DNA of 64,000 bases from an uncultured bacterium. GTDB taxonomy: Bacteria; Oederibacteriota; PGYV01; CAWJRG01. Of the stretch, positions 1-64,000 are shown piece by piece; position 1 is the first letter of the stretch; each line of letters begins with the position of its first letter. The DNA is taken from the NCBI GenBank assembly GCA_963845185.1, contig CAWJRG010000009.1, positions 160,001-224,000 on the forward strand. The letters are read 5' to 3'. Both the position numbers and the translations under genes were made by a program. The notes under the pieces were generated by a model, which worked only from the letters and a program-made list of their open reading frames with translations, had not been told where the DNA came from and did not search any database.

Positions 1-1
1 A

Positions 2-3000
2 ACAAAAATATTGGATTATGACGTAACTTCAAACGATTATTTGAACTCCGGCGATGGTTGGGGCACAAACACGGATGAGTATCCATCATATTATATGCCG
101 TCGTGGTATACAGAATTTGGAATTATAAATTCAAGCGAGGCGTCTGCTTGGTCTACTGTTGAATCCAATTGTAATGCGCTTCTTGCAACGGCCCGCAATT
201 CAAGCAATGGCCTTGTGGTAGACGAAATAACCCAAGCCGGGGCGAATGTGTCATCTACGTATAGTTATAATTCCTGCAGGGTGCCGTTCTATTACGGTTT
301 AGATTATGTCTGGAATGGTGATTCAGCAGCGCAGACCGAATCAAGCGACCTTGCGTCATTTTTTAACACAATTGCGCCGGCAAGCGTAGACGATGGTTAC
401 AACACTAATGGTACTAGTTCAAGCGGCAACCATAACGCCGCATTTACAGGTCCGGCAGCCTGCTCATTTATGGTTTCATCCACATACCAGACAACAATTA
501 ACAATTATTATACTTGGCTTGTTGGCGATACGGCAGACGAGACAAATTACTACAATGGCGCCTTGCAAATACTTTCACTGCTTTTAATATCCGGCAACAT
601 GCCGAAAAATTTCGGTCCGGTATTCACGCCTACAATTTCACCGGTGGTGTCGCCCACAAAGTCTTTTACTGTGACGCCTACATTGACGCTCACGCCAGGG
701 CCAACATTTACACTTATGAAATCAGCCAATCAAACGACAAATATAACATCGGCTACACTGCTTACATTTACTTTGCAAGTCTGCAATAACGGCAGCGCAG
801 TGACACAAAATTTCACAGTCATTGACGACTGGTCGTCGTCGGCGGCAGACGGCTGGTCATATGACGGCCCATATAGCTGGACGCCTCCATCCGGGATTCA
901 ACAGATAAGCGATACCACAGGAACAAACAACGTAACATTTATAATTCAGCCTACTTCTTCGGGGTTTACCGGATGCTATTCTTTGCCTGTGTATCTAATT
1001 ATGTATTCCGGCACCGCGAACACTTGTTCCTGGCATAACAACGCGTCGCTCGGTTTCAACGGAGTACCATCGGTTGTATCTACGGTAAATATGTCGGACC
1101 AGTGTTCGTCACCAACTTTTACAATTACCCCTACACTTACGTCCACGAAAACACCGACATATACGTTGACGCAGACATATACAAGTACAAGGACGCAGAC
1201 GCCTACATATACAATTACTTTGACATGGACAAGTACACTGCAAAACACGGCAACTTTAACGGCAACAAGGACAAACACAGCAACGTCAACTTTTACTGCA
1301 ACGACTACACCAACCTATACAGTTACTCTAACATGGACAAACACGCTTCAAAACACAGCAACTTTAACGGCGACAAGGACAAACACAGAAACATCGACTT
1401 TAACTGCAACACCTACGCCTACCTACACAGTTACTATGACCTGGACAAGTACAGCGCAAAACACAGCAACTTTAACGGCGACAAGGACAAACACAGAAAC
1501 ATCGACCTTAACTGCAACGCCTACGCCTACCTATACAGTTACTCTAACCTGGACAAACACGCTTCAAAACACAGCAACTTTAACGGCGACAAGGACAAAC
1601 ACAGAAACATCGACTTTAACTGCAACACCTACGCCTACCTATACAGTTACTATGACCTGGACAAGTACAGCGCAAAACACAGCAACTTTAACGGCGACAA
1701 GGACAAACACAGAAACATCGACCTTAACTACAACGCCTACGCCTACCTATACAGTTACTCTAACCTGGACAAACACGCCACAAAATACTGCAACTTTAAC
1801 AGCGACAGGGACAAACACACCAATACCTACAGGAACAAACACAGCAACTCCTTCCTTAACAGGAACACGGACAAACACGTCAACGTCGACTTTCACTGTG
1901 ACATTTACGCCCACATATACAGCTACTCTAACTTGGACAAGTACGCCTCAGAATACTGCAACTTTAACGGCAACACGCACAAATACCTCGACGTTGTCCT
2001 TTACTGCGACGCCTACGCTGACATATACAGTTACATTGACTTGGACAAATACACTACAGAATACTGTAACATTAACCACTACAGGAACAAATACAGCAAC
2101 TCCTTCCTTAACAGAATCACGGACAAACACAGCGACGTCGACCTTTACTGCGACACCCACACCTACCTATACAGTTACTCTGACATGGACAAGTACTTTG
2201 CAGAATACAGCAACTTTAACTGCGACACGGACAAATACTGCAACATCGACTTTCACTGTTACATTTACGCTTACATATACAGTTACTCTAACTTGGACAA
2301 ATACGCCTCAGAATACTGCAACTTTAACTGCAACAGGGACAAATACCCCGGTACCAACAGGAACAAATACGGCAATGCCTACCTTAACGGCAACACGTAC
2401 AAATACAACAACGTCGACTTTCACTGTTACGCCCACGCCGACATATACAGTTACGTTGACTTGGACAAACACATCGACGCCTACGTTTACAGCGACTGGA
2501 ACATTTACGGTGACATTGACTTTTACAAGGACAGTTACACCAACATTTACCAATTCACCGGTGGTATCACCAACACCTACATTTACTAATATAGTATTCA
2601 CGTGGACTATTACGCAAACATTTACCATATCACCGACAATTACATTAACAAATACACCATTGCCTACAGGTACGAGCACGGCGACGCCTTCCTTAACAGC
2701 GACACGGACAGATACACCTACATCGACTTTTACTGCGACACCTACAACAACGTATACAGTAACCTTGACCTGGACAAACACACCACAGAATACAGCAACT
2801 TTAACTGCGACAGGTACAAATACATTAACGCTTTCCTCAACAGCGACGCGAACAAGCACAGCAACATCGACTTTTACTGCAACGCCTACACTGACATATA
2901 CTGTAACTCTGACATGGACGAATTCGCCACAGAATACGGTTACTTTAACAGCGACAGGTACAAATACAGCTACGCCTTCCTTAACAACAACACGGACAAA

Positions 3001-5104
3001 CACTTTAACTTTAACCTTTACTGTGACGCCTACGCCGACATATACAGTTACTCTGACTTGGACAAACACGCCACAAAACACGGCAACTTTAACAGCTACA
3101 GGAACAAACACACTTAATCCAACAGGTACAAGTACAGCAACGCCTACGTGTACGGCGACAAGGACAAATACTCCGACAAATACTCAGACAAACACTGCGA
3201 CATTTACAGTAACATTGACTTATACATTGACAGTGACATCAACATTTACCAATTCACCCGTAGTATCACCTACGCCTACTTATACAGCGACTATATATTC
3301 GCCGACCATTTCGCCGACGTCTACCATATCTCCGACAATTACGTTGACAAATACGCCGTTGCCAACAGGAACAAATACGGGAACGCCTACTTTTACGGCT
3401 ACAAGGACAAACACGGTAACATCGACTTTTACTGCGACACCTACACTGACATATACTGTAACTCTGACATGGACGAATTCGCCACAGAATACGGTTACTT
3501 TAACAGCGACAGGTACAAATACAGCTACGCCTTCCTCAACAACAACACGGACAAACACTTTAACTTTAACCTTTACTGTGACGCCTACGCCGACATATAC
3601 AGTTACTCTGACTTGGACAAACACGCCACAAAACACGGCAACTTTAACAGCTACAGGAACAAATACACTAAATCCAACAGGTACAAGCACAGCAACGCCT
3701 ACGTGTACAGCGACAGGGACCTTCACAGTAGCAAACACGCCGACATATACAGTTACGCTAACGTGGACAAACACGCCACAGAACACAATAACTTTAACAG
3801 CTACAAATAGTTGTGCTTGTACAGGTACACCTACTTATACAGCTACAATTTTTACGGCTACAACGACACCGACATATACAGTGTCGCCGACAATTACATT
3901 GACAAATACGCCGTCGCCTACAACAACAAATACATTGACATCTACAGGAGCAAGGACAGATACACCGACATGGAGTTCCACAGATACACCCACACTGACA
4001 AATACAGCGACATTCACAAAGACAACGACAGGGACAAATACACCTTCGTTTACAGAAACATTGACATTCACAACAACAATTACATTAACATTAACTAATA
4101 CTGAGGTTGTGTCAGAAACACCGACTTATACAGCAACGATTTATACGCCGACAATTTCACCGACGTCTACCATAACACCAACAGTAACATTGACAGATAC
4201 GCCTTCATTAACAGACACGGCAACGTCGACTGCAACAGAAACAGAGACAAGGACAAATACATTATTACCTACACTTACAAATACGCCACAGAATACCGCA
4301 ACAAGCACAGTGACGCCTACTGTGGGAGCAAATCTTGTGGCGGCTATTACTATTTCACCGGGGAATGCAATGATAGGGCAGGATATAACCGTAATAATGC
4401 AGGTAGTAAATACAGGGACAAATGGTGTGAATAATTTACAGCCTTCAGCGCTGGCTCAAACAGGCGGTGGAACAGCTATCCTTGTAAGCGGGCCCATGCC
4501 TGCAAGCACTGCAATAGTCTCAGATTCAGCAGGATCATTTACGTGGGTATATACAGTGACTTCCGTGGCAGGAAATATAGCATTCAGCGGGTCGGCAAGC
4601 GGCACAGACGCGATAAACGGCACAATAGTATCAACTGCGATAGTGACCAGCAATCCATTAATATGCGTTACAGCCACAGCAACAATAGCAAATTCAATTA
4701 CAATTACCGTAACGCCGACATATACAATAACGCCGAGTATTACGGCGACAAATCCAATTGCGACAGCCAGCTTTACCCCGACAAACCAGGTTCCTGTTTT
4801 CACGGCTACTGCAACATATGTTATTAATACACAGCCGCCAGGGCCGCCAAGGATATATCCAAACCCGGTAAAAGACAGGTTTAGATATGTATTTACCCTG
4901 ACGGAAGATGCAGATATAGAAATAACCATATATACAGCGTCATACAGGTTGATAGCAAGATTTGACCAGAGACAGAGCGCAGGGTTAAACACTATTGTAA
5001 TTGACACACAAGGCCTTGCAAACGGAACATATTTTATAGTATATAAACAAAAAGGGCAGACAACAAATACAAAGAGAATTGATAAATTTATTGTATTAAA
5101 ATAA
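2..5104 (+). CDS. Secreted GH8 glycoside hydrolase (5'-truncated by the window edge) with DUF11-like domain, long Thr-rich stalk, Ig-like module and T9SS-type C-terminal sorting domain
   Basis: Frame open from base 2. GH8 C-terminal motifs [47 protein letters not shown]. Ends IYPNPV...LANGTYF...KFIVLK. Confidence 0.85.
1110..4330 (+). repeat. Intragenic tandem repeats encoding a (Thr-X)n stalk; ~108 bp (36 aa) unit
   Basis: Unit [36 protein letters not shown]; near-identical DNA copies offset by 216 bp (1337 vs 1553) and 555 bp (2911 vs 3466). Confidence 0.95.
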
Positions 5105-5129
5105 AGGCGAAAAATTATATATAATTCCA

Positions 5130-5158
5130 TTTACAAACACTGTTTTTTATTGTAAAAT
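5130..5158 (+). promoter_or_regulatory. Putative sigma70 promoter
   Basis: TTTACA-17 bp-TAAAAT upstream of the 5291 gene. Confidence 0.45.
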
Positions 5159-5172
5159 TCCATAAATTTAAC

Positions 5173-5200
5173 GAAACTTTTTCGCAAATAAGTTGTCTAA
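5173..5200 (+). promoter_or_regulatory. Putative ECF-sigma promoter GAAAC-N17-GTCTAA
   Basis: Same motif and spacing recur at 53623-53650 upstream of another secreted-cargo unit. Confidence 0.55.
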
Positions 5201-5290
5201 AATAAGTGTAAAGAAAAAAAATCTTAAAAAATAATAGGTTATTGGGATTTAATTTAAGGATTTTAAACGGAGTGAAGGAGGAAAGGCGTT

Positions 5291-8200
5291 GTGAATAGAA
5301 AAATATACCTCACAATAATTTTTATCTTATTTTTTGCATACAGCATTTTCCCTTATGGAGGCAGTATTCCAGCCGGATTGCCAACAAATTTTGGCTTTGG
5401 TGCAATTGATAAATGGGACAATCAGGGTGGAGATACGCCTACACGATGGAAAGATGGTCAGAATTCGGGTTGTAATGTTTGGGATTACAATTATCAGTAC
5501 CTGACATCAGGATGGGAGACATGGCAGTCTCCGACCGGACAATGGGCGACAAGTGAGTTGACTGCCTGGCAAACTGAGGGACAGGAAACTTTATTTACAT
5601 ATTACTATAACAACGGCTCGACAAGTATGCTTACCAACACCAGCACCATGACTACATGGTTTAACAACCTAATAACACTGTTCAAACTCATCAACACCAA
5701 TACATCTTCGGGCAAGGTTACAATAGTGCATATAGAACCGGATTTATTGGGGTTCTGCGAAACCGGCGGCATGACATCTTCCAGTACCGTAGAAGTAGCA
5801 GCCACTGGAATTTCAGACCTTTCGGGCATTCCAAATACATTGGCAGGCTGGTGGCAGGCTATAATAACACTCCGCAATAAATATGCTTCAGGCAAAGCAC
5901 TTGTTGCCATACATTACAGCCACTGGGCAGATGATGATGTGTTCAATTCCACATCTATTTCCTCAGTAAGCCAGTTAAATACGGACGTTGATGCCGTATC
6001 CACTTTTCTTAAAAATGTAATGGGCTCATATCCTGCAGACCTAATAGCAGCGGAATCGTCTGACAGGGATGCAGATTGGTATGCTTATGCAAGCAATGAT
6101 ACCACAAGATGGGCGAACATGGACTTCACGGATCCACCGACTTTACCAGGCCAAAAGACATGGGGGAGAATAGCATATATAGTTGACAGGGTCTCCTATA
6201 ATCTAGGCCTGCGCGTTATTATGTGGCAGATACCGGTTGGCAACACATATTTCAAGACATGCGATAACGATGAAACCAGCTTCAGCTGTTCAGCAGGCAC
6301 TGGCTATGGTGGGCATTTCAGGGATAATGCAGCACAGGCGTTTATACCATCCACTTCAAATAACGGCTCATCAGGCAGTCCGGGCGATGCGTATTCAGCT
6401 TCGAGTACAACCACTGGTCCAGGCTACTGGGCCGCGCATGGAGTTATCGCAGTATTCTTCGGTGAGGGTTCATATAATTGGCTTCCTGGCGGTAGTGCTC
6501 ACAGTAACGTCAGCCCGACACATTTAAGAGATTGGGGGCCGACAGACAATACCACAAATCCAACCAGCAGCACTTTTAACACAACAGGCAATGTTACGGC
6601 AGATGTTTGGGGGCAAGCAACGTCCAGTTATGCCGACAATGATGGTGGATATATAAGGCTTGCAGTTACAAAATACTGCTCGACCGGCAAATACTCGCTG
6701 ACCGGCTCACAGAGCACGCCTACCTACACACCGACGAGCGGGCCCTCGCCGACCAGAACGCCTACTTTTACGATAACGCCAACAGCTACGAATACGCCTT
6801 TTATCTGCTCGAAAATGATTTATACAGGCGACGCGGCAGGCCTGAACCTTGCAGCCGGGACAGTTACGAATAACTCACCTGCCACAATGACCGAGGCCAC
6901 AGGCGGAAACCCGGGGAATTGTATGAACTTAAATTACGTGCTTCCTGCAGCCACGCCGTACTGGCAGCCGTTATTGTGGACGCTCTCAACCCCTGTACCA
7001 ATATCGGACAACACAGATTTAAGGCTTGATGTAAAGACAACTTCCGGGACAGCGCCGAAATTCATCATAGTTATAGACTGGGGATCGACTGCATATCAAA
7101 TTGACGTGAATAGTTATATTTCCGGCGGAATAAACGGCACCTGGCAGACGGCTGATATACCGCTTTCTGTCCTGAAAGCATCAACCACGACATCCATAAC
7201 TTTTATAGACTTTATAGACGGAAACAACACTGCATACACAGTGCTTGTTGACAATATACGCCTGACAGGCGGCGCATGCCCTTCAGCCACGCCTACCATC
7301 ACAGATACTTTCACTATATCACCCACTGCGACTTACTCGATGACAACCAGGCCCTCGTCTACGTATACCTGGACGCCGACTTTTACGTTAACAAGTACGA
7401 GGACATCAACGAGCACCCAGATGCCATCGGCAACATCCAGTATGACTCCAACTGCAACTGCAACAATTACAGCTACAAGAACAAATACACCCACACTGAC
7501 AAGTACAGCGTCAAATACTTCTGTTAATACAGCAACAGTAACGCCTACAGATACAAGTACGGAGACAAAGACAAATACACAGACAGACACAATTACTCTG
7601 ACATTGACTAACACGCCGGTAAACACAGCAACTTTAACAGCGACAGGCACAAACACATTGACAAGAACAAATACAGTGACATATACAGTTACGCTGACGC
7701 CGACAAGCACACTGCAGAATACGGCAACTTTAACAGCAACAGAGACAAACACGCCGGCAAATACTGTTACTTTGACAGCAACAAGGACAAATACGGCGGT
7801 GAATACAGCAACTTTAACAGCGACGGGAACAAACACTCCTGTAAATACCGCAACTTTAACATCGACAAGAACAGATACATTGACATATACAGTTACAGTG
7901 ACTTTGACAAGCACACTACAGAATACAGCGACATTAACAGCAACGGGAACAAACACTCCTGTAAATACTACAACTTTGACATCGACAAGGACAAATACAT
8001 TGACATATACAGTTACAGTGACCTTGACAAATACATCAATTAATACAGCTACTTTAACAGCAACAGGGACAAATACGCCGGTAAATACAGATACAAGTAC
8101 TGCAACAAGGACAAATACGGCTACGAATACGCCAACGAACACGCAGACGGCGTCGTACACTATAACAATGACTTATACAACAATAATAGTATCAGCGACG

Positions 8201-10225
8201 ATTACGCCCACATACACAATTAGTCCTTCATTTACAATTACTAAGACAACAACGTCGACAGTCACACTAACAAATACGCCAACGCATACAGTTACTCTGA
8301 CTTTGACAAGCACGCAACAAAACACAGCAACTTTAACAGCGACAGAAACAAACACGGTAGCGCCTACATTTACAAACACAGGTACGCCTACGTTTACGGT
8401 TACAAGGACAAACACAGGCACAAATACAGCGACAAATACGCCGACAAACACACAGACGCCTACATACACAATAACAATGACTTTTACAACAATTATAGTA
8501 TCAGCGACGATTACGCCTACATATACTATCACGAAGACAATAACACCGACAGTCACACTGACAAATACGCCAACGCATACAGTTACTCTGACGTTGACAA
8601 GCACGCAACAAAACACAGCAACTTTAACAGCGACAGGAACAAACACGGTAGCGCCTACATTTACAAACACAGGTACGCCTACATTTACGGTTACAAGGAC
8701 AAACACAGGCACAAATACAGCGACAAACACACAGACGCCTACATACACAATAACAATGACTTTTACAACAATTATAGTATCAGCAACGATTACACCCACA
8801 TACACCATATCGAGAACATCAACGCTGACATTTACTGCAACATACACAGTAACGCCAACATATACAGTAACGATGACTATGACTTGTGCCTGCTTTACAG
8901 GTACATTTACGCCCACAAATACGGCAACAAGTACGTACACGTATACTGATACCTTTACAAAAACGCATACGCAAACAGCAACTCTGACAGCAACACCAAC
9001 GGCAACAAGTACATTTACGCTTACTGATACCTTCACGGACACGTATACGCCGACATTGGCAGACACACATACACCAACAAATACGGTTACTAACACATCA
9101 ACAGATACGCCGGTTGATACAACTACAGATACGCCTATTGTTTCAGAAACACCCACTTATACAGCGACAATTTATTCGCCTACAATTTCGCCAACATCTA
9201 CCGTATCGCCGACAATAACTTTAACAAATACACCGGTTAATACATTGACAGATACGCCGGTTAATACAGCAACGGACACACCGGTTAATACATTGACAGA
9301 TACGTCGGTTAATACATTGACAGGTACGCCAGTTCACACAATGACTAATACACCTGTTGATACAACGACAAACACGCCAACAGCAACGCCGACAATAGCT
9401 ATAAACCTTGTGGCAAATATAACAGTATCGCCGGCAAGTACTGGAACCGGGCAGTATATAACGGTAATTATGCTGGTAGTTAACACAGGCGCTAATATTG
9501 CGAATAACGTAGCACCGTCTGTTTTGGCGCAATCCGGTAGTGGATCTGCTACACTGGTAAGCGGGCCAAGCCCTGCAAACGTTCCAATAGGAGGAAGTTC
9601 GCAAGCATCATTTACTTGGGTATATATTACATCTTCTACAGGCAACATAATATTTGACGGGACTGCAAGCGGCACAGACGCGGTGGACGGAGTAAGCATG
9701 ACAAGTGTTTTAGTGTCGAGCAATCCATTTATATGCGCTACAGCGACAATGACAGCAACTGAAACAGTTACAGTAACGGTAACAGCAACATCGACACTGG
9801 CAATACCGTCAACGGCTACAGCGACAACCGGCTTTACCAGAACGACCACACAGGCACCTACGGCCACGGTGACGCAGACACCTGTGGCGACAGTGGAGCC
9901 AACAGGTGTTATTACAATAGGGCCGATAAAGCCTTATCCGAACCCGATTAATCCTGCAAAATGGCCTTTAAAAATTGAGGTTCAAATAACGCCAAATGAC
10001 ATAGAAAGCATAACGCTCAGGATATATACAACAGCGTACAGGCTTATAAAAGAACAGATATTTAATGGGACAGAAGTGGATAAAGTTAGTAATGGAATTA
10101 TTTTAACCTGTGACAGCAAGACCCTTAGTGACCTCAGCGATGGTGCATATTATTATGTGGTAATAGCGCAAAAAGGTGGGGTTAAGGTAAGGTCTAAGGT
10201 GGACAAAATTATTATATTAAAATAA
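5291..10225 (+). CDS. Secreted putative glycoside hydrolase (family unassigned) with CBM-like beta-sandwich, Thr-rich stalk, Ig-like module and T9SS-type C-terminal domain
   Basis: GTG start after AAGGAGG; signal peptide; Trp/Tyr-rich ~450 aa domain with VHIEPD; CBM11/CIA30-like WQTADIPLS...VDNIRL; ends PYPNPIN...GAYYYV...KIIILK. Confidence 0.75.
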   Translation: MNRKIYLTIIFILFFAYSIFPYGGSIPAGLPTNFGFGAIDKWDNQGGDTPTRWKDGQNSGCNVWDYNYQYLTSGWETWQSPTGQWATSELTAWQTEGQETLFTYYYNNGSTSMLTNTSTMTTWFNNLITLFKLINTNTSSGKVTIVHIEPDLLGFCETGGMTSSSTVEVAATGISDLSGIPNTLAGWWQAIITLRNKYASGKALVAIHYSHWADDDVFNSTSISSVSQLNTDVDAVSTFLKNVMGSYPADLIAAESSDRDADWYAYASNDTTRWANMDFTDPPTLPGQKTWGRIAYIVDRVSYNLGLRVIMWQIPVGNTYFKTCDNDETSFSCSAGTGYGGHFRDNAAQAFIPSTSNNGSSGSPGDAYSASSTTTGPGYWAAHGVIAVFFGEGSYNWLPGGSAHSNVSPTHLRDWGPTDNTTNPTSSTFNTTGNVTADVWGQATSSYADNDGGYIRLAVTKYCSTGKYSLTGSQSTPTYTPTSGPSPTRTPTFTITPTATNTPFICSKMIYTGDAAGLNLAAGTVTNNSPATMTEATGGNPGNCMNLNYVLPAATPYWQPLLWTLSTPVPISDNTDLRLDVKTTSGTAPKFIIVIDWGSTAYQIDVNSYISGGINGTWQTADIPLSVLKASTTTSITFIDFIDGNNTAYTVLVDNIRLTGGACPSATPTITDTFTISPTATYSMTTRPSSTYTWTPTFTLTSTRTSTSTQMPSATSSMTPTATATITATRTNTPTLTSTASNTSVNTATVTPTDTSTETKTNTQTDTITLTLTNTPVNTATLTATGTNTLTRTNTVTYTVTLTPTSTLQNTATLTATETNTPANTVTLTATRTNTAVNTATLTATGTNTPVNTATLTSTRTDTLTYTVTVTLTSTLQNTATLTATGTNTPVNTTTLTSTRTNTLTYTVTVTLTNTSINTATLTATGTNTPVNTDTSTATRTNTATNTPTNTQTASYTITMTYTTIIVSATITPTYTISPSFTITKTTTSTVTLTNTPTHTVTLTLTSTQQNTATLTATETNTVAPTFTNTGTPTFTVTRTNTGTNTATNTPTNTQTPTYTITMTFTTIIVSATITPTYTITKTITPTVTLTNTPTHTVTLTLTSTQQNTATLTATGTNTVAPTFTNTGTPTFTVTRTNTGTNTATNTQTPTYTITMTFTTIIVSATITPTYTISRTSTLTFTATYTVTPTYTVTMTMTCACFTGTFTPTNTATSTYTYTDTFTKTHTQTATLTATPTATSTFTLTDTFTDTYTPTLADTHTPTNTVTNTSTDTPVDTTTDTPIVSETPTYTATIYSPTISPTSTVSPTITLTNTPVNTLTDTPVNTATDTPVNTLTDTSVNTLTGTPVHTMTNTPVDTTTNTPTATPTIAINLVANITVSPASTGTGQYITVIMLVVNTGANIANNVAPSVLAQSGSGSATLVSGPSPANVPIGGSSQASFTWVYITSSTGNIIFDGTASGTDAVDGVSMTSVLVSSNPFICATATMTATETVTVTVTATSTLAIPSTATATTGFTRTTTQAPTATVTQTPVATVEPTGVITIGPIKPYPNPINPAKWPLKIEVQITPNDIESITLRIYTTAYRLIKEQIFNGTEVDKVSNGIILTCDSKTLSDLSDGAYYYVVIAQKGGVKVRSKVDKIIILK
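7280..9400 (+). repeat. Intragenic (Thr-X)n repeats
   Basis: Repeated [14 protein letters not shown] and TDTPVNT units; near-identical ~300 bp duplication (around 8260-8560 vs 8550-8810). Confidence 0.9.
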
Positions 10226-10295
10226 TATATAATTTTTATAAAAAATTTTTTTAATTTTATTAAAATGTATTATATAACTTAATCAATAACGAATA

Positions 10296-10472
10296 TTATT
10301 CTTTCCCGTAATTCTTTCCGCACCGCAAGCAAAAAAATTCACCTTTGCCATTTTTTAGTTTAATTTCAATTTTGCCGCCGCATGAGCAAACCAGCCTGCG
10401 GGGGCCCTTTCTGCGTTCAGGTTTTGCCTTTATTTCCTTTTTTCTCCGATCGCTTTTTCTATTTTCCAGCAT
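10296..10472 (-). CDS. Small basic protein (58 aa) with Arg-rich DRR/ERRxxxRR motif and CxC-CxxC zinc ribbon
   Basis: AGGAGGTG RBS (10478-10485, minus strand) 5 nt before the ATG at 10472; MLENRKSDRRKK...PERRKGPRRLVCSCGG...FCLRCGK. Confidence 0.75.
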   Translation of the reverse strand: MLENRKSDRRKKEIKAKPERRKGPRRLVCSCGGKIEIKLKNGKGEFFCLRCGKNYGKE

Positions 10473-10654
10473 TCCAGCACCTCCTATAGATATTTTATGC
10501 ATAATAATGAACTGTATTTGTTGGGGGCCATTAAAAATTTACCATAAAAGCTATAAAAAGTAAAACAAATTATTTAAAAAGAACTTATAAAATGTGCTTT
10601 TAAGCTAAAAAATGAAACAAAAACCTTTTCTGTAACGAAAATTACGAAAAATAC

Positions 10655-10683
10655 TTGACAGCTTTTTACGAAAGTGTTATAAT
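10655..10683 (+). promoter_or_regulatory. Consensus sigma70 promoter for the T9SS-like cluster
   Basis: TTGACA-17 bp-TATAAT with extended -10 TG. Confidence 0.85.
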
Positions 10684-10783
10684 TTTTAGTAGCGAAAGAC
10701 TGTTAAAGTTAATTTAAATACTAATGGCATGAAAAATTACTTTTTCGTGACCTTAGGGAATCCATTAAAAAAGTGGAGAAAAT

Positions 10784-12828
10784 ATGGGGCTAAAAATGAG
10801 GTTTTTAGGAACGTTTTTTTTCGTAATAATTGTTTTTGCCCCTTTTTCGATTTTAAGCCAGGATTTTGGAACAACCACAGGGGAGTTTTTAAAAATAAAT
10901 CCCGATGCCGAAGCAGAAGCAATGGGTGAAGCATATATAGCCCAAGCAGACGGCACAGCAGCTCTCATATATAACCCATCTGGACTTTCACTTCTTGATA
11001 AAGCCGAATTATCCCTAACTGAGTTATTATGGTTTAACAGTCTCTATATAGAACACGCCGCAGTTGCATATCCTTTTAGCCCGGGATTTGCGATAGGCGG
11101 CAGTGTTTTATGGATGGATACCGGAAAATTTGATTCGACCGGATATGCGCAGAACGCAATAAGCATTCAGGACGGGTTTTTTAATTTTGGAATTGGATGC
11201 AGCCTGCTTGATTCACTTCATATCGGCGCGGATGCAAAATTAATTTATGAAAATTACTTTGGCAACGCATCCTTTGGCACATCTTTTGACCTGGCGGGGA
11301 TTGTTAATTTTATAGGGAATAATTTTTCGGGCGGGATCGTAATTAAAAACCTCGGGTTTCTATCAGGTACCACCGATATGCTGCCTTTTGAAGCAGGAGT
11401 AGGACTTAATTATTCGGTTTTTGACGGAACGACAAGGACTTTTTCCATAAATTTGGACGCAGACAAAATACTGAATACTGACAACATTTACGTTGCATTA
11501 GGAGCGGAAACACTTGTTTTTAATGTGCTGGCCCTGAGGCTGGGCGTAAAATACAACAACGCGCTTAATATTGATTTTAATAATATTTCATTTTCGAATA
11601 TTGAAAGCCTAATGATACTTTCAGGCGGATTCGGCATAAACATTGGAAACGCATTTGCCATCGATTATGCTTTTACTCCCATGGGAGAGCTCGGGGCCGT
11701 ACAGCGGGTTACTTTAAAATTCAAATTTGGAGAGTCAATGCGCGAAAAGGCAATGTACGCTAAAGCAAAAGAGGCTGTTGTCGCTCCTAAAAATATGGAA
11801 ATACCGAAGGTTGAAACCTCGCAGGGAAAGATAAAGGAAGTTTCTTTTAAACCGCAGGTACCACAGGAAAATGTAAAGGAATGGAAACTGGAAATTAAGA
11901 CTTCCGACGGCAAGATAGTAAAAACATTCAGCGGAGTTGGCGAGGTGCCGAAAAATATAGCATGGGACGGGACAGACAGCTACGGCAAAATAGCCGCAGC
12001 CGGCGTGGGGTATGTGTACGATTTCAAGGCGAAGAGTACCGAGGGCAAAATTACGGAAAATACTGGCAAGATAACGTCGGCAAATAAATTCAGTTTCATG
12101 GAAGATGAAGTCCGGTATATTCCGGAAAGGAACAAGGAAATACTGGTTGTGCCTTTGACGCTTTTAATTTCGTCCGACAAAGAGGAAAGGAAAAAAGTGC
12201 CTTTTGTCATGGTCAATAAAGAAATAAAAAAGGTAACAGGATGGGAATTCACAATAAAGGACAAGAATGGCGAAATTGTCAGGTCATACAAAGGCAACGG
12301 GGACGTACCTTCTTACCTTGTATGGGACGGTAAAAATATGCAGGGCGAGACGGTACCGGATTCCAAATCCTGTGCGTATACACTTAGCATAAAAGGCGAA
12401 AAAGGGAAGGAAGCCCAAGTAACGAGCCCTGAAATAATGAGGGATCCGTTTACAGCTGCAACCAATACAAAGGTGGTAAAGCTCGCGAAGAAGATATACT
12501 TTGAATTGGATTCCGCTGCAATAGCTCCAGAAATGTATGACAGGCTTTCTCAGATTGCCGCTGAAATCAAGAGTTACGGCGCAACTTCCATATATATCCA
12601 GGGCATTCGAGCAAAGAGGGAGATGAAGCCCATAACCTGGCACTTTCTTACGAAAGGGCAAAAGCTGTTTTGAAATACCTGGTGGAGGTATTAAAAGTCG
12701 AGTCGGAATCAATAAACGCGGTCGGTTACGGTACGGAAATACCTGCGGCAAGCAATGAGACAGAAGAAGGCAAGGCAAAGAACCGAAGGGTTGAAATCGT
12801 CATAATAGCGGAAAAAAACTTCAAATGA
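10784..12828 (+). CDS. PorV/PorQ (UPF0164)-like beta-barrel fused to two FlgD-Ig-like domains and an OmpA_C peptidoglycan-binding domain; one frameshift at ~12601
   Basis: EFLKINPDAEAEAMGEAY...ALIYNPSGL and DYAFTPMGELG (PorV-like); WDGTD and WDGKN; IYFELDS. Adding one G at 12601-12603 restores QGHSS..NLALSYERA..NRRVEI, ending in an ATGA overlap with the next gene (~681 aa). Confidence 0.8.
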
Positions 12829-13877
12829 TTAAAGGTATATTTTTTACAGCGCTCATAACTGGATTTTTGTTTTTGCCGGTTGCCGCTGAGGAAACCCCGG
12901 AGCACATCTATAATATGGCAACGGACGCCATGACAAAAGGCGAAGACGCCGTCGCCATACAGCTTTTTTACAAGGTAACTGAAGAATACCCGAATTTTAA
13001 AAAATACAGGGCCGACGCGCTGTACATGCTAGGGCAGCTCCTTTTTAAGACCGAGCGTTATGACGAAGCGGAAAAAACTTTCAGCACGCTTATTTCCAAA
13101 TATAAAAAGTACCAAAAAATAGACAAGGCTTATGAGTACCTCATTTATATTTATACCGAGGAATTCAACGATAATGAAAAGGCAAAGAAAATAAGGGACC
13201 TGTACGCAAAGGAGTTTGGGACGGACCGCACGCTAACCAATATTGACAGGACCATGGATTTGCTCGACAAGGAGAGGAATTACGATATGCTCAAACTTGA
13301 CGCTTCAAACATGGAGATAAGCAGGTTTGAGGAAGCGACGGATTTCCAGACAGAAATTTTCCCCATCCTTTGCTATAAAAAAGATAAAGCCATGTCGAAC
13401 GACAAATCGATGTCGGTAGAAAGGAAGAAGACGCGGGGCGGCTATTATTTATTTTTAAACTACCCGCGGGGAAAAAATGGAAAAAAAGTACCTGACAGCA
13501 AAAATGGGTACATGCCGCAATGGGCGTGGGACGGCAAGTATGTAATTTTTACTTCCATGAACTGGGATACAATGTTGAGAAGAATAATGCTTTATGACCT
13601 TGAGAAGAACAAGACAAAAGTGATTTTTAGGGCTAAAAAAATAGATCCTCTTTTGTGCTTTTCACCGGATTCATCGAAAATAATTTTTATATTTGAAGGC
13701 AAACTGTGGATAACAAACAGGGATGGAGGCAATATATCAAAGTTAAACAACAAAATTACAGTAAAGGATGCTTTTGTAATGGCATGGGCTAAAGAGGGGG
13801 ATAAGTTATTGCTTAAAGAGGATTTACAAGGCAGCAAATACAAGATTTGTTACCTGACAAAAAGAGAGCTTAAATGA
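12825..13877 (+). CDS. Exported TPR + TolB/PD40-like beta-propeller protein
   Basis: Signal peptide; BamD/CpoB-like TPRs (YPN..ADALYMLG); PQWAWDGKYVIF, FSPDSSKIIF, WAKEGDKL repeats. Confidence 0.75.
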   Translation: MIKGIFFTALITGFLFLPVAAEETPEHIYNMATDAMTKGEDAVAIQLFYKVTEEYPNFKKYRADALYMLGQLLFKTERYDEAEKTFSTLISKYKKYQKIDKAYEYLIYIYTEEFNDNEKAKKIRDLYAKEFGTDRTLTNIDRTMDLLDKERNYDMLKLDASNMEISRFEEATDFQTEIFPILCYKKDKAMSNDKSMSVERKKTRGGYYLFLNYPRGKNGKKVPDSKNGYMPQWAWDGKYVIFTSMNWDTMLRRIMLYDLEKNKTKVIFRAKKIDPLLCFSPDSSKIIFIFEGKLWITNRDGGNISKLNNKITVKDAFVMAWAKEGDKLLLKEDLQGSKYKICYLTKRELK

Positions 13878-13958
13878 TAAAGTAGGTCTATTCAGTGCTC
13901 GAACTGGAATAGGTTTAAATAATAGAAATATTTTGCCGTACATAGAAGGAGGATTTTG

Positions 13959-15833
13959 ATGAAAAAAGTTTCACTAACTTTACTGACTTTAATACTTACA
14001 GCATTATTTGTTGTGCCTGCAGGTATTTTAGCGGATTCCATCGAGGAAAAGAAAAAAGCCTCGGAACTTGACCAGCAGAATGTTATAGCGCGTTATAACC
14101 TGGGCTTTGCATATTATCAGAACGGGCAGGCTGATAACGCAATTGACGTCTTAAAACAAACGCTTGATTTAAACAAAGCTGATAAAGCAGCACACGCGAA
14201 GGTTGATTCAGCGGCAACGCAGATGCTGGGGATACTTTATTTTAACGAAAAACAAAACGATGACGAGGCAATCAACTGGTTTAAAAAAGCGATTGAATTG
14301 ACACCTGGAAGCGGGGACAATTATTATTTTATGGGCCTGGCCATGGCTCGAAAACAAAATTATGAAGAAGCCCTCGCGGCTTTTGATACATCCCTGAAAA
14401 AAGGCACGGAAAACGCTGCTGACGCCAACTTCCGGATAGGCCAGATATGTTACAAAAGGGGGGACGCTGATAAAGCTGAGGCTTACCTTAAAAAAGCGAT
14501 TGAATCAAACCCCAAGAACCAGGAAGCACTTGAACTTCTCGGGATTATTTACCACAAAAAAGGCGACGCTGAAAAGGCAAAAAATATTTTTGAAAAAGTA
14601 GTCAAATTAAACAGCACAGATTTTAACTCGTATTACATACTGGGGCTCAGTTATTATCAGTTGAAGGAATACGATAAAATGATTGGGGCTTATAAAGAAG
14701 CCATAAAGATAAATCCGAATTTTCCGGACGCCCATTATAACCTTGGAATGGCGTATTTTTTCAGGAATATGTACGAGGATGCTATATCTGAGCTTGAAAA
14801 GGCAAAGGAATTGAACCCTTCCGACGCGGCTACCTTTGCCCTTTTGGGGCAGTCGAAGGATGCGGCTTATGATTATCACATGAAAAATGGCGCGACTTTT
14901 ATAACGTCCGAGGAATTCGGCAAGGCAAAGCAGGAACTCGAGCTTGCGCTGAAAGCAAGGGCCGACGACCAGCAGGCTGAGAACCTTCTTTCCTCATTAA
15001 AAGAAATGATAACCAAAGACGTACAGACCAGGAATCCCAAGGCGAAAAAATATTTTAGTGAAAAAAAATACACAGAAGCACTTTATGAATGGCAAGCTGT
15101 ACTGGCTGAAGACCCGGAAAATTCCGAGGCAAAAGACGGAGTGCAAAACATGCCTTCCGGGCTGAAAGATATGGCAAAGGCCAAAGAAAAGAAAGCAAAC
15201 GAGGACATGGCGACAGGAGACCTCGCCGGAGCGCTGAAGGAATATAAAGATGCGGCTTCAAACGCAAAAGATAAAGATAATGTAAAGCACAAGATTTCCA
15301 CAATCCAGACGCAAATAAACAAAAAGATAAAGAACCTGCTTTCAAAAGCGGATAAATCGTATGCTTCGGGCGGGTACAAAGCCGCCCTTGATGACTATAA
15401 CGAAATTTTAAAATATGATGAAAACAATGAAAAAGCACTTGACGGCCTCACCAGGGTTAACGCAAAGATAGAAGATGCCAAGGCCAAATACCTGGATACG
15501 GCAAAAAGAATCAAGTCACAGGATAAGTCAAGAGCGATAAGCCTGCTGAAAAAAGTCCTTGCGCTGGATCCTACAAACGCCGAGGCAAACAAATATATCG
15601 AGGAATTAACAGGCTCGAAATCGGAAATCGCGGCAAATGCGCAGCAGATTAAAAAGCTTTACTATGAAGGCGTGGATAAATACGTAAACGGAGACATAGA
15701 GGATGCAATTAAAATATGGAAAAAAGTTTTAAGCCTGGACCCAAGCTACACCGAAGCCAAGAAAAATATAGGCAGAGCCCAGGAAAAACTCGCGGCCATA
15801 AAGAATTTGACAAATGGAGGGGCTGGACAATGA
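13959..15833 (+). CDS. Exported multi-TPR protein
   Basis: RBS AAGGAGG; signal peptide; many canonical TPRs (e.g. NPNFPDAHYNLGMAY). Confidence 0.9.
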   Translation: MKKVSLTLLTLILTALFVVPAGILADSIEEKKKASELDQQNVIARYNLGFAYYQNGQADNAIDVLKQTLDLNKADKAAHAKVDSAATQMLGILYFNEKQNDDEAINWFKKAIELTPGSGDNYYFMGLAMARKQNYEEALAAFDTSLKKGTENAADANFRIGQICYKRGDADKAEAYLKKAIESNPKNQEALELLGIIYHKKGDAEKAKNIFEKVVKLNSTDFNSYYILGLSYYQLKEYDKMIGAYKEAIKINPNFPDAHYNLGMAYFFRNMYEDAISELEKAKELNPSDAATFALLGQSKDAAYDYHMKNGATFITSEEFGKAKQELELALKARADDQQAENLLSSLKEMITKDVQTRNPKAKKYFSEKKYTEALYEWQAVLAEDPENSEAKDGVQNMPSGLKDMAKAKEKKANEDMATGDLAGALKEYKDAASNAKDKDNVKHKISTIQTQINKKIKNLLSKADKSYASGGYKAALDDYNEILKYDENNEKALDGLTRVNAKIEDAKAKYLDTAKRIKSQDKSRAISLLKKVLALDPTNAEANKYIEELTGSKSEIAANAQQIKKLYYEGVDKYVNGDIEDAIKIWKKVLSLDPSYTEAKKNIGRAQEKLAAIKNLTNGGAGQ

Positions 15834-16846
15834 AAATAACAATTTACGAAGTTGCAAGAAGGGCAGGAGTATCAATATCAACAGCGTCCAAAGCTTTAAA
15901 CGATAAAAAGGATGTAGGCGAAGCAACAAAACAAAAAGTCAGGGAGATAGCCAGGGAATTAAATTATGAACCGTCTCATTTTGCCCGCGCACTGGCCAGG
16001 AGGAAAACGGACAACATCGGGGTAATAACAGTCCGGTATTACAAAGAGCCCATGATTACAAATCCTTTTTACGCTAAAATACTCGAAGGTATTGAAGAAG
16101 AACTGATAAACAGCAACTTGAATCTTCTTACCAATATTTTGAGGAAAGAACAGATGGATTTGCTTGATATACCGAAAATGGTAAAAGAAAAGAGCGTGGA
16201 TGGGATTATCCTTCTTGGCCATATGCCCGAGCCTTTTGTGAGGATGGTGTCTGATAAAGGCCTGCCCGTGGTTATGATAGACAATTATTTTGAAGACGCG
16301 AATATTTCATCCATTATCGCTGACAACGTAGGCGGTGCTTTTTACGCGGTGGAATACCTCGCTAGGACCGGACATAAGAAGATAGCTTACCTGTCAGGAC
16401 CGGCAGCGAGATACAGTTTTAAGCAAAGGGAACAGGGGTTTAGGCAGGCGATGCAAAAATATAACCTGCCTGTTGACGAGAGGTTTGTTATCTTCAACGA
16501 GGGAGAGAACATGTCATACGAATGGATGAAAAAAATACTGGACTACGACGTGAAACCGGATGCGGTATTCACGTGCAACGACATTACCGCGTTAATGGTG
16601 ATAAATATGCTTAAAGACGCGGGGTTAAAGGTTCCCGAGGATATGAGCGTCATGGGTTTTGATAATATAGATATAGCAGGGCACTTTATACCTTCCATTT
16701 CTACGGTTGATGTAAAAAAAGAAGAAATGGGAATAAATGCTGTTAAAAAGCTGCTTAATATAATAAATCAAAATGATACCACAGTGGAAAATATGACATT
16801 TCCGACAAGCATAGTCATAAGGGATTCCACAAAAAAACAAGCATAG
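15830..16846 (+). CDS. LacI-family transcriptional regulator
   Basis: ATGA overlap with the TPR gene; HTH TIYEVARRAGVSISTASKALN, hinge ARALA, VPEDMSVMGFDN. Confidence 0.95.
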   Translation: MKITIYEVARRAGVSISTASKALNDKKDVGEATKQKVREIARELNYEPSHFARALARRKTDNIGVITVRYYKEPMITNPFYAKILEGIEEELINSNLNLLTNILRKEQMDLLDIPKMVKEKSVDGIILLGHMPEPFVRMVSDKGLPVVMIDNYFEDANISSIIADNVGGAFYAVEYLARTGHKKIAYLSGPAARYSFKQREQGFRQAMQKYNLPVDERFVIFNEGENMSYEWMKKILDYDVKPDAVFTCNDITALMVINMLKDAGLKVPEDMSVMGFDNIDIAGHFIPSISTVDVKKEEMGINAVKKLLNIINQNDTTVENMTFPTSIVIRDSTKKQA

Positions 16847-16918
16847 CAGCAAGCTTTATATTACGGAAATTTTTAGTTTTTAGTATTAAATTATTTTTTT
16901 AAAACTTCCGGGTTAAAA

Positions 16919-18163
16919 ATGAAGGAAAATATAAAAAAATATATAACCTACAGTCTGTTTTTATATGCTTTTGTTTCGACAATATCAATAACCCTTGCCG
17001 AAATATTTTTTATTGCAGGGCTGCTGCTGTGGCTGGCTGACGCAATAATAAATAAAAAAGACATAAAAAAAGATTTCCCTGTTTTTATAAGCCTGCCGAT
17101 TCTGTTTTTCATTCTCATACACTTTTTAGCTGCAGTTACAGGGCTTGATCCAATAAGCAGCCTGAAAGATTTCAGAAAAGTATACATTTTTTTAATTCTT
17201 TTTCTTGCCGGAAACTATTTAAAAAACGAGAAAGACATTAAAAAAGCATTCGATTTTTTTGTCGCGGGCGCGGCAATCGTGGGGATATATGCGGTAATTA
17301 CCACAATAAAATTCAGGTACATTGGTCACAACCCGGATTTCAGGGCATCGTCTTTTTCCGGCAACCACATGCATGCAGGCGGCATGCTGATGATGGGATT
17401 AATTGTTAATGCGGCTCTTTTGGCAGGTTTGTTAAAAGACAAAATGAAAAATTTAAAATTGGGCGCGCTATACACTGCTGCATTTGTACTAATTGCGGCA
17501 GGGCTGGCATGCACGGCTACAAGAGGCTCGTGGTTTGCCGCTTTTGCAGGGATATTGATAGTAGCGTTTTTAGCAGACAAAAGGGTGTTTACCGGCGTTA
17601 TTATTTTTGCTTTGTTTGGGCTTTTTCTGATAAGGGACACATCCTATGGAAAACGCATTACTGATACTTTTAAGGTTTATTACGGCACATCCGCAATTGA
17701 AAGGGTTTATATGTGGAAAAGCGGTCTGCAGATAATAAAGGATTACCCTTTACACGGGGTTGGCACGTCTAATTTAGGAAAGGTTTACCCGAAATACAAG
17801 AATAAGGATGCTTTTGAGGCAAACGAAGGCCATTTGCACAACAACCTTATACAGATTGCGGTTATCGACGGAATACCAGGGCTTGGAATATTTTTATGGC
17901 TTTTTACAGCTTTATGGGTTTTTGCAACCGGGTTGATCCGGAAAGCGGCAAAAAGCAGATTGAGATATTTTGCTTTTGCTGTTTTTGCTATAAGCATAGC
18001 GTTTTTTATTAACGGATTTTTTGAGTATAACTTTTTTTCATCACAGGTAGCCACGATATTCTGGTTCATTACGGGCGCAGGCCTGGCAATAAACAACCTT
18101 TTTGCCTCAGGCTGGAAAGAAGAAACTGAGCAGGCCGGGGAAATAACGGCAGCAAAAGAATGA
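16919..18163 (+). CDS. O-antigen ligase (WaaL/Wzy_C) family membrane protein
   Basis: Multi-TM; TATRGSW, ERVYMWKSG, PLHGVG, HLHNNLIQ...GIPG. Confidence 0.85.
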   Translation: MKENIKKYITYSLFLYAFVSTISITLAEIFFIAGLLLWLADAIINKKDIKKDFPVFISLPILFFILIHFLAAVTGLDPISSLKDFRKVYIFLILFLAGNYLKNEKDIKKAFDFFVAGAAIVGIYAVITTIKFRYIGHNPDFRASSFSGNHMHAGGMLMMGLIVNAALLAGLLKDKMKNLKLGALYTAAFVLIAAGLACTATRGSWFAAFAGILIVAFLADKRVFTGVIIFALFGLFLIRDTSYGKRITDTFKVYYGTSAIERVYMWKSGLQIIKDYPLHGVGTSNLGKVYPKYKNKDAFEANEGHLHNNLIQIAVIDGIPGLGIFLWLFTALWVFATGLIRKAAKSRLRYFAFAVFAISIAFFINGFFEYNFFSSQVATIFWFITGAGLAINNLFASGWKEETEQAGEITAAKE

Positions 18164-19215
18164 AAATTGAAATTGATAAATTACACCGCGCTTTGATAAT
18201 CAGGCCGCGGGCCATAGGCGATATATTGCTTACGACGCCTTTCATAAGAGCTTTAAAAAAACGTATCCCCGGCATAAAAATAGACTATTTATGCGAGCCG
18301 ATGGGGTTGCCGATACTTGAAAACAACCCTTATCTGTCAGATGTCATTGTATATGAAAAAAATAAGTTGAAAAAAATGGCTCCTTCTGTCAAAATGATGG
18401 AAACTGCAAGATTTTACAATGGTTTAAGGGCAAGAAAATACGATATTGTTTTCGACCTTTTCGGGAATTTGAGGACCGCCTTAATGAGTTTTTTGACAGG
18501 CGCCAGATACAGAGCCGGATTCACCTTCAGGGGAAGGAAAATCTTTTATAATATTAGGGTAAAACCCGACCGTGCACCAAAGTATAATGTTTATTATCAT
18601 ATGGACCTTCTAAAGGCCATAAACGTGCAGGATGACGGCGAAAAAATGGATTTTTATTTTGGAAATGAAGAAAAAGCATATATCAGCAATTTCTTTAAAA
18701 GCAAGCGCATAAGCGACAAAGACCTGATTGTAGGCATAAATCCGGCGGGTTCATGGCCGACAAAAAGGTGGCCGGAACAAAAATTTTCAACCCTTGCAGA
18801 CAGGATTATTGAGGATTTAAAAGGCGTAAAAATAATAGTGCTGTGGGGTCCAAACGAGGAGGCCATGGCAGAGCTCGTCGTTTCAGGCATAAAAAACGAC
18901 AAGTCAGATGTATATATCGCGCCGGAGACAAGCATAAAGCAGCTTGGCGCGCTGATTGAAAAAATAAAAGTACTTGTAACAAACGACGGCGCTCCAAAAC
19001 ACATAGCAGACGCGCTTGGCACGCCGACAGTAGCCATTTTCGGGCCGACCAATTACAAGTCTTGGAACCCGGCGAACAGCGAGATACATACGGCAGTCAC
19101 AGGCGGGGAGGCCTGCGCGCCGTGCGACAAGACAGAGTGCAGCAATATCAGGTGCATGGAGTCTGTTACGACCGCGGAAGTATTCGGGCATGTGAAGCGG
19201 ATGCTGAAATTATAA
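18160..19215 (+). CDS. GT9 LPS heptosyltransferase family (WaaF/WaaQ-like)
   Basis: AIGDILLTTP, KRWP, VTNDGAPKHIA, PTVAIFGPT, CAPC. Confidence 0.9.
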   Translation: MKIEIDKLHRALIIRPRAIGDILLTTPFIRALKKRIPGIKIDYLCEPMGLPILENNPYLSDVIVYEKNKLKKMAPSVKMMETARFYNGLRARKYDIVFDLFGNLRTALMSFLTGARYRAGFTFRGRKIFYNIRVKPDRAPKYNVYYHMDLLKAINVQDDGEKMDFYFGNEEKAYISNFFKSKRISDKDLIVGINPAGSWPTKRWPEQKFSTLADRIIEDLKGVKIIVLWGPNEEAMAELVVSGIKNDKSDVYIAPETSIKQLGALIEKIKVLVTNDGAPKHIADALGTPTVAIFGPTNYKSWNPANSEIHTAVTGGEACAPCDKTECSNIRCMESVTTAEVFGHVKRMLKL

Positions 19216-19267
19216 ATTTTGGGATCACAACCGGTAATCTAAAATAAAAGACAGGAGGTTTTGCGCC

Positions 19268-19927
19268 ATGGTGGAAGTTGATATAGACAAAATACTTGAA
19301 AACAGCGAGAAAAAAGAAGTCAAGGAAAAGGCAAAATCAAAAACTAAATTTTTCATTATACTGGGAGCCGCAGTTTTAATAGCGGCGGGGATAATTTCGC
19401 TTGTGACAATAACAATTATCGGAGAATCAAGCGCGGCATACATGCCATTTGTCAACGGGGCAAAATACACTTATAACAGGTCGGGCAAAAGCCCTGAGGA
19501 ATGGAACACGATGGAAAAAACAAAGAATATAGACGGTTACGTTTGCCAGGGCATAAACAAGGTCGACAAGGGCACAAACCTTTCATACCAGGATTACTAC
19601 TGTGTGGGCAAGTCCGGCATAGTGCGGATAGCTTATTCCGAGAATTTCGGGCAGATAAAAGAATCGCCTTTCGGGATTCTCCCTGGCAGGATCAAGGCAG
19701 GCAAGGAATTCGAGGCCGGTAATATCAAGGACAAGATAGTTTACGCTAAGATACTGGCAAAGGAGAAAGTATCAACGCCTGTGGGCGTCATAGAAGCGTT
19801 GAAAGTGGAATACAGCGCAGAACCTTATTATCATAAAACAGTCTGGTACGGCAAAGGGATTGGCGTAATAAAAGAAGTGAATGACCTGACCAACGAGGAG
19901 AGGTCAATTATCAACGTGGTGAATTAA
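19268..19927 (+). CDS. Membrane-anchored hypothetical protein (DUF3108/TapB-like beta domain)
   Basis: RBS AGGAGG; one TM segment; VSTPVG...[13 protein letters not shown]. Confidence 0.6.
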
Positions 19928-21564
19928 TGCAGATTAAAAAACAGATTTTCGGAAAGGATTTCATGTTTTACCTTGCGGGGATATGCATATTCCTTACGGT
20001 TGTTTCTTTTTCAATAGTCATCGTAAATATAAAAAGAACCGCGGCAGACAACAACAGCCGTATGGAAGTATATGCGGACGAATACATGAAACTGGCGGCC
20101 GTTTACAATAAGATGACAAATTTCAACGAGACGCTTAAATATGTGGCGTGGCTTAAGCAGGAATACCCAAAGAAGTTTTACTACAAAAATTACGCGGGCA
20201 TAAACGATATAATCGCGCTGGCTTCCAAGCTAAGCGATGAGAATGCCAAAAAGACCATAATGGATTTTACGGCCCCTTACAGGAAATTCGACGTGAACAC
20301 AATACCCCTTAAAGATTTAAGGGAAAAAATAAAAAGCAACATTGCGGTAATAAAAACAGTTGACGGCACTGCAAGCAAAACAGGGGAAGAAATTAGGGCC
20401 CTTGCCGGCCGGGGCGGCAGCGCGGGCATGGTTATGTATCTTTTTTTCCTGGAACTTATAATTGTGCTGGCGCTCAGTATTTGGTCGGTTTTTCATTATT
20501 TGCAGGCAAGCGGGCTGATGAAGAAATTTTTCGAGAGAGATTTTGACATAAGCGGCCTTGACGACGAGTTTTTAAGCGTATTCGACATCGGGGAGGACAA
20601 AAGCAGGTTCTTCAGCAACGTGAAGAAGCTGCGGAACAATTTTTTTGTCATCGGCAACGAGTTTAAGACAATGCAGGAAATGTTCAGGACAATAATAACG
20701 TCGTTTAACGAGGTTTCCAGCACGGCAGATGCGATTTCAAACGCGACGCAGGACCTTTCAAAAAAAGTAACAGGCTACAGCGAGAGCGTAAAAAACACCA
20801 AACAGATTACCGAGAAAATAGCGGATGACATAGAGCAAATCAGGGTTGACACGAACGCAGGCGCGGAAAACAGCAAAAAAATGGATTTGACGGCCAAGGA
20901 AGGCGAGGATTCCATAAACAGCATAATAAACGAGATTAACAATATATACAAAGTGGCCAACGAGCTTGAGCAGGTTGTCCTGCACCTGGGAGGCAAGACC
21001 GTGGAAATAGGAAAGGTTACGACGCTCATAAAAGAAATAGCCGAGCAGACTAACCTTCTCGCGCTTAACGCTTCCATAGAGGCGGCCAGGGCAGGAGAGG
21101 CAGGCAGGGGTTTTGCTGTAGTTGCCGAGGAAATAAGGAAACTCGCCGAATCCACAGCGGGCGCGTCGAAAAAGATAACCGAGGAAATAAAACAGATAAA
21201 CAAGGACATGGATTTTACGGTGAACCAGATAAAAGTCACGACAGACAGCATAAACAAAGGCGTGAACATGGCAAACGAGGCAGGAGTAGCATTTTCAAGA
21301 ATCAAGGAAGTCATAATGGAGACAATGAAAATAACAGGCAGCATATACACCCTCACCGGCGGCGAGGTCGAAAAAATACAAAACATGATCAAGATTATAA
21401 GCGAAGTCGAGGATATCATCGAGGATATGGCTGCAAATATAGAGGAAATATCGGCTTCGATAGAGCAGGAAACCGCAAGCATAGAGAATTTAAAAGCTGT
21501 CACGGACGAGCTTTTCCAGAAATCCGAGAAAATCAAAGCGGTTTTTGATAATCTGAAGATATAG
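19927..21564 (+). CDS. Methyl-accepting chemotaxis protein
   Basis: Two TM segments; [38 protein letters not shown]. Confidence 0.95.
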
Positions 21565-21573
21565 CGCAAAAAA

Positions 21574-24500
21574 GTGAGAAAAAAAAATTCCGCACAAATA
21601 CCCTTTAAGTTTCTGATAATATTATCCTTTCTTTTGCTGCCTCAGATGCTTTTCGCGGCCGGTGAAATGTACCTGGGCTCGGCCGTGCCGCCAACCCCAA
21701 TTGCAACTGCTTCCGGAGTGTCAACACAGGCTTCACCTTCCGCAATATCACCGCAGGCATCGCCTTCAGGCGTATCGGGGTCGGCATCGGGTGTCACAGG
21801 CACGGCAAGCGCCGTCACACAAACCGCGACTTTGGCTTCACTGGGAGCAGAGGACATGACAGGGAACGGCAAAGGCCCGGCGAACTTCAAAGTCCAGGCA
21901 GAAGGCATGAAAATAACCTTAAGCTGGTCCGCCGCACAAGGCGGTACGGACGTGTATTACAATATTTACAGGAGCACAGACCAGGCGAGGGCCGATTTTA
22001 TCAAAATAAACAAAGACGACAGCCTGCAAAGCCTGACATACATAGACAATTCGAAAAACAGCTTTACGCGGCCGAAGCAAAAAATAAAATATTTTTATAA
22101 AGTGGCTTCGCTTGTGCTGGCAAAAGAAACAGGGGAGACCGACATGCTCACGGTCACGCCGACCGGGCCGCTTGTACCGCCGCCGGCCGACAGCATAAGT
22201 TTTAAGGCGGCAGACAAGGAAATCTCGCTTGCTTGGGAAGAGCCGGAGTCAAGCGGCGAATACGACTTAAGCGGGTTTAACGTTTTCAGGTCAACGGACA
22301 GCAGCAATAACGGGAACAAATTAAACGAAGAACTTTTAAAGAAATACACCTATGATGACTTTGGGGAAGCGGACAACCCGCTTGACAACGCAGTAAAATA
22401 CTATTACAAACTGCAGAGCGTGGACTCGGCAGGCAACACGTCGGATTTTTCAGTACAAATCGCGGCTGAGCCGCATGTCAGCATCAGCGAGCCGAAAAAT
22501 GTCACCGCAGCCGTTTCTTCAAACGAAAGCATAAAGCTCGCGTGGGGTTCGCCTGAAGTCAAAGGCACGTTCGGCCTGTCGGGATATAATATTTTCAGGA
22601 GCTCGATAGCCGGAGTTTTTCCCGACCAGCCGATAAACGTAAACTTAAGGCCGGAATACACGGACGACGCGGGGAAAGTATTTTATTTCGACAACATCAT
22701 AAACAGCGTAACGCCCCCGGAAATGGGCGTGACATATTATTACAAGATTCTGCCCATGGACATGAAAGGCAACACAGGCACGCCCAGCGCCGTGATAACC
22801 GCGGGTATAGCGTATTTAAACGTGCCCCAGAGCGGCATTGTTTCGGCTGAAATGTCCCAGTACGGCCTGCCGCCGGAATCGAAACTTACCGTATCGGGCA
22901 TGAAGACCGTGGACCTTTCCTACGGACAGGTCTGGCCAAGCTCGGCTTATTCGACGAACATAGTAAAGGGGTTCCAGCCGAAACAGGAGCTCAGGATAAA
23001 ACTGCAGGGCCAGATAGGCACCAACATACTGGTTGACGTTGACTACGACGACAACGCCGTGGAAGCGGAAAGGAAAAAGATTTCAATAAAGTACCAGGGC
23101 AGCAAGGACGAGACGGTCCAGGAAGCGGCTTTCGGCGACATAACGCTCTCCCTGCCGTCCACAAGGTTTGTCAGCTACAGCCAGTCGCTTTTTGGAATAG
23201 AGGCAAAGGTCAACATCCTGGGCGACAAACTCAGCCTTACAGGCATAGCGGCGCAGACAAAAGGGATTTCTGATGTGCAGACATTCACGGGCAATTTGAG
23301 GTTTTTTGAAGTAAACGGAAAAAGGGGCATTGATATTTATGACACGTCATTCATTGCGAACAAATATTATTACCTCTATAACCCTACCACAAATACCTGG
23401 CCAACGGGATCTTCGGTAGTACCGGGCTCGGTGGTGGTGTACGTAAACGACGAGATAGCGTCGGATGACAATGCCAATACAGTTCACGGCTATGACTTGA
23501 AATTACTGGGCGCGGATTATACCGTGGATTATAAAAACGGCATTATAATGTTTACATCCCCAATGAACGTCTATTACCAGGTGGCAGTAGCATACCTTTA
23601 TACCGACAGCAGCGGAGGCGTCCATAGCGTTGGTTTTAACTCGGCGGGCACAGCAAATCCGGTGCCTGCGAATTTTGAATTCAGCAATCTCAGCAACCTT
23701 TATTGGATACAAAACGGCTTCGGCGATATTTCACATAAGGTCATGAACTATTATTACCTTGGAGCGACCCAGATATATAACCCGTCGTCAGACCCGAATT
23801 TTATAATAAAGATTTATCAAAAAGGAGGCACAAACGAAAATGACCTTCCGCCGCCGAACAGCACCCTTGCTGCGAACTATTATTCGATAGATACATCTTT
23901 CGGCATATTAAAATTCAACAACCAGAACTTCCCGTATCCTTTTGTGCTTGGACAAAACAATTCGCAGATAGCAGTGCCGGTGGGAATTCCCACCGATGGT
24001 TCAGCACCTGCGCCTATAAGCGGGAACGCAGACTGCTATAACCAGTACAGCCCGCAGTCCAATTATTACATGCACGTGGAATTCCAGTATTACGTATCGT
24101 CATATACACTTGACCATTCACCTGTTGTCCTTGGGAGCGAAAAAATTTATATCAATAATGTACTGCAGAAAAAAGACGTTGATTATTACATGTTTTACGA
24201 AACAGGGGAAATTCATTTTTACGACCCGAGCAAAATTCAGCCGAATGACCAGATAACCGTGGCTTATGAATATTCGCCGTTTTTACAGACATACGAGGAC
24301 AATCTGCTCGGAGCCAGGGCAGAGTACAAGATGCTCGACAATTTGTTTTTAGGCTCCACGTTTTTATGGAAAAGCAGCAACACACAGGGGGACCTTGCGC
24401 CTGACGCGCGCTCCACGTCCACTTCGCTGTCAACGCCTTACAGGATGTTCATACTTGACGCCAACGCCATCTATGACCTTGGCAAGGACCAGATAAACCA

Positions 24501-27500
24501 GGCGTTAAGCACTTTGCCTTTTGTCGGGAAAACAGATTTGCCGCTGTCCCTGACTACAAGCGCGGAAATAGCCCAAAGCAATTTCGACATAAATATTTTC
24601 GACAGGAACAATGAAACCGGAGTCGCAATGATAGACAGCATGCAGGGCACGGACAATACATGGCAGACAGTAATGGATTTGAACTCGTCGCCCTCATGGT
24701 TCCCTTCAAGCAAGCCGCTTGCAGTTGACAGCGTGCTTGTGTCGCAGACTACAAGGGTGCCCATAAGGCGCACCAGCAAGCTGGAAATGGGACATTTGTC
24801 AACCCAGGTCGTAAACGGGGCCACAGTGGCTGCCTCGCCCGAAGCGATTCTTACTTACAGTTACAATGGCCTTAATAATCATCAATGGGACGGAATACGA
24901 TATGTTGTTTCGCCCCACGGCCAGGATTTTCACTCGTACAATTACCTTAACATGTGGGTTAATGTCAGCACTGACAACCCGGTAAACCTTTGCGTTGATA
25001 TCGGCATTATGAACGAGGATTCAGTGGGAGACGGGAACCTTTACACAGAGGACCAGGCAGGCAACGGACAATACAATTCAGCGTATGACACAGGGGTCCA
25101 GTGGAAAAACCCTGCAACAGGGCTGTGGCAATACCCGCCGTTTAACGGAGGGGACCAAAACTATTGGGGGGCGGGCAATGGCCAGCTCGATACAGAAGAC
25201 GTAAACGGCAACGGTTCGCTTGACCCGACCGACGCTTATTATGAATATTCGCCTTTTGGCGGTACCATACCGCATCCTGAGTTACAGCTTTCCGGGACAG
25301 GCGGATGGAAAAACATAAAAATACCGCTGAGGGATTTTGCAGCGGCATATAATGTGACCACAGACCCTACTCAGCCGAGTTTCATGTCGTCGGTAGAGTG
25401 CATCAGGGTATGGCTCAGCGGCGCAGGCTCTGCAGGAAGCACGGGATATGTGAAATTTGAGCCAATACAGCTGACAGGCAATTCGTGGCAGCTAGAGGTG
25501 GAACCAAACGCAGTGGACAAGGCAGGTAACTTCATTACCTCGCCTGACACGTCGAAATTAAACGCGGTTACCATAAACCAGAGCACAAACGCGGCCTACC
25601 AGCCCAACAAGGAATTTTTTGATTACCAGACAGCGACAGACCTGCAATCGCAGCAGGCGCTGGAGCTCGATTATAACCTTTCAATCAATGACATGGACAG
25701 CAACACCCAACCTGTATATACGGTTTCGAAAACATTGAGCCAGACTGTAGGGTATGATTATTATTCCTACAACTATTTAAAAGTGGACGTATTTTACGCA
25801 AAAAAAGACCCGACTGCGCACGGCAAGGTGCTTTTCCTGAGGCTCGGCTCAGGCACGAACACGGATATATCGCCGAATTATTACCAGTATAATATCCTGC
25901 TTGACGACGCCGTGCCGACCGACAACAACTGGCACACAGTAACCATAGCGCTTGACGGCTCGGACAAAATGAGGGGCGCACCTGTGGGCATACCGAACCT
26001 GAGGAGCGTGCAGTATATCACAATGGGCATAATAGACCCGAACAGCGTGCCCACGAACAAGACCGTCTGGATAGACAATATCAGGCTTACAGACCCGAAA
26101 CCAAGGGTAGGAACGGCAAAATACGAAAACACCACGGTAAATTACGCGGGTTTAGGGACATTTACCCAGGAATACGAGGAAAGGGATACTGATTTTTATA
26201 CAATAGTGGACGTGGATAACGAGCAGATAAAACCGCATTCTATAAGGAACAGCCTAGATTTTCTGTACACACAGATACCGTTTTTACAGATGGACAACAA
26301 TTACACCAGGCAGATTTATAAAACCGAGGACAAATACAAGGACGACCTTTTATTTACAAACAATTATTTAAATCCCGACACTGACAATAGTACTTTATCC
26401 AACAAAGCAACCTTGAGCCTCATACCCGGGCTTTCCCTTGCTAATAACCTGAGTTTTAGCGGCATGAGAAGCAATTACCTGCCTTATTACTACTACGAGA
26501 CTAATTATTCGCAGGTTTTTACAGAAAGGCCGGTTGCCCAGTACACGGCGCCGACCGAGATTCCGTTGTACGGCGGCGCAAAAATACCGCTGGGCGCGAA
26601 TACCCTGTCAGCCGATGTACTCGTGAAAAAAACAAATGTTACGTATTTTTACCCAATGCCGGTTTCCGCGACAATAAACTGCGCCAATTGCTGGAGCCAG
26701 TTGAACTGGCACAGGGAACAGCTTTATTCATGGAAGGACGCCATCAACGCGAACATATTCACGCTCACGCCTTCATACGCTTTTAAGATTGTGGATGAAG
26801 AGGGAAACCTGGCGAGCAACTACACATATTACCAGAATGACGTAGACAACCATTTTTCCACAAGAGGCAGGACTCTCATGCTGCACAAGGAAAACGCGCC
26901 TGCATTGAGCCTGGCTGTGGCAAAACTCTGGATTTTAAGCCCGAAACTTGATTATTCCTCATCTCAGGTCAGGGATTACAGCCAGGGCACATTAAACGTT
27001 AATAATACCACGGCTTTTTCGAGCGGCCTGGCATTTAGTTCCATCACAAACCAGCTGGTACCGGACGGCACTTATTCGCTGAGGATTAATACAACAGCCA
27101 TGTACAACGACCTGGCGCCATACACGGATTCGACTTATTTGTTTTACAAAATGCCTTTTGAGTCGCAATGGGGAATAAATGAATGGAAAATGCCTTTCGG
27201 CGATAAATTTAAAACCCAGGGCAAAAGTGAAATGTCCTGGTATGAAGACTCGGCAAATACCGACTCGATAACGATTTCGCACAGCATCGGCCTTAGCGCA
27301 GTAAAGCTTTTAAATTACCTGAGCTTTACGCCGCAGCTCACGCTGAGCACGCAGAGAAATGCGAGCAGCAGGCTTTTAAGCGGGCTGCAGTACACGACCA
27401 CCCTTTCCATTACGCCAATCACCATAGGAAAAATAACGCTTATCAAAGGGCTTGTCGAGGACCAGACCATAAGCGGAGGCTATACAAACACCGACAACAA

Positions 27501-28011
27501 AAGCATGGATCCGCAGAACCAGACAAGCGTAAACAGCCACTCGGTCGCGCAGACCGCAAACGTGAACCTGCCTTATTCGGTAAAGGACGGTGTAAGCGGG
27601 GCGCTGGGGCTGACAGGCAACTGGACAAACAACCAGCTGCTGGATGTATCGTCATGGGCATATACTCTTTCGCCGAATTTTACAATCAATTATGTCCTGA
27701 AGCTGGTCAAGCCGGTCCAGATCGCGAATTTTATACCGTGGATAGGAGGCAAGGAAATAAAATTCACCCAGGACATAAACCTGAACGGCACCCTGGGTAT
27801 GGATATGACAAGGGGCGGGGGAGTAGGAGACAACGGAATTAATAAAAAAGATTCCAGTACATACAAGATAAGCGCAAGCGCGGATTATAAATTCCTGCAG
27901 AATGTCGAGGGCCGCCTGACTTTCAGTTATAATAAAAACATAGACATGATACTGAAACAGAACCGCTACGACGCCATAATGATAGATCTTTATTTTAAAG
28001 TGGAATTTTAG
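21574..28011 (+). CDS. sprA: SprA/Sov-like giant outer-membrane translocon with three N-terminal FN3 domains
   Basis: 2145 aa; KLQGQIG..VDYDD..IKYQG..VQEAAFGDITLSLP..SLFGI; DYTVDYKNG, VVLGSEKIYIN..DY; DTEDVNGNGSLD; C-terminal beta-signal YFKVEF. Confidence 0.75.
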   Translation: MRKKNSAQIPFKFLIILSFLLLPQMLFAAGEMYLGSAVPPTPIATASGVSTQASPSAISPQASPSGVSGSASGVTGTASAVTQTATLASLGAEDMTGNGKGPANFKVQAEGMKITLSWSAAQGGTDVYYNIYRSTDQARADFIKINKDDSLQSLTYIDNSKNSFTRPKQKIKYFYKVASLVLAKETGETDMLTVTPTGPLVPPPADSISFKAADKEISLAWEEPESSGEYDLSGFNVFRSTDSSNNGNKLNEELLKKYTYDDFGEADNPLDNAVKYYYKLQSVDSAGNTSDFSVQIAAEPHVSISEPKNVTAAVSSNESIKLAWGSPEVKGTFGLSGYNIFRSSIAGVFPDQPINVNLRPEYTDDAGKVFYFDNIINSVTPPEMGVTYYYKILPMDMKGNTGTPSAVITAGIAYLNVPQSGIVSAEMSQYGLPPESKLTVSGMKTVDLSYGQVWPSSAYSTNIVKGFQPKQELRIKLQGQIGTNILVDVDYDDNAVEAERKKISIKYQGSKDETVQEAAFGDITLSLPSTRFVSYSQSLFGIEAKVNILGDKLSLTGIAAQTKGISDVQTFTGNLRFFEVNGKRGIDIYDTSFIANKYYYLYNPTTNTWPTGSSVVPGSVVVYVNDEIASDDNANTVHGYDLKLLGADYTVDYKNGIIMFTSPMNVYYQVAVAYLYTDSSGGVHSVGFNSAGTANPVPANFEFSNLSNLYWIQNGFGDISHKVMNYYYLGATQIYNPSSDPNFIIKIYQKGGTNENDLPPPNSTLAANYYSIDTSFGILKFNNQNFPYPFVLGQNNSQIAVPVGIPTDGSAPAPISGNADCYNQYSPQSNYYMHVEFQYYVSSYTLDHSPVVLGSEKIYINNVLQKKDVDYYMFYETGEIHFYDPSKIQPNDQITVAYEYSPFLQTYEDNLLGARAEYKMLDNLFLGSTFLWKSSNTQGDLAPDARSTSTSLSTPYRMFILDANAIYDLGKDQINQALSTLPFVGKTDLPLSLTTSAEIAQSNFDINIFDRNNETGVAMIDSMQGTDNTWQTVMDLNSSPSWFPSSKPLAVDSVLVSQTTRVPIRRTSKLEMGHLSTQVVNGATVAASPEAILTYSYNGLNNHQWDGIRYVVSPHGQDFHSYNYLNMWVNVSTDNPVNLCVDIGIMNEDSVGDGNLYTEDQAGNGQYNSAYDTGVQWKNPATGLWQYPPFNGGDQNYWGAGNGQLDTEDVNGNGSLDPTDAYYEYSPFGGTIPHPELQLSGTGGWKNIKIPLRDFAAAYNVTTDPTQPSFMSSVECIRVWLSGAGSAGSTGYVKFEPIQLTGNSWQLEVEPNAVDKAGNFITSPDTSKLNAVTINQSTNAAYQPNKEFFDYQTATDLQSQQALELDYNLSINDMDSNTQPVYTVSKTLSQTVGYDYYSYNYLKVDVFYAKKDPTAHGKVLFLRLGSGTNTDISPNYYQYNILLDDAVPTDNNWHTVTIALDGSDKMRGAPVGIPNLRSVQYITMGIIDPNSVPTNKTVWIDNIRLTDPKPRVGTAKYENTTVNYAGLGTFTQEYEERDTDFYTIVDVDNEQIKPHSIRNSLDFLYTQIPFLQMDNNYTRQIYKTEDKYKDDLLFTNNYLNPDTDNSTLSNKATLSLIPGLSLANNLSFSGMRSNYLPYYYYETNYSQVFTERPVAQYTAPTEIPLYGGAKIPLGANTLSADVLVKKTNVTYFYPMPVSATINCANCWSQLNWHREQLYSWKDAINANIFTLTPSYAFKIVDEEGNLASNYTYYQNDVDNHFSTRGRTLMLHKENAPALSLAVAKLWILSPKLDYSSSQVRDYSQGTLNVNNTTAFSSGLAFSSITNQLVPDGTYSLRINTTAMYNDLAPYTDSTYLFYKMPFESQWGINEWKMPFGDKFKTQGKSEMSWYEDSANTDSITISHSIGLSAVKLLNYLSFTPQLTLSTQRNASSRLLSGLQYTTTLSITPITIGKITLIKGLVEDQTISGGYTNTDNKSMDPQNQTSVNSHSVAQTANVNLPYSVKDGVSGALGLTGNWTNNQLLDVSSWAYTLSPNFTINYVLKLVKPVQIANFIPWIGGKEIKFTQDINLNGTLGMDMTRGGGVGDNGINKKDSSTYKISASADYKFLQNVEGRLTFSYNKNIDMILKQNRYDAIMIDLYFKVEF

Positions 28012-28046
28012 TATAATTTTTTTTAAATATCAGGAGGACTTTTTAA

Positions 28047-31000
28047 ATGAAAAAAACGCTGTTAACGCTGGTTTTGCTTGCGGCGACGGCTGCTTTTGCG
28101 CTTGCCGTGGACCCGCCGGCTAACTTTGTGCTGACATATCCGGGAAGCGGCTCATTGCAGCTTAACTGGTACGCGTCGGATACTTATACAGGCATAGGTT
28201 ATAATATTTACAGGAGCATTGGCGACACGTCTAATTTCAGCCTGCTTACGGCAACGGCAAATACAACGTATACGGATACCACGGATACGGCGCAGACATA
28301 TTACTATTACATTGAGGCGTTCGACAGCAACAATAATAAAAGCACAATTACACAAATTATGCCGTCAAGGCCATACCCGCCCATGAGCGTGGCGATAACG
28401 CCTTATAATGCGAAAATATATTTGGAATGGAATAACAGCATTGAATCAGACAGCAGTACTTATAATATTTACAGAAGCAGCACGGATAATGTTGAATATT
28501 CACTTTTACCGGCAACAGGGAATGATTATATTGATTCGCCGGTTTTAAATGCACTTACTTATATATATAAAATTGCCGCCACAAATCCCAGCGGGCCATA
28601 TTCAATAACGTTGCCGGCATCAGTAACCGTGTCGGCGCAGGGGCCTTATTCAGCACCTGTATCAGCCGTGCCGTATTCGGCCCCTTTCGCGCCGCTAGGC
28701 ATTAGTTCCGGCCTGTCAACCACGCAAAATACAATGTACCTGAGCTGGGCGCAGACAAATACGGCAGGCACTTTTGAAACGACATATTACGAAATTTACC
28801 GCTCAACTTACGACATGATGCCCGGGCCCGCAACCTTTGATGCTTACGATACTTTCCCTTTCCCAGCGCCGCAGACATACACGGTGACCAATACTTATTA
28901 TTACAACCCGATGACTCCGGGCGTAAACAATTATTTCAGCATATATACGGTTGACAGCATGGGCAATTTTTCGTTGCCTGCGAGCGGTTATGTATATGAC
29001 CCGATACAGTCAATGCCGCTTGCGCCGACAGGCCTCACAATAACTTCCTCGAATTTGACAGGAGTGTCTTTGGCATGGGCTGCAAACCCATCGGCTGATA
29101 ATGTGACACAGTATGCGGTTTACAGGGGCACAACATTAGCTGCGCAGGCACTGTATGTTACGGTTGCTGCAGCATCTTTTACAGATACAACAATTACAGC
29201 AGGTCTATTTTATGATTACTCAATTGTTGCGTCCAATGCTTTTGGCTCCGGCACAAACTCATACAATGTTTCAGCAACAGTATTACCGGTTGCGCCGGCT
29301 AATTTTAAAGCATTGTATAATAACATTACTTATACTCCAGGCATCGGTGTAAATCTTACCTGGACCCAGGGTTCTTCAAACGACAACATAACCCAGTATA
29401 ATGTTTACAGGACAACGAACCTGAGTAATTTAATACCCCAGCCGGTTATAACTCCGATTATAATTTATCAGGGGACTACTTATACCGTTTCTTATAGTTA
29501 TGCGGATATATCAATAACCACGGGCAATATTTACTATTATGCTGCAACTGCCCTGACAACAAGCAGTGTCCAGAGCCTGGAATCAGCAATAATTTGCGTC
29601 ACTGTCACAACACTGCCGGCACAGCCGCAGAATTTGACCGGCACAGCTTATGACTCTTATAATACTTTGAATTGGGCGCCAAACAATACCGCAGACCTTG
29701 TTTCGGTATATAATGTTTACAGGTGGACAACCCCGACTTCTATTGCAAATATAACAGCTACAGCTTTGACTAATTATCTTGACGCCAATTTGAATACATC
29801 AACAACCTATTATTACACTGTAGCTGCGTTAAACAACATAGGCGAAGGCCCGAGAGCAGTCACAATCACGCTTGAGCCTGCAAGCAATATCCCGCCTCAT
29901 ACGCCTGTTTTAAGCGCATCATGCAATGGATTAGGACAAATAGTACTGTCGTGGGACCAGGACCCTGCTCCCGGAATTTATTATAATGTTTACAGGGCAA
30001 TCTCTACATCCGCGGAGGCCTGGCTAAACAGCACTAATGCAAATACCACAACATATATTGATTCGGTCATGAATCCCACAAGTGTTTCATCGGTTGCAAA
30101 TATTTCTACTGTTTATTCCTACAATGTGGGAGCGAGTAATACCATTACCGGCTATTCAAGCTTTTCGAACACTGCTACAGCCTCTGCCTTTGTAGGGCCG
30201 AACTCAAGCACTTTACAACATATAGTCTTTACAAATGTAAGCGGCAATGTGCTTATCACCTGGGATAATCCAAACACGATATGTTCATATTCTTTAACTG
30301 GGTATAACATATACAGGAGTACAACAACCGCTGTTATAAATGGCAATAATGAACCTGTTTTCAGCCCAATGCCGATAACAAATCTGGCTTATCCTGCCAA
30401 TAATTATCTTGATACAGGCCTTAACGCGAATACGACTTATTATTATGAAGTGCAACTGGTGGATTCTGCAGGGAATTCCTATACTTCAACATATACTGGG
30501 TTTTATGTGGATTCTGTCCTGCCGCCGCCTCCTGAAGTAGTAGCCATATCCCAGCCCAGCCAGGTTACGCTTGAATGGAGATTAATCAATGCATCAATTA
30601 TTTCTTACAACATATACAGGAGAACAGCATCGGGTGTTTACACATCAGCTATATACAGTGAAAAGAATGCGCTTAAAAGTCAATACACAGACGCAGACGT
30701 TATTCCAAAAACAACATATTATTATACAGTAGCTGCGGTAAATGACGCGGGCGAAGGCCCAAAATCACAGGAAGTTTTTGCGACTCCTTACCTGCCGCTG
30801 CTGGTGCCTGCAAATTCGGGCGAGGCTATAAATATTATTAACAAGAAAGATATTTCATTATCTTGGGCCCAGGCAGTGAGCGTTACCGTCGATTCGAAAG
30901 GCAATACTTACATGAGCAGTTTCGGCATAAGCGGCTATAATGTTTACAGGAGCAATGACAACGGCGGAACCTATACTTGCATTACATTTTTGGCAGGCGC

Positions 31001-31457
31001 TGCAAATACCAGTTTTACAGACTATACCACGGCGTGGGGTAGTGATTATCTTTACGAAATTATTGCCATGGACACGGCAGGAAACCTTGACGCAATATAC
31101 CCGGTTATGTCAAAAGGCATACCAAAGACAGCCAATAAATTAATGATATACGCGAATATGATTAATTTAAGCAAGAGCCAGGCATTGACATGGAATTACG
31201 AAGTCATAAGGTCGGACAACATGAAAGTGATTGTTTATACCTTAAGCGGGCAGATGGTAAAAAAATTGTTTGACGGCAGCCCGCCATCCGGCGCTGACCC
31301 GGGCAATCCGCTTGACGGGTGGTCAGGCCAACCGCCACCCGGTTTTATCTGGGACGGAAAAAATTCATACGGCCAAAAAGTGGCGTCCGGAGCATATATA
31401 ATAATGATGGAATTCAAGGACTGGAAAACAACGTATAAAGTGGCGGTTGTAAAGTAG
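28047..31457 (+). CDS. Secreted protein with ten FN3 repeats and a FlgD-Ig/T9SS-type C-terminal domain
   Basis: RBS AGGAGG; signal peptide; ten Y(N/E/A)(I/V)YR motifs; ends VYTLSGQMVKKL...WDGKNSYGQKVASGAYII...KVAVVK. Confidence 0.85.
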   Translation: MKKTLLTLVLLAATAAFALAVDPPANFVLTYPGSGSLQLNWYASDTYTGIGYNIYRSIGDTSNFSLLTATANTTYTDTTDTAQTYYYYIEAFDSNNNKSTITQIMPSRPYPPMSVAITPYNAKIYLEWNNSIESDSSTYNIYRSSTDNVEYSLLPATGNDYIDSPVLNALTYIYKIAATNPSGPYSITLPASVTVSAQGPYSAPVSAVPYSAPFAPLGISSGLSTTQNTMYLSWAQTNTAGTFETTYYEIYRSTYDMMPGPATFDAYDTFPFPAPQTYTVTNTYYYNPMTPGVNNYFSIYTVDSMGNFSLPASGYVYDPIQSMPLAPTGLTITSSNLTGVSLAWAANPSADNVTQYAVYRGTTLAAQALYVTVAAASFTDTTITAGLFYDYSIVASNAFGSGTNSYNVSATVLPVAPANFKALYNNITYTPGIGVNLTWTQGSSNDNITQYNVYRTTNLSNLIPQPVITPIIIYQGTTYTVSYSYADISITTGNIYYYAATALTTSSVQSLESAIICVTVTTLPAQPQNLTGTAYDSYNTLNWAPNNTADLVSVYNVYRWTTPTSIANITATALTNYLDANLNTSTTYYYTVAALNNIGEGPRAVTITLEPASNIPPHTPVLSASCNGLGQIVLSWDQDPAPGIYYNVYRAISTSAEAWLNSTNANTTTYIDSVMNPTSVSSVANISTVYSYNVGASNTITGYSSFSNTATASAFVGPNSSTLQHIVFTNVSGNVLITWDNPNTICSYSLTGYNIYRSTTTAVINGNNEPVFSPMPITNLAYPANNYLDTGLNANTTYYYEVQLVDSAGNSYTSTYTGFYVDSVLPPPPEVVAISQPSQVTLEWRLINASIISYNIYRRTASGVYTSAIYSEKNALKSQYTDADVIPKTTYYYTVAAVNDAGEGPKSQEVFATPYLPLLVPANSGEAINIINKKDISLSWAQAVSVTVDSKGNTYMSSFGISGYNVYRSNDNGGTYTCITFLAGAANTSFTDYTTAWGSDYLYEIIAMDTAGNLDAIYPVMSKGIPKTANKLMIYANMINLSKSQALTWNYEVIRSDNMKVIVYTLSGQMVKKLFDGSPPSGADPGNPLDGWSGQPPPGFIWDGKNSYGQKVASGAYIIMMEFKDWKTTYKVAVVK

Positions 31458-31563
31458 GAAACGCGCATAAATGCGATAAATAGGCGATGAAAAACCATTG
31501 TTTTTTCCATTGCAAAAAAACATTTTAAAATAGTCCAAACTATAATATTTTCAGGAGGGAATA

Positions 31564-33327
31564 GTGGCAAAAATTCAGGTTTTGCCGGAAAATGTGGCAA
31601 ACCAGATAGCGGCAGGCGAGGTAATAACAAGGCCTGCTTCCTGCGTTAAGGAACTGCTGGAAAACGCAATTGACGCGGGCGCGTCAAGCATATCGATAAA
31701 AATAGAAAATGCCGGGAAAAAACTGATAGAAGTGAAAGACAACGGCGAAGGCATGTCGGGCGAAGACGCGAAAAAAGCTTTTCTGCGCCACGCAACAAGC
31801 AAGATAAAAAGCATAGAAGACCTGAATTACATAGAAACCCTGGGTTTCAGGGGCGAGGCGCTGGCTTCAATCGCGGCGGTGTCATGGGTTGAGCTGCTCA
31901 CGAGGGACAGCAATGATGACACTGGCATATACCTGGAAATGAAAGCCGGCCAGGTAAAAAAAACCGAAGAAAGAGCCACTAATACGGGAACAATAATCAA
32001 AGTAAGGGATTTATTTTACAATACGCCTGCCAGGCTGAAATTTTTAAAATCAAACTACACCGAAGAAACCCACATAATAGACATGGTCACGGCAGAGGGG
32101 TTCGCGCGCGATAATGTATCCATAAATTTACAGATTGACTCGAAAGAGACAATATTTTTCCCGCAAAAAAGCTCGTTAAAGGACAGGATAAGGATTATAT
32201 ACGGCAGGGACATTTATGAATCGCTTGTCGGGATAAAAAATTTTTCCGACAACGTAAAAGTGTACGGGTACATAACGAAACCGGGGATAACAAAAAACAC
32301 AAGGAATTTCCAGTTTTTATTCGTAAACAGGCGCAGCGTCCAGAACAAAGCCGTAATGTACGCGATACACGAGGGCTACGGGACTTTCCTCATGAAAGGC
32401 AAATACCCGGTGGCCTTTATATTCGTGGACGTAAACCCTGCGCTTGTAGACGTGAACGTGCACCCTACCAAGGCTGAAGTCAAATTCAGGGATGAAAGGG
32501 CAGTATTCAACGCAGTAAAAAAAGCAATCGAAGACAGCCTCGCGTCTTCCGAGCTTGCACCACAGATAACAGCCCCCGGCGGTTTTGGCACGCGGCCCTC
32601 AGGGGACATGGTGGAGCAGGCAAAAAACTCGGTAAAGGATTCGATAAAGGAATTTTTTGTGTCCGAATCCAGCCCGCTTTTCAAGGAAAACAGGGCATAT
32701 GCATCCGGAGCGAAAGCGCCAAAAGTACTGCAGTCGGAAAAAAGGAAATTTTTATGGCTTAAGGCACTGGGCCAGGTGCATAAGACCTACCTTGTCGGAG
32801 AGGACGATGAAAACCTGGTTTTAATAGACCAGCACGCGGCCCACGAGAAAACCCTTTATGAAAAACTGTGGAAGGAAATAAACTCGGCGAAAGTTAAAAT
32901 CCAGAACATGCTCATACCAGATACGATTGAAGTCACGCCGGCTGAGGCTCTAATAATAAAAAATAACACGGATGTTTTCGAAAAGACCGGGTTTGTGGTG
33001 GAGCTTTTCGGCGAGAGGACATACAAGATTTCAGCGCATCCCGTCATGATAAAAGACAGGCCGCCTGCGGCTTTTGTAAAGGAAATGATTGAGCTTGTCA
33101 GGGAAAAGGGGAAAGTAAACAGGGAAGAACTTTTAAAGGAGCTGACATCGCGCATTGCCTGCAGGGCAGCGGTAAAGGCGGGCGATGAACTGAAATACGA
33201 GGAAATGGAAGCCCTGATTACGGAATATTTCGAGTCGGACGCGCCGTATTCGTGCCCGCACGGCAGGCCCGCCATGGTCAAAATATCCTTTGGGGAAATA
33301 GAGAAAATGTTCAAAAGGAAACTATAA
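31564..33327 (+). CDS. mutL: DNA mismatch repair endonuclease MutL
   Basis: NQIAAGEV, KELLENAIDAGA, GFRGEALASI, DVNVHPTK, DQHAAHEK, CPHGRP. Confidence 0.98.
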   Translation: MAKIQVLPENVANQIAAGEVITRPASCVKELLENAIDAGASSISIKIENAGKKLIEVKDNGEGMSGEDAKKAFLRHATSKIKSIEDLNYIETLGFRGEALASIAAVSWVELLTRDSNDDTGIYLEMKAGQVKKTEERATNTGTIIKVRDLFYNTPARLKFLKSNYTEETHIIDMVTAEGFARDNVSINLQIDSKETIFFPQKSSLKDRIRIIYGRDIYESLVGIKNFSDNVKVYGYITKPGITKNTRNFQFLFVNRRSVQNKAVMYAIHEGYGTFLMKGKYPVAFIFVDVNPALVDVNVHPTKAEVKFRDERAVFNAVKKAIEDSLASSELAPQITAPGGFGTRPSGDMVEQAKNSVKDSIKEFFVSESSPLFKENRAYASGAKAPKVLQSEKRKFLWLKALGQVHKTYLVGEDDENLVLIDQHAAHEKTLYEKLWKEINSAKVKIQNMLIPDTIEVTPAEALIIKNNTDVFEKTGFVVELFGERTYKISAHPVMIKDRPPAAFVKEMIELVREKGKVNREELLKELTSRIACRAAVKAGDELKYEEMEALITEYFESDAPYSCPHGRPAMVKISFGEIEKMFKRKL

Positions 33328-33370
33328 GGCGGGATAATAATAGACGCTATTAATTGATTATAAAAATATT

Positions 33371-33399
33371 GTAGAGACGACCCGGCGGGTCGTCTCTAC
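33371..33399. repeat. GTAG-type REP palindrome
   Basis: GTAGAGACGACCC-GGC-GGGTCGTCTCTAC, a perfect 13 bp inverted repeat. Confidence 0.85.
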
Positions 33400-33423
33400 G
33401 TTTAAAATAATACGGAGGTTTTA

Positions 33424-34392
33424 ATGTTTATCATAATTGCCGGGCCGACAGGCACGGGCAAATCACGGGTGGCAGTGGATCTTGCCAAAAGAATAAACGG
33501 CGAAGTAATATCAGCGGATTCCATGCAGGTTTATAAAGGCATGGATATAGGGACTTTTAAGATACAAAAAAGCGAAACAAAAGATGTCCCGCACTACATG
33601 ATAGACGTAGCAGAACCTGATGAGAATTTTTCCGCGGCAAGGTTCAAGAAAACAGCTGAAAAAATAATGGAAGGTGTAAAGGCAAAAGGAAAAATACCGA
33701 TTATCACCGGAGGCACAGGCCTTTACATAAACGCGGTAATCAGGGGGCTGTTTGAGGCAAAGGAACCGGATGAAAAATTAAAGGCCAAACTCAGGCAGGA
33801 GCTTGAGGAAAAAGGGCTGCAATATCTTGTGAATGAATTAAAAAAGCGGGACCCTGAAGCTTTACGGGCCTTGGATACCGGAAATCCAAGGAGGGTGCTA
33901 AGGGCACTCGGATTAGTACTTGTAAATGAAAAGAAAATTTCGGATTTAAAAAAAGAAACAGCTAAAACAGCTTATAATGACGAGTATCTGCTTTTTGTTC
34001 TTAATATCAAAAGGGGAGAACTTTATAAAAGAATAAATGCAAGGGTAGACGAAATGATAAAAGCAGGCCTTGTAAACGAGATAAAATCGCTGGTTTCGCA
34101 TGGGCCCGGCGCCGGTCAAACGTCAATGCAGGCCATAGGATACAAGGAAATCGCCGGTTACTTAAGCGGAAAAACAGGAATGGAAGAGGCAATTGACTTG
34201 ATAAAAAAAAATACACGGAATTACGCCAAACGCCAGATTACCTGGTTCAAACGATATAAAGAGGCAATATGGGTTGACGCGACTGATAAAAAAGTTTATG
34301 ATATAGTTGAAGAGATTATTAAAACAATTGCGAAATGGGAAAATCAAAAAGGAGATACCAGTGAAACGCATAATGCGCGTATTGTTAAATAA
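33424..34392 (+). CDS. miaA: tRNA dimethylallyltransferase
   Basis: GPTGTGKS, ISADSMQVYKGMDIGT, GGTGLY, QAIGYKE, YAKRQITWF; follows mutL. Confidence 0.97.
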   Translation: MFIIIAGPTGTGKSRVAVDLAKRINGEVISADSMQVYKGMDIGTFKIQKSETKDVPHYMIDVAEPDENFSAARFKKTAEKIMEGVKAKGKIPIITGGTGLYINAVIRGLFEAKEPDEKLKAKLRQELEEKGLQYLVNELKKRDPEALRALDTGNPRRVLRALGLVLVNEKKISDLKKETAKTAYNDEYLLFVLNIKRGELYKRINARVDEMIKAGLVNEIKSLVSHGPGAGQTSMQAIGYKEIAGYLSGKTGMEEAIDLIKKNTRNYAKRQITWFKRYKEAIWVDATDKKVYDIVEEIIKTIAKWENQKGDTSETHNARIVK

Positions 34393-35674
34393 CAGGAATT
34401 TTTTGCTGCTCTGGGGCGGGCAGATAGCAGAGCAGTTCGGAGACAGCCTTAATTTAATGGCCCTTATAGCTTTTGTGCTCGCACTGCCTTCCAAGCCGGG
34501 CATGCATTTGCACGCCACAAACATGTCCATATTAATGATGTGGCTTGGCATACCAATACTTTTTGTCGGGCCGTTTGCCGGTGTTTTTGTGGACAGGGTA
34601 AAAAGAAAAACCATACTGCTTTTGGCTGCGCTATCGAGGGGCACACTGGTTTTTATCATGTTCCTGCTAATCCATGACAAGGAAAACGCGCCTTTCGTTT
34701 ATATCCTTGTATTTTTAATATCGGTTGTCACGCAGTTTTTTATACCGGCAAAATCATCCTTTATACCAAAATTGGTGAAAAAGGGAGAACTGCTTATAGC
34801 CAACTCGCTGTCTGCCACAACGACCGTCATAGTGCAGATATTTAGCTACGCCATTGCAGGTATAATAATTTCCGAGATAGGCATCCGCAGGACTTTATTT
34901 ATCAATGTATGCACTTACATAATATCAGTTACCACGCTTTCGTTCATAAGGGTAAAAGAAACTTTAAAAGACGACGTAAAAATTCACGTCAAACAGGTTT
35001 TTAAGGAGCTTAAAGCAGGCATAAAATTTTTATTAAGCAGTGAAAAAATAAAATTCATGGTCAGGCGGGTTTTTATCCTGATGATTGCCATGGGATTTTT
35101 TTACGTATCTTTTACAAGCGAATTCCTGCATGTAATTCTCCAGAAAACAGGCATACAAATAAAGGATATTAAAGCACTGGGGTTCATGCAGGCATGCCTC
35201 GGGCTGGGGCTTGTCGCCGGAATATTCATAATAGAGCATGCTGTCAAAAGAATGAAGGAAGTCACGCTTATAAGGCTGCTTTTCCCGCTGACAGGGCTGG
35301 GTGTTACAATTCTTTATTTTACTGCCAATTACTATTATTTGCTTTTTTTAGCTTTTATGGCCGGCATAATGGGAGTAATGACTTTAAGCATAGCTGAGAC
35401 GTCCCTGCAAAAGAGCACGCCCGAAACCATGCGGGGCAGGGTATTCGCGGCTTATTATGTTTTAAGGAATTCCGGGCCTGTAATCGCGTCCGTATTAACC
35501 GGAATAATAGTAGGGTTTATCGACGAGGATATTATAGTGCTTGCCTCGGGCCTTGCGCTCATAGCCTACGGGCTTTTGAATTTCTTTATCCACGGCGGTC
35601 TGGCGAGATTAAGGACAAGAATCCAGATAAAACCGCAGAGAATCGATTTTTACGGCAAGACCACGAAAAAGTAA
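34361..35674 (+). CDS. MFS transporter (DHA3/macrolide-efflux-like)
   Basis: GTG after AAGGAG; GPFAGVFVDRVKRK motif A; about 12 TM; MRGRVF. Confidence 0.9.
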   Translation: MKRIMRVLLNNRNFLLLWGGQIAEQFGDSLNLMALIAFVLALPSKPGMHLHATNMSILMMWLGIPILFVGPFAGVFVDRVKRKTILLLAALSRGTLVFIMFLLIHDKENAPFVYILVFLISVVTQFFIPAKSSFIPKLVKKGELLIANSLSATTTVIVQIFSYAIAGIIISEIGIRRTLFINVCTYIISVTTLSFIRVKETLKDDVKIHVKQVFKELKAGIKFLLSSEKIKFMVRRVFILMIAMGFFYVSFTSEFLHVILQKTGIQIKDIKALGFMQACLGLGLVAGIFIIEHAVKRMKEVTLIRLLFPLTGLGVTILYFTANYYYLLFLAFMAGIMGVMTLSIAETSLQKSTPETMRGRVFAAYYVLRNSGPVIASVLTGIIVGFIDEDIIVLASGLALIAYGLLNFFIHGGLARLRTRIQIKPQRIDFYGKTTKK

Positions 35675-35690
35675 AAGCCGGGGTGCATTT

Positions 35691-36221
35691 TTGGGAGAAA
35701 TAAAAAAAACAAGCAAAGAAAAACTTGTTGCCGGCTTTATTTATAAAGACGCCAGTATATTTGAATCCGTGAAAAAAGAACTGATAAAGAAATACGGCAA
35801 CGCGGATTTTGAAAGCAGGGAACTCGATTTTACCTATACGGATTATTATAATGAAGAAATGGGGATGGAGCTAAAAAGGAAATTTTTAAGTTTTGACAAG
35901 CCTGTGTACCCGGGAAAACTGGCTGAAATAAAAATTTTCACGAACAAAATAGAAAGAAAATTTACGGATAATGCCGGGAAAAGAAAAATAAATATAGACC
36001 CGGGCCTGCTTTCGCCCGCCAACTTCATACTTGCCACCACAAAAAATTTCTCGCATAGGATTTACATAGGAAAGGGCATATACGCGGAAGTGACGCTCCA
36101 ATACAAGGATAAAAATTTTATCACACTGCCCTGGACATACCCCGACTACGCGAGCAACGAGTATATGGAAATTTTAAGAGATATCAGGAATAGGTACAAG
36201 GAACATATACAGATGAAGTAG
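35691..36221 (+). CDS. DUF4416 family protein
   Basis: TDYYNEEMG, INIDPG, LATTKNFSHRIYIGKGIYAEVTL, LPWTYPDY. Confidence 0.8.
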   Translation: MGEIKKTSKEKLVAGFIYKDASIFESVKKELIKKYGNADFESRELDFTYTDYYNEEMGMELKRKFLSFDKPVYPGKLAEIKIFTNKIERKFTDNAGKRKINIDPGLLSPANFILATTKNFSHRIYIGKGIYAEVTLQYKDKNFITLPWTYPDYASNEYMEILRDIRNRYKEHIQMK

Positions 36222-36245
36222 AGACACGCCATGGCGTGTCTCTAC
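36218..36245. repeat. GTAG-type REP palindrome overlapping the DUF4416 stop codon
   Basis: GTAGAGACACGCCATGGCGTGTCTCTAC, a perfect palindrome. Confidence 0.85.
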
Positions 36246-36280
36246 AATAAAAAATCAACAAGTGGTGTTAAAATTTTAAA

Positions 36281-37132
36281 ATGAATAGAATATTTTTTAG
36301 CCTTATACAGCTGATAATTTATCTGATAATTTCGATGAATACACTTTACGCCTTTAATATAAAGTGGACTCGCATACATAAAAAGATTTTCTATGCAAAA
36401 GTTAATGTGTACAGGGGCAATGAAATAATCGACCGTGTAAATATAATAAAGATTGCGCCCGACGGTTACACGTTCAGGCTGCTTGATATGCATGACAACA
36501 GCGGCAAAATGATTTTAAAAAACATAGAGAACTGGCAGGAGGCTTCGGGGGCGCTTGTTGTTTTTAACGGCAGTTATTATAATGAGGAATTCAAGCCTGC
36601 GACTGCAGTTGTAGCCGACGGAAAATCAAGAAACAATTTCGGGGAAGTAAAAAAAGGAGCGGTGTTCGTGGCTTCGCCCGGCAAAAAATCAGGCCTGCCC
36701 GAAGCGGATATAATCGATTTATACGGCAATCCGGTCAATATGAAAAGCTTACATTACATGACCGCGGTCCAGTCTTATCCTGTATTGCTTGATAAACAGG
36801 GCAGGATTCCTGTACTGAAGTCAGACTGGAGGGCAAACAGGACTGTCATTGCAAAGGACAAAGCGGGAAATATACTGCTTTTTGTGACCGAAGGCACGCA
36901 GAAATATTATTCTTTTACCCTATACGAGATGGCCGAATGGATTAAAAACTGCGAGCTGGACGTTAAAATGGCAGTAAATCTGGACGGCGGATATGAGTCG
37001 GAATTATGCATTAAAACCAATAATTTTGCCTATACCACTTACGGCCAGTGGGAATTAAACGAGAACGGGGATATTTCAAAACCCGGGATAAAAATGTGGC
37101 TGCCTTTTGCCATCGCCGTATTTCCAAAGTAA
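36281..37132 (+). CDS. Phosphodiester glycosidase (NAGPA-like) family exported protein
   Basis: VFNGSYY, RANRTVIA, AVNLDGGYES. Confidence 0.8.
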   Translation: MNRIFFSLIQLIIYLIISMNTLYAFNIKWTRIHKKIFYAKVNVYRGNEIIDRVNIIKIAPDGYTFRLLDMHDNSGKMILKNIENWQEASGALVVFNGSYYNEEFKPATAVVADGKSRNNFGEVKKGAVFVASPGKKSGLPEADIIDLYGNPVNMKSLHYMTAVQSYPVLLDKQGRIPVLKSDWRANRTVIAKDKAGNILLFVTEGTQKYYSFTLYEMAEWIKNCELDVKMAVNLDGGYESELCIKTNNFAYTTYGQWELNENGDISKPGIKMWLPFAIAVFPK

Positions 37133-37141
37133 AGTAACAAA

Positions 37142-37170
37142 TTGACATAAGATTAATTGTGTGGTAAGGT
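37142..37170 (+). promoter_or_regulatory. sigma70 promoter of the B12 operon
   Basis: TTGACA-17 bp-TAAGGT with extended TG, just upstream of the riboswitch. Confidence 0.6.
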
Positions 37171-37187
37171 GCAAATAAATAAACGTT

Positions 37188-37296
37188 TTTGCAGAGGAAA
37201 TCCCCGTGAGATTCGGGGCGCTGTTCCGCAACGGTAATCTCTGAAAAGGGTAGCCCGGGCTACTGCAAATAACGCAAAGTACCTTCGTGAAAAGGG
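37188..37296 (+). ncRNA. Cobalamin riboswitch (compact)
   Basis: Closing stem TTTGCAG/CTGCAAA, AGGAAA, P4 CCCCG-TGAGATT-CGGGG, CTGTTCCGCAACGGTAA, B12-box-like AGCCCGG..CTGC, P13 CCTT-CGTGAA-AAGG; upstream of btu/cob genes. Confidence 0.9.
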
Positions 37297-37316
37297 AAAA
37301 AGAACAAGACATTTTC

Positions 37317-37343
37317 CCCGGCGAAGGCCGGGTTTCTTATTTT
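37317..37343 (+). terminator. Intrinsic terminator (riboswitch expression platform)
   Basis: CCCGGC-GAAG-GCCGGG followed by TTTCTTATTTT. Confidence 0.75.
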
Positions 37344-37375
37344 ATAAGGTAGGATACTGAAAAACAATTTTACGG

Positions 37376-37471
37376 TGTCATTGCGAGAAGCGAAGCGACG
37401 AAGCAATCTAGTATGTAAAGGAAAGAACGAGATTGCCGCGCCCATAAAACAAAAGCGGGCTCGCAATGACA
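37376..37471. repeat. Palindromic repeat element (GTCATTGCGAG...CTCGCAATGAC type)
   Basis: 12 bp terminal inverted repeat TGTCATTGCGAG/CTCGCAATGACA with inner GCAATCT/AGATTGC stem. Confidence 0.75.
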
Positions 37472-37519
37472 AGTATATGATTTTTTCGTCGAACTAGAGG
37501 CAGGAGGATAGAAACATAT

Positions 37520-38128
37520 ATGAAGATATACCTTGTAAGGCATGGAGAGACAGACTGGAACACAAAGTTGTTGTACCAGGGGCATACAGACATTGGACTT
37601 AACAGCCTTGGTATAAGCCAGGCAAAATATATAGCAAAGGAATTAAAAGACAAAAAAATCCAGGCAATAATAAGCAGTGATTTAAGGCGTGCATATAAAA
37701 CTGCGGAAATAATAAAAAAAACCTGCAAATATAAAGGAATAATAATAAGAGACAGGCGGCTGCGCGAACGGTCTTACGGCGATCTGGAGGGTAAACTTTA
37801 TAATTTTTTTCAAAGGAGAAGAAAAAACTTTACCGGTGAAAAAGACGCGGTATTTTTTGCAAGGGTAAATGCATGTTTTAAGTCGATAATAAGGAAATAT
37901 AAAGGTAAAAATACGGCAATAATAACACACGGCGGGGTTGTAAGACAGATAGTTTCCTTTGTACTCGGGCTCAAGAACTATAAGAAAATCAGGATATACA
38001 ATGCTTCAATTTCGGAAATATTTTATAACGAGGAGAAAAAGGTGTTTTTTTTGCTGCTGTTAAACAGCGTCGCGCATCTGCCGAAAAAAGATAGGAACAG
38101 GACACAATATCATATAAAGGGCGTGTAG
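37520..38128 (+). CDS. Histidine phosphatase family, probable CobC-like alpha-ribazole phosphatase
   Basis: LVRHGETDWN, SSDLRRA, LRERSYG, THGG; first gene under the B12 riboswitch. Confidence 0.8.
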   Translation: MKIYLVRHGETDWNTKLLYQGHTDIGLNSLGISQAKYIAKELKDKKIQAIISSDLRRAYKTAEIIKKTCKYKGIIIRDRRLRERSYGDLEGKLYNFFQRRRKNFTGEKDAVFFARVNACFKSIIRKYKGKNTAIITHGGVVRQIVSFVLGLKNYKKIRIYNASISEIFYNEEKKVFFLLLLNSVAHLPKKDRNRTQYHIKGV

Positions 38129-38165
38129 GAAAGGAATGTGAGAGGTGCCATGTGCGACGTGAATT

Positions 38166-38223
38166 GTAGAGACGACCCGATGGGTCGTCTAAAGAAAGAG
38201 ACGTTACGACGCAACGTCTCTAC
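38166..38223. repeat. Pair of degenerate GTAG-type REP palindromes
   Basis: GTAGAGACGACCC-GAT-GGGTCGTCT and GAGACGTT..AACGTCTCTAC. Confidence 0.75.
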
Positions 38224-38241
38224 GTTATAAGGAAAAGAATA

Positions 38242-38769
38242 ATGGAAAAAGCCATAATACAGATATACACCGGTAACGGCAAAGGCAAGACAACAGCTGC
38301 GCTCGGACTGGCAATAAGGGCTGCAGGCGCAGGCCTGAATACTGTGTTTTTTCAGTTTTTAAAACAAGGTAATTTTGATTTTAGCGAAGAAAAAACATTA
38401 AAATGCGCGCAAAATATCAAAGTTGTAAGATTTGAAGAGAAGTCGCCTTTGCTGGATGGAAAAATAAATATTACTCAGCTAAAAAAGCAGGTTTCAAAAG
38501 ACGTTAAAGATGTATTCCGGGCAATTGACAGCAAGAAATTCGATGTGGTAATACTTGATGAGTTTACGCACATTATAAATCTTGGTCTTGTTAAAGAAAG
38601 TTATATTATCAATAAATTGAAAAACAAGCCCGAAAACGTTGAGATTGTAATTACCGGCAGGAACGCGGGCAAGAAACTTATTAAGCTGGCCGGGCTTGTG
38701 ACTGAAATGAAAGAAATCAAACACCCGTTTAAAAAAGGATTTAAGGCGAGAAAAGGCATAGATTTTTAA
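38242..38769 (+). CDS. cobO: Cob(I)alamin adenosyltransferase (CobO/BtuR)
   Basis: IYTGNGKGKTTAALGLAIRA, VILDE, VITGR, TEMKEIKHPF..G..ARKGIDF. Confidence 0.95.
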   Translation: MEKAIIQIYTGNGKGKTTAALGLAIRAAGAGLNTVFFQFLKQGNFDFSEEKTLKCAQNIKVVRFEEKSPLLDGKINITQLKKQVSKDVKDVFRAIDSKKFDVVILDEFTHIINLGLVKESYIINKLKNKPENVEIVITGRNAGKKLIKLAGLVTEMKEIKHPFKKGFKARKGIDF

Positions 38770-38789
38770 TTTACGGAAGGGAAGATAAT

Positions 38790-39665
38790 TTGAAAAATTT
38801 TAAGTTAATTATATTTTTTTTTATGATATCCGGATTGGCGGGCGTTGCTTTTGCGGAACCAATCGTTGACGATGTCGGCAGGACGGTGAATGTTAGTGTG
38901 CCTGTCAAGATCATAGTCAGCCTGTCACCGGCGCATACGGAAATAATATTTATGCTCGGGCAGCAGGATAAATTAAAGGCGGTTTCAGTGCAGTGCGATT
39001 TTCCGGAGGCAGCAAAAAAAATGGAAAAAGCCGGAACTTTTTTAAAGCCAGACCTTGAAAAAATAATAAGAATCAAGCCTGATGTCGTTATTTCAGGCGG
39101 CGGAATCCAGAAGCAAACCATATACGAACTGGATAAATTAAAAATACCGGTGATTGTCCTTTACCCGAGGAATATAAATGCAATAGCAGCGGACATGAGG
39201 GTTATAGGCAGGCTGACCGGCACGGAAAAAAAGGCAGGGCTAATGGCAGGGAAAATAGAAGCATTGAAACAAGCAAAGACAAAAACCAGAATTTTAAAGG
39301 TTTATATCGAACTATGGGGTTCCCCAGCAATGTCTACCGGCGGCGCATCCTGCATAAACGATATTGTGGAAACCGCAGGAGGCCTGAATATTTTTAAAGA
39401 CAGCGCGTCGGAATACCCGAAAGTCTCAAAAGAAGAAATAATAAAGAGGAACCCGGACGTGATAATACTGCTTTACGAGCCGGAAAAAGATTATTACCAG
39501 AGACAGTGGTTCGAGGCAGTTAATGCCGGAAAAAATAAAAACATTTTTGTCATCAGCGAAAAGGATTCAGATTTTTTCCTGAGGCCCGGCCCAAGAGTGG
39601 CTGAAGGAGTGAAAAAAATGAAGGAAATAATAGCTCAAGCGGGAAATTTTAAAAATGAAAAATAA
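38790..39665 (+). CDS. btuF: Cobalamin ABC transporter substrate-binding protein
   Basis: DDVGRTV, IVSLSPAHTEI, PDLEKII, RPGPR; B12 operon context. Confidence 0.85.
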   Translation: MKNFKLIIFFFMISGLAGVAFAEPIVDDVGRTVNVSVPVKIIVSLSPAHTEIIFMLGQQDKLKAVSVQCDFPEAAKKMEKAGTFLKPDLEKIIRIKPDVVISGGGIQKQTIYELDKLKIPVIVLYPRNINAIAADMRVIGRLTGTEKKAGLMAGKIEALKQAKTKTRILKVYIELWGSPAMSTGGASCINDIVETAGGLNIFKDSASEYPKVSKEEIIKRNPDVIILLYEPEKDYYQRQWFEAVNAGKNKNIFVISEKDSDFFLRPGPRVAEGVKKMKEIIAQAGNFKNEK

Positions 39666-40629
39666 GATATTATGGCTGTCAGCATCCTGCCTGCTGCTTT
39701 TTGCCTGCATGTTGACGGCATTAAAATTAGGCAGCGTGAATATCGGTTTTAAGGAAATATTCGGCATTATCGCAGGCAGGACGGGCGGAGCAGAGGATAA
39801 AATAATTATCACGGCAATAAGACTGCCGCGTATTATTTACGCCGTGCTTGTGGGCGGCATGCTGGGATTATCAGGAGCTATTTTACAGGCTGTCCTGAAG
39901 AATCCGCTTGCAGACCCGTTTGTAACAGGTATATCGTCAGGTTCGGCTTTCGGGGCGGTGCTGGGTATTATCGCGGGTTTTACATTCATAATGATTCCAA
40001 GCGTTGCACTGGGAATACTGACCATACTTGTTGTTTGCAGGCTTTCAATAATATACGGCAGGTTAAATATTACCTATCTTTTGCTGACCGGGGTTATGAT
40101 AGGTTCGCTTTTTTCCGGTTTAATAATGCTTTTATCAACCATATTTAACAGGGATTTAATGAAAGTAATGTTCTGGCTCATGGGTGATTTATCCGGTGCC
40201 GATGTTTCTGTTTTAAAATACGCGGTTATATTTGCGCTTATTGCATTTGCCGGTGCAATGTATTTTGCCAATGACCTGAATATACTCTCAACAGGCGAAG
40301 AAGAGGCTGGTACTGTCGGTGTAAATGTGGAGCTTGTAAAAACAATTTATTTTATAATAGCCAGTTTGCTTACAGGCATTTCTGTTTCCTTAAGCGGCGT
40401 CATAGGTTTTGTGGGACTGGTCATACCGCATATAATGAGGATATTTATAGGGAGCGATATGAGGTGGCTGATGCCTGCTTCTTTTGTTGCCGGAGGGATA
40501 TTTTTGCTTTTGGCAGATACAATAGCAAGGACAATTTTTTTGCCGGCGGAAATACCTGTAGGCATAATAACAGGGCTTATCGGCGCGCCGGTTTTCATCT
40601 TTATACTGCTAGCCAAAAGGGGAGTATGA
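39655..40629 (+). CDS. btuC: Cobalamin ABC transporter permease (FecCD family)
   Basis: IRLPRI, NPLADP, GVIGFVGLVIPH, EIPVGIITGLIGAP. Confidence 0.85.
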   Translation: MKNKILWLSASCLLLFACMLTALKLGSVNIGFKEIFGIIAGRTGGAEDKIIITAIRLPRIIYAVLVGGMLGLSGAILQAVLKNPLADPFVTGISSGSAFGAVLGIIAGFTFIMIPSVALGILTILVVCRLSIIYGRLNITYLLLTGVMIGSLFSGLIMLLSTIFNRDLMKVMFWLMGDLSGADVSVLKYAVIFALIAFAGAMYFANDLNILSTGEEEAGTVGVNVELVKTIYFIIASLLTGISVSLSGVIGFVGLVIPHIMRIFIGSDMRWLMPASFVAGGIFLLLADTIARTIFLPAEIPVGIITGLIGAPVFIFILLAKRGV

Positions 40630-40630
40630 C

Positions 40631-41449
40631 ATGATAAGCGTCAGGGATTTGAATTTTAAATACATGGAAAACGGATTCAGCCTGAAAAGCATAAGCCTTG
40701 ATATTTTAAAAGGTGATTTTATCGCGTTTGTGGGCCCAAACGGCGCGGGCAAATCGACATTTGTAAGGATACTTGCAGGAATAATTAATAATTATTCAGG
40801 GCATGCCCTTATTGAAGGCAAGAACGTCATGGAATATAAAAGTACTGAACTCGCGAAAAAAGTATCATATATACCCCAGACCGACAGCCATGTCTTTAAT
40901 TTTACGGTTTATGACATTGTTGCCATGGGACGCAGGCCTTATACCGGGAGCATGGGTTTGCTCAAAAAGCCGGACAGGGAAGCAATAGACGCGGCGCTTA
41001 ACGATTACGGCCTTTTTGAAAAGAGGAATAAATTTTTCAACCAGCTGAGCGGCGGGGAGAGAAGGACGGCGTTGATAGCCAAGGCAATAGCGCAGGAAGC
41101 CGATATACTCCTGATGGACGAACCTACCACATACCTTGACATTCACCACCAGATATTTCTTATGGAAAAGCTGCTCGGGCTAAAGGAAAAAAACGCAAAA
41201 ACAATATTTTTTATCTCGCATAACATCAACCTTGCCTCGGAATACGCAGGCAGGGTGATTTTTATCAAAGACGGGGCAATAGTAAAGGACGGCAGGCCGA
41301 AAGAAGTCATAACATCCGAGAACATTGAAAAAATTTACGGCATAAATAATTTCACGGTTGAAGCCAACAGGAAAACGGGCGCGCCGAATTTGTTTGTGGT
41401 GCCGGACAGAACAGAATATAAAATGGAGGTAAAAAATGAAAAAGTTTAG
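40631..41449 (+). CDS. btuD: Cobalamin ABC transporter ATPase
   Basis: GPNGAGKST, LSGGE, LLMDEPT, SHNINLA. Confidence 0.8.
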   Translation: MISVRDLNFKYMENGFSLKSISLDILKGDFIAFVGPNGAGKSTFVRILAGIINNYSGHALIEGKNVMEYKSTELAKKVSYIPQTDSHVFNFTVYDIVAMGRRPYTGSMGLLKKPDREAIDAALNDYGLFEKRNKFFNQLSGGERRTALIAKAIAQEADILLMDEPTTYLDIHHQIFLMEKLLGLKEKNAKTIFFISHNINLASEYAGRVIFIKDGAIVKDGRPKEVITSENIEKIYGINNFTVEANRKTGAPNLFVVPDRTEYKMEVKNEKV

Positions 41450-43499
41450 AATGGCTTTTATTTTTATGGTGTTTGCGGTTTTTGCTTTTGCGGCGGATAA
41501 CTCGGATAATATACAGAATATTTACGACCCGAATTACACCCCGCCGCCTTCGCAGGAGCAGTTTTACGGCACTGCACAGCCGCAGCAATACAGCCCTCCG
41601 CCTACAAGCGAATATACAATACCAAAGAAACAGGTGCCGGGCGTTCAGCAGCAGCCGACGCCTTTTGTGACGCCGGTGCAGACCCAGCAGCCGCAAACGC
41701 AAAACGGTTCGGAACAGGATCCGAATGCCGTAGTGGTTACGGCAAGAAAGATACCGGAAATTCTGGATTTTGTCCCGCGTAATATCGAGATTATTCCGGG
41801 CAAGGAAATAGATATCCTGAATACAGTTGCAGACGTCCTTAATGCCCGGCCCGGTATTTTTGTCAATAGAACCAGCGGGTTCGAGGGAGTATCGACGATT
41901 TCCTTAAGAGGTGCGTCTTCGGAACAAGCGCTTGTAATGATAGACGGTGTGCCTATAAATGACATAGCGACAGGCAGCGCAGACCTTACAGGCCTTGAAA
42001 CAGCAGGCATCCAGAAAATTGAAATTGTCAGGGGCGGTGTGTCGTCAATATACGGCGCGGACGCCATGGCAGGTGTTGTAAATATCCTGACCGACCCTAT
42101 AATAAAAAAGATAATAACAGCAGGAGCTTATTACGGCACATATAATACGCAGAAACAGCTGCTGTCGTCATCTTATCAGATTGCAAACCTGAAATACGCG
42201 GTAAATGCAGTTCAGGAATCAAGCGACGGTTATATGGAAAATTCCGGTTATTTTAAAAGGGTTATAGACGGAAAAATAAAATTCAATTCCGATGCGTCGG
42301 ACACTGTGATTTCCGGGTATTATTTAAATAGGGAACAGGGCGTGCCGGGGACAATTGATTATCTGTCTCCAAACAACAAACAGTATGATGAAAATTATGA
42401 TATAGGTTTAAGTGAAGCACTTAATTTGAACCCGGCGGATTTAAAACTCGACGGGTTCATAAAATCCGGGACCTGAAATATTTTGACGCAATGAACGGCA
42501 ATTCCAGGCAAATGCAAAAAGAATATCAAATAAGCGCAATGGCTGTTTACGGCGAGGGAGGTTATTTGTCGGCCGTAGGCGGTTATGAGTATAACAAAAA
42601 AAATCTGAACAGCTCAAACGCAGGCATACAAGGGACATACAACAACGCAATACTGGCAAATGCAACGCTGAAAGTCATAAAACCGCTTGTTGTGAGCGGC
42701 GGGGTAAGAATGGATTTTAATTCTCTTTATGGAGACATGACGTCATATAACCTGGGAGCAAAATATGATTTGGGAGCAGATACGGATATTTATGCATCAC
42801 TTGAGAATTCGTACAGGGCACCGACTTTTGACGAGCTTTTTCTGGCCATATGAACCGTCGTTTGTCGAAAGCAACGGAAACACTGTGCCCGGGTATACAG
42901 GCAATCCAAACCTTAAGCCTGAGACATCGCTTTCATATGAGGCGGGCATTAAAAGATCGGATAAGATATTCCGGGAATCCTTTGCCTGGTTTTCAAGGGA
43001 AATCAAAAATATGATTAACGACTATGCGCCCAACCTAAATAATATTTACCTTTACGAACCTCAAAATATTGAAAATGCAAGGATTTTCGGCTTTGAAGGC
43101 AAAATCAACGTATCAATAAACGAAAAAGACGTGATTCAGGCAGGCTATACTTACATGAATGCTGTTAACGTAATGACAAACGTGAAACTACCGAACGCGC
43201 CGGAAGGAAAATTCAACGCGAGTCTTGAAAAGGAATTTCCATTCAGCATAAAAGCAAAGGTTGAATATGAGTATATAGACTCAAGGATTAACTCTTCCGG
43301 TTACATGTTAAAACCATATTCCATGCTGAATGCGGGGATCAGCCAGAAATTAAGCGAAAACTTAGATGTCTCTGTGGAAGTGAGCAATATTTTTAACAAT
43401 ACAAATTACAATACTTATTACAATACCCTGTACAATGTAGAGAGTGGTTATTTAATGCCCGGCAGGACAATTATGGCCGGCGGCCAGATAGCGTTTTAA
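41436..43499 (+). CDS. btuB: TonB-dependent cobalamin receptor (BtuB-like), split by two compensating frameshifts
   Basis: TonB box VVVTARK; plug SLRG..IDGVP..IEIVRG..SIYGADAMAGVVNI; YRAPTFDEL, GNPNLKPE, PGRT...IAF. One G added at 42468-42470 and one T removed at 42837-42841 give one ~687 aa ORF. Confidence 0.85.
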
Positions 43500-43672
43500 T
43501 ATTGAGATAAGAAGCGTAATTAAAGACAAGCTCCCGCACGCGTCTTGCTTTTTGAGGCTGTCTCTAGATGAAATAGCGGGATATCAATCAAAAGCATAAA
43601 TATCGTTGAAAATCAATGCCTGCAGTAGTATACTTTTTTGCCAATTAAACTTTGAAAGGGGAACTGCTGCGG

Positions 43673-44308
43673 ATGAAAAAAGCATTTTTTGTAATTGCTT
43701 GTATAGTGTTTTTTGCTGGCGTTTATTCGCAGGAAAGAAACGACAAATTCTTTTTTAAAAGCGGAACCGAAAAAATCAACCGCAGGGACTATCCTGGGGC
43801 CATTAATGATTTTAATAAAGCAATACAACAGAATCCTAAAAATCCGGAATCCTACTGTAATCGTGGACTAGCAAAAGACGCAATAGGGGATTATATTAAT
43901 GCAATTAAGGATTTCGACAAAGCATTATCGATGGACCCTGAAATTGTGGAGGCTTATTGCAACCGTGGAGTTGCTGAATACAAACTTGGCGAATATAAAA
44001 ATGCTATTAAAGATTATAACAAAGCCATTGAGCTTAAACCTGTATTTGCGGGTGCTTACTACAACCGCGGGCTTGCCAAAAGCAGCCTCGGAGACTATAA
44101 CGACGCGATTAATGATTATAACAAAGTAATAGTACTTAACCCTAAATACAAGGAAGCTTATTATAACAGAGGGCTTGCAAGAGAAGCATTAAGACAATAT
44201 AAAAGCGCATTAATGGATTATAGTACTGCAGGAAAACTTGGGGATAAAAGAGCTGCCGCGCATATTAAAGCAATAAAAGCAGTAATTAGTAAGTGGCAAT
44301 TGCGTTAA
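43673..44308 (+). CDS. Exported TPR-repeat protein
   Basis: Signal peptide; repeated AY(Y/C)NRG(L/V)A...AI.DY/FNKA. Confidence 0.9.
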   Translation: MKKAFFVIACIVFFAGVYSQERNDKFFFKSGTEKINRRDYPGAINDFNKAIQQNPKNPESYCNRGLAKDAIGDYINAIKDFDKALSMDPEIVEAYCNRGVAEYKLGEYKNAIKDYNKAIELKPVFAGAYYNRGLAKSSLGDYNDAINDYNKVIVLNPKYKEAYYNRGLAREALRQYKSALMDYSTAGKLGDKRAAAHIKAIKAVISKWQLR

Positions 44309-44325
44309 AAGGGAGGTTGTAAAGA

Positions 44326-46240
44326 ATGAAAAAAAAAGCAGTTTTGATGTTCATGGGGTTTCTGTTTTTGAGCATTCAGGCAAATGCATGGGATAATCAA
44401 CCAGCCGGAATGGGCTATACAAAAGGAGCAAACCTGTCAAATGTCAATGAATCAAATCAGGAAGGCATTATATTAAGCCAGGCTGAAAATCTTTTTAGCA
44501 TATCGCAATATGAGGATGCGATTGCGGAATATGAAAAAGTTTTAGTGATAAACCCAAATAATTTTGCAGCGCTTTTCCATGAAGGCGAATGTTATTATTA
44601 CCTTAAGAATATGGAAAAAGCGCTTGAACTTTTAGAAAAGGCTGAATCGATAAAACCCGAGACGGATGTAGAAAAACTGATTGATATAATTAATAAGATA
44701 TTGCAATTGAAAGAAAAAGCGGATAAAAAGCCATATCCACTGACTGGCGGGGATGCCAGACATATGGCTATGGGATACCCTGAAATTGTATTACCGGACG
44801 CGGCTTCAATAATAGACCTTTACAGTCAGGGCTTTTCATCATCGCTTGTTTCATGGCCGTTAAAAAATATTGTATACATCCCTATGGATGCATATAATTA
44901 TTTGAACAATGCAAATTATTACAATATTTCAAGGACAGCTCTTAGCCAAAACGAAGGCGGAGGCAGCTTAAACGGCGATAATTTTGACACGATTATATGC
45001 TGGTTTACGTATGACGATGTGATTTCGATTTTACCTGCGTTGACTTTTTTACAGCGGGCAATATGCGGGCTCCTATCCGGGATTGCCCGGCAACCAGCCG
45101 GGTTTTACAGATAATTTTTCCGGCAGTTTAAAATCAATAGAAATCAATTACGCAAGAAGGATTGCAGATACATGCTCTGCTGGATGCATGGTTGGGATCT
45201 CGGGTTATGATCAAAGCAATAAATACACAGACCATGAGGAGGATTATGACCTTTCCAAAGTCCAATATTTATTTTCTTTTACTTATATGGCGCCTTTAAG
45301 TGACAGGCACCTCGATTTTGCGCTTTCCTACGGCAGCAAGGGAAGTGTTGACCCTTATTATAACCTTGAGATTTCGGCATTATCGTATCCGTTTTCAAGC
45401 CGCATGACAATGCTTTATAATCTATACAATGAACAGGATAATTTTAAATGGCCTAATTATCAACCGAATGTGGATTGGAACGAAACGGATAATTATAATT
45501 TGAGCGGCTCGTCCATATCCGCAGGGGCAACATACAGGCAAAGCGGAACAGCGGAAGCTGTAGCGAAAATTAAATTTATCAACGGGATCAACGACAATGT
45601 TTCGGTAAACGGCGGATATACTTACAGCCCTACGGGCGAAAATCTATATTCATATGATAATTCGCGTTTGATGGTACAAAACGGGTCAGGGATTCAGGGC
45701 GTGTTTGAGGGAAGGTATTATCTGGGCCCGTTTATACTAGGAGCGAGGGTTGATTGTTTTAATTTTTCATATGCGTTTAACCCTTACTGGACAAGCGAAC
45801 AGCTGAATTCATCTGCGTCCATGCTTGATACGGCAGGCGGTGTGGATATTTGCCTGGAAAAATTTAATTTCCCTGTTGAGGTTCTCTATCAAACAGCTTC
45901 TTTAAATGAGGATGGAACGGCAGCTAAATATGACTGGTCATACTCAATATATGGCTTTAGACTAGGGGCAGAGTACAACCTGACCAGTAATTTTGCATTA
46001 AGGGCGGGCGGAGTATATAAAAGCGGCAGCAGGCGTTATTCGAGAATAATTACACTTGACCAAAACCTTGATATTAATATGTCGGAAATATTTTTAGGCG
46101 CAGGATTTACAGAAGACAATTTTGAATTTAATATTACCATCGGATATTACTATGAACAGGATGATGGAATGGTGCAGACTGTTTCAAACTATTCATCGAA
46201 TGAAATTGCAGTTGTCCCTGATATGAGGTATCTGTTTTAA
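44326..46240 (+). CDS. TPR + outer-membrane beta-barrel protein (FadL/PorV-like start), frameshift at ~45045
   Basis: Signal peptide, two TPRs, GGDARHMAMG; removing one T from T6 at 45045-45050 joins the two ORFs (~637 aa); ends ..MRYLF. Confidence 0.6.
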
Positions 46241-46272
46241 ATATATGTTGTTTAAATGTTTAGAAAATATTA

Positions 46273-46301
46273 TTGCTAAAAATCGCTGATTTTGTTATAA
46301 T
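46273..46301 (+). promoter_or_regulatory. sigma70 promoter of the mre operon
   Basis: TTGCTA-17 bp-TATAAT with extended TG; flanked by direct repeat GTTGTTTAAAT (46247 and 46306). Confidence 0.7.
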
Positions 46302-46350
46302 ACGCGTTGTTTAAATCGAAAATCATATTAATTTCAAGGAGGTTTTTAAC

Positions 46351-46557
46351 ATGCTTGGAGTTATACTTGGAGCATTACTGCTTTTGCTGTTTATCGGTCT
46401 TGTTGTTTTACAGGGCGCAATCGAGTGGTTTGATTTTGACCCTGACAAATGGCTTGAAAGCATTTTTATGAAGAAAGGTGCTGAAAAGGCAACTGGGAAA
46501 AAAGAGGCAAAAAAGCCTGCGAAATCAACTGCGAAAAAGAAAGGGTCTAAAAGATGA
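46351..46557 (+). CDS. Small single-TM protein with Lys-rich tail
   Basis: RBS AAGGAGG; ATGA overlap with mreB. Confidence 0.7.
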
Positions 46558-47603
46558 TATTTGATTATTTATTGGGACTGTTTTCAAACGACATGGCAAT
46601 AGACCTGGGCACTGCCACAACCCTGGTTTATATTAAAAACAGAGGCATAGTGTTGATGGAGCCGTCAATAGTGGCGCTTTATAAAGGCAGGGAAGTTATT
46701 GCCGTGGGAGAATCCGCAAAAGAAATGGTCGGGAAAACACCGGGCGATATTTTTGCTATAAGGCCAATGAAGGACGGGGTTATAGCGGATTTCAACGTGA
46801 CTGAAAAAATGTTGAGGTATTTTATTGTTAAAGTCCACAACAGGCATTCACTCATAAGCCCGAGGATAGCCATATCAGTGCCAAAGGGAGTGACGCCAGT
46901 CGAGCGCAGGGCAGTAAGGGAATCGGCCCTGCAGGCAGGAGCAAGGGAAGTTTACCTTATTGAGGAACCAATGGCTGCAGCCATCGGCGCCGGATTGCCT
47001 ATTGAGGAGCCGGTGGGGCATATGGTTGTGGATATAGGAGGCGGCACGACCGAGGTTGCGGTTATATCAATGGGCGGTCTGGTTGTGTGGAATTCTATAA
47101 GAACCGCTGGAGACAAATTTGACGAGGCAATAGCGGCTTACCTTAAAAAAGCATACAATCTGCAAATAGGGGAGAGGACAGCCGAAACCGTGAAAATAAG
47201 AGTGGGATGCGCGCAAAAACTCGACGAGCCACTTGACATGTTCGTAAAAGGAAGCGACCTTACCACCGGATTGCCGAGGACGATTAAAATAACTTCGGAC
47301 GAAATGGCAATAGCCCTGGAAGAGCCGGTAACAAAAATAATAGACGGCATTAAATACACTCTTGAACGCACAAAGCCTGAGCTTGCGGCGGATATAATAG
47401 ACAAAGGCATTGTTATGACCGGAGGCGGCTCCCTGCTCAAGGCTCTTGACCAAAAGCTGCGCGATGAAACAGGTGTACCGGTACATATCGCCGACAACCC
47501 GCAGGCCTGCGTTGTATTGGGCGCAGGGAAAATGCTTGAGGAACAGCTTGACGCGTTGCGGCGTTTGTCTTTTGAGGGCGAAGAAACCCATATCGCCACA
47601 TAA
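46554..47603 (+). CDS. mreB: Rod shape-determining protein MreB
   Basis: [37 protein letters not shown]. Confidence 0.98.
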
Positions 47604-47606
47604 AAG

Positions 47607-48398
47607 ATGCGATACAGGACACCGAATAAATTTGTAGTTTACCTGATAATCTTTATATTACTTTTAATAATCATTATGCTATTGAAACAAACGCGATTCA
47701 ATTTCATTGCCAATTCTGTATCAAACACGCAGAAAAAAACAACGGCCTCTTTTTCCTATATTTCGGACTCGCTGGGCTCTGTTAAATATATTTTTTCAGC
47801 CAAATCAGACATTGAAAAAATGAAACAGGAAGCTCTAGTCTTGCAGACCGAAAACCAGGCGCTGATAGCGGAGAACAAGAGGCTTGAGCGGCTGCTTGAA
47901 CTTAAGAATTACAAGCCACACCCTTATTCGCCAAGGTGTTTTGCCAGTATAATAGCAGCCAATACAGATGGTATGATATATTATTACGTAATAGACAGGG
48001 GCAGGCAGGACGGGGTTGAAGAAGGCGACGGCATAATAACCGGCGGTTTTGCCGTAGGCAGAGTTATAAAAGTCATGGATAATACGGCGCAGGTGCAGCT
48101 TTTGACAGACACCAAAAGCAGCATTAGCGTGAAAACTGACCGCGGAAGGGTTGCCGGAATCCTGACGGGCAAAGGATACAACCTCTGCGAGATGAATTAC
48201 GTGCCGAAGGAAGAAGATGTAAAAAAGGACGATGTTGTAATAACTTCTTCGCTGGGAGGGTCTTTTCCGGAAGGGATACCAGTGGGAAAGGTTATAAACA
48301 TAAAAAAAGACATGCAGGGGCTGTCAATGTTTATCGAAGTGAGGCCCTTTGCCGATGTCTTTAAAATAGAAGACGTGATTATAGTTAAAAAGAGGTGA
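47607..48398 (+). CDS. mreC: Rod shape-determining protein MreC
   Basis: TM + coiled coil ENKRLERLL; IDRG..DGV; TSSLGGSFPEGIPVG; synteny. Confidence 0.92.
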   Translation: MRYRTPNKFVVYLIIFILLLIIIMLLKQTRFNFIANSVSNTQKKTTASFSYISDSLGSVKYIFSAKSDIEKMKQEALVLQTENQALIAENKRLERLLELKNYKPHPYSPRCFASIIAANTDGMIYYYVIDRGRQDGVEEGDGIITGGFAVGRVIKVMDNTAQVQLLTDTKSSISVKTDRGRVAGILTGKGYNLCEMNYVPKEEDVKKDDVVITSSLGGSFPEGIPVGKVINIKKDMQGLSMFIEVRPFADVFKIEDVIIVKKR

Positions 48399-48447
48399 GG
48401 ATTTTATAAAGTTAAATATCTGGTTCTGGATACTTCTGGCAGTTTTT

Positions 48448-48906
48448 ATGGTCATAGATAATTCCATGTGCCTATTCAGCAGGCATTTGTCCTATGTTGA
48501 CTTTGCGATGATAGCTGGCATAATTTTTATCATGAAAGAACAGGCAGGGGCGGGTTTCCTTTTTATCCTCATAATTTCCGGCGTGCACGATATGCTTTTG
48601 TTTCCTTATATCGGCTTCACACTTTTGCCACGTTTCCTGACAATGATATTCGTCAAATTCATGTTCGATAACCTTTTCCGGGAGAATTACGCGTCAAAGT
48701 TTTTTATCATGGCATCAGGGCTTATAGCTAAAGAGCTGCTCTACGCCATGACAGTATGGGTTTTTTACTGGAATTTCAGGTTTTATTTTTTCAGCGGACT
48801 AAATGTCGCAAGGGCTGCGTTGTCCGTGTGCTTTGGCCTTGCCGCGGCGGGTTTACTGGGCCCCGGAGCGAGCATAAGGCCAAGGCTCAAGAAGGTTTTT
48901 AAATGA
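48448..48906 (+). CDS. mreD: MreD-like membrane protein (true start probably 48395-48406)
   Basis: Hydrophobic, G..HD...G motif, between mreC and mrdA; frame stays open upstream past 48406. Confidence 0.65.
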   Translation: MVIDNSMCLFSRHLSYVDFAMIAGIIFIMKEQAGAGFLFILIISGVHDMLLFPYIGFTLLPRFLTMIFVKFMFDNLFRENYASKFFIMASGLIAKELLYAMTVWVFYWNFRFYFFSGLNVARAALSVCFGLAAAGLLGPGASIRPRLKKVFK

Positions 48907-50707
48907 TAAAAGACGACATAAATGAAAATATTAAGAACATTTACAAGAATTTCCAAAGGCTCAAATCATTAAGCTGGATTTTTGCAGCATTTTTCCTGGT
49001 AATCACAGGCAGGCTTTTTTATCTGCAGATCATAAAAGGCGCATATTACAAAAAACTCGCTTATGACAACTGCATACACGCCGTAAAAAACAGGGCAGCC
49101 AGGGGATATATTTACGACAGGAATTACAGAAAGCTTGTCACCAATATCTCGTCAAACACGTTCAGCGTAACGCCTTTTTATTTCAATCAAAACAAGGACA
49201 GAGAAGAGGCAATAACGGAAATCGCAAAAATGCTCGGCCTTGACGCGGAGACGATAAGATCAAAAATTGATAAAAACAAGCAAAATCTTTTTGAGCCGGT
49301 TGTCATAAAGAGGGATATATCGGCGCAGGAACTCGCGGCTTTAAAGGAAAAGAGCGCGGCTATAAACGGGCTTTCCATAGAGCAGGAGCCGAAGCGCTCT
49401 TACCCATATAAGAGCATGGCGTCGCATACGATCGGTTATGTCGGAGAAATAAACGAGGACCAGTTGAAGATGCAAAAATACGAGGGTTACTCGGGCGGGG
49501 ATATAATCGGGCAGACCGGAATTGAAAACACATATGACTCTTATTTGCGCGGGGAGGACGGTTCTATCCTCATACTCACGGATGCCATGGGCAGGCAAAA
49601 ACAGAAAAAAGACGAGCTGCAGTCCAAAAAAGGCAAGGACCTTGTGCTCACCATAGACTCGAAGCTGCAGAGGTATGCCGAATCCGTAATGGACGAAAGC
49701 AACCGCAAGGGTGCAGTCCTGGTGGAAGAGGTAAAAACCGGGGAAATACTGTGCATGGTTTCAAAGCCGGATTATGATTTGAATTATTTTAGCGGAAGGA
49801 TAGACTCAAAAGAATGGAAAAAACTCCTCCGGGACAAGAACAACCCTTTAAACAACAGGGTTGTGCAGGGGCTGTATTCGCCGGGATCAATTTTTAAAAT
49901 CGCGGTGGGCACAGGCGGACTCAACGAAAACGTGATAGACGCCAATACCAGTTTCCAGTGCGACGGCAGGTACTGGATAAAAACATGGCCTTATAAATGC
50001 TGGAAATCAAACGGGCACGGCTGGGTATCTTTTTATAAAGCCGTGGCAGAATCGTGCGACATTTTTTTTTATAAACTGGGACTTAAGATGAAGGTCGAAC
50101 TGCTCAACAAATACGCGCTTATGTTCGGCCTCAGCCAGAAAACAGAAATAGATTTACCTGGAGAAAAGGCAGGCCTTGTGCCGTCCAGGGAGTGGAAACA
50201 GAGGGTAGAAAGGTCGGAATGGTTTCCGGGGAACACGGTTATGATGTCAATAGGACAGGGGTATTTGATTGCCACGCCGTTGCAGATCATGAATATCATG
50301 GCTACTATTGCGAACGGCGGTTACTGTATGGTGCCGCATGTGGCAAAGGCAATTACACTTGATGACGGCAGTGTTTATAAAAACATTGAACCAAGGCATT
50401 TATTTGACTTGAACGTAAAGCCGGAAGTTATTAAAATGATGAGTACGGCATTGAGGATGGTTGTGGGCAGTTTCGCGGGCACGGCTAAAAAGGCCTCGGT
50501 TCAGGGCATAAAGGTGGCCGGAAAAACCGCCACTGTGCAGAACCCGCACGGTGAAACGCACGCGATGTTCGCCGGTTTCGCCCCGTACGATGACCCGAAG
50601 ATTGTCATATACGTGCTCGTCGAGCACGGAGGCGGGGGGGAGATGTCGCGGCCCCGATAGCGAGCAGGGTAATGGAATATTATTTTAAAACCTTGAGGGC
50701 AAAATGA
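48903..50707 (+). CDS. mrdA: Penicillin-binding protein 2 (frameshift in G7 near the C-terminus)
   Basis: RGYIYDRN, PGSIFK (SxxK), SCD, GKTAT; one G added at 50634-50640 restores EHGGGGGDVAAPIA.. ending in an ATGA overlap with rodA. Confidence 0.92.
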
Positions 50708-51834
50708 AATACATACCAGTAAATTTTTTCAGGCAGGCGCTGAAGGAGACCGGGAATTATTTTAAAAACATTAATGTAATCCTGCTTACGCTCACCCTCA
50801 TACTGATTTTTACCGGCATTGTCAGCATTTACAGCGCCACGTACGCAACACAAAAAATATTTTTTTACAAGCAGATAACCTGGTATGTACTTGGGCTCGT
50901 GCTCATGGTTATTTTTGCCAATATAAATTACAACATATTCATGGGCATAGCCAACCAGCTTTACTTTTTTTTCTGCGGCCTGCTTTTGCTTGTGCTTGTT
51001 TTCGGGCACAGTTCACTCGGGGCGCAAAGATGGCTGAAACTGCCGGGTTTTAACCTGCAACCGAGCGAGTTTATGAAACTGATACTGTCGTTTACCATTA
51101 TCAGATTTATAGCGGTGCACCAGAAGGAAAGTTTTACAATTAAAAACCTTTTTAAAATGCTGGGTATAATAATATTGCCCATGCTGATGATACTGAAGCA
51201 GCCGGACCTGGGTACGGCGATACTCATGGTGCCTGTGACACTTTTGATTTTTTTTATGGGCAATATGCCGTGGAAGAAACTCATCATGATAATTTTGATA
51301 GGATTAATTGTAATTCCGGCAGGGTATCATTTTTTAAAAGATTACCAGAAGCAGAGGATAATGATTTTTTTAAACCCGAACATAGACCCCATGGGCGCAG
51401 GATATAACGTGATTCAGTCGCAGATAGCGGTTGGGTCGGGAAACGCAGCGGGCAAAGGATGGCTGCGCGGTACGCAAAGCCAGCTGAATTTTATCCCCAT
51501 CAAGCATACGGATTTTATTTTTGCGGTTATTGCGGAGGAGTTCGGATTTTTGGGTGGCATATTCGTGATAATTATTTACCTTTTGCTTGTAATGGAGGGC
51601 CTTAATATAGTCAAACTCTGCAGGTTTTTGGGCGGCAAAATGATGGCTAGCGCAATTACCGGCATAATTTTCTGCCAGGTCATCATAAATATCGGCATGA
51701 ACATCGGCCTTATGCCGGTCACTGGCATCACCCTGCCACTGTTAAGTTACGGCGGGTCATCGACGCTGATGATTATGGCGGCCCTGGGCATAATGCAGAA
51801 TATATACAAAGAATACATGAAAGCGGAGGAATAA
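50704..51834 (+). CDS. rodA: Rod shape-determining protein RodA
   Basis: GAQRW, QPSEFMK, QPDLGT, GYNVIQSQIAVGSG, HTDFIF, LPLLSYGGSS. Confidence 0.95.
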   Translation: MKYIPVNFFRQALKETGNYFKNINVILLTLTLILIFTGIVSIYSATYATQKIFFYKQITWYVLGLVLMVIFANINYNIFMGIANQLYFFFCGLLLLVLVFGHSSLGAQRWLKLPGFNLQPSEFMKLILSFTIIRFIAVHQKESFTIKNLFKMLGIIILPMLMILKQPDLGTAILMVPVTLLIFFMGNMPWKKLIMIILIGLIVIPAGYHFLKDYQKQRIMIFLNPNIDPMGAGYNVIQSQIAVGSGNAAGKGWLRGTQSQLNFIPIKHTDFIFAVIAEEFGFLGGIFVIIIYLLLVMEGLNIVKLCRFLGGKMMASAITGIIFCQVIINIGMNIGLMPVTGITLPLLSYGGSSTLMIMAALGIMQNIYKEYMKAEE

Positions 51835-51838
51835 AGAA

Positions 51839-53302
51839 TTGAAAAAAATTTACATCAATGTCGAGGATTTCGACACGTCCGTCGCCATAGTGGAGGACGA
51901 AAAACTCATTAATTTTTTCATTGAAAAAAACACGTTCGCCAAAACCGGCAACATATACAAGGGCAAGATTTCAAAAGTCGTCTCCAACATGAATTTTGTT
52001 TTTGTGAACATAGGCGACAAAAAGCCGGCTTTCCTTTCCGAAAAAGAATATTTTGATTCTGAAGGCGACGAGTTCAGGGAAATATTCGGGGATGAGGATG
52101 ACGGGGTGGATATTAAGCCGCAGGCCAGCATAATCGGTATTTTTGAGAAAGGCCAGGAGCTTATAGTCCAGGCGATAAAAGAGTCCTACCACACAAAAGG
52201 CGTCAGGCTTACCACAAACATAACTTTTCCGGGGCATTATGTGGTTTACGGGCCTTTTTTAAAGCACATTGGCATATCAAAAAGGATATTAAACGACGCT
52301 GAAAGAAAAAGGCTGCGCGGCATAGTCGAGCAGTTAAGAGACGAAATGAAGGAGGATTTTGGGGTCATAATAAGGACGCAGGCGCAGGGAGTGTCAAAAG
52401 ACGAGCTTGAAAGGGAAATAAAGTATTACATCGAGCTGTGGAAGCAGATTAAAGAGGATTTTAAAAAGAACAAAGCCCCTCTGCTTTTGTACAAAGAGCA
52501 TGGCCTGGCGGTCCGGGTTTTGCGGGAATATATGGATGACAGCGTGGAGGAAATAGTTGTGGATTCAGTGGAAGTTTGCAACGAAATGGAGTCTTACGCC
52601 CATAGCATCTACAAAAAAAACATAAACATCAAGTCGTACGCAGGGGCGAGCTCGATTTTTGAGTATTACAACATTAAAAACCAGGTGGACAACCTGCACA
52701 AAAACATAGTTTCTTTCAAAAAAGGCGGGTATATAAAAATCGACGTGACCGAGGCACTTACGGTTTTTGATGTAAACAGCGGCAAATTTAAGGGTATGGA
52801 CGACATGGAGGACGGCTTGCTCTTGATGAATGAGAACGCTGCAAAAGAGGTGGCCCGGCAGATAGTTTTAAGGAATATCGGCGGCATAATCGTTGTTGAT
52901 TTTATCGACATGCTAAAAGACGAGAACAAGGTAAAAATAAAAAAGATAGTTGAGACCGAACTCGGAAAAAGCAAGTCGACTTTTTTGGTTTCGGAAATAA
53001 GCCAGTTCGGGCTCATGGAAATAACCAGAAAAAGGGCGGTAAACCGGATAGAGGACATGTTTTTTGAAGAATGCCCGTGTTGCAAGGGCAGGGGCAGGGT
53101 TTTGAATAAAGAAGGCATGGTAATCGACGCCCTGAAAAAGATAAAGTACACATGCAAAAAAGAGCCGGGCAGGAACATTGTAGTCCAGCTGTCACCGGAC
53201 ATAAAACGAGAACTGGAAAAGGAATATAAGGACAAAATAAAAGAATATGAAAGAAAATATTTAAAGAAAATAACAATCAAGGAAGAGAAGGTCAAGAGTT
53301 GA
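51839..53302 (+). CDS. rng: Ribonuclease G (RNase E/G family)
   Basis: GNIYKGKI S1 domain, EALTVFDVNSG, LRNIGGIIVVDFIDM, CPCCKGRG. Confidence 0.92.
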   Translation: MKKIYINVEDFDTSVAIVEDEKLINFFIEKNTFAKTGNIYKGKISKVVSNMNFVFVNIGDKKPAFLSEKEYFDSEGDEFREIFGDEDDGVDIKPQASIIGIFEKGQELIVQAIKESYHTKGVRLTTNITFPGHYVVYGPFLKHIGISKRILNDAERKRLRGIVEQLRDEMKEDFGVIIRTQAQGVSKDELEREIKYYIELWKQIKEDFKKNKAPLLLYKEHGLAVRVLREYMDDSVEEIVVDSVEVCNEMESYAHSIYKKNINIKSYAGASSIFEYYNIKNQVDNLHKNIVSFKKGGYIKIDVTEALTVFDVNSGKFKGMDDMEDGLLLMNENAAKEVARQIVLRNIGGIIVVDFIDMLKDENKVKIKKIVETELGKSKSTFLVSEISQFGLMEITRKRAVNRIEDMFFEECPCCKGRGRVLNKEGMVIDALKKIKYTCKKEPGRNIVVQLSPDIKRELEKEYKDKIKEYERKYLKKITIKEEKVKS

Positions 53303-53340
53303 AGCGATAATAAATTTACCTGAAATAAAAATTCGGATTA

Positions 53341-53381
53341 AAAGGGCGGTGCGCAGTGTATTGCATCGCCCTTTATTTTTT
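53341..53381 (+). terminator. Intrinsic terminator after rng (possibly bidirectional)
   Basis: AAAGGGCGGTGCG...TGCATCGCCCTTT then a T-tract. Confidence 0.75.
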
Positions 53382-53622
53382 GTTAAAAAAGGTGTATAAT
53401 TTAGATAGAATACCACTTGTCCTCGGCTGATGGCCTCGGACTGGAACGGGTATAAGAGTCCATAAGATTTTACCTTCACAAAAGATATGCTCGGCAAAAT
53501 CAACGGATTCTTGGGAGGTTAAAAAGAATGTTCGGGCACACCTTAAATTCTCTACTTGCCTATGAGCCAAAAACTCCCCCGAGTTCTGAACCTTTACAAA
53601 CAATTATTTTAAAAAAGTACCT

Positions 53623-53650
53623 GGAACATTTTTTTATATAAATTGTCTAA
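53623..53650 (+). promoter_or_regulatory. Putative ECF-sigma promoter GGAAC-N17-GTCTAA
   Basis: Matches 5173-5200 in motif and spacing; 25 nt before the ATG at 53676. Confidence 0.55.
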
Positions 53651-53675
53651 TTAATAGCGGGAAAGCGAGGAAGCG

Positions 53676-54404
53676 ATGAGTAATAAAAAGATATCTATAG
53701 TAATTGCATTTTTCACAGTTGTTTTTTCATTTTACCTGTACGCGGACAATTATAAATTCGGGTTCCCTTTGCATGGCACTCAAGCGTCGGATTCCGTATC
53801 CCTGGATACTATGAGAAAAATAGCCTTGAAATCTGCTGTATCCGTATGGGGACAGGCAGTGCTGGTGGCGGAAATACCGTGCTGCGGCCTGGACGGCGTA
53901 GAATCTTTTTATTATTTTGTCTTCAGGATAGACGGCGGCACTGCCGGGGATTACTCAACAATCACATCAGAAGTCATCCAAGGGAGATATGATTATAAAA
54001 AAATAATGAATTCCCCTATTAGCGATAAAAAGGAATATTATACGAAACTCCTGGATGCAAAAAAAAGGAAATGGGGCATAGGGAAGTACGGGACTGTTGT
54101 AGTGTCATGCAGGCTGTCATTCGTGCCTGTGCCCGAGTTTATACATGGCCTGCCGCCTTTCTATACCGTACTCGATATTATGGTGTTGCAATGCCCGCCG
54201 GGGGCAACGCTTACGAGAATTTATTATATTACGCCCATGGATCAGTTTTATGAATTTTCCTCAGGCGGCAAAAGCACGGTGGTTGACGGCCTGTCGCTAA
54301 AACTTGAGGGTATGGACGGCCTCAAAAAAAGATACTCCGGCTTCATGCCTTTTAATGGCGATGATAAATATTTTAAAAAAGAATGGGCACGCTATGGGCG
54401 TTAA
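53676..54404 (+). CDS. Exported hypothetical protein, possible protease propeptide/inhibitor partner
   Basis: Signal peptide; stop overlaps the start of the downstream protease gene. Confidence 0.7.
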   Translation: MSNKKISIVIAFFTVVFSFYLYADNYKFGFPLHGTQASDSVSLDTMRKIALKSAVSVWGQAVLVAEIPCCGLDGVESFYYFVFRIDGGTAGDYSTITSEVIQGRYDYKKIMNSPISDKKEYYTKLLDAKKRKWGIGKYGTVVVSCRLSFVPVPEFIHGLPPFYTVLDIMVLQCPPGATLTRIYYITPMDQFYEFSSGGKSTVVDGLSLKLEGMDGLKKRYSGFMPFNGDDKYFKKEWARYGR

Positions 54405-57400
54405 AAAAACCTTCCTCATATCAGCCTTTATATTTTTGTGCGTATTTTTATTGCGTGCGGATTACCATTATATACCTTATATGGACGGGGAAGACATGAC
54501 ACTCATGCCTGCCTTTATTTGGTACGCCGGGTGCGGCCCGACATCGGCGTGCATGGTATTGGGATACTGGGATAATTACAGTGCTATGGGTGGAGGAACC
54601 TACGGCAAGAACATAAATTACGGCAAATTGATACAATATTATATGGATGAAACAGCTTTACAGACGCTAAACGGGTTCGATGGTTTTCCGTATACGTGGC
54701 TTGCCATGGTCGATAATGTGCCAACGGCAAGAACACAATACGAATTGGCGTGTTATATGCATGCTGATGGTGCGGGCGGCGTAGGCGCTGGTATGGAAAC
54801 GGTTGGAATGGAAACTGTGGCGGGCCTAAGAGGATATACCGATGCGACCAGTACTTATGTATTTGGAAATGCGGATAATGACTGGGCATGGCAGAACCTT
54901 GTGAATTCCATTAACAGCGGGCAGCCATGCATATGGACAAATGTTCCTGTAACAAGCCCGCTACAGGGCCATGATATGGCAGCATGGGGATATAATGACG
55001 ACAAGTATGTCATGGTTTATAACACCTGGGATGAAATGCGCCATGATTATTATTATCAATATTATGTCGGAATGACCAGCGTGGCCAATGTGGAAACAGG
55101 TGTGGCAACATTTAATCCAGGAACTATGGGTATGGATTCTGATGTGGAGCTTTTTTTACCTAATGGAGGAGATGCATGGGCAAATAATATCCCTCAAAGC
55201 ATACACTGGCAGCAGTATGGCCCAAGCATTGATACAGTGAATATATTTTATTCCCAGGACGGCGGGCTGGACTGGTCACAAATAACATCCACGGCCAGCG
55301 TTACAGGAGACAATTATTTTACATGGACCCCTCCCGGGACAATAAATTCGTCAAGAATGAGGGTAAGGATAGAAGGGTGGTCGGGAGGCGGGAACGGGCT
55401 GCATTACGGCGATGACGGAAGCAAACTGAATTTTTCGTGCCTGGCACCGACATGTACAGTGACGCCTGTAATGACGCCGACAACTACACCGATATTTTCT
55501 GTTACGTTTGTAGTGTCTCCAACAGACACACCGACGGCAACGATAACAGTTATGCCTACTGTTCCAACAATACTATCCAGCCCAACGCCTTGTTTCATAA
55601 CCCAGTGGGGTAGTCAAGGCAGCGGTAACGGGCAGTTTTACTTTCCTACAGGTGTTGCTATAGACAACAGCGGAAACATATATGTTGCAGACCAAATTAA
55701 TAACAGGATCGAAGAATTCAGCAGCAACGGCATATATATAACGCAATGGGGCAGCACCGGAACAGGCAGCGGACAGCTTGATTATCCTGAAGGACTGACG
55801 ATAGACAGCAGCGGAAACGTGTATATTGCAGATACCTATAATAACAGGATAGAAAAATTCAGCGGCGCGGGCACTTATATAACTCAATGGGGCAGCAATG
55901 GCACCGCTAACAGCCAGTTTAATTATCCTTACGGAGTAGCGGCAGACAGCAATGGGAACATATATGTTACAGACAAGGATAACGACAGAATACAAAAATT
56001 CAGCAGTACAGGCACATATATAATGCAATGGGGAAGTTTTGGAGGCGGCAATGGGCAGTTTAATAATCCTTATGGAATAGCAGTGGACAGCAGCGGAAAC
56101 GTGTATGTAGTGGACAGGGGAAATTTCAGGGTTCAAAAATTCGACAGTACCGGGACATATATAACACAATGGGGCAGTAAAGGATACTTCGGCGGTGTAC
56201 AGCTTGATTACCCGCAGGGAATAGCTCTTGACAGCGGCGGGAACGTATATGTAGCAGACTGGGCGAGTGAAAGGATACAGGAATACAGCAGTACGGGCAC
56301 ATTTATAACCCAGTGGGGCAGATACGGCACCGGTATAGGGCAGTTTAACGGCCTTTATGGAATAGCATTGGACGGCAACGGAGATGTGTATGTAGCAGAT
56401 GAGGCCAATTATAGAATCCAGGAATTTGGCTTTTGTGGAAGCCCTTCGCCGACAATAACATTAACGGCAACATATACATCTACTGCAATATCTGATTTTA
56501 CACCAACAATAACGCCAACATACGCTCCAACTTTAGCATCCGGGCCTACTCCTTGTTTTATTCTTAAATGGGGAGTTACCGGAAGCGGCAATGGGCAATT
56601 TCATGGTTCTGAAGGAGTAGCGGTAGACAGCAGCGGAAATGTTTATGTTTCGGATGCAGGTAACAGCAGAATACAAAAATTCAGCAGCACAGGCACATAT
56701 ATAACGCAATGGGGAATTTTGGGAAACGGGAACGGGCAGTTTAATGCCCCTCGTGGAGTAGCAATAGATAGCAGCGGAAACGTGTATGTTGCAGACGGTA
56801 TGAATTACAGAATACAAAAATTCAGCAGTACAGGCACATATATAACCCAATGGGGTGGTGTCAATGGAACTGGCAATGGGCAATTTGATGTTCCCTACGG
56901 AGTAGCAGTAGATAGCAGCGGAAATGTGTATGTTACAGACATGGATAATAATAGAATTCAAAAATTTGACAGTACAGGCACATATATAACGCAATGGGGA
57001 AGTAGTCGTTTCAATCCAGGAAGCGGCGATGGACAGTTGAACGGTCCTTTGGGAATAGCTGTAGACAGTAGCGAAAATGTGTATGTTGCAGATACGGGGA
57101 ATAGCAGAATAGAAAAATTTAGTAATACCGGAACATATATAACACAATGGGGTAGTATTGGAACTAACCCTGGACAATTTACTAATCCTTATGGAGTAGC
57201 AGCAGATAATAGTGAAAATATATTTGTTACAGATTGGATGAATAACAACATTCAGGAATTTAGTAACACAGGAATATATATAACACAATGGGGTGGACTT
57301 CCTACTGGAGCTGTTAACGGACAATTAAACCGTCCCAATGGAGTAGCGCTGGACAGCAGCGGATATATATATATTGCAGATACACAGAATAACAGAGTTC

Positions 57401-58968
57401 AAAAATTTGGCTCATGCGGCACGCCTACGCCGACTGTAGAAGCAACGCCTTCAGTTACACAAACCATAACTGAAACAGCAACGATGACGCAAACTGCAAC
57501 TATGACATTCACCATGACACAGACATACACAGCAACACCTGCAGTGTCAGCGACAGACACACCGACAATAACCCCGACATACACTGCAACTTTAATATCA
57601 GGGCCCGCGCCCTGTTTCATCCTTGACTGGGGAGCACCCGGGGCAGACAACGGGCAGTTTAATAATCTTAATGGAGTTGCAGCAGACGGCAGCGGTAATG
57701 TATATGTATCAGACTCCGGCAACAACAGGATTGAGGAATTCAGCAGTACAGGCGCGTATATAACACAATGGGGCAGTACCGGAGCCGGCATGGGGCAGTT
57801 TAACAGTCCTATAGGAATAGCAATAGACAGCAACGGAAGCCTGTATGTTTCAGATTCTGAAAATTACAGGATACAAAAATTTAACAATACAGGCATGTAC
57901 ATGACCCAGTGGGGAAGCCAGGGGACCGGAAACGGGCAGTTTAGCAGCCCTGCCGGACTGGCAGTAAACAGCAACGGAAACGTGTATGTTGCAGACGCAG
58001 GGAATAATAGAATAGAAGAGTTCAGCAGCGCAGGGGCGTATGTCACCCAGTGGGGCAGTTCCGGAAGCGGAAACGGACAGTTTTACATTCCTGCCGGGGT
58101 TGCTATAGACAACAGCGGAAACATATATGTTGTAGACATGGATAATAACAGGATTCAGGAATTCAGCGGTACAGGCGCATATATAACCCAGTTTGGCGGG
58201 GCCGGAATCGGAAATGGGCAGCTTTTTTACCCCAAAGGATTAGCAATAGACAGCAACGGAAACATATATGTATCAGACAACATGAATAATAGAATCGAAG
58301 AATTCGGCAGCGATGAAACTTATTTTACACAATGGGGCGATTACGGGAGCGGCGCGGGGCAGTTTAATATGCCTGCTGGAATTGCAGTTGATAACAGTGG
58401 AAATGTATATGTTGCAGATGTTAACAATTACAGAGTTCAAAAATTTGGCTCATGTGGCAGTCCTACAGCAACTCCAACGTTAACGCCTTCATTAACACAA
58501 ACAATGATTGCAACAGGGACAATGACATGTTCAAGTACAGTATCTCCAACCTCTACATATACAAAAACTCCGACAAGTACAAACACAACTAGTCCTACTC
58601 CAACAATGACAATAACTCAAACATTGACACAGACTGTCACCTTTACTATAACACCGACAAAAACAATGATTCCTGCGTCTTTTCGTTTTAAACTTATAAC
58701 AAATTCTCCAAACCCTGCGAATGACTATACTTATATTATCTATGAGCTCGGCGAGGAAGCGGATGTGAACGTGAAGATATATACAATAAGCGGGGAAAAA
58801 GTAACCACACTTGAGCAGCAAGGCTCGCAGGGAACAAACAGTATTAGATGGGATTGCAAAAATTTCGCAGGCAAGGATGTCGCAAGCGGGATATATATAT
58901 ATAGAATTGAAGCAATATCAGGCAGCAATAAGGCAAAAGCGTGGGGTAAGCTGGCAGTGCTGCGTTAA
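54394..58968 (+). CDS. Secreted papain-like (C39-like/C10) Cys protease with Ig-like domain, three six-bladed NHL propellers, Thr-rich linkers and FlgD-Ig/T9SS-type tail
   Basis: Signal peptide from ATG 54394; GCGPTSACMVLGYW, GHDMAAWGY, VYNTW; PNGG; 18 NHL repeats; NSPNP...WDCKN..VASGIYIY..KLAVLR. Confidence 0.85.
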   Translation: MGVKKTFLISAFIFLCVFLLRADYHYIPYMDGEDMTLMPAFIWYAGCGPTSACMVLGYWDNYSAMGGGTYGKNINYGKLIQYYMDETALQTLNGFDGFPYTWLAMVDNVPTARTQYELACYMHADGAGGVGAGMETVGMETVAGLRGYTDATSTYVFGNADNDWAWQNLVNSINSGQPCIWTNVPVTSPLQGHDMAAWGYNDDKYVMVYNTWDEMRHDYYYQYYVGMTSVANVETGVATFNPGTMGMDSDVELFLPNGGDAWANNIPQSIHWQQYGPSIDTVNIFYSQDGGLDWSQITSTASVTGDNYFTWTPPGTINSSRMRVRIEGWSGGGNGLHYGDDGSKLNFSCLAPTCTVTPVMTPTTTPIFSVTFVVSPTDTPTATITVMPTVPTILSSPTPCFITQWGSQGSGNGQFYFPTGVAIDNSGNIYVADQINNRIEEFSSNGIYITQWGSTGTGSGQLDYPEGLTIDSSGNVYIADTYNNRIEKFSGAGTYITQWGSNGTANSQFNYPYGVAADSNGNIYVTDKDNDRIQKFSSTGTYIMQWGSFGGGNGQFNNPYGIAVDSSGNVYVVDRGNFRVQKFDSTGTYITQWGSKGYFGGVQLDYPQGIALDSGGNVYVADWASERIQEYSSTGTFITQWGRYGTGIGQFNGLYGIALDGNGDVYVADEANYRIQEFGFCGSPSPTITLTATYTSTAISDFTPTITPTYAPTLASGPTPCFILKWGVTGSGNGQFHGSEGVAVDSSGNVYVSDAGNSRIQKFSSTGTYITQWGILGNGNGQFNAPRGVAIDSSGNVYVADGMNYRIQKFSSTGTYITQWGGVNGTGNGQFDVPYGVAVDSSGNVYVTDMDNNRIQKFDSTGTYITQWGSSRFNPGSGDGQLNGPLGIAVDSSENVYVADTGNSRIEKFSNTGTYITQWGSIGTNPGQFTNPYGVAADNSENIFVTDWMNNNIQEFSNTGIYITQWGGLPTGAVNGQLNRPNGVALDSSGYIYIADTQNNRVQKFGSCGTPTPTVEATPSVTQTITETATMTQTATMTFTMTQTYTATPAVSATDTPTITPTYTATLISGPAPCFILDWGAPGADNGQFNNLNGVAADGSGNVYVSDSGNNRIEEFSSTGAYITQWGSTGAGMGQFNSPIGIAIDSNGSLYVSDSENYRIQKFNNTGMYMTQWGSQGTGNGQFSSPAGLAVNSNGNVYVADAGNNRIEEFSSAGAYVTQWGSSGSGNGQFYIPAGVAIDNSGNIYVVDMDNNRIQEFSGTGAYITQFGGAGIGNGQLFYPKGLAIDSNGNIYVSDNMNNRIEEFGSDETYFTQWGDYGSGAGQFNMPAGIAVDNSGNVYVADVNNYRVQKFGSCGSPTATPTLTPSLTQTMIATGTMTCSSTVSPTSTYTKTPTSTNTTSPTPTMTITQTLTQTVTFTITPTKTMIPASFRFKLITNSPNPANDYTYIIYELGEEADVNVKIYTISGEKVTTLEQQGSQGTNSIRWDCKNFAGKDVASGIYIYRIEAISGSNKAKAWGKLAVLR

Positions 58969-59127
58969 AGCATATGTAAAAGTTCCTAATTATAAGGTTA
59001 AAATGGGGTGTTCGCTTTTAATTTCTAAATAATATACTCAATAAAGACAGAATTTTGATTGGTGATAATTATAATTGTAAATTAAGGTATAATATGTTAT
59101 TTTATGTAAAAAAGGAGGTTGCGGTTA

Positions 59128-60108
59128 ATGGTAGTAGTGACAGGCGGAGCAGGATTCATCGGCAGCGCCATAGTGGCAGGCCTCAATGCAAGGGGCATGA
59201 AAGATATAATTATTGTGGATGTGCTGGACGAGACTGAAAAGTGGAAAAACCTGGTAAATTTAAAATTCGCAGAATACGAAGACAGGGACGGATTCATAAA
59301 AGGGATAGTATATGATGAAAAAGAATACAGGGATTCCATAGAAGGCATAATTCACATGGGGGCCTGCTCCTCAACTACCGAAAAAAACGCCGCGTTTTTA
59401 ATGGAAAATAATTATAAATACAGCCAGTACCTTGCCGAGTGGTGCGCCAGGAACGATAAGAAATTCGTATACGCTTCAAGCGGTGCTACATATGGAGACG
59501 GAAAATTAGGTTTTTCCGACGACCATGCAATTACCGAAAGGTTGAGGCCGCTTAATATGTATGGTTATTCAAAACACTTATTTGATTTATGGGCGATCAG
59601 GGCAGGAATTATAGAGAAGGCAGCAGGCCTGAAATATTTTAACGTTTATGGCCCAAACGAGTACCATAAGTCGGACATGCGAAGCGTAGCGCACAAAGCT
59701 TTTGGCCAGATAAAATCAGAAGGTAAATTAAGACTCTTTAAATCATATAAGGAAGGCATAAAAGACGGCGGTCAGATGAGGGACTTTATTTATATAAAGG
59801 ACGCAGTCAATATGACACTTTTTATCTATGATAACAATTTAAAAGGGCTCATTAATGTCGGTACTGGCAAAGCAAGAAGTTTTTATGACATGGCAATTGC
59901 TATTTTTAAAGCAATGGGCAGGGAAACAAATATAGAATATATAGATATGCCTGGGGATATAAAGGATAAATACCAGTATTTTACTGAAGCAGACATGGGA
60001 AAACTTATTAAAACCGCTAAATATCAAGAGAAAATTTTTTCGCTTGAAGAGGGAATTGAGGATTATGTAAAGAGTTATTTGATGATGGAAGACCAGTATT
60101 TGAAGTAA
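59128..60108 (+). CDS. hldD: ADP-L-glycero-D-manno-heptose 6-epimerase
   Basis: VTGGAGFIGS, HMGACSSTTE, YASSGATYG, PLNMYGYSK, KYFNVYGPNEYHK, KYQYFTEA. Confidence 0.95.
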   Translation: MVVVTGGAGFIGSAIVAGLNARGMKDIIIVDVLDETEKWKNLVNLKFAEYEDRDGFIKGIVYDEKEYRDSIEGIIHMGACSSTTEKNAAFLMENNYKYSQYLAEWCARNDKKFVYASSGATYGDGKLGFSDDHAITERLRPLNMYGYSKHLFDLWAIRAGIIEKAAGLKYFNVYGPNEYHKSDMRSVAHKAFGQIKSEGKLRLFKSYKEGIKDGGQMRDFIYIKDAVNMTLFIYDNNLKGLINVGTGKARSFYDMAIAIFKAMGRETNIEYIDMPGDIKDKYQYFTEADMGKLIKTAKYQEKIFSLEEGIEDYVKSYLMMEDQYLK

Positions 60109-60187
60109 TAATCGGGAAACGGGAAGCGGGAATTGTGATTCGGGAAATGAAAATTATTTTTAAATGAGAAAAAAGGAGGAAAATAAA

Positions 60188-60508
60188 ATGAAAAATTTCA
60201 TTATAATTTTGCTTTTGATTGCCGGAATATGGTTTGTTTATACCAAAATCATGGAAAATCAGCCGAAAAAGGAAGTAAACGCAGCGACAAATTACGCGGA
60301 TAACCTGAAAAAAAGCGAGGAAAAAGCAGAAGCTGCAAAAAACACAGCCAATCTTACCGTGATAAAACAAGCAATAACTGCGTTCAAGGGCACTGAGGGA
60401 AGATTTCCAGCAAACCTCGATGAACTTACGACAAAAAACTATATTGACCGCATACCTCAGGGTGATTACAATTACGACCCTGCGACAGGAGAAGTAAGCT
60501 TTAAATAA
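60188..60508 (+). CDS. Small membrane-anchored protein with pseudopilin-G-like C-terminus
   Basis: RBS AAGGAGG; N-terminal TM; IKQAITAF..EGRFPANLDEL...YNYDPATGEV. Confidence 0.6.
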   Translation: MKNFIIILLLIAGIWFVYTKIMENQPKKEVNAATNYADNLKKSEEKAEAAKNTANLTVIKQAITAFKGTEGRFPANLDELTTKNYIDRIPQGDYNYDPATGEVSFK

Positions 60509-60627
60509 TCTCGGGTTAAGGGTTTCGAACTCAAAGCAACGGTTTTCTCTTTACAAAATACATTTTTGGAATATAATACTTATAGATTCAATTTAACCCC
60601 TTAAAAAACAGCAAAAGGAGGCAAATT

Positions 60628-61632
60628 ATGCCCACATTTATGGAAACTATTTATGAAAAAGCAAAGAAAAACCCTAAAAAAGTAGTATTCCCTGAAGGTA
60701 ATGACGAAAGGACGGTTGAAGCTGCGGTAAAAGCCACACAAATGGGACTTGCGAAAGTCGCAATGATTGGAACACCGGATAAAATAAAAGAAATTGCAAA
60801 AGCAAAATCTTTTGACTTAAAGGGGATTGAAATCATAGATTTAGTTAACCTGCCGAACGTTGACGCTTACGCAAAAGAATTTCTTGATTTGAGAAAAGGC
60901 AAGTGCCCGTCAATGGATGATGCACTTGCTACCATGAAAAAAGACGTGTATTACGGCGCCATGATGGTGAGAAAGGGGATTGCGGATACTTTTGTCGCCG
61001 GAGCTGTCAATACGACATCCGATGTTTCAAGGGCGGCAATTTACCTTATAGGAATGAAGCAGGGCATAAAAACGCTTTCCAGTTTTTTTGTAATGATACT
61101 GCCTGACAAATCATTCGGCAAGGACGGCATACTTTTTTACTCTGACGGCGGATTTGTAATAGACCCGACAGACGAGCAACTCGCGGACATAGCCGTAACA
61201 ACAGGTGCCACATACAGGGAACTTATGGGAGAAGAGCCTAGAGTTGCCCTGCTTTCTTTTTCTACAAAAGGAAGCGCGAAGCACGAACGCATTGATAAAG
61301 TAACAAGGGCGCTGGCAATAGCCAAAAAGATTGACCCCACGCTTATAATAGACGGCGAGATGCAGGGAGATGCCGCGCTCATACCGGCTGTCGGCGCGAA
61401 AAAAGCACCGGGCTCGCCTGTGGCAGGCAAGGCGACGGTTTTGATATTTCCGGACCTTGACTCAGGTAATATAGCCTACAAATTAACCGAGCGCCTGGCA
61501 AAAGCCGAGGCATACGGCCCGATATACCAGGGAACATCAAAACCATGCAGTGATTTGTCGCGCGGGTGCAAGGCGTCGGATATAATGAACGTGGCAGCGA
61601 TAAATGTGGTAAGATTGCAGAATATGAAATAA
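60628..61632 (+). CDS. pta: Phosphate acetyltransferase
   Basis: VFPEG, VALLSFSTKGS, DGEMQGDAA, IFPDLDSGNIAYK, DLSRG; next to ackA. Confidence 0.97.
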   Translation: MPTFMETIYEKAKKNPKKVVFPEGNDERTVEAAVKATQMGLAKVAMIGTPDKIKEIAKAKSFDLKGIEIIDLVNLPNVDAYAKEFLDLRKGKCPSMDDALATMKKDVYYGAMMVRKGIADTFVAGAVNTTSDVSRAAIYLIGMKQGIKTLSSFFVMILPDKSFGKDGILFYSDGGFVIDPTDEQLADIAVTTGATYRELMGEEPRVALLSFSTKGSAKHERIDKVTRALAIAKKIDPTLIIDGEMQGDAALIPAVGAKKAPGSPVAGKATVLIFPDLDSGNIAYKLTERLAKAEAYGPIYQGTSKPCSDLSRGCKASDIMNVAAINVVRLQNMK

Positions 61633-61661
61633 ATTTTTAAAACGAAAACCGGAGGAATATC

Positions 61662-62882
61662 ATGAAGGTAATAGTCATAAACTGCGGAAGCTCATCCCTT
61701 AAATTCAAGCTGTTCGATATGGAAAAAAACAACGTGCTTTTGGCAGAGGGACTTGTGGAGGAAATAGGCAAGGAAAAATCAAAGTTTAACTATAAAAATA
61801 ACAAGATGAAAAAAGACGAAAAATTTGTCAAAGATGTGGAGGCAAAAGATCACACCCAGGCTGTTGATGTAGTCGCGAAAACGCTCATTGACCCGAAGGT
61901 TGGGATTTTTGAAGGTAAAATACAGGTTGACGCTGTCGGACACAGGGTGGTACACGGAGCGGAAAAATTTTCTAAATCAGCATTAATTACAAAAGGCGTG
62001 AAAGAAGTAATACAGGAGTGCTTTGAAATAGCGCCTTTGCATAATCCCCCAAACTACGCAGGAATAGAGGCGTGCGAGGCAATATTTCCGGGAATACCGC
62101 AGGTGGCGGTATTTGATACCGCTTTTCACCAGACAATGACCAAACAGGCGTATATTTACGGCCTTCCATATGAGCTTTATGAACGCTATCATATAAGGAA
62201 ATACGGTTTTCACGGCACATCGCATGAGTATGTTTCTAAAAGGGCCGCGGAAATACTTAAAAAAGACATAAAAAAGCTTAAAATAGTAACCTGCCATCTC
62301 GGCAACGGCTCAAGTATGGCAGCGGTAAAGGGTGGCCAGTCATTTGACACTACAATGGGATTTACGCCGCTTGAGGGACTTCTCATGGGCACAAGGACAG
62401 GCGACATGGACCCGGCAGTTGTCACGTTTCTGATGAGGAAAGAACATTTAAGCATGGACGACATGGATAACCTAATGAACAAAAAAAGCGGATTTAAAGG
62501 TATTTCGGGAGTGTCTAACGATTTGCGCGAGATAATGGAGGCAGCCGGGCACAACAATTCAAGGGCACAGTTTACGATAGATATTTTTTGCTATCGTATA
62601 ACAAAATACATAGGCGCGTACGCTGCGGCAATGGGCGGGCTTGACGCAGTAGTATTCACGGGCGGCATAGGCGAAAATGCGGTTGAAGTCAGGGCAAAAG
62701 TCTTGCAGCCGCTTAAATTTTTAGGCATTGTTGTTGACGAGAAAAAGAATTGTTCAAAGGAAAAGGAAAAAATAATTTCAAAAGGAAGGGTCAAGGTACT
62801 TGTCGTGCCGACAAATGAAGAACTTGCCATAGCGCAAAAGACGAAATTTGTCGTAGAGGAATCGGGAAACACATACAGGTAA
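61662..62882 (+). CDS. ackA: Acetate kinase
   Basis: VINCGSSSLK, GHRVVHG, APLHNP, GFHGTSH, HLGNG, FTGGIGEN, PTNEE. Confidence 0.98.
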   Translation: MKVIVINCGSSSLKFKLFDMEKNNVLLAEGLVEEIGKEKSKFNYKNNKMKKDEKFVKDVEAKDHTQAVDVVAKTLIDPKVGIFEGKIQVDAVGHRVVHGAEKFSKSALITKGVKEVIQECFEIAPLHNPPNYAGIEACEAIFPGIPQVAVFDTAFHQTMTKQAYIYGLPYELYERYHIRKYGFHGTSHEYVSKRAAEILKKDIKKLKIVTCHLGNGSSMAAVKGGQSFDTTMGFTPLEGLLMGTRTGDMDPAVVTFLMRKEHLSMDDMDNLMNKKSGFKGISGVSNDLREIMEAAGHNNSRAQFTIDIFCYRITKYIGAYAAAMGGLDAVVFTGGIGENAVEVRAKVLQPLKFLGIVVDEKKNCSKEKEKIISKGRVKVLVVPTNEELAIAQKTKFVVEESGNTYR

Positions 62883-62907
62883 CGGGTTATCCGGGAAGGG
62901 CACAGAA

Positions 62908-63135
62908 ATGAAAAAAAAGATGAGAAAAACACGTACCATATTGTTCAGGCTTAACGACGAACAGGTTAAATGGGTAAAAGAATATGCAAAAGCAGAGGGT
63001 AAAACAGTTTCCGCGTTCCTGCGGTGGCTTGTGCTAAACCATAAGAAAGATGTTATTTCCGATACTGAAAAACTCATTATAGAAAAACATAAAAAGCTGA
63101 TTGAGAAATATAAAGATCTCGAAGAAAACGGTTAA
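62908..63135 (+). CDS. Small ribbon-helix-helix DNA-binding protein
   Basis: KTRTILFRLNDEQ...EYAKAEGKTVSAFLR, CopG/MobC-like pattern. Confidence 0.6.
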   Translation: MKKKMRKTRTILFRLNDEQVKWVKEYAKAEGKTVSAFLRWLVLNHKKDVISDTEKLIIEKHKKLIEKYKDLEENG

Positions 63136-63222
63136 CGGCAGGCACAATTAACTACATGTTGAAGTTTTTGGGTAATTAATTTATAAGGATAAAATCGTTT
63201 AGTTCTGCAACACAAAAACACC

Positions 63223-63251
63223 TTGACAAGCTATAAAACATATTGTAATAT
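63223..63251 (+). promoter_or_regulatory. sigma70 promoter of the infC operon
   Basis: TTGACA-17 bp-TAATAT. Confidence 0.7.
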
Positions 63252-63269
63252 TTTGCCTGTTTAAAAAAA

Positions 63270-63375
63270 CAAGGAAGAAGGAGCCATGGCTTCTCACCTG
63301 AGGAGAAAAAACTGCTCGGGTTAATATGAAGTTAAAATTTGGAGGAGATGGCTTAATGCCATCTTTTTGTTTTAT
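63270..63375 (+). promoter_or_regulatory. L20-leader-like attenuator upstream of infC
   Basis: AGAAG..GCTTCTCACCTGA resembles the Firmicutes infC-rpmI-rplT leader; terminator AGATGGC-TTAAT-GCCATCT followed by a T-tract. Confidence 0.55.
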
Positions 63376-63470
63376 ATAGCCGCTGTTTAAGCGGCATGGC
63401 CGGATGTAATGCCGGCCTGAAAATCATGAGGGTTGGACAACCAGCCCCGGCGCTTTTAGGAGGTGCCAAC

Positions 63471-63986
63471 ATTTCATTCGAAGAGTTGAGAGTAAACCGG
63501 GCAATACGAGCTGATAAGGTCAGGCTGATTGACGCAGGAGGCGTATCGCTTGGAATTCTGTCCGTGCCCGAGGCTGTGAAATTAGCCGAGGAAAAGGGTT
63601 TTGACCTGGTGGAAATAAGCCCAAATGCAATTCCGCCTGTATGCAAGCTTCTTGACTACGGTAAATACAGATACGCTCAGATGAAAAAGGATAAATCCGC
63701 TAAGAAGAAACAGCATGTTGTAGTTGTAAAGGAACTTATGATAAGGCCTGTCATAGACAAGCACGACCTGGGGATAAAAATGAACCATGCACTGGAGTTT
63801 CTTGACAAGGGATTTAAAATAAAGTTTACCATCAAATTCAGGGGCAGGGAACTCGAGTACAAACAAAAGGGTTACGACCTATTTGGGGAAATAGTAAAGA
63901 CGCTTGCGGAAAAAGGAGAGCTTGAAACCGGGCCAGTAAGCGAGGACCGGTCAATACTTTTTACGGTTAATCCGAGAAAAAAATAA
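63471..63986 (+). CDS. infC: Translation initiation factor IF-3 (ATT start)
   Basis: AGGAGGTG RBS 5 nt before an in-frame ATT; VRLID, DLVEISP..PPVCKLLDYGKY, FRGRE. Confidence 0.95.
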   Translation: MSFEELRVNRAIRADKVRLIDAGGVSLGILSVPEAVKLAEEKGFDLVEISPNAIPPVCKLLDYGKYRYAQMKKDKSAKKKQHVVVVKELMIRPVIDKHDLGIKMNHALEFLDKGFKIKFTIKFRGRELEYKQKGYDLFGEIVKTLAEKGELETGPVSEDRSILFTVNPRKK

Positions 63987-64000
63987 TTCGAGGAGTTTAA

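Follow-up and report, generated by a model that had tools for sequence, protein, structure and literature searches.

The Bacteroidota type IX secretion system (T9SS) is composed of the SprA/Sov translocon, the PorV carrier, cargo with a type A C-terminal domain (CTD), the GldLM/PorLM motor, the PorKN ring and the PorU/PorZ/PorQ attachment complex. The Tol-Pal system includes the TolB propeller, the OmpA-like lipoprotein Pal and the TPR protein CpoB/YbgF. In the available parts of reviews and of TXSScan, T9SS is confined to Bacteroidetes or the FCB group. Anchoring of type B CTD cargo by PorE and PorP in P. gingivalis, and by SprF-SprB in F. johnsoniae, is described in the accessible text of Gorasia et al. 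2022, and the domains of PorE are given in that of Heath et al. 2016 as TPR, beta-propeller, Ig-like and OmpA_C.

A window of 64 kb (the whole stretch of DNA analyzed; Table 1) was examined together with its host genome (3.5 Mb, 99.4% complete, Goldbacteria/FCPU426-like). The preliminary description had taken the host as apparently non-Bacteroidota, in agreement with the labels borne by relatives of the SprA-like gene (Candidatus Goldbacteria/Goldiibacteriota, candidate division FCPU426, Firestonebacteria and Elusimicrobia) and with the presence of flagellar genes. Unlike the Bacteroidota, the host phylum is placed outside the FCB superphylum in the part of Doud 2019 available. The host is an uncultured, putatively cellulose-degrading organism outside FCB.

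Table 1. Features of the 64-kb window, with positions counted from its first nucleotide.
Feature	Position	Strand	Basis or remark
CTD cargo gene, 1866 aa, 3' part	2..5104	+	start lies 496 nt before window
CTD cargo gene, 1644 aa, directly upstream of PorV-like gene	5291..10225	+	genome-specific CTD HMM
Sigma-70-type consensus promoter-like site	10655..10683	+	TTGACA-17-TATAAT, 12/12, TG before -10
PorV/PorQ-family barrel, two Ig-like domains and partial OmpA domain, frameshifted	10784..12673	+	NF033709, FlgD_ig
OmpA domain remainder, other frame	12589..12828	+	PF00691 positions 38-98, E 2.2e-13
CpoB/YbgF-type TPR domain and TolB-like partial beta-propeller	12825..13877	+	NCBIfam YbgF E 1.5e-11, TolB E 1.5e-5
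Multi-TPR protein, 625 aa	13956..15833	+	TPR_2 E 1.3e-52, plus numerous further TPR families
LacI-family regulator	15716-16846	+	Peripla_BP_3 E 9.2e-37, LacI E 6.6e-17
Wzy_C/O-antigen-ligase-like membrane protein	16919-18163	+	Wzy_C E 6.6e-19
GT9 heptosyltransferase	18160-19215	+	Glyco_transf_9 E 5.1e-42
Bitopic inner-membrane protein, 219 aa, predicted periplasmic open beta-barrel	19268..19927	+	single TM helix
Methyl-accepting chemotaxis protein (MCP)	19927..21564	+	MCPsignal E 4.8e-39; two TM helices, periplasmic sensor
SprA-like giant outer-membrane protein, 2145 aa	21574..28011	+	single copy in genome
About 9-10 FN3 repeats and C-terminal T9SS-type CTD, 1136 aa	28047..31457	+	fn3 E 3e-19
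CTD cargo gene, 1554 aa	54304..58968	+	TIGR04183 E 4.3e-10 at C9:218708-218923; own CTD HMM E 1.5e-35

SprA-like protein, CTD cargo and PorV-family barrels

The SprA-like protein is composed of a signal peptide, a Ser/Ala/Thr/Pro linker, three FN3 domains and a region homologous to SprA; only the first two thirds of the protein align to SprA. It matched NCBIfam TIGR04189 at E 3.6e-54 (183.7 bits, below the equivalog cut-off of 200) and PDB 6h3i SprA in profile comparison at E 1.1e-36 and 9.3e-32, and hhalign against true SprAs gave probability 100 and E 2.9e-54 over 972 columns. A homologous giant outer-membrane protein is thus shared with Bacteroidota T9SS, while the three N-terminal FN3 domains set the present protein apart. 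There is one copy per genome. When 41 genomes of this GTDB phylum were sampled, the gene was detected in 40 of them and in 35/35 genera.

Cargo tags are abundant. Genome-wide, TIGR04183 gave 88 matches (84 above cut-off), and 84 of the 88 end no more than 60 nt from the end of an ORF; an HMM built from the host genome assigned a C-terminal CTD to 145 of 2804 ORFs, and CTDs were also found in all five relatives searched (56 matches). As in Bacteroidota T9SS, the TIGR04183/PF18962 CTDs form the very C-terminal end of large secreted proteins, here including glycoside hydrolases and peptidases, and some of this cargo is GH5 and GH8 cellulases. At the genome level, these CTD-bearing GH5 and GH8 proteins are candidates for the export of polysaccharide-degrading enzymes that the preliminary description had proposed. 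Its two CTD-bearing glycanases upstream of the ten genes were confirmed in part. The CTDs are present, with PF18962 at the C-terminus of the 2..5104 product (E 2.6e-9; TIGR04183 match at C9:164853-165074) and the genome-specific HMM at residues 1552-1644 of the 5291..10225 product (E 4.7e-8), but glycanase domains were not found: a Pfam search of the former detected no family besides the CTD, and neither a Pfam nor an NCBIfam family was detected in the latter. For these upstream proteins, ESM-Atlas gave as a lead clusters of GH26/GH53/GH10 plus CTD, at a score of only 0.76-0.78 (0.78 for the 5291..10225 product). In the FN3 protein encoded downstream of the SprA-like gene, the genome-specific HMM located the CTD at residues 1036-1136 (E 2.3e-11); 12 loci have a full-length orthologue with 30-33% identity downstream of the SprA-like gene, and three loci that are more distant have orthologues aligning over about 850-900 residues.

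PorV/PorQ-family barrels, again as in Bacteroidota, were represented genome-wide by 40 PorV_fam matches, corresponding to 36 ORFs and one frameshifted gene, in the architectures barrel only, barrel plus TPR, and barrel plus Ig plus OmpA. All stay below the equivalog cut-offs (best 89 against 250 for PorV and 128.5 against 220 for PorQ). For 25 of the 36 ORFs, the same-strand upstream neighbor is a CTD ORF, while in 2000 draws of random gene sets only 1.67 +/- 1.25 such pairs were expected, with a maximum of 7. The family was found in all eight relatives (11-42 matches per genome), and in relatives 23 of the 56 CTD matches lie, as counted by eye, up to about 700 nt upstream of a same-strand PorV match. 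This set of about 37 paralogues per 3.5 Mb, mostly one-to-one with cargo genes, differs from Bacteroidota T9SS. In co-folding, the barrel C9:496542-497798 (residues 21-345) and the C-terminal 99 residues of the cargo encoded upstream of it reached ipSAE 0.90 against 0.00 for the best of three controls, although a like complex is already solved, so that this pass may reflect likeness and not this specific pair; the mark applied is reached by 51/78 solved complexes and 2/108 mismatched pairs. The runs agreed in at least 93% of contacts, with a partner pLDDT of at least 83. The predicted contact resembles the solved complex in which, in the available text of Lauber 2024, substrate sits on its carrier inside the translocon.

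Could the cargo-barrel pairs act as autonomous surface display, with the SprA-like protein engaged in other envelope biogenesis such as LPS or lipoprotein traffic? Co-occurrence is the sole link between the SprA-like gene and the pairs, which it never adjoins, and its own neighbors are LPS and housekeeping genes: O-antigen-ligase-like and heptosyltransferase genes in the window and, in distant relatives, lptF/lptG, a family found in 37 loci and nearly always arranged as a divergent pair immediately upstream of the SprA-like gene. The product of its conserved upstream neighbor weakly matches a LolA/RseB-like fold. Against this explanation, which we regard as unlikely, stand the strong homology to the SprA translocon, the role of PorV as a carrier working inside SprA in the solved system (Lauber 2024, in the part available), the conserved CTD cargo gene immediately downstream of the SprA-like gene, and the presence of a separate LptD homologue (C9:807134-809362, E 4.5e-47). 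In addition, a 14-strand FadL-type barrel would hardly pass folded cargo with a median of about 900 aa.

Searches for motor, ring and sortase, and the proposed system

GldKLMN, PorU and PorZ were not found in the 64-kb window, in agreement with the preliminary description. GldL was detected neither in the whole genome nor in eight relatives nor in 31 genomes from the phylum of G007, a relative with an Elusimicrobia-type SprA-like gene; GldM was detected neither in the genome nor in 41 genomes of the phylum, and model searches of the genome gave no GldN, no PorP (TIGR03519) and no PorU-grade sortase. The GldK models matched, weakly, only five generic FGE-sulfatase proteins. Direct hmmscan of the 43 ORFs around these five genes gave no match to GldL, GldM or GldN, and none of 13 ORFs with GldL-like topology precedes a GldM-like gene. 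Two Peptidase_C25 proteins are encoded in the genome and might serve as a PorU-like sortase. None of the 14 control genomes, a set with no known T9SS carrier, gave a match to the Gld and PorU models, and very divergent motor genes could therefore have been missed. Absence of the motor is thus strongly suggested, short of proof, because the Gld models had no positive control.

One explanation would be a complete canonical T9SS whose motor, ring and sortase have diverged beyond the reach of the TIGRFAM, Pfam and NCBIfam models or are encoded in unassembled DNA. The silence of the Gld and PorU models everywhere, control genomes included, is in line with this, as are the divergence of the SprA-like and PorV-like proteins, themselves below equivalog cut-offs, and the presence of the five FGE-sulfatase (PorK-fold) proteins and two C25 peptidases. 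On the other side, the genome is 99.4% complete; GldM and GldL were not found in any of 41 and 39 related genomes, respectively, searched beyond that of the host, while the same kind of search recovered the divergent SprA-like gene in 40/41; no gene pair of GldL/GldM topology was found; and a C25 peptidase is present in only 1 of 8 relatives. We consider this explanation quite improbable.

Since pore, carrier barrels and cargo tags are present while motor and sortase were undetected, the system is probably a stripped-down T9SS. We favor, with moderate confidence, a motor-less, one-carrier-per-cargo variant with an SprA-type translocon, PorV-family carriers and CTD cargo. At the genome level, this agrees with the distinct, possibly minimal variant suggested in the preliminary description, and it would place T9SS-type pore, carriers and cargo tags in a host outside FCB, to which the reviews, in their available parts, confine T9SS. 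In this system, cargo would cross the inner membrane by Sec, and a PorV-like carrier barrel, in most cases the product of the next gene downstream, would capture its CTD. The SprA-like pore would be the route through the outer membrane, after which cargo would remain at the surface, held non-covalently by its own barrel. Some of the barrels, that of the window among them, would be tethered to peptidoglycan by the OmpA domain fused to them together with a TolB/CpoB-like partner. The GldLM/PorLM motor, PorKN ring, PorP and conserved PorU sortase are apparently missing, so that the step needing energy in Bacteroidota must be solved differently or be absent.

Organization of the ten-gene stretch

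The ten ORFs of 10784-31457 are all on the + strand, and the perfect promoter-like site is located about 100 nt upstream from the first ATG. Start and stop codons overlap at 18160/18163 and 19927/19927, and short gaps of 9 and 35 nt flank the SprA-like gene. The co-orientation and consensus promoter noted in the preliminary description were observed, start/stop overlaps were seen for the translational coupling that it names, and its PorV-like barrel fusion, TPR-propeller, multi-TPR protein, SprA-like protein and CTD-bearing FN3 protein were each identified by domain or profile matches. Promoter-like sites are not in excess across the region (26 against 25.5 +/- 5.7 in shuffles).

The claim of one rearranged T9SS locus made in the preliminary description was not supported. 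Taken as a single operon for a minimal T9SS, the stretch would include the 219-aa protein, the MCP and the TPR proteins as a new energising or scaffold module, in line with the promoter, the overlapping co-oriented genes and a gene order that about 10-16 relatives share, their proteins being 30-66% identical. Only 2-4 of the ten genes, however, are T9SS-like, and four others, passed over in the preliminary description, are unrelated to secretion (LacI regulator, O-antigen-ligase-like protein, heptosyltransferase and an ordinary chemoreceptor). Other promoter-like sites are internal, such as an 11/12 site at 14298, and no motor-type protein is encoded, GldL/GldM-like topology being absent from both the 219-aa protein and the MCP. 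In close relatives the conserved order runs past the cluster into mutL, miaA and an MFS gene and so resembles synteny inherited within a narrow clade; relatives farther away have the SprA-like gene in another, housekeeping context (lptF/lptG, comF-like, gap, pgk). A single minimal-T9SS operon with such a module is very improbable, and the stretch is a conserved neighborhood in which T9SS-like genes are mixed with genes for LPS core, regulation and chemotaxis; it does not form an operon dedicated to secretion. The 219-aa protein (AF2 pLDDT 86.6), which Foldseek matched weakly to folds of the YmcC-like, RseB/MucB and LolA types (TMq 0.39-0.41), is conserved just upstream of the SprA-like gene in the Goldbacteria clade (matches in 16 loci).

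The barrel and TPR-propeller genes compared with PorE and Tol-Pal

The first gene product of the stretch scored 103.4 bits with NF033709, for which the cut-off is 90, and carries two FlgD_ig-type Ig domains (E 2.3e-11). Its frameshift falls inside the OmpA domain and could be an assembly error or the mark of a pseudogene; the orthologues are intact, with 684-771 aa and a complete C-terminal OmpA domain (E about 1e-20). Together, the first two genes carry the same domain set as PorE, arranged as barrel-Ig-Ig-OmpA followed by TPR-propeller, and stand immediately behind a CTD cargo gene. As in the PorE-PorP and SprF-SprB systems, in the text available on these, cargo would be held at the surface by a dedicated outer-membrane barrel tied to the wall. 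The barrel here is of the PorV/PorQ family, without a match to the PorP/SprF model TIGR03519, the CTDs are type A instead of type B, and the PorE domains are split differently over two proteins; no PorE equivalog was identified.

A Tol-Pal-like envelope tether would describe these two genes just as well, which counts against the T9SS reading. The first ends in a Pal/OmpA-type peptidoglycan-binding domain, and the TGA of its OmpA remainder overlaps the ATG of the second (ATGA). The AF2 model of the second product (pLDDT 87.3) matched the YbgF TPR structure 2xev in Foldseek with TMt 0.83 and TolB chains at E about 1.5e-7. In contrast to Tol-Pal, the fusion partner of the OmpA domain is a PorV-type barrel instead of a lipoprotein anchor, the propeller is incomplete at about 200 residues, tolQRA genes are not adjacent, and paralogous barrel-Ig-OmpA genes stand behind CTD cargo genes elsewhere in the genome. 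The second product is predicted to be periplasmic, and in the alignment its relatives have a lipobox Cys.

Gene content and conservation of the SprA-like neighbourhood

The preliminary description had recognized a single rearranged T9SS locus at 10784-31457, with ten co-oriented genes, a consensus promoter and translational coupling. All ten ORFs in this region are indeed aligned on the plus strand (see table), start and stop codons overlap at 18160 and 19927, and a 12/12 match to TTGACA-17-TATAAT with an extended TG is located at 10655-10683, while promoter-like sites in the region as a whole showed no excess over shuffled sequence. The description of the gene products was adequate for six of the ten genes, but it omitted the other four, i.e. 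the regulator, two LPS-type genes and the chemoreceptor.

Predicted genes between 10784 and 31457 and the basis of their assignment
Product	Position	Strand	Basis
PorV/PorQ-family barrel, then two FlgD_ig-type Ig domains, 629 aa	10784-12673	+	NF033709, 103.4 bits vs cut-off 90
TPR domain and TolB/DPPIV-like propeller part, 350 aa	12825-13877	+	Pfam, NCBIfam
Multi-TPR protein, 625 aa	13956-15833	+	Pfam, NCBIfam
LacI-family regulator, 376 aa	15716-16846	+	Pfam, NCBIfam
Wzy_C/O-antigen-ligase-like membrane protein, 414 aa	16919-18163	+	Pfam, NCBIfam
GT9 heptosyltransferase, 351 aa	18160-19215	+	Pfam, NCBIfam
219-aa protein, no family	19268-19927	+	Pfam, NCBIfam
Methyl-accepting chemotaxis protein (MCP), 545 aa	19927-21564	+	Pfam, NCBIfam
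SprA-like protein, 2145 aa	21574-28011	+	TIGR04189, E 3.6e-54, 183.7 bits vs cut-off 200
FN3 repeats with sorting domain (CTD) at the C-terminus, 1136 aa	28047-31457	+	Pfam, NCBIfam

The proteins of the window were compared by Blast with 68 related loci. About 10-16 loci of the Goldbacteria clade share the whole gene order, which extends from the PorV-like gene past the SprA-like gene to mutL, miaA and an MFS gene. In distant loci, from other FCPU426, Firestonebacteria and Elusimicrobia, an lptF/lptG pair instead runs divergently from the SprA-like gene, which is located upstream of a ComF-like gene, gap and pgk. A wider association with the SprA-like gene was seen for just two neighbours: the FN3-CTD protein encoded directly downstream, with full-length orthologues in 12 loci and matches over about 850-900 residues in three more distant loci, and the 219-aa protein, which is confined to the Goldbacteria clade and matched in 16 loci. 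Since the gene order is limited to one clade and the context differs in distant loci, the region is a conserved neighbourhood of mixed content and not a dedicated secretion operon, and the claim of one rearranged T9SS locus is not supported. A single operon with a new energiser encoded within the locus is hardly credible.

A connection with LPS genes recurs: the divergent lptF/lptG pair is seen in Elusimicrobia, Firestonebacteria and many FCPU426 (loci L038-L086, e.g. L079:7249-9422), and in the window the SprA-like gene is close to the O-antigen-ligase-like and heptosyltransferase genes. The 219-aa protein is anchored in the inner membrane, and its periplasmic domain is weakly similar to the open barrels of YmcC, RseB/MucB and LolA type (TMq 0.39-0.41). 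Neither this protein nor the MCP is an analogue of GldL or GldM, as judged from topology and the strong MCP signalling domain. The FN3-repeat protein aligns as beads-on-a-string FN3 units followed by the CTD. For the 1644-aa protein encoded upstream of the PorV-like gene, ESM Atlas scores of 0.76-0.78 were obtained as a lead only.

The PorV-like ORF stops early, and the remainder of an OmpA domain is found in another frame at 12589-12825 (PF00691 positions 38-98, E 2.2e-13), the TGA of this part overlapping the ATG of the 350-aa gene. An (AT)4 run adjoins the frameshift (12589-12828). Orthologues of 684-771 aa consist of the barrel, Ig and a complete OmpA domain (intact copies include those of the related loci L022, L029 and L031), indicating that the copy in the window is frameshifted; the frameshift could be real, leaving a pseudogene, or an assembly error. 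The 350-aa product (AF2 pLDDT 87.3) is predicted to fold into a YbgF/CpoB-type TPR domain (2xev, TMt 0.83) and a TolB-like partial propeller, and gave a weak generic TPR match to the PorW/SprE model (E 6.8e-6, 25 bits vs 250). At alignment position 14, a lipobox-like Cys is present in at least 90% of 11 aligned sequences; the window's 350-aa protein has Phe at this position, and therefore may be unlipidated.

TPR, propeller, Ig-like CRD and OmpA_C domains are described for PorE (Heath 2016), and all four domain types (TPR, propeller, Ig-like and OmpA) are present in the first two genes of the region. PorE (PG1058) is, however, one lipoprotein, whereas here a PorV-type barrel is fused to part of the set and the domains are divided between two genes. 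No match to the PorE model was seen and the two genes were not assigned to the PorE family; they can be read equally well as a Tol-Pal-like tether.

The SprA-like protein and its host

The proposed relationship of the 21574 product to the T9SS translocon is robust, as judged from TIGR04189, the SprA structure 6h3i and hhalign. A profile of 20 family members matches F. johnsoniae SprA (6h3i) with E 1.1e-36, and the profile without the FN3 part matches SprA residues 166-266 and 580-1674 with E 9.3e-32. When aligned by hhalign with nine true SprAs taken from metagenome contigs, the family reached a probability of 100 (E 2.9e-54, 972 columns). The protein is a clear homologue of the SprA/Sov translocon, though its 183.7 bits are below the NCBIfam equivalog cut-off of 200. 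The N-terminus carries a signal peptide, a Ser/Ala/Thr/Pro linker and then three FN3 domains, and the C-terminal third gave no alignment to SprA. Apart from the gene in the window, the host genome has no SprA match, and the SprA model matches 40 of 41 genomes of the GTDB phylum of the host.

Two features of the neighbourhood, the lptFG adjacency and the weakly LolA/RseB-like fold of the 219-aa protein, are in agreement with another role of the SprA-like protein in the envelope, the pairs of cargo and barrel then being autonomous. Such a role is unlikely, against the strong homology to SprA, the conserved CTD gene behind the SprA-like gene and the presence of a separate LptD homologue in the host. 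Replacement of LptD by the SprA-like protein, an idea raised by the lptFG adjacency, was rejected in view of this homologue of 742 aa, which is matched by a Firestonebacteria LptD-like ORF (E 4.5e-47); PF04453, as used in the LptD search, was weak, with matches in 2 of 9 genomes.

The host was confirmed as a non-Bacteroidota genome. Contigs (one genome per species) that encode relatives of the SprA-like protein bear the labels Candidatus Goldbacteria/Goldiibacteriota, FCPU426, Firestonebacteria and Elusimicrobia/Endomicrobiales, with no Bacteroidota record among them, and the host falls outside the Bacteroidota/FCB superphylum. FCPU426 is the same as Goldbacteria, with Firestonebacteria and Elusimicrobia as sibling clades; Goldbacteria were found through cellulose binding, and flagella and cellulases were noted in them (Doud 2019). 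The host genome (3.50 Mb, 11 contigs, 99.4% complete) carries MotAB, FliM and FlgE-type genes as well as GH5/GH8 cellulases. The SprA-like gene also occurs in several public MAGs that go under the names Methylomirabilis, Spirochaetia, proteobacterium, Clostridia or Ignavibacteria (loci L020, L022, L023, L056, L059 and L071). The phylum sample around the MAG labelled 'Ignavibacteria' (G007) was composed of 1-3.3 Mb genomes without GldL and behaved like Elusimicrobiota, and the odd labels therefore look wrong.

Cargo proteins and PorV-like barrels

The host genome encodes type A CTD cargo (TIGR04183/PF18962), with 88 matches to TIGR04183, 84 being above the cut-off and 84 being located at the very end of the ORF. 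An HMM constructed from the CTD tails of the host itself detected a C-terminal CTD in 145 of 2804 ORFs, including 5291-10225, 28047-31457 and 54304-58968 in the window. The PorV/PorQ subfamily model NF033709 gave 40 matches, corresponding to 36 ORFs and one frameshifted gene, and the subfamily was recognized at 29 places. Compared with the equivalog models, the best of eight paralogues scanned scored 89 against the PorV cut-off of 250, and the best PorQ score was 128.5 against a cut-off of 220; the copy in the window scored 23.7. Three architectures were found: barrel only, barrel with TPR, and barrel with Ig and OmpA.

With TIGR04183 alone, a CTD ORF was found immediately upstream of 16 of the 36 barrels, and with the host's own HMM upstream of 25, compared with 1.67 +/- 1.25 (maximum 7) in 2000 random gene sets. 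The PorV family is present in all eight relatives (11-42 matches each) and CTDs in 5/5 relatives, where 23 of 56 CTD matches, as counted by eye, have a PorV match a short distance downstream. Co-folding of one barrel with the CTD of its neighbour gave an ipSAE of 0.90, while none of three controls exceeded 0.00, with contacts agreeing to at least 93% and a partner pLDDT of at least 83 for the tested pair; the ipSAE mark was reached in 51 of 78 solved complexes and in 2 of 108 mismatched pairs. Since a substrate-carrier complex has already been solved (Lauber 2024), the co-fold indicates likeness to that complex and not which paralogue binds.

For these proteins we can propose a route of export. 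The cargo would be transported to the periplasm via Sec, its CTD would dock, as seen for the solved translocon, on extracellular loops of a PorV-like carrier, and the SprA-like pore would pass the cargo, which would remain bound to its own barrel. Such retention would resemble that of type B cargo on PorP-like barrels (as described in Gorasia 2022) rather than PorU ligation to A-LPS. The OmpA-bearing barrels would tie the cargo to the wall.

Motor, ring, sortase and possible energisers

GldKLMN and PorU had been noted as missing from the window, and the HMM searches of the host genome likewise gave no match to GldL, GldM or GldN and none of PorU grade; the Gld and PorU models matched no control genome, and the absence in the host therefore stands without a positive control. 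The same limit applies to each count of the proton-driven GldL/GldM (PorL/PorM) motor, with no match in the host (TIGR03513, TIGR03517, PF12081), GldL in 0 of 8 related genomes and 0 of 31 genomes of the phylum of G007, and GldM in 0 of the 41 genomes of the host's phylum of which 40 are matched by the SprA model. It also applies to GldN, which had no match in the host genome, and to the PorK/GldK-PorN/GldN ring, which was not recognized there. PorP/SprF (TIGR03519) gave no match in the host genome. The GldK model matched five generic FGE-sulfatase proteins with at most 45 bits vs a cut-off of 350, and a hidden gldKLMN operon beside the FGE-sulfatase genes was rejected after direct hmmscan of 43 ORFs without any Gld neighbour.

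A topology screen of the host identified 13 ORFs with GldL-like topology, none of which is followed by a GldM-like gene. The sole candidate for a GldL/GldM pair by topology was discarded, since it starts with a LiaF-like protein and the genes behind it encode GH8 and GH5 enzymes. Motor genes that are present but divergent, and so undetected, are very unlikely.

No PorU sortase was recognized with NF033707, its matches, obtained without a positive control, being almost all to the CTD part of the model. The host encodes two Peptidase_C25 proteins, one with CBM3 and a CTD, the other with a C25 propeptide and located near a Kelch-propeller CTD protein. With the PorU model, one of the two scored 65 bits vs a cut-off of 420, and the other had no NCBIfam match. 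The C25 family was found in one of eight relatives, and with scores below the PorU cut-off these peptidases are unsupported as a conserved PorU. The host locus L095 (G000:C9:82001-100000), about 60-78 kb upstream of the window, encodes a small CTD protein, then a TMEM260-like/TPR protein, a 1216-aa Propeptide_C25, Peptidase_C25 and CarboxypepD_reg protein, an overlapping 918-aa protein of no family and a 1098-aa Kelch beta-propeller CTD protein. This pair of C25 peptidase and propeller-CTD protein recalls PorU and PorZ.

With TXSScan, T9SS was confined to Bacteroidetes, being detected in 60 of their 97 genomes, and reviews, including Rocha et al. 2024, restrict it to Bacteroidota or the FCB superphylum. 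In current models, the GldLM/PorLM motor is needed for transport, the energy-requiring step being release of the carrier-substrate complex from SprA (Lauber 2024). In the literature searched, T9SS was not associated with Goldbacteria, FCPU426, Firestonebacteria, Elusimicrobia, Elusimicrobium or Endomicrobium in any paper found; the main text of the Goldbacteria paper (Doud 2019), its supplements aside, does not discuss secretion, and type IX appears only in its reference list.

In a number of phyla outside the FCB group, pore, carriers and cargo tags seem to be retained in the absence of motor, ring and sortase. Our tentative reading, which has a reasonable chance of being correct, is that of an ancient module for outer-membrane export and display, made up of SprA pore, PorV-type carriers and CTD tags and sufficient by itself, common to Goldbacteria, Firestonebacteria and Elusimicrobia and working without the GldLM/PorKN rotary machinery, each cargo having its own carrier or anchor barrel. 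Motor, ring and sortase would then have been added later in Bacteroidota, or the release step that requires energy would be driven otherwise in the host, for instance by one of the three ExbB/TonB-type systems. While the preliminary description holds in part at the level of the locus, its proposal of a T9SS variant at the level of the genome is the part of interest. These phyla would offer a natural minimal version of T9SS, making it possible to test what pore and carrier achieve by themselves, in which way cargo is anchored if not by A-LPS ligation and which T9SS parts are ancestral, and such a version would explain how Goldbacteria display large cellulases and adhesin-like proteins on the surface.

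Besides flagellar MotAB, the host carries three ExbB/TonB-type loci, and a role of these systems as energiser of cargo export is suggestive at most. One of the three, in the host locus L098 (G000:C9:134001-148000), has a frameshifted MotA/ExbB-family gene (C9:141658-142003) about 4 kb from a PorV-like gene that is frameshifted as well (C9:136588-137387), together with an Ig-domain ORF and a 642-aa TPR protein, all within about 5 kb. In the related genome G004, a PorV or CTD match is found no more than 5 kb from at least four of seven ExbB-family genes, as counted by eye. At L100:2715-3880 (G000:C5:467715-468880), an IS-type transposase pair (HTH_Tnp_1 and rve integrase) is inserted between TMEM260-like and TPR genes, adjoining an ExbB-ExbD-TonB operon. 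Two group II intron reverse transcriptase/maturase genes with near-identical scores (E ~2e-109) were also found, at L087:3792-5204 and L091:7708-9069, each near a gene of the FGE-sulfatase family.
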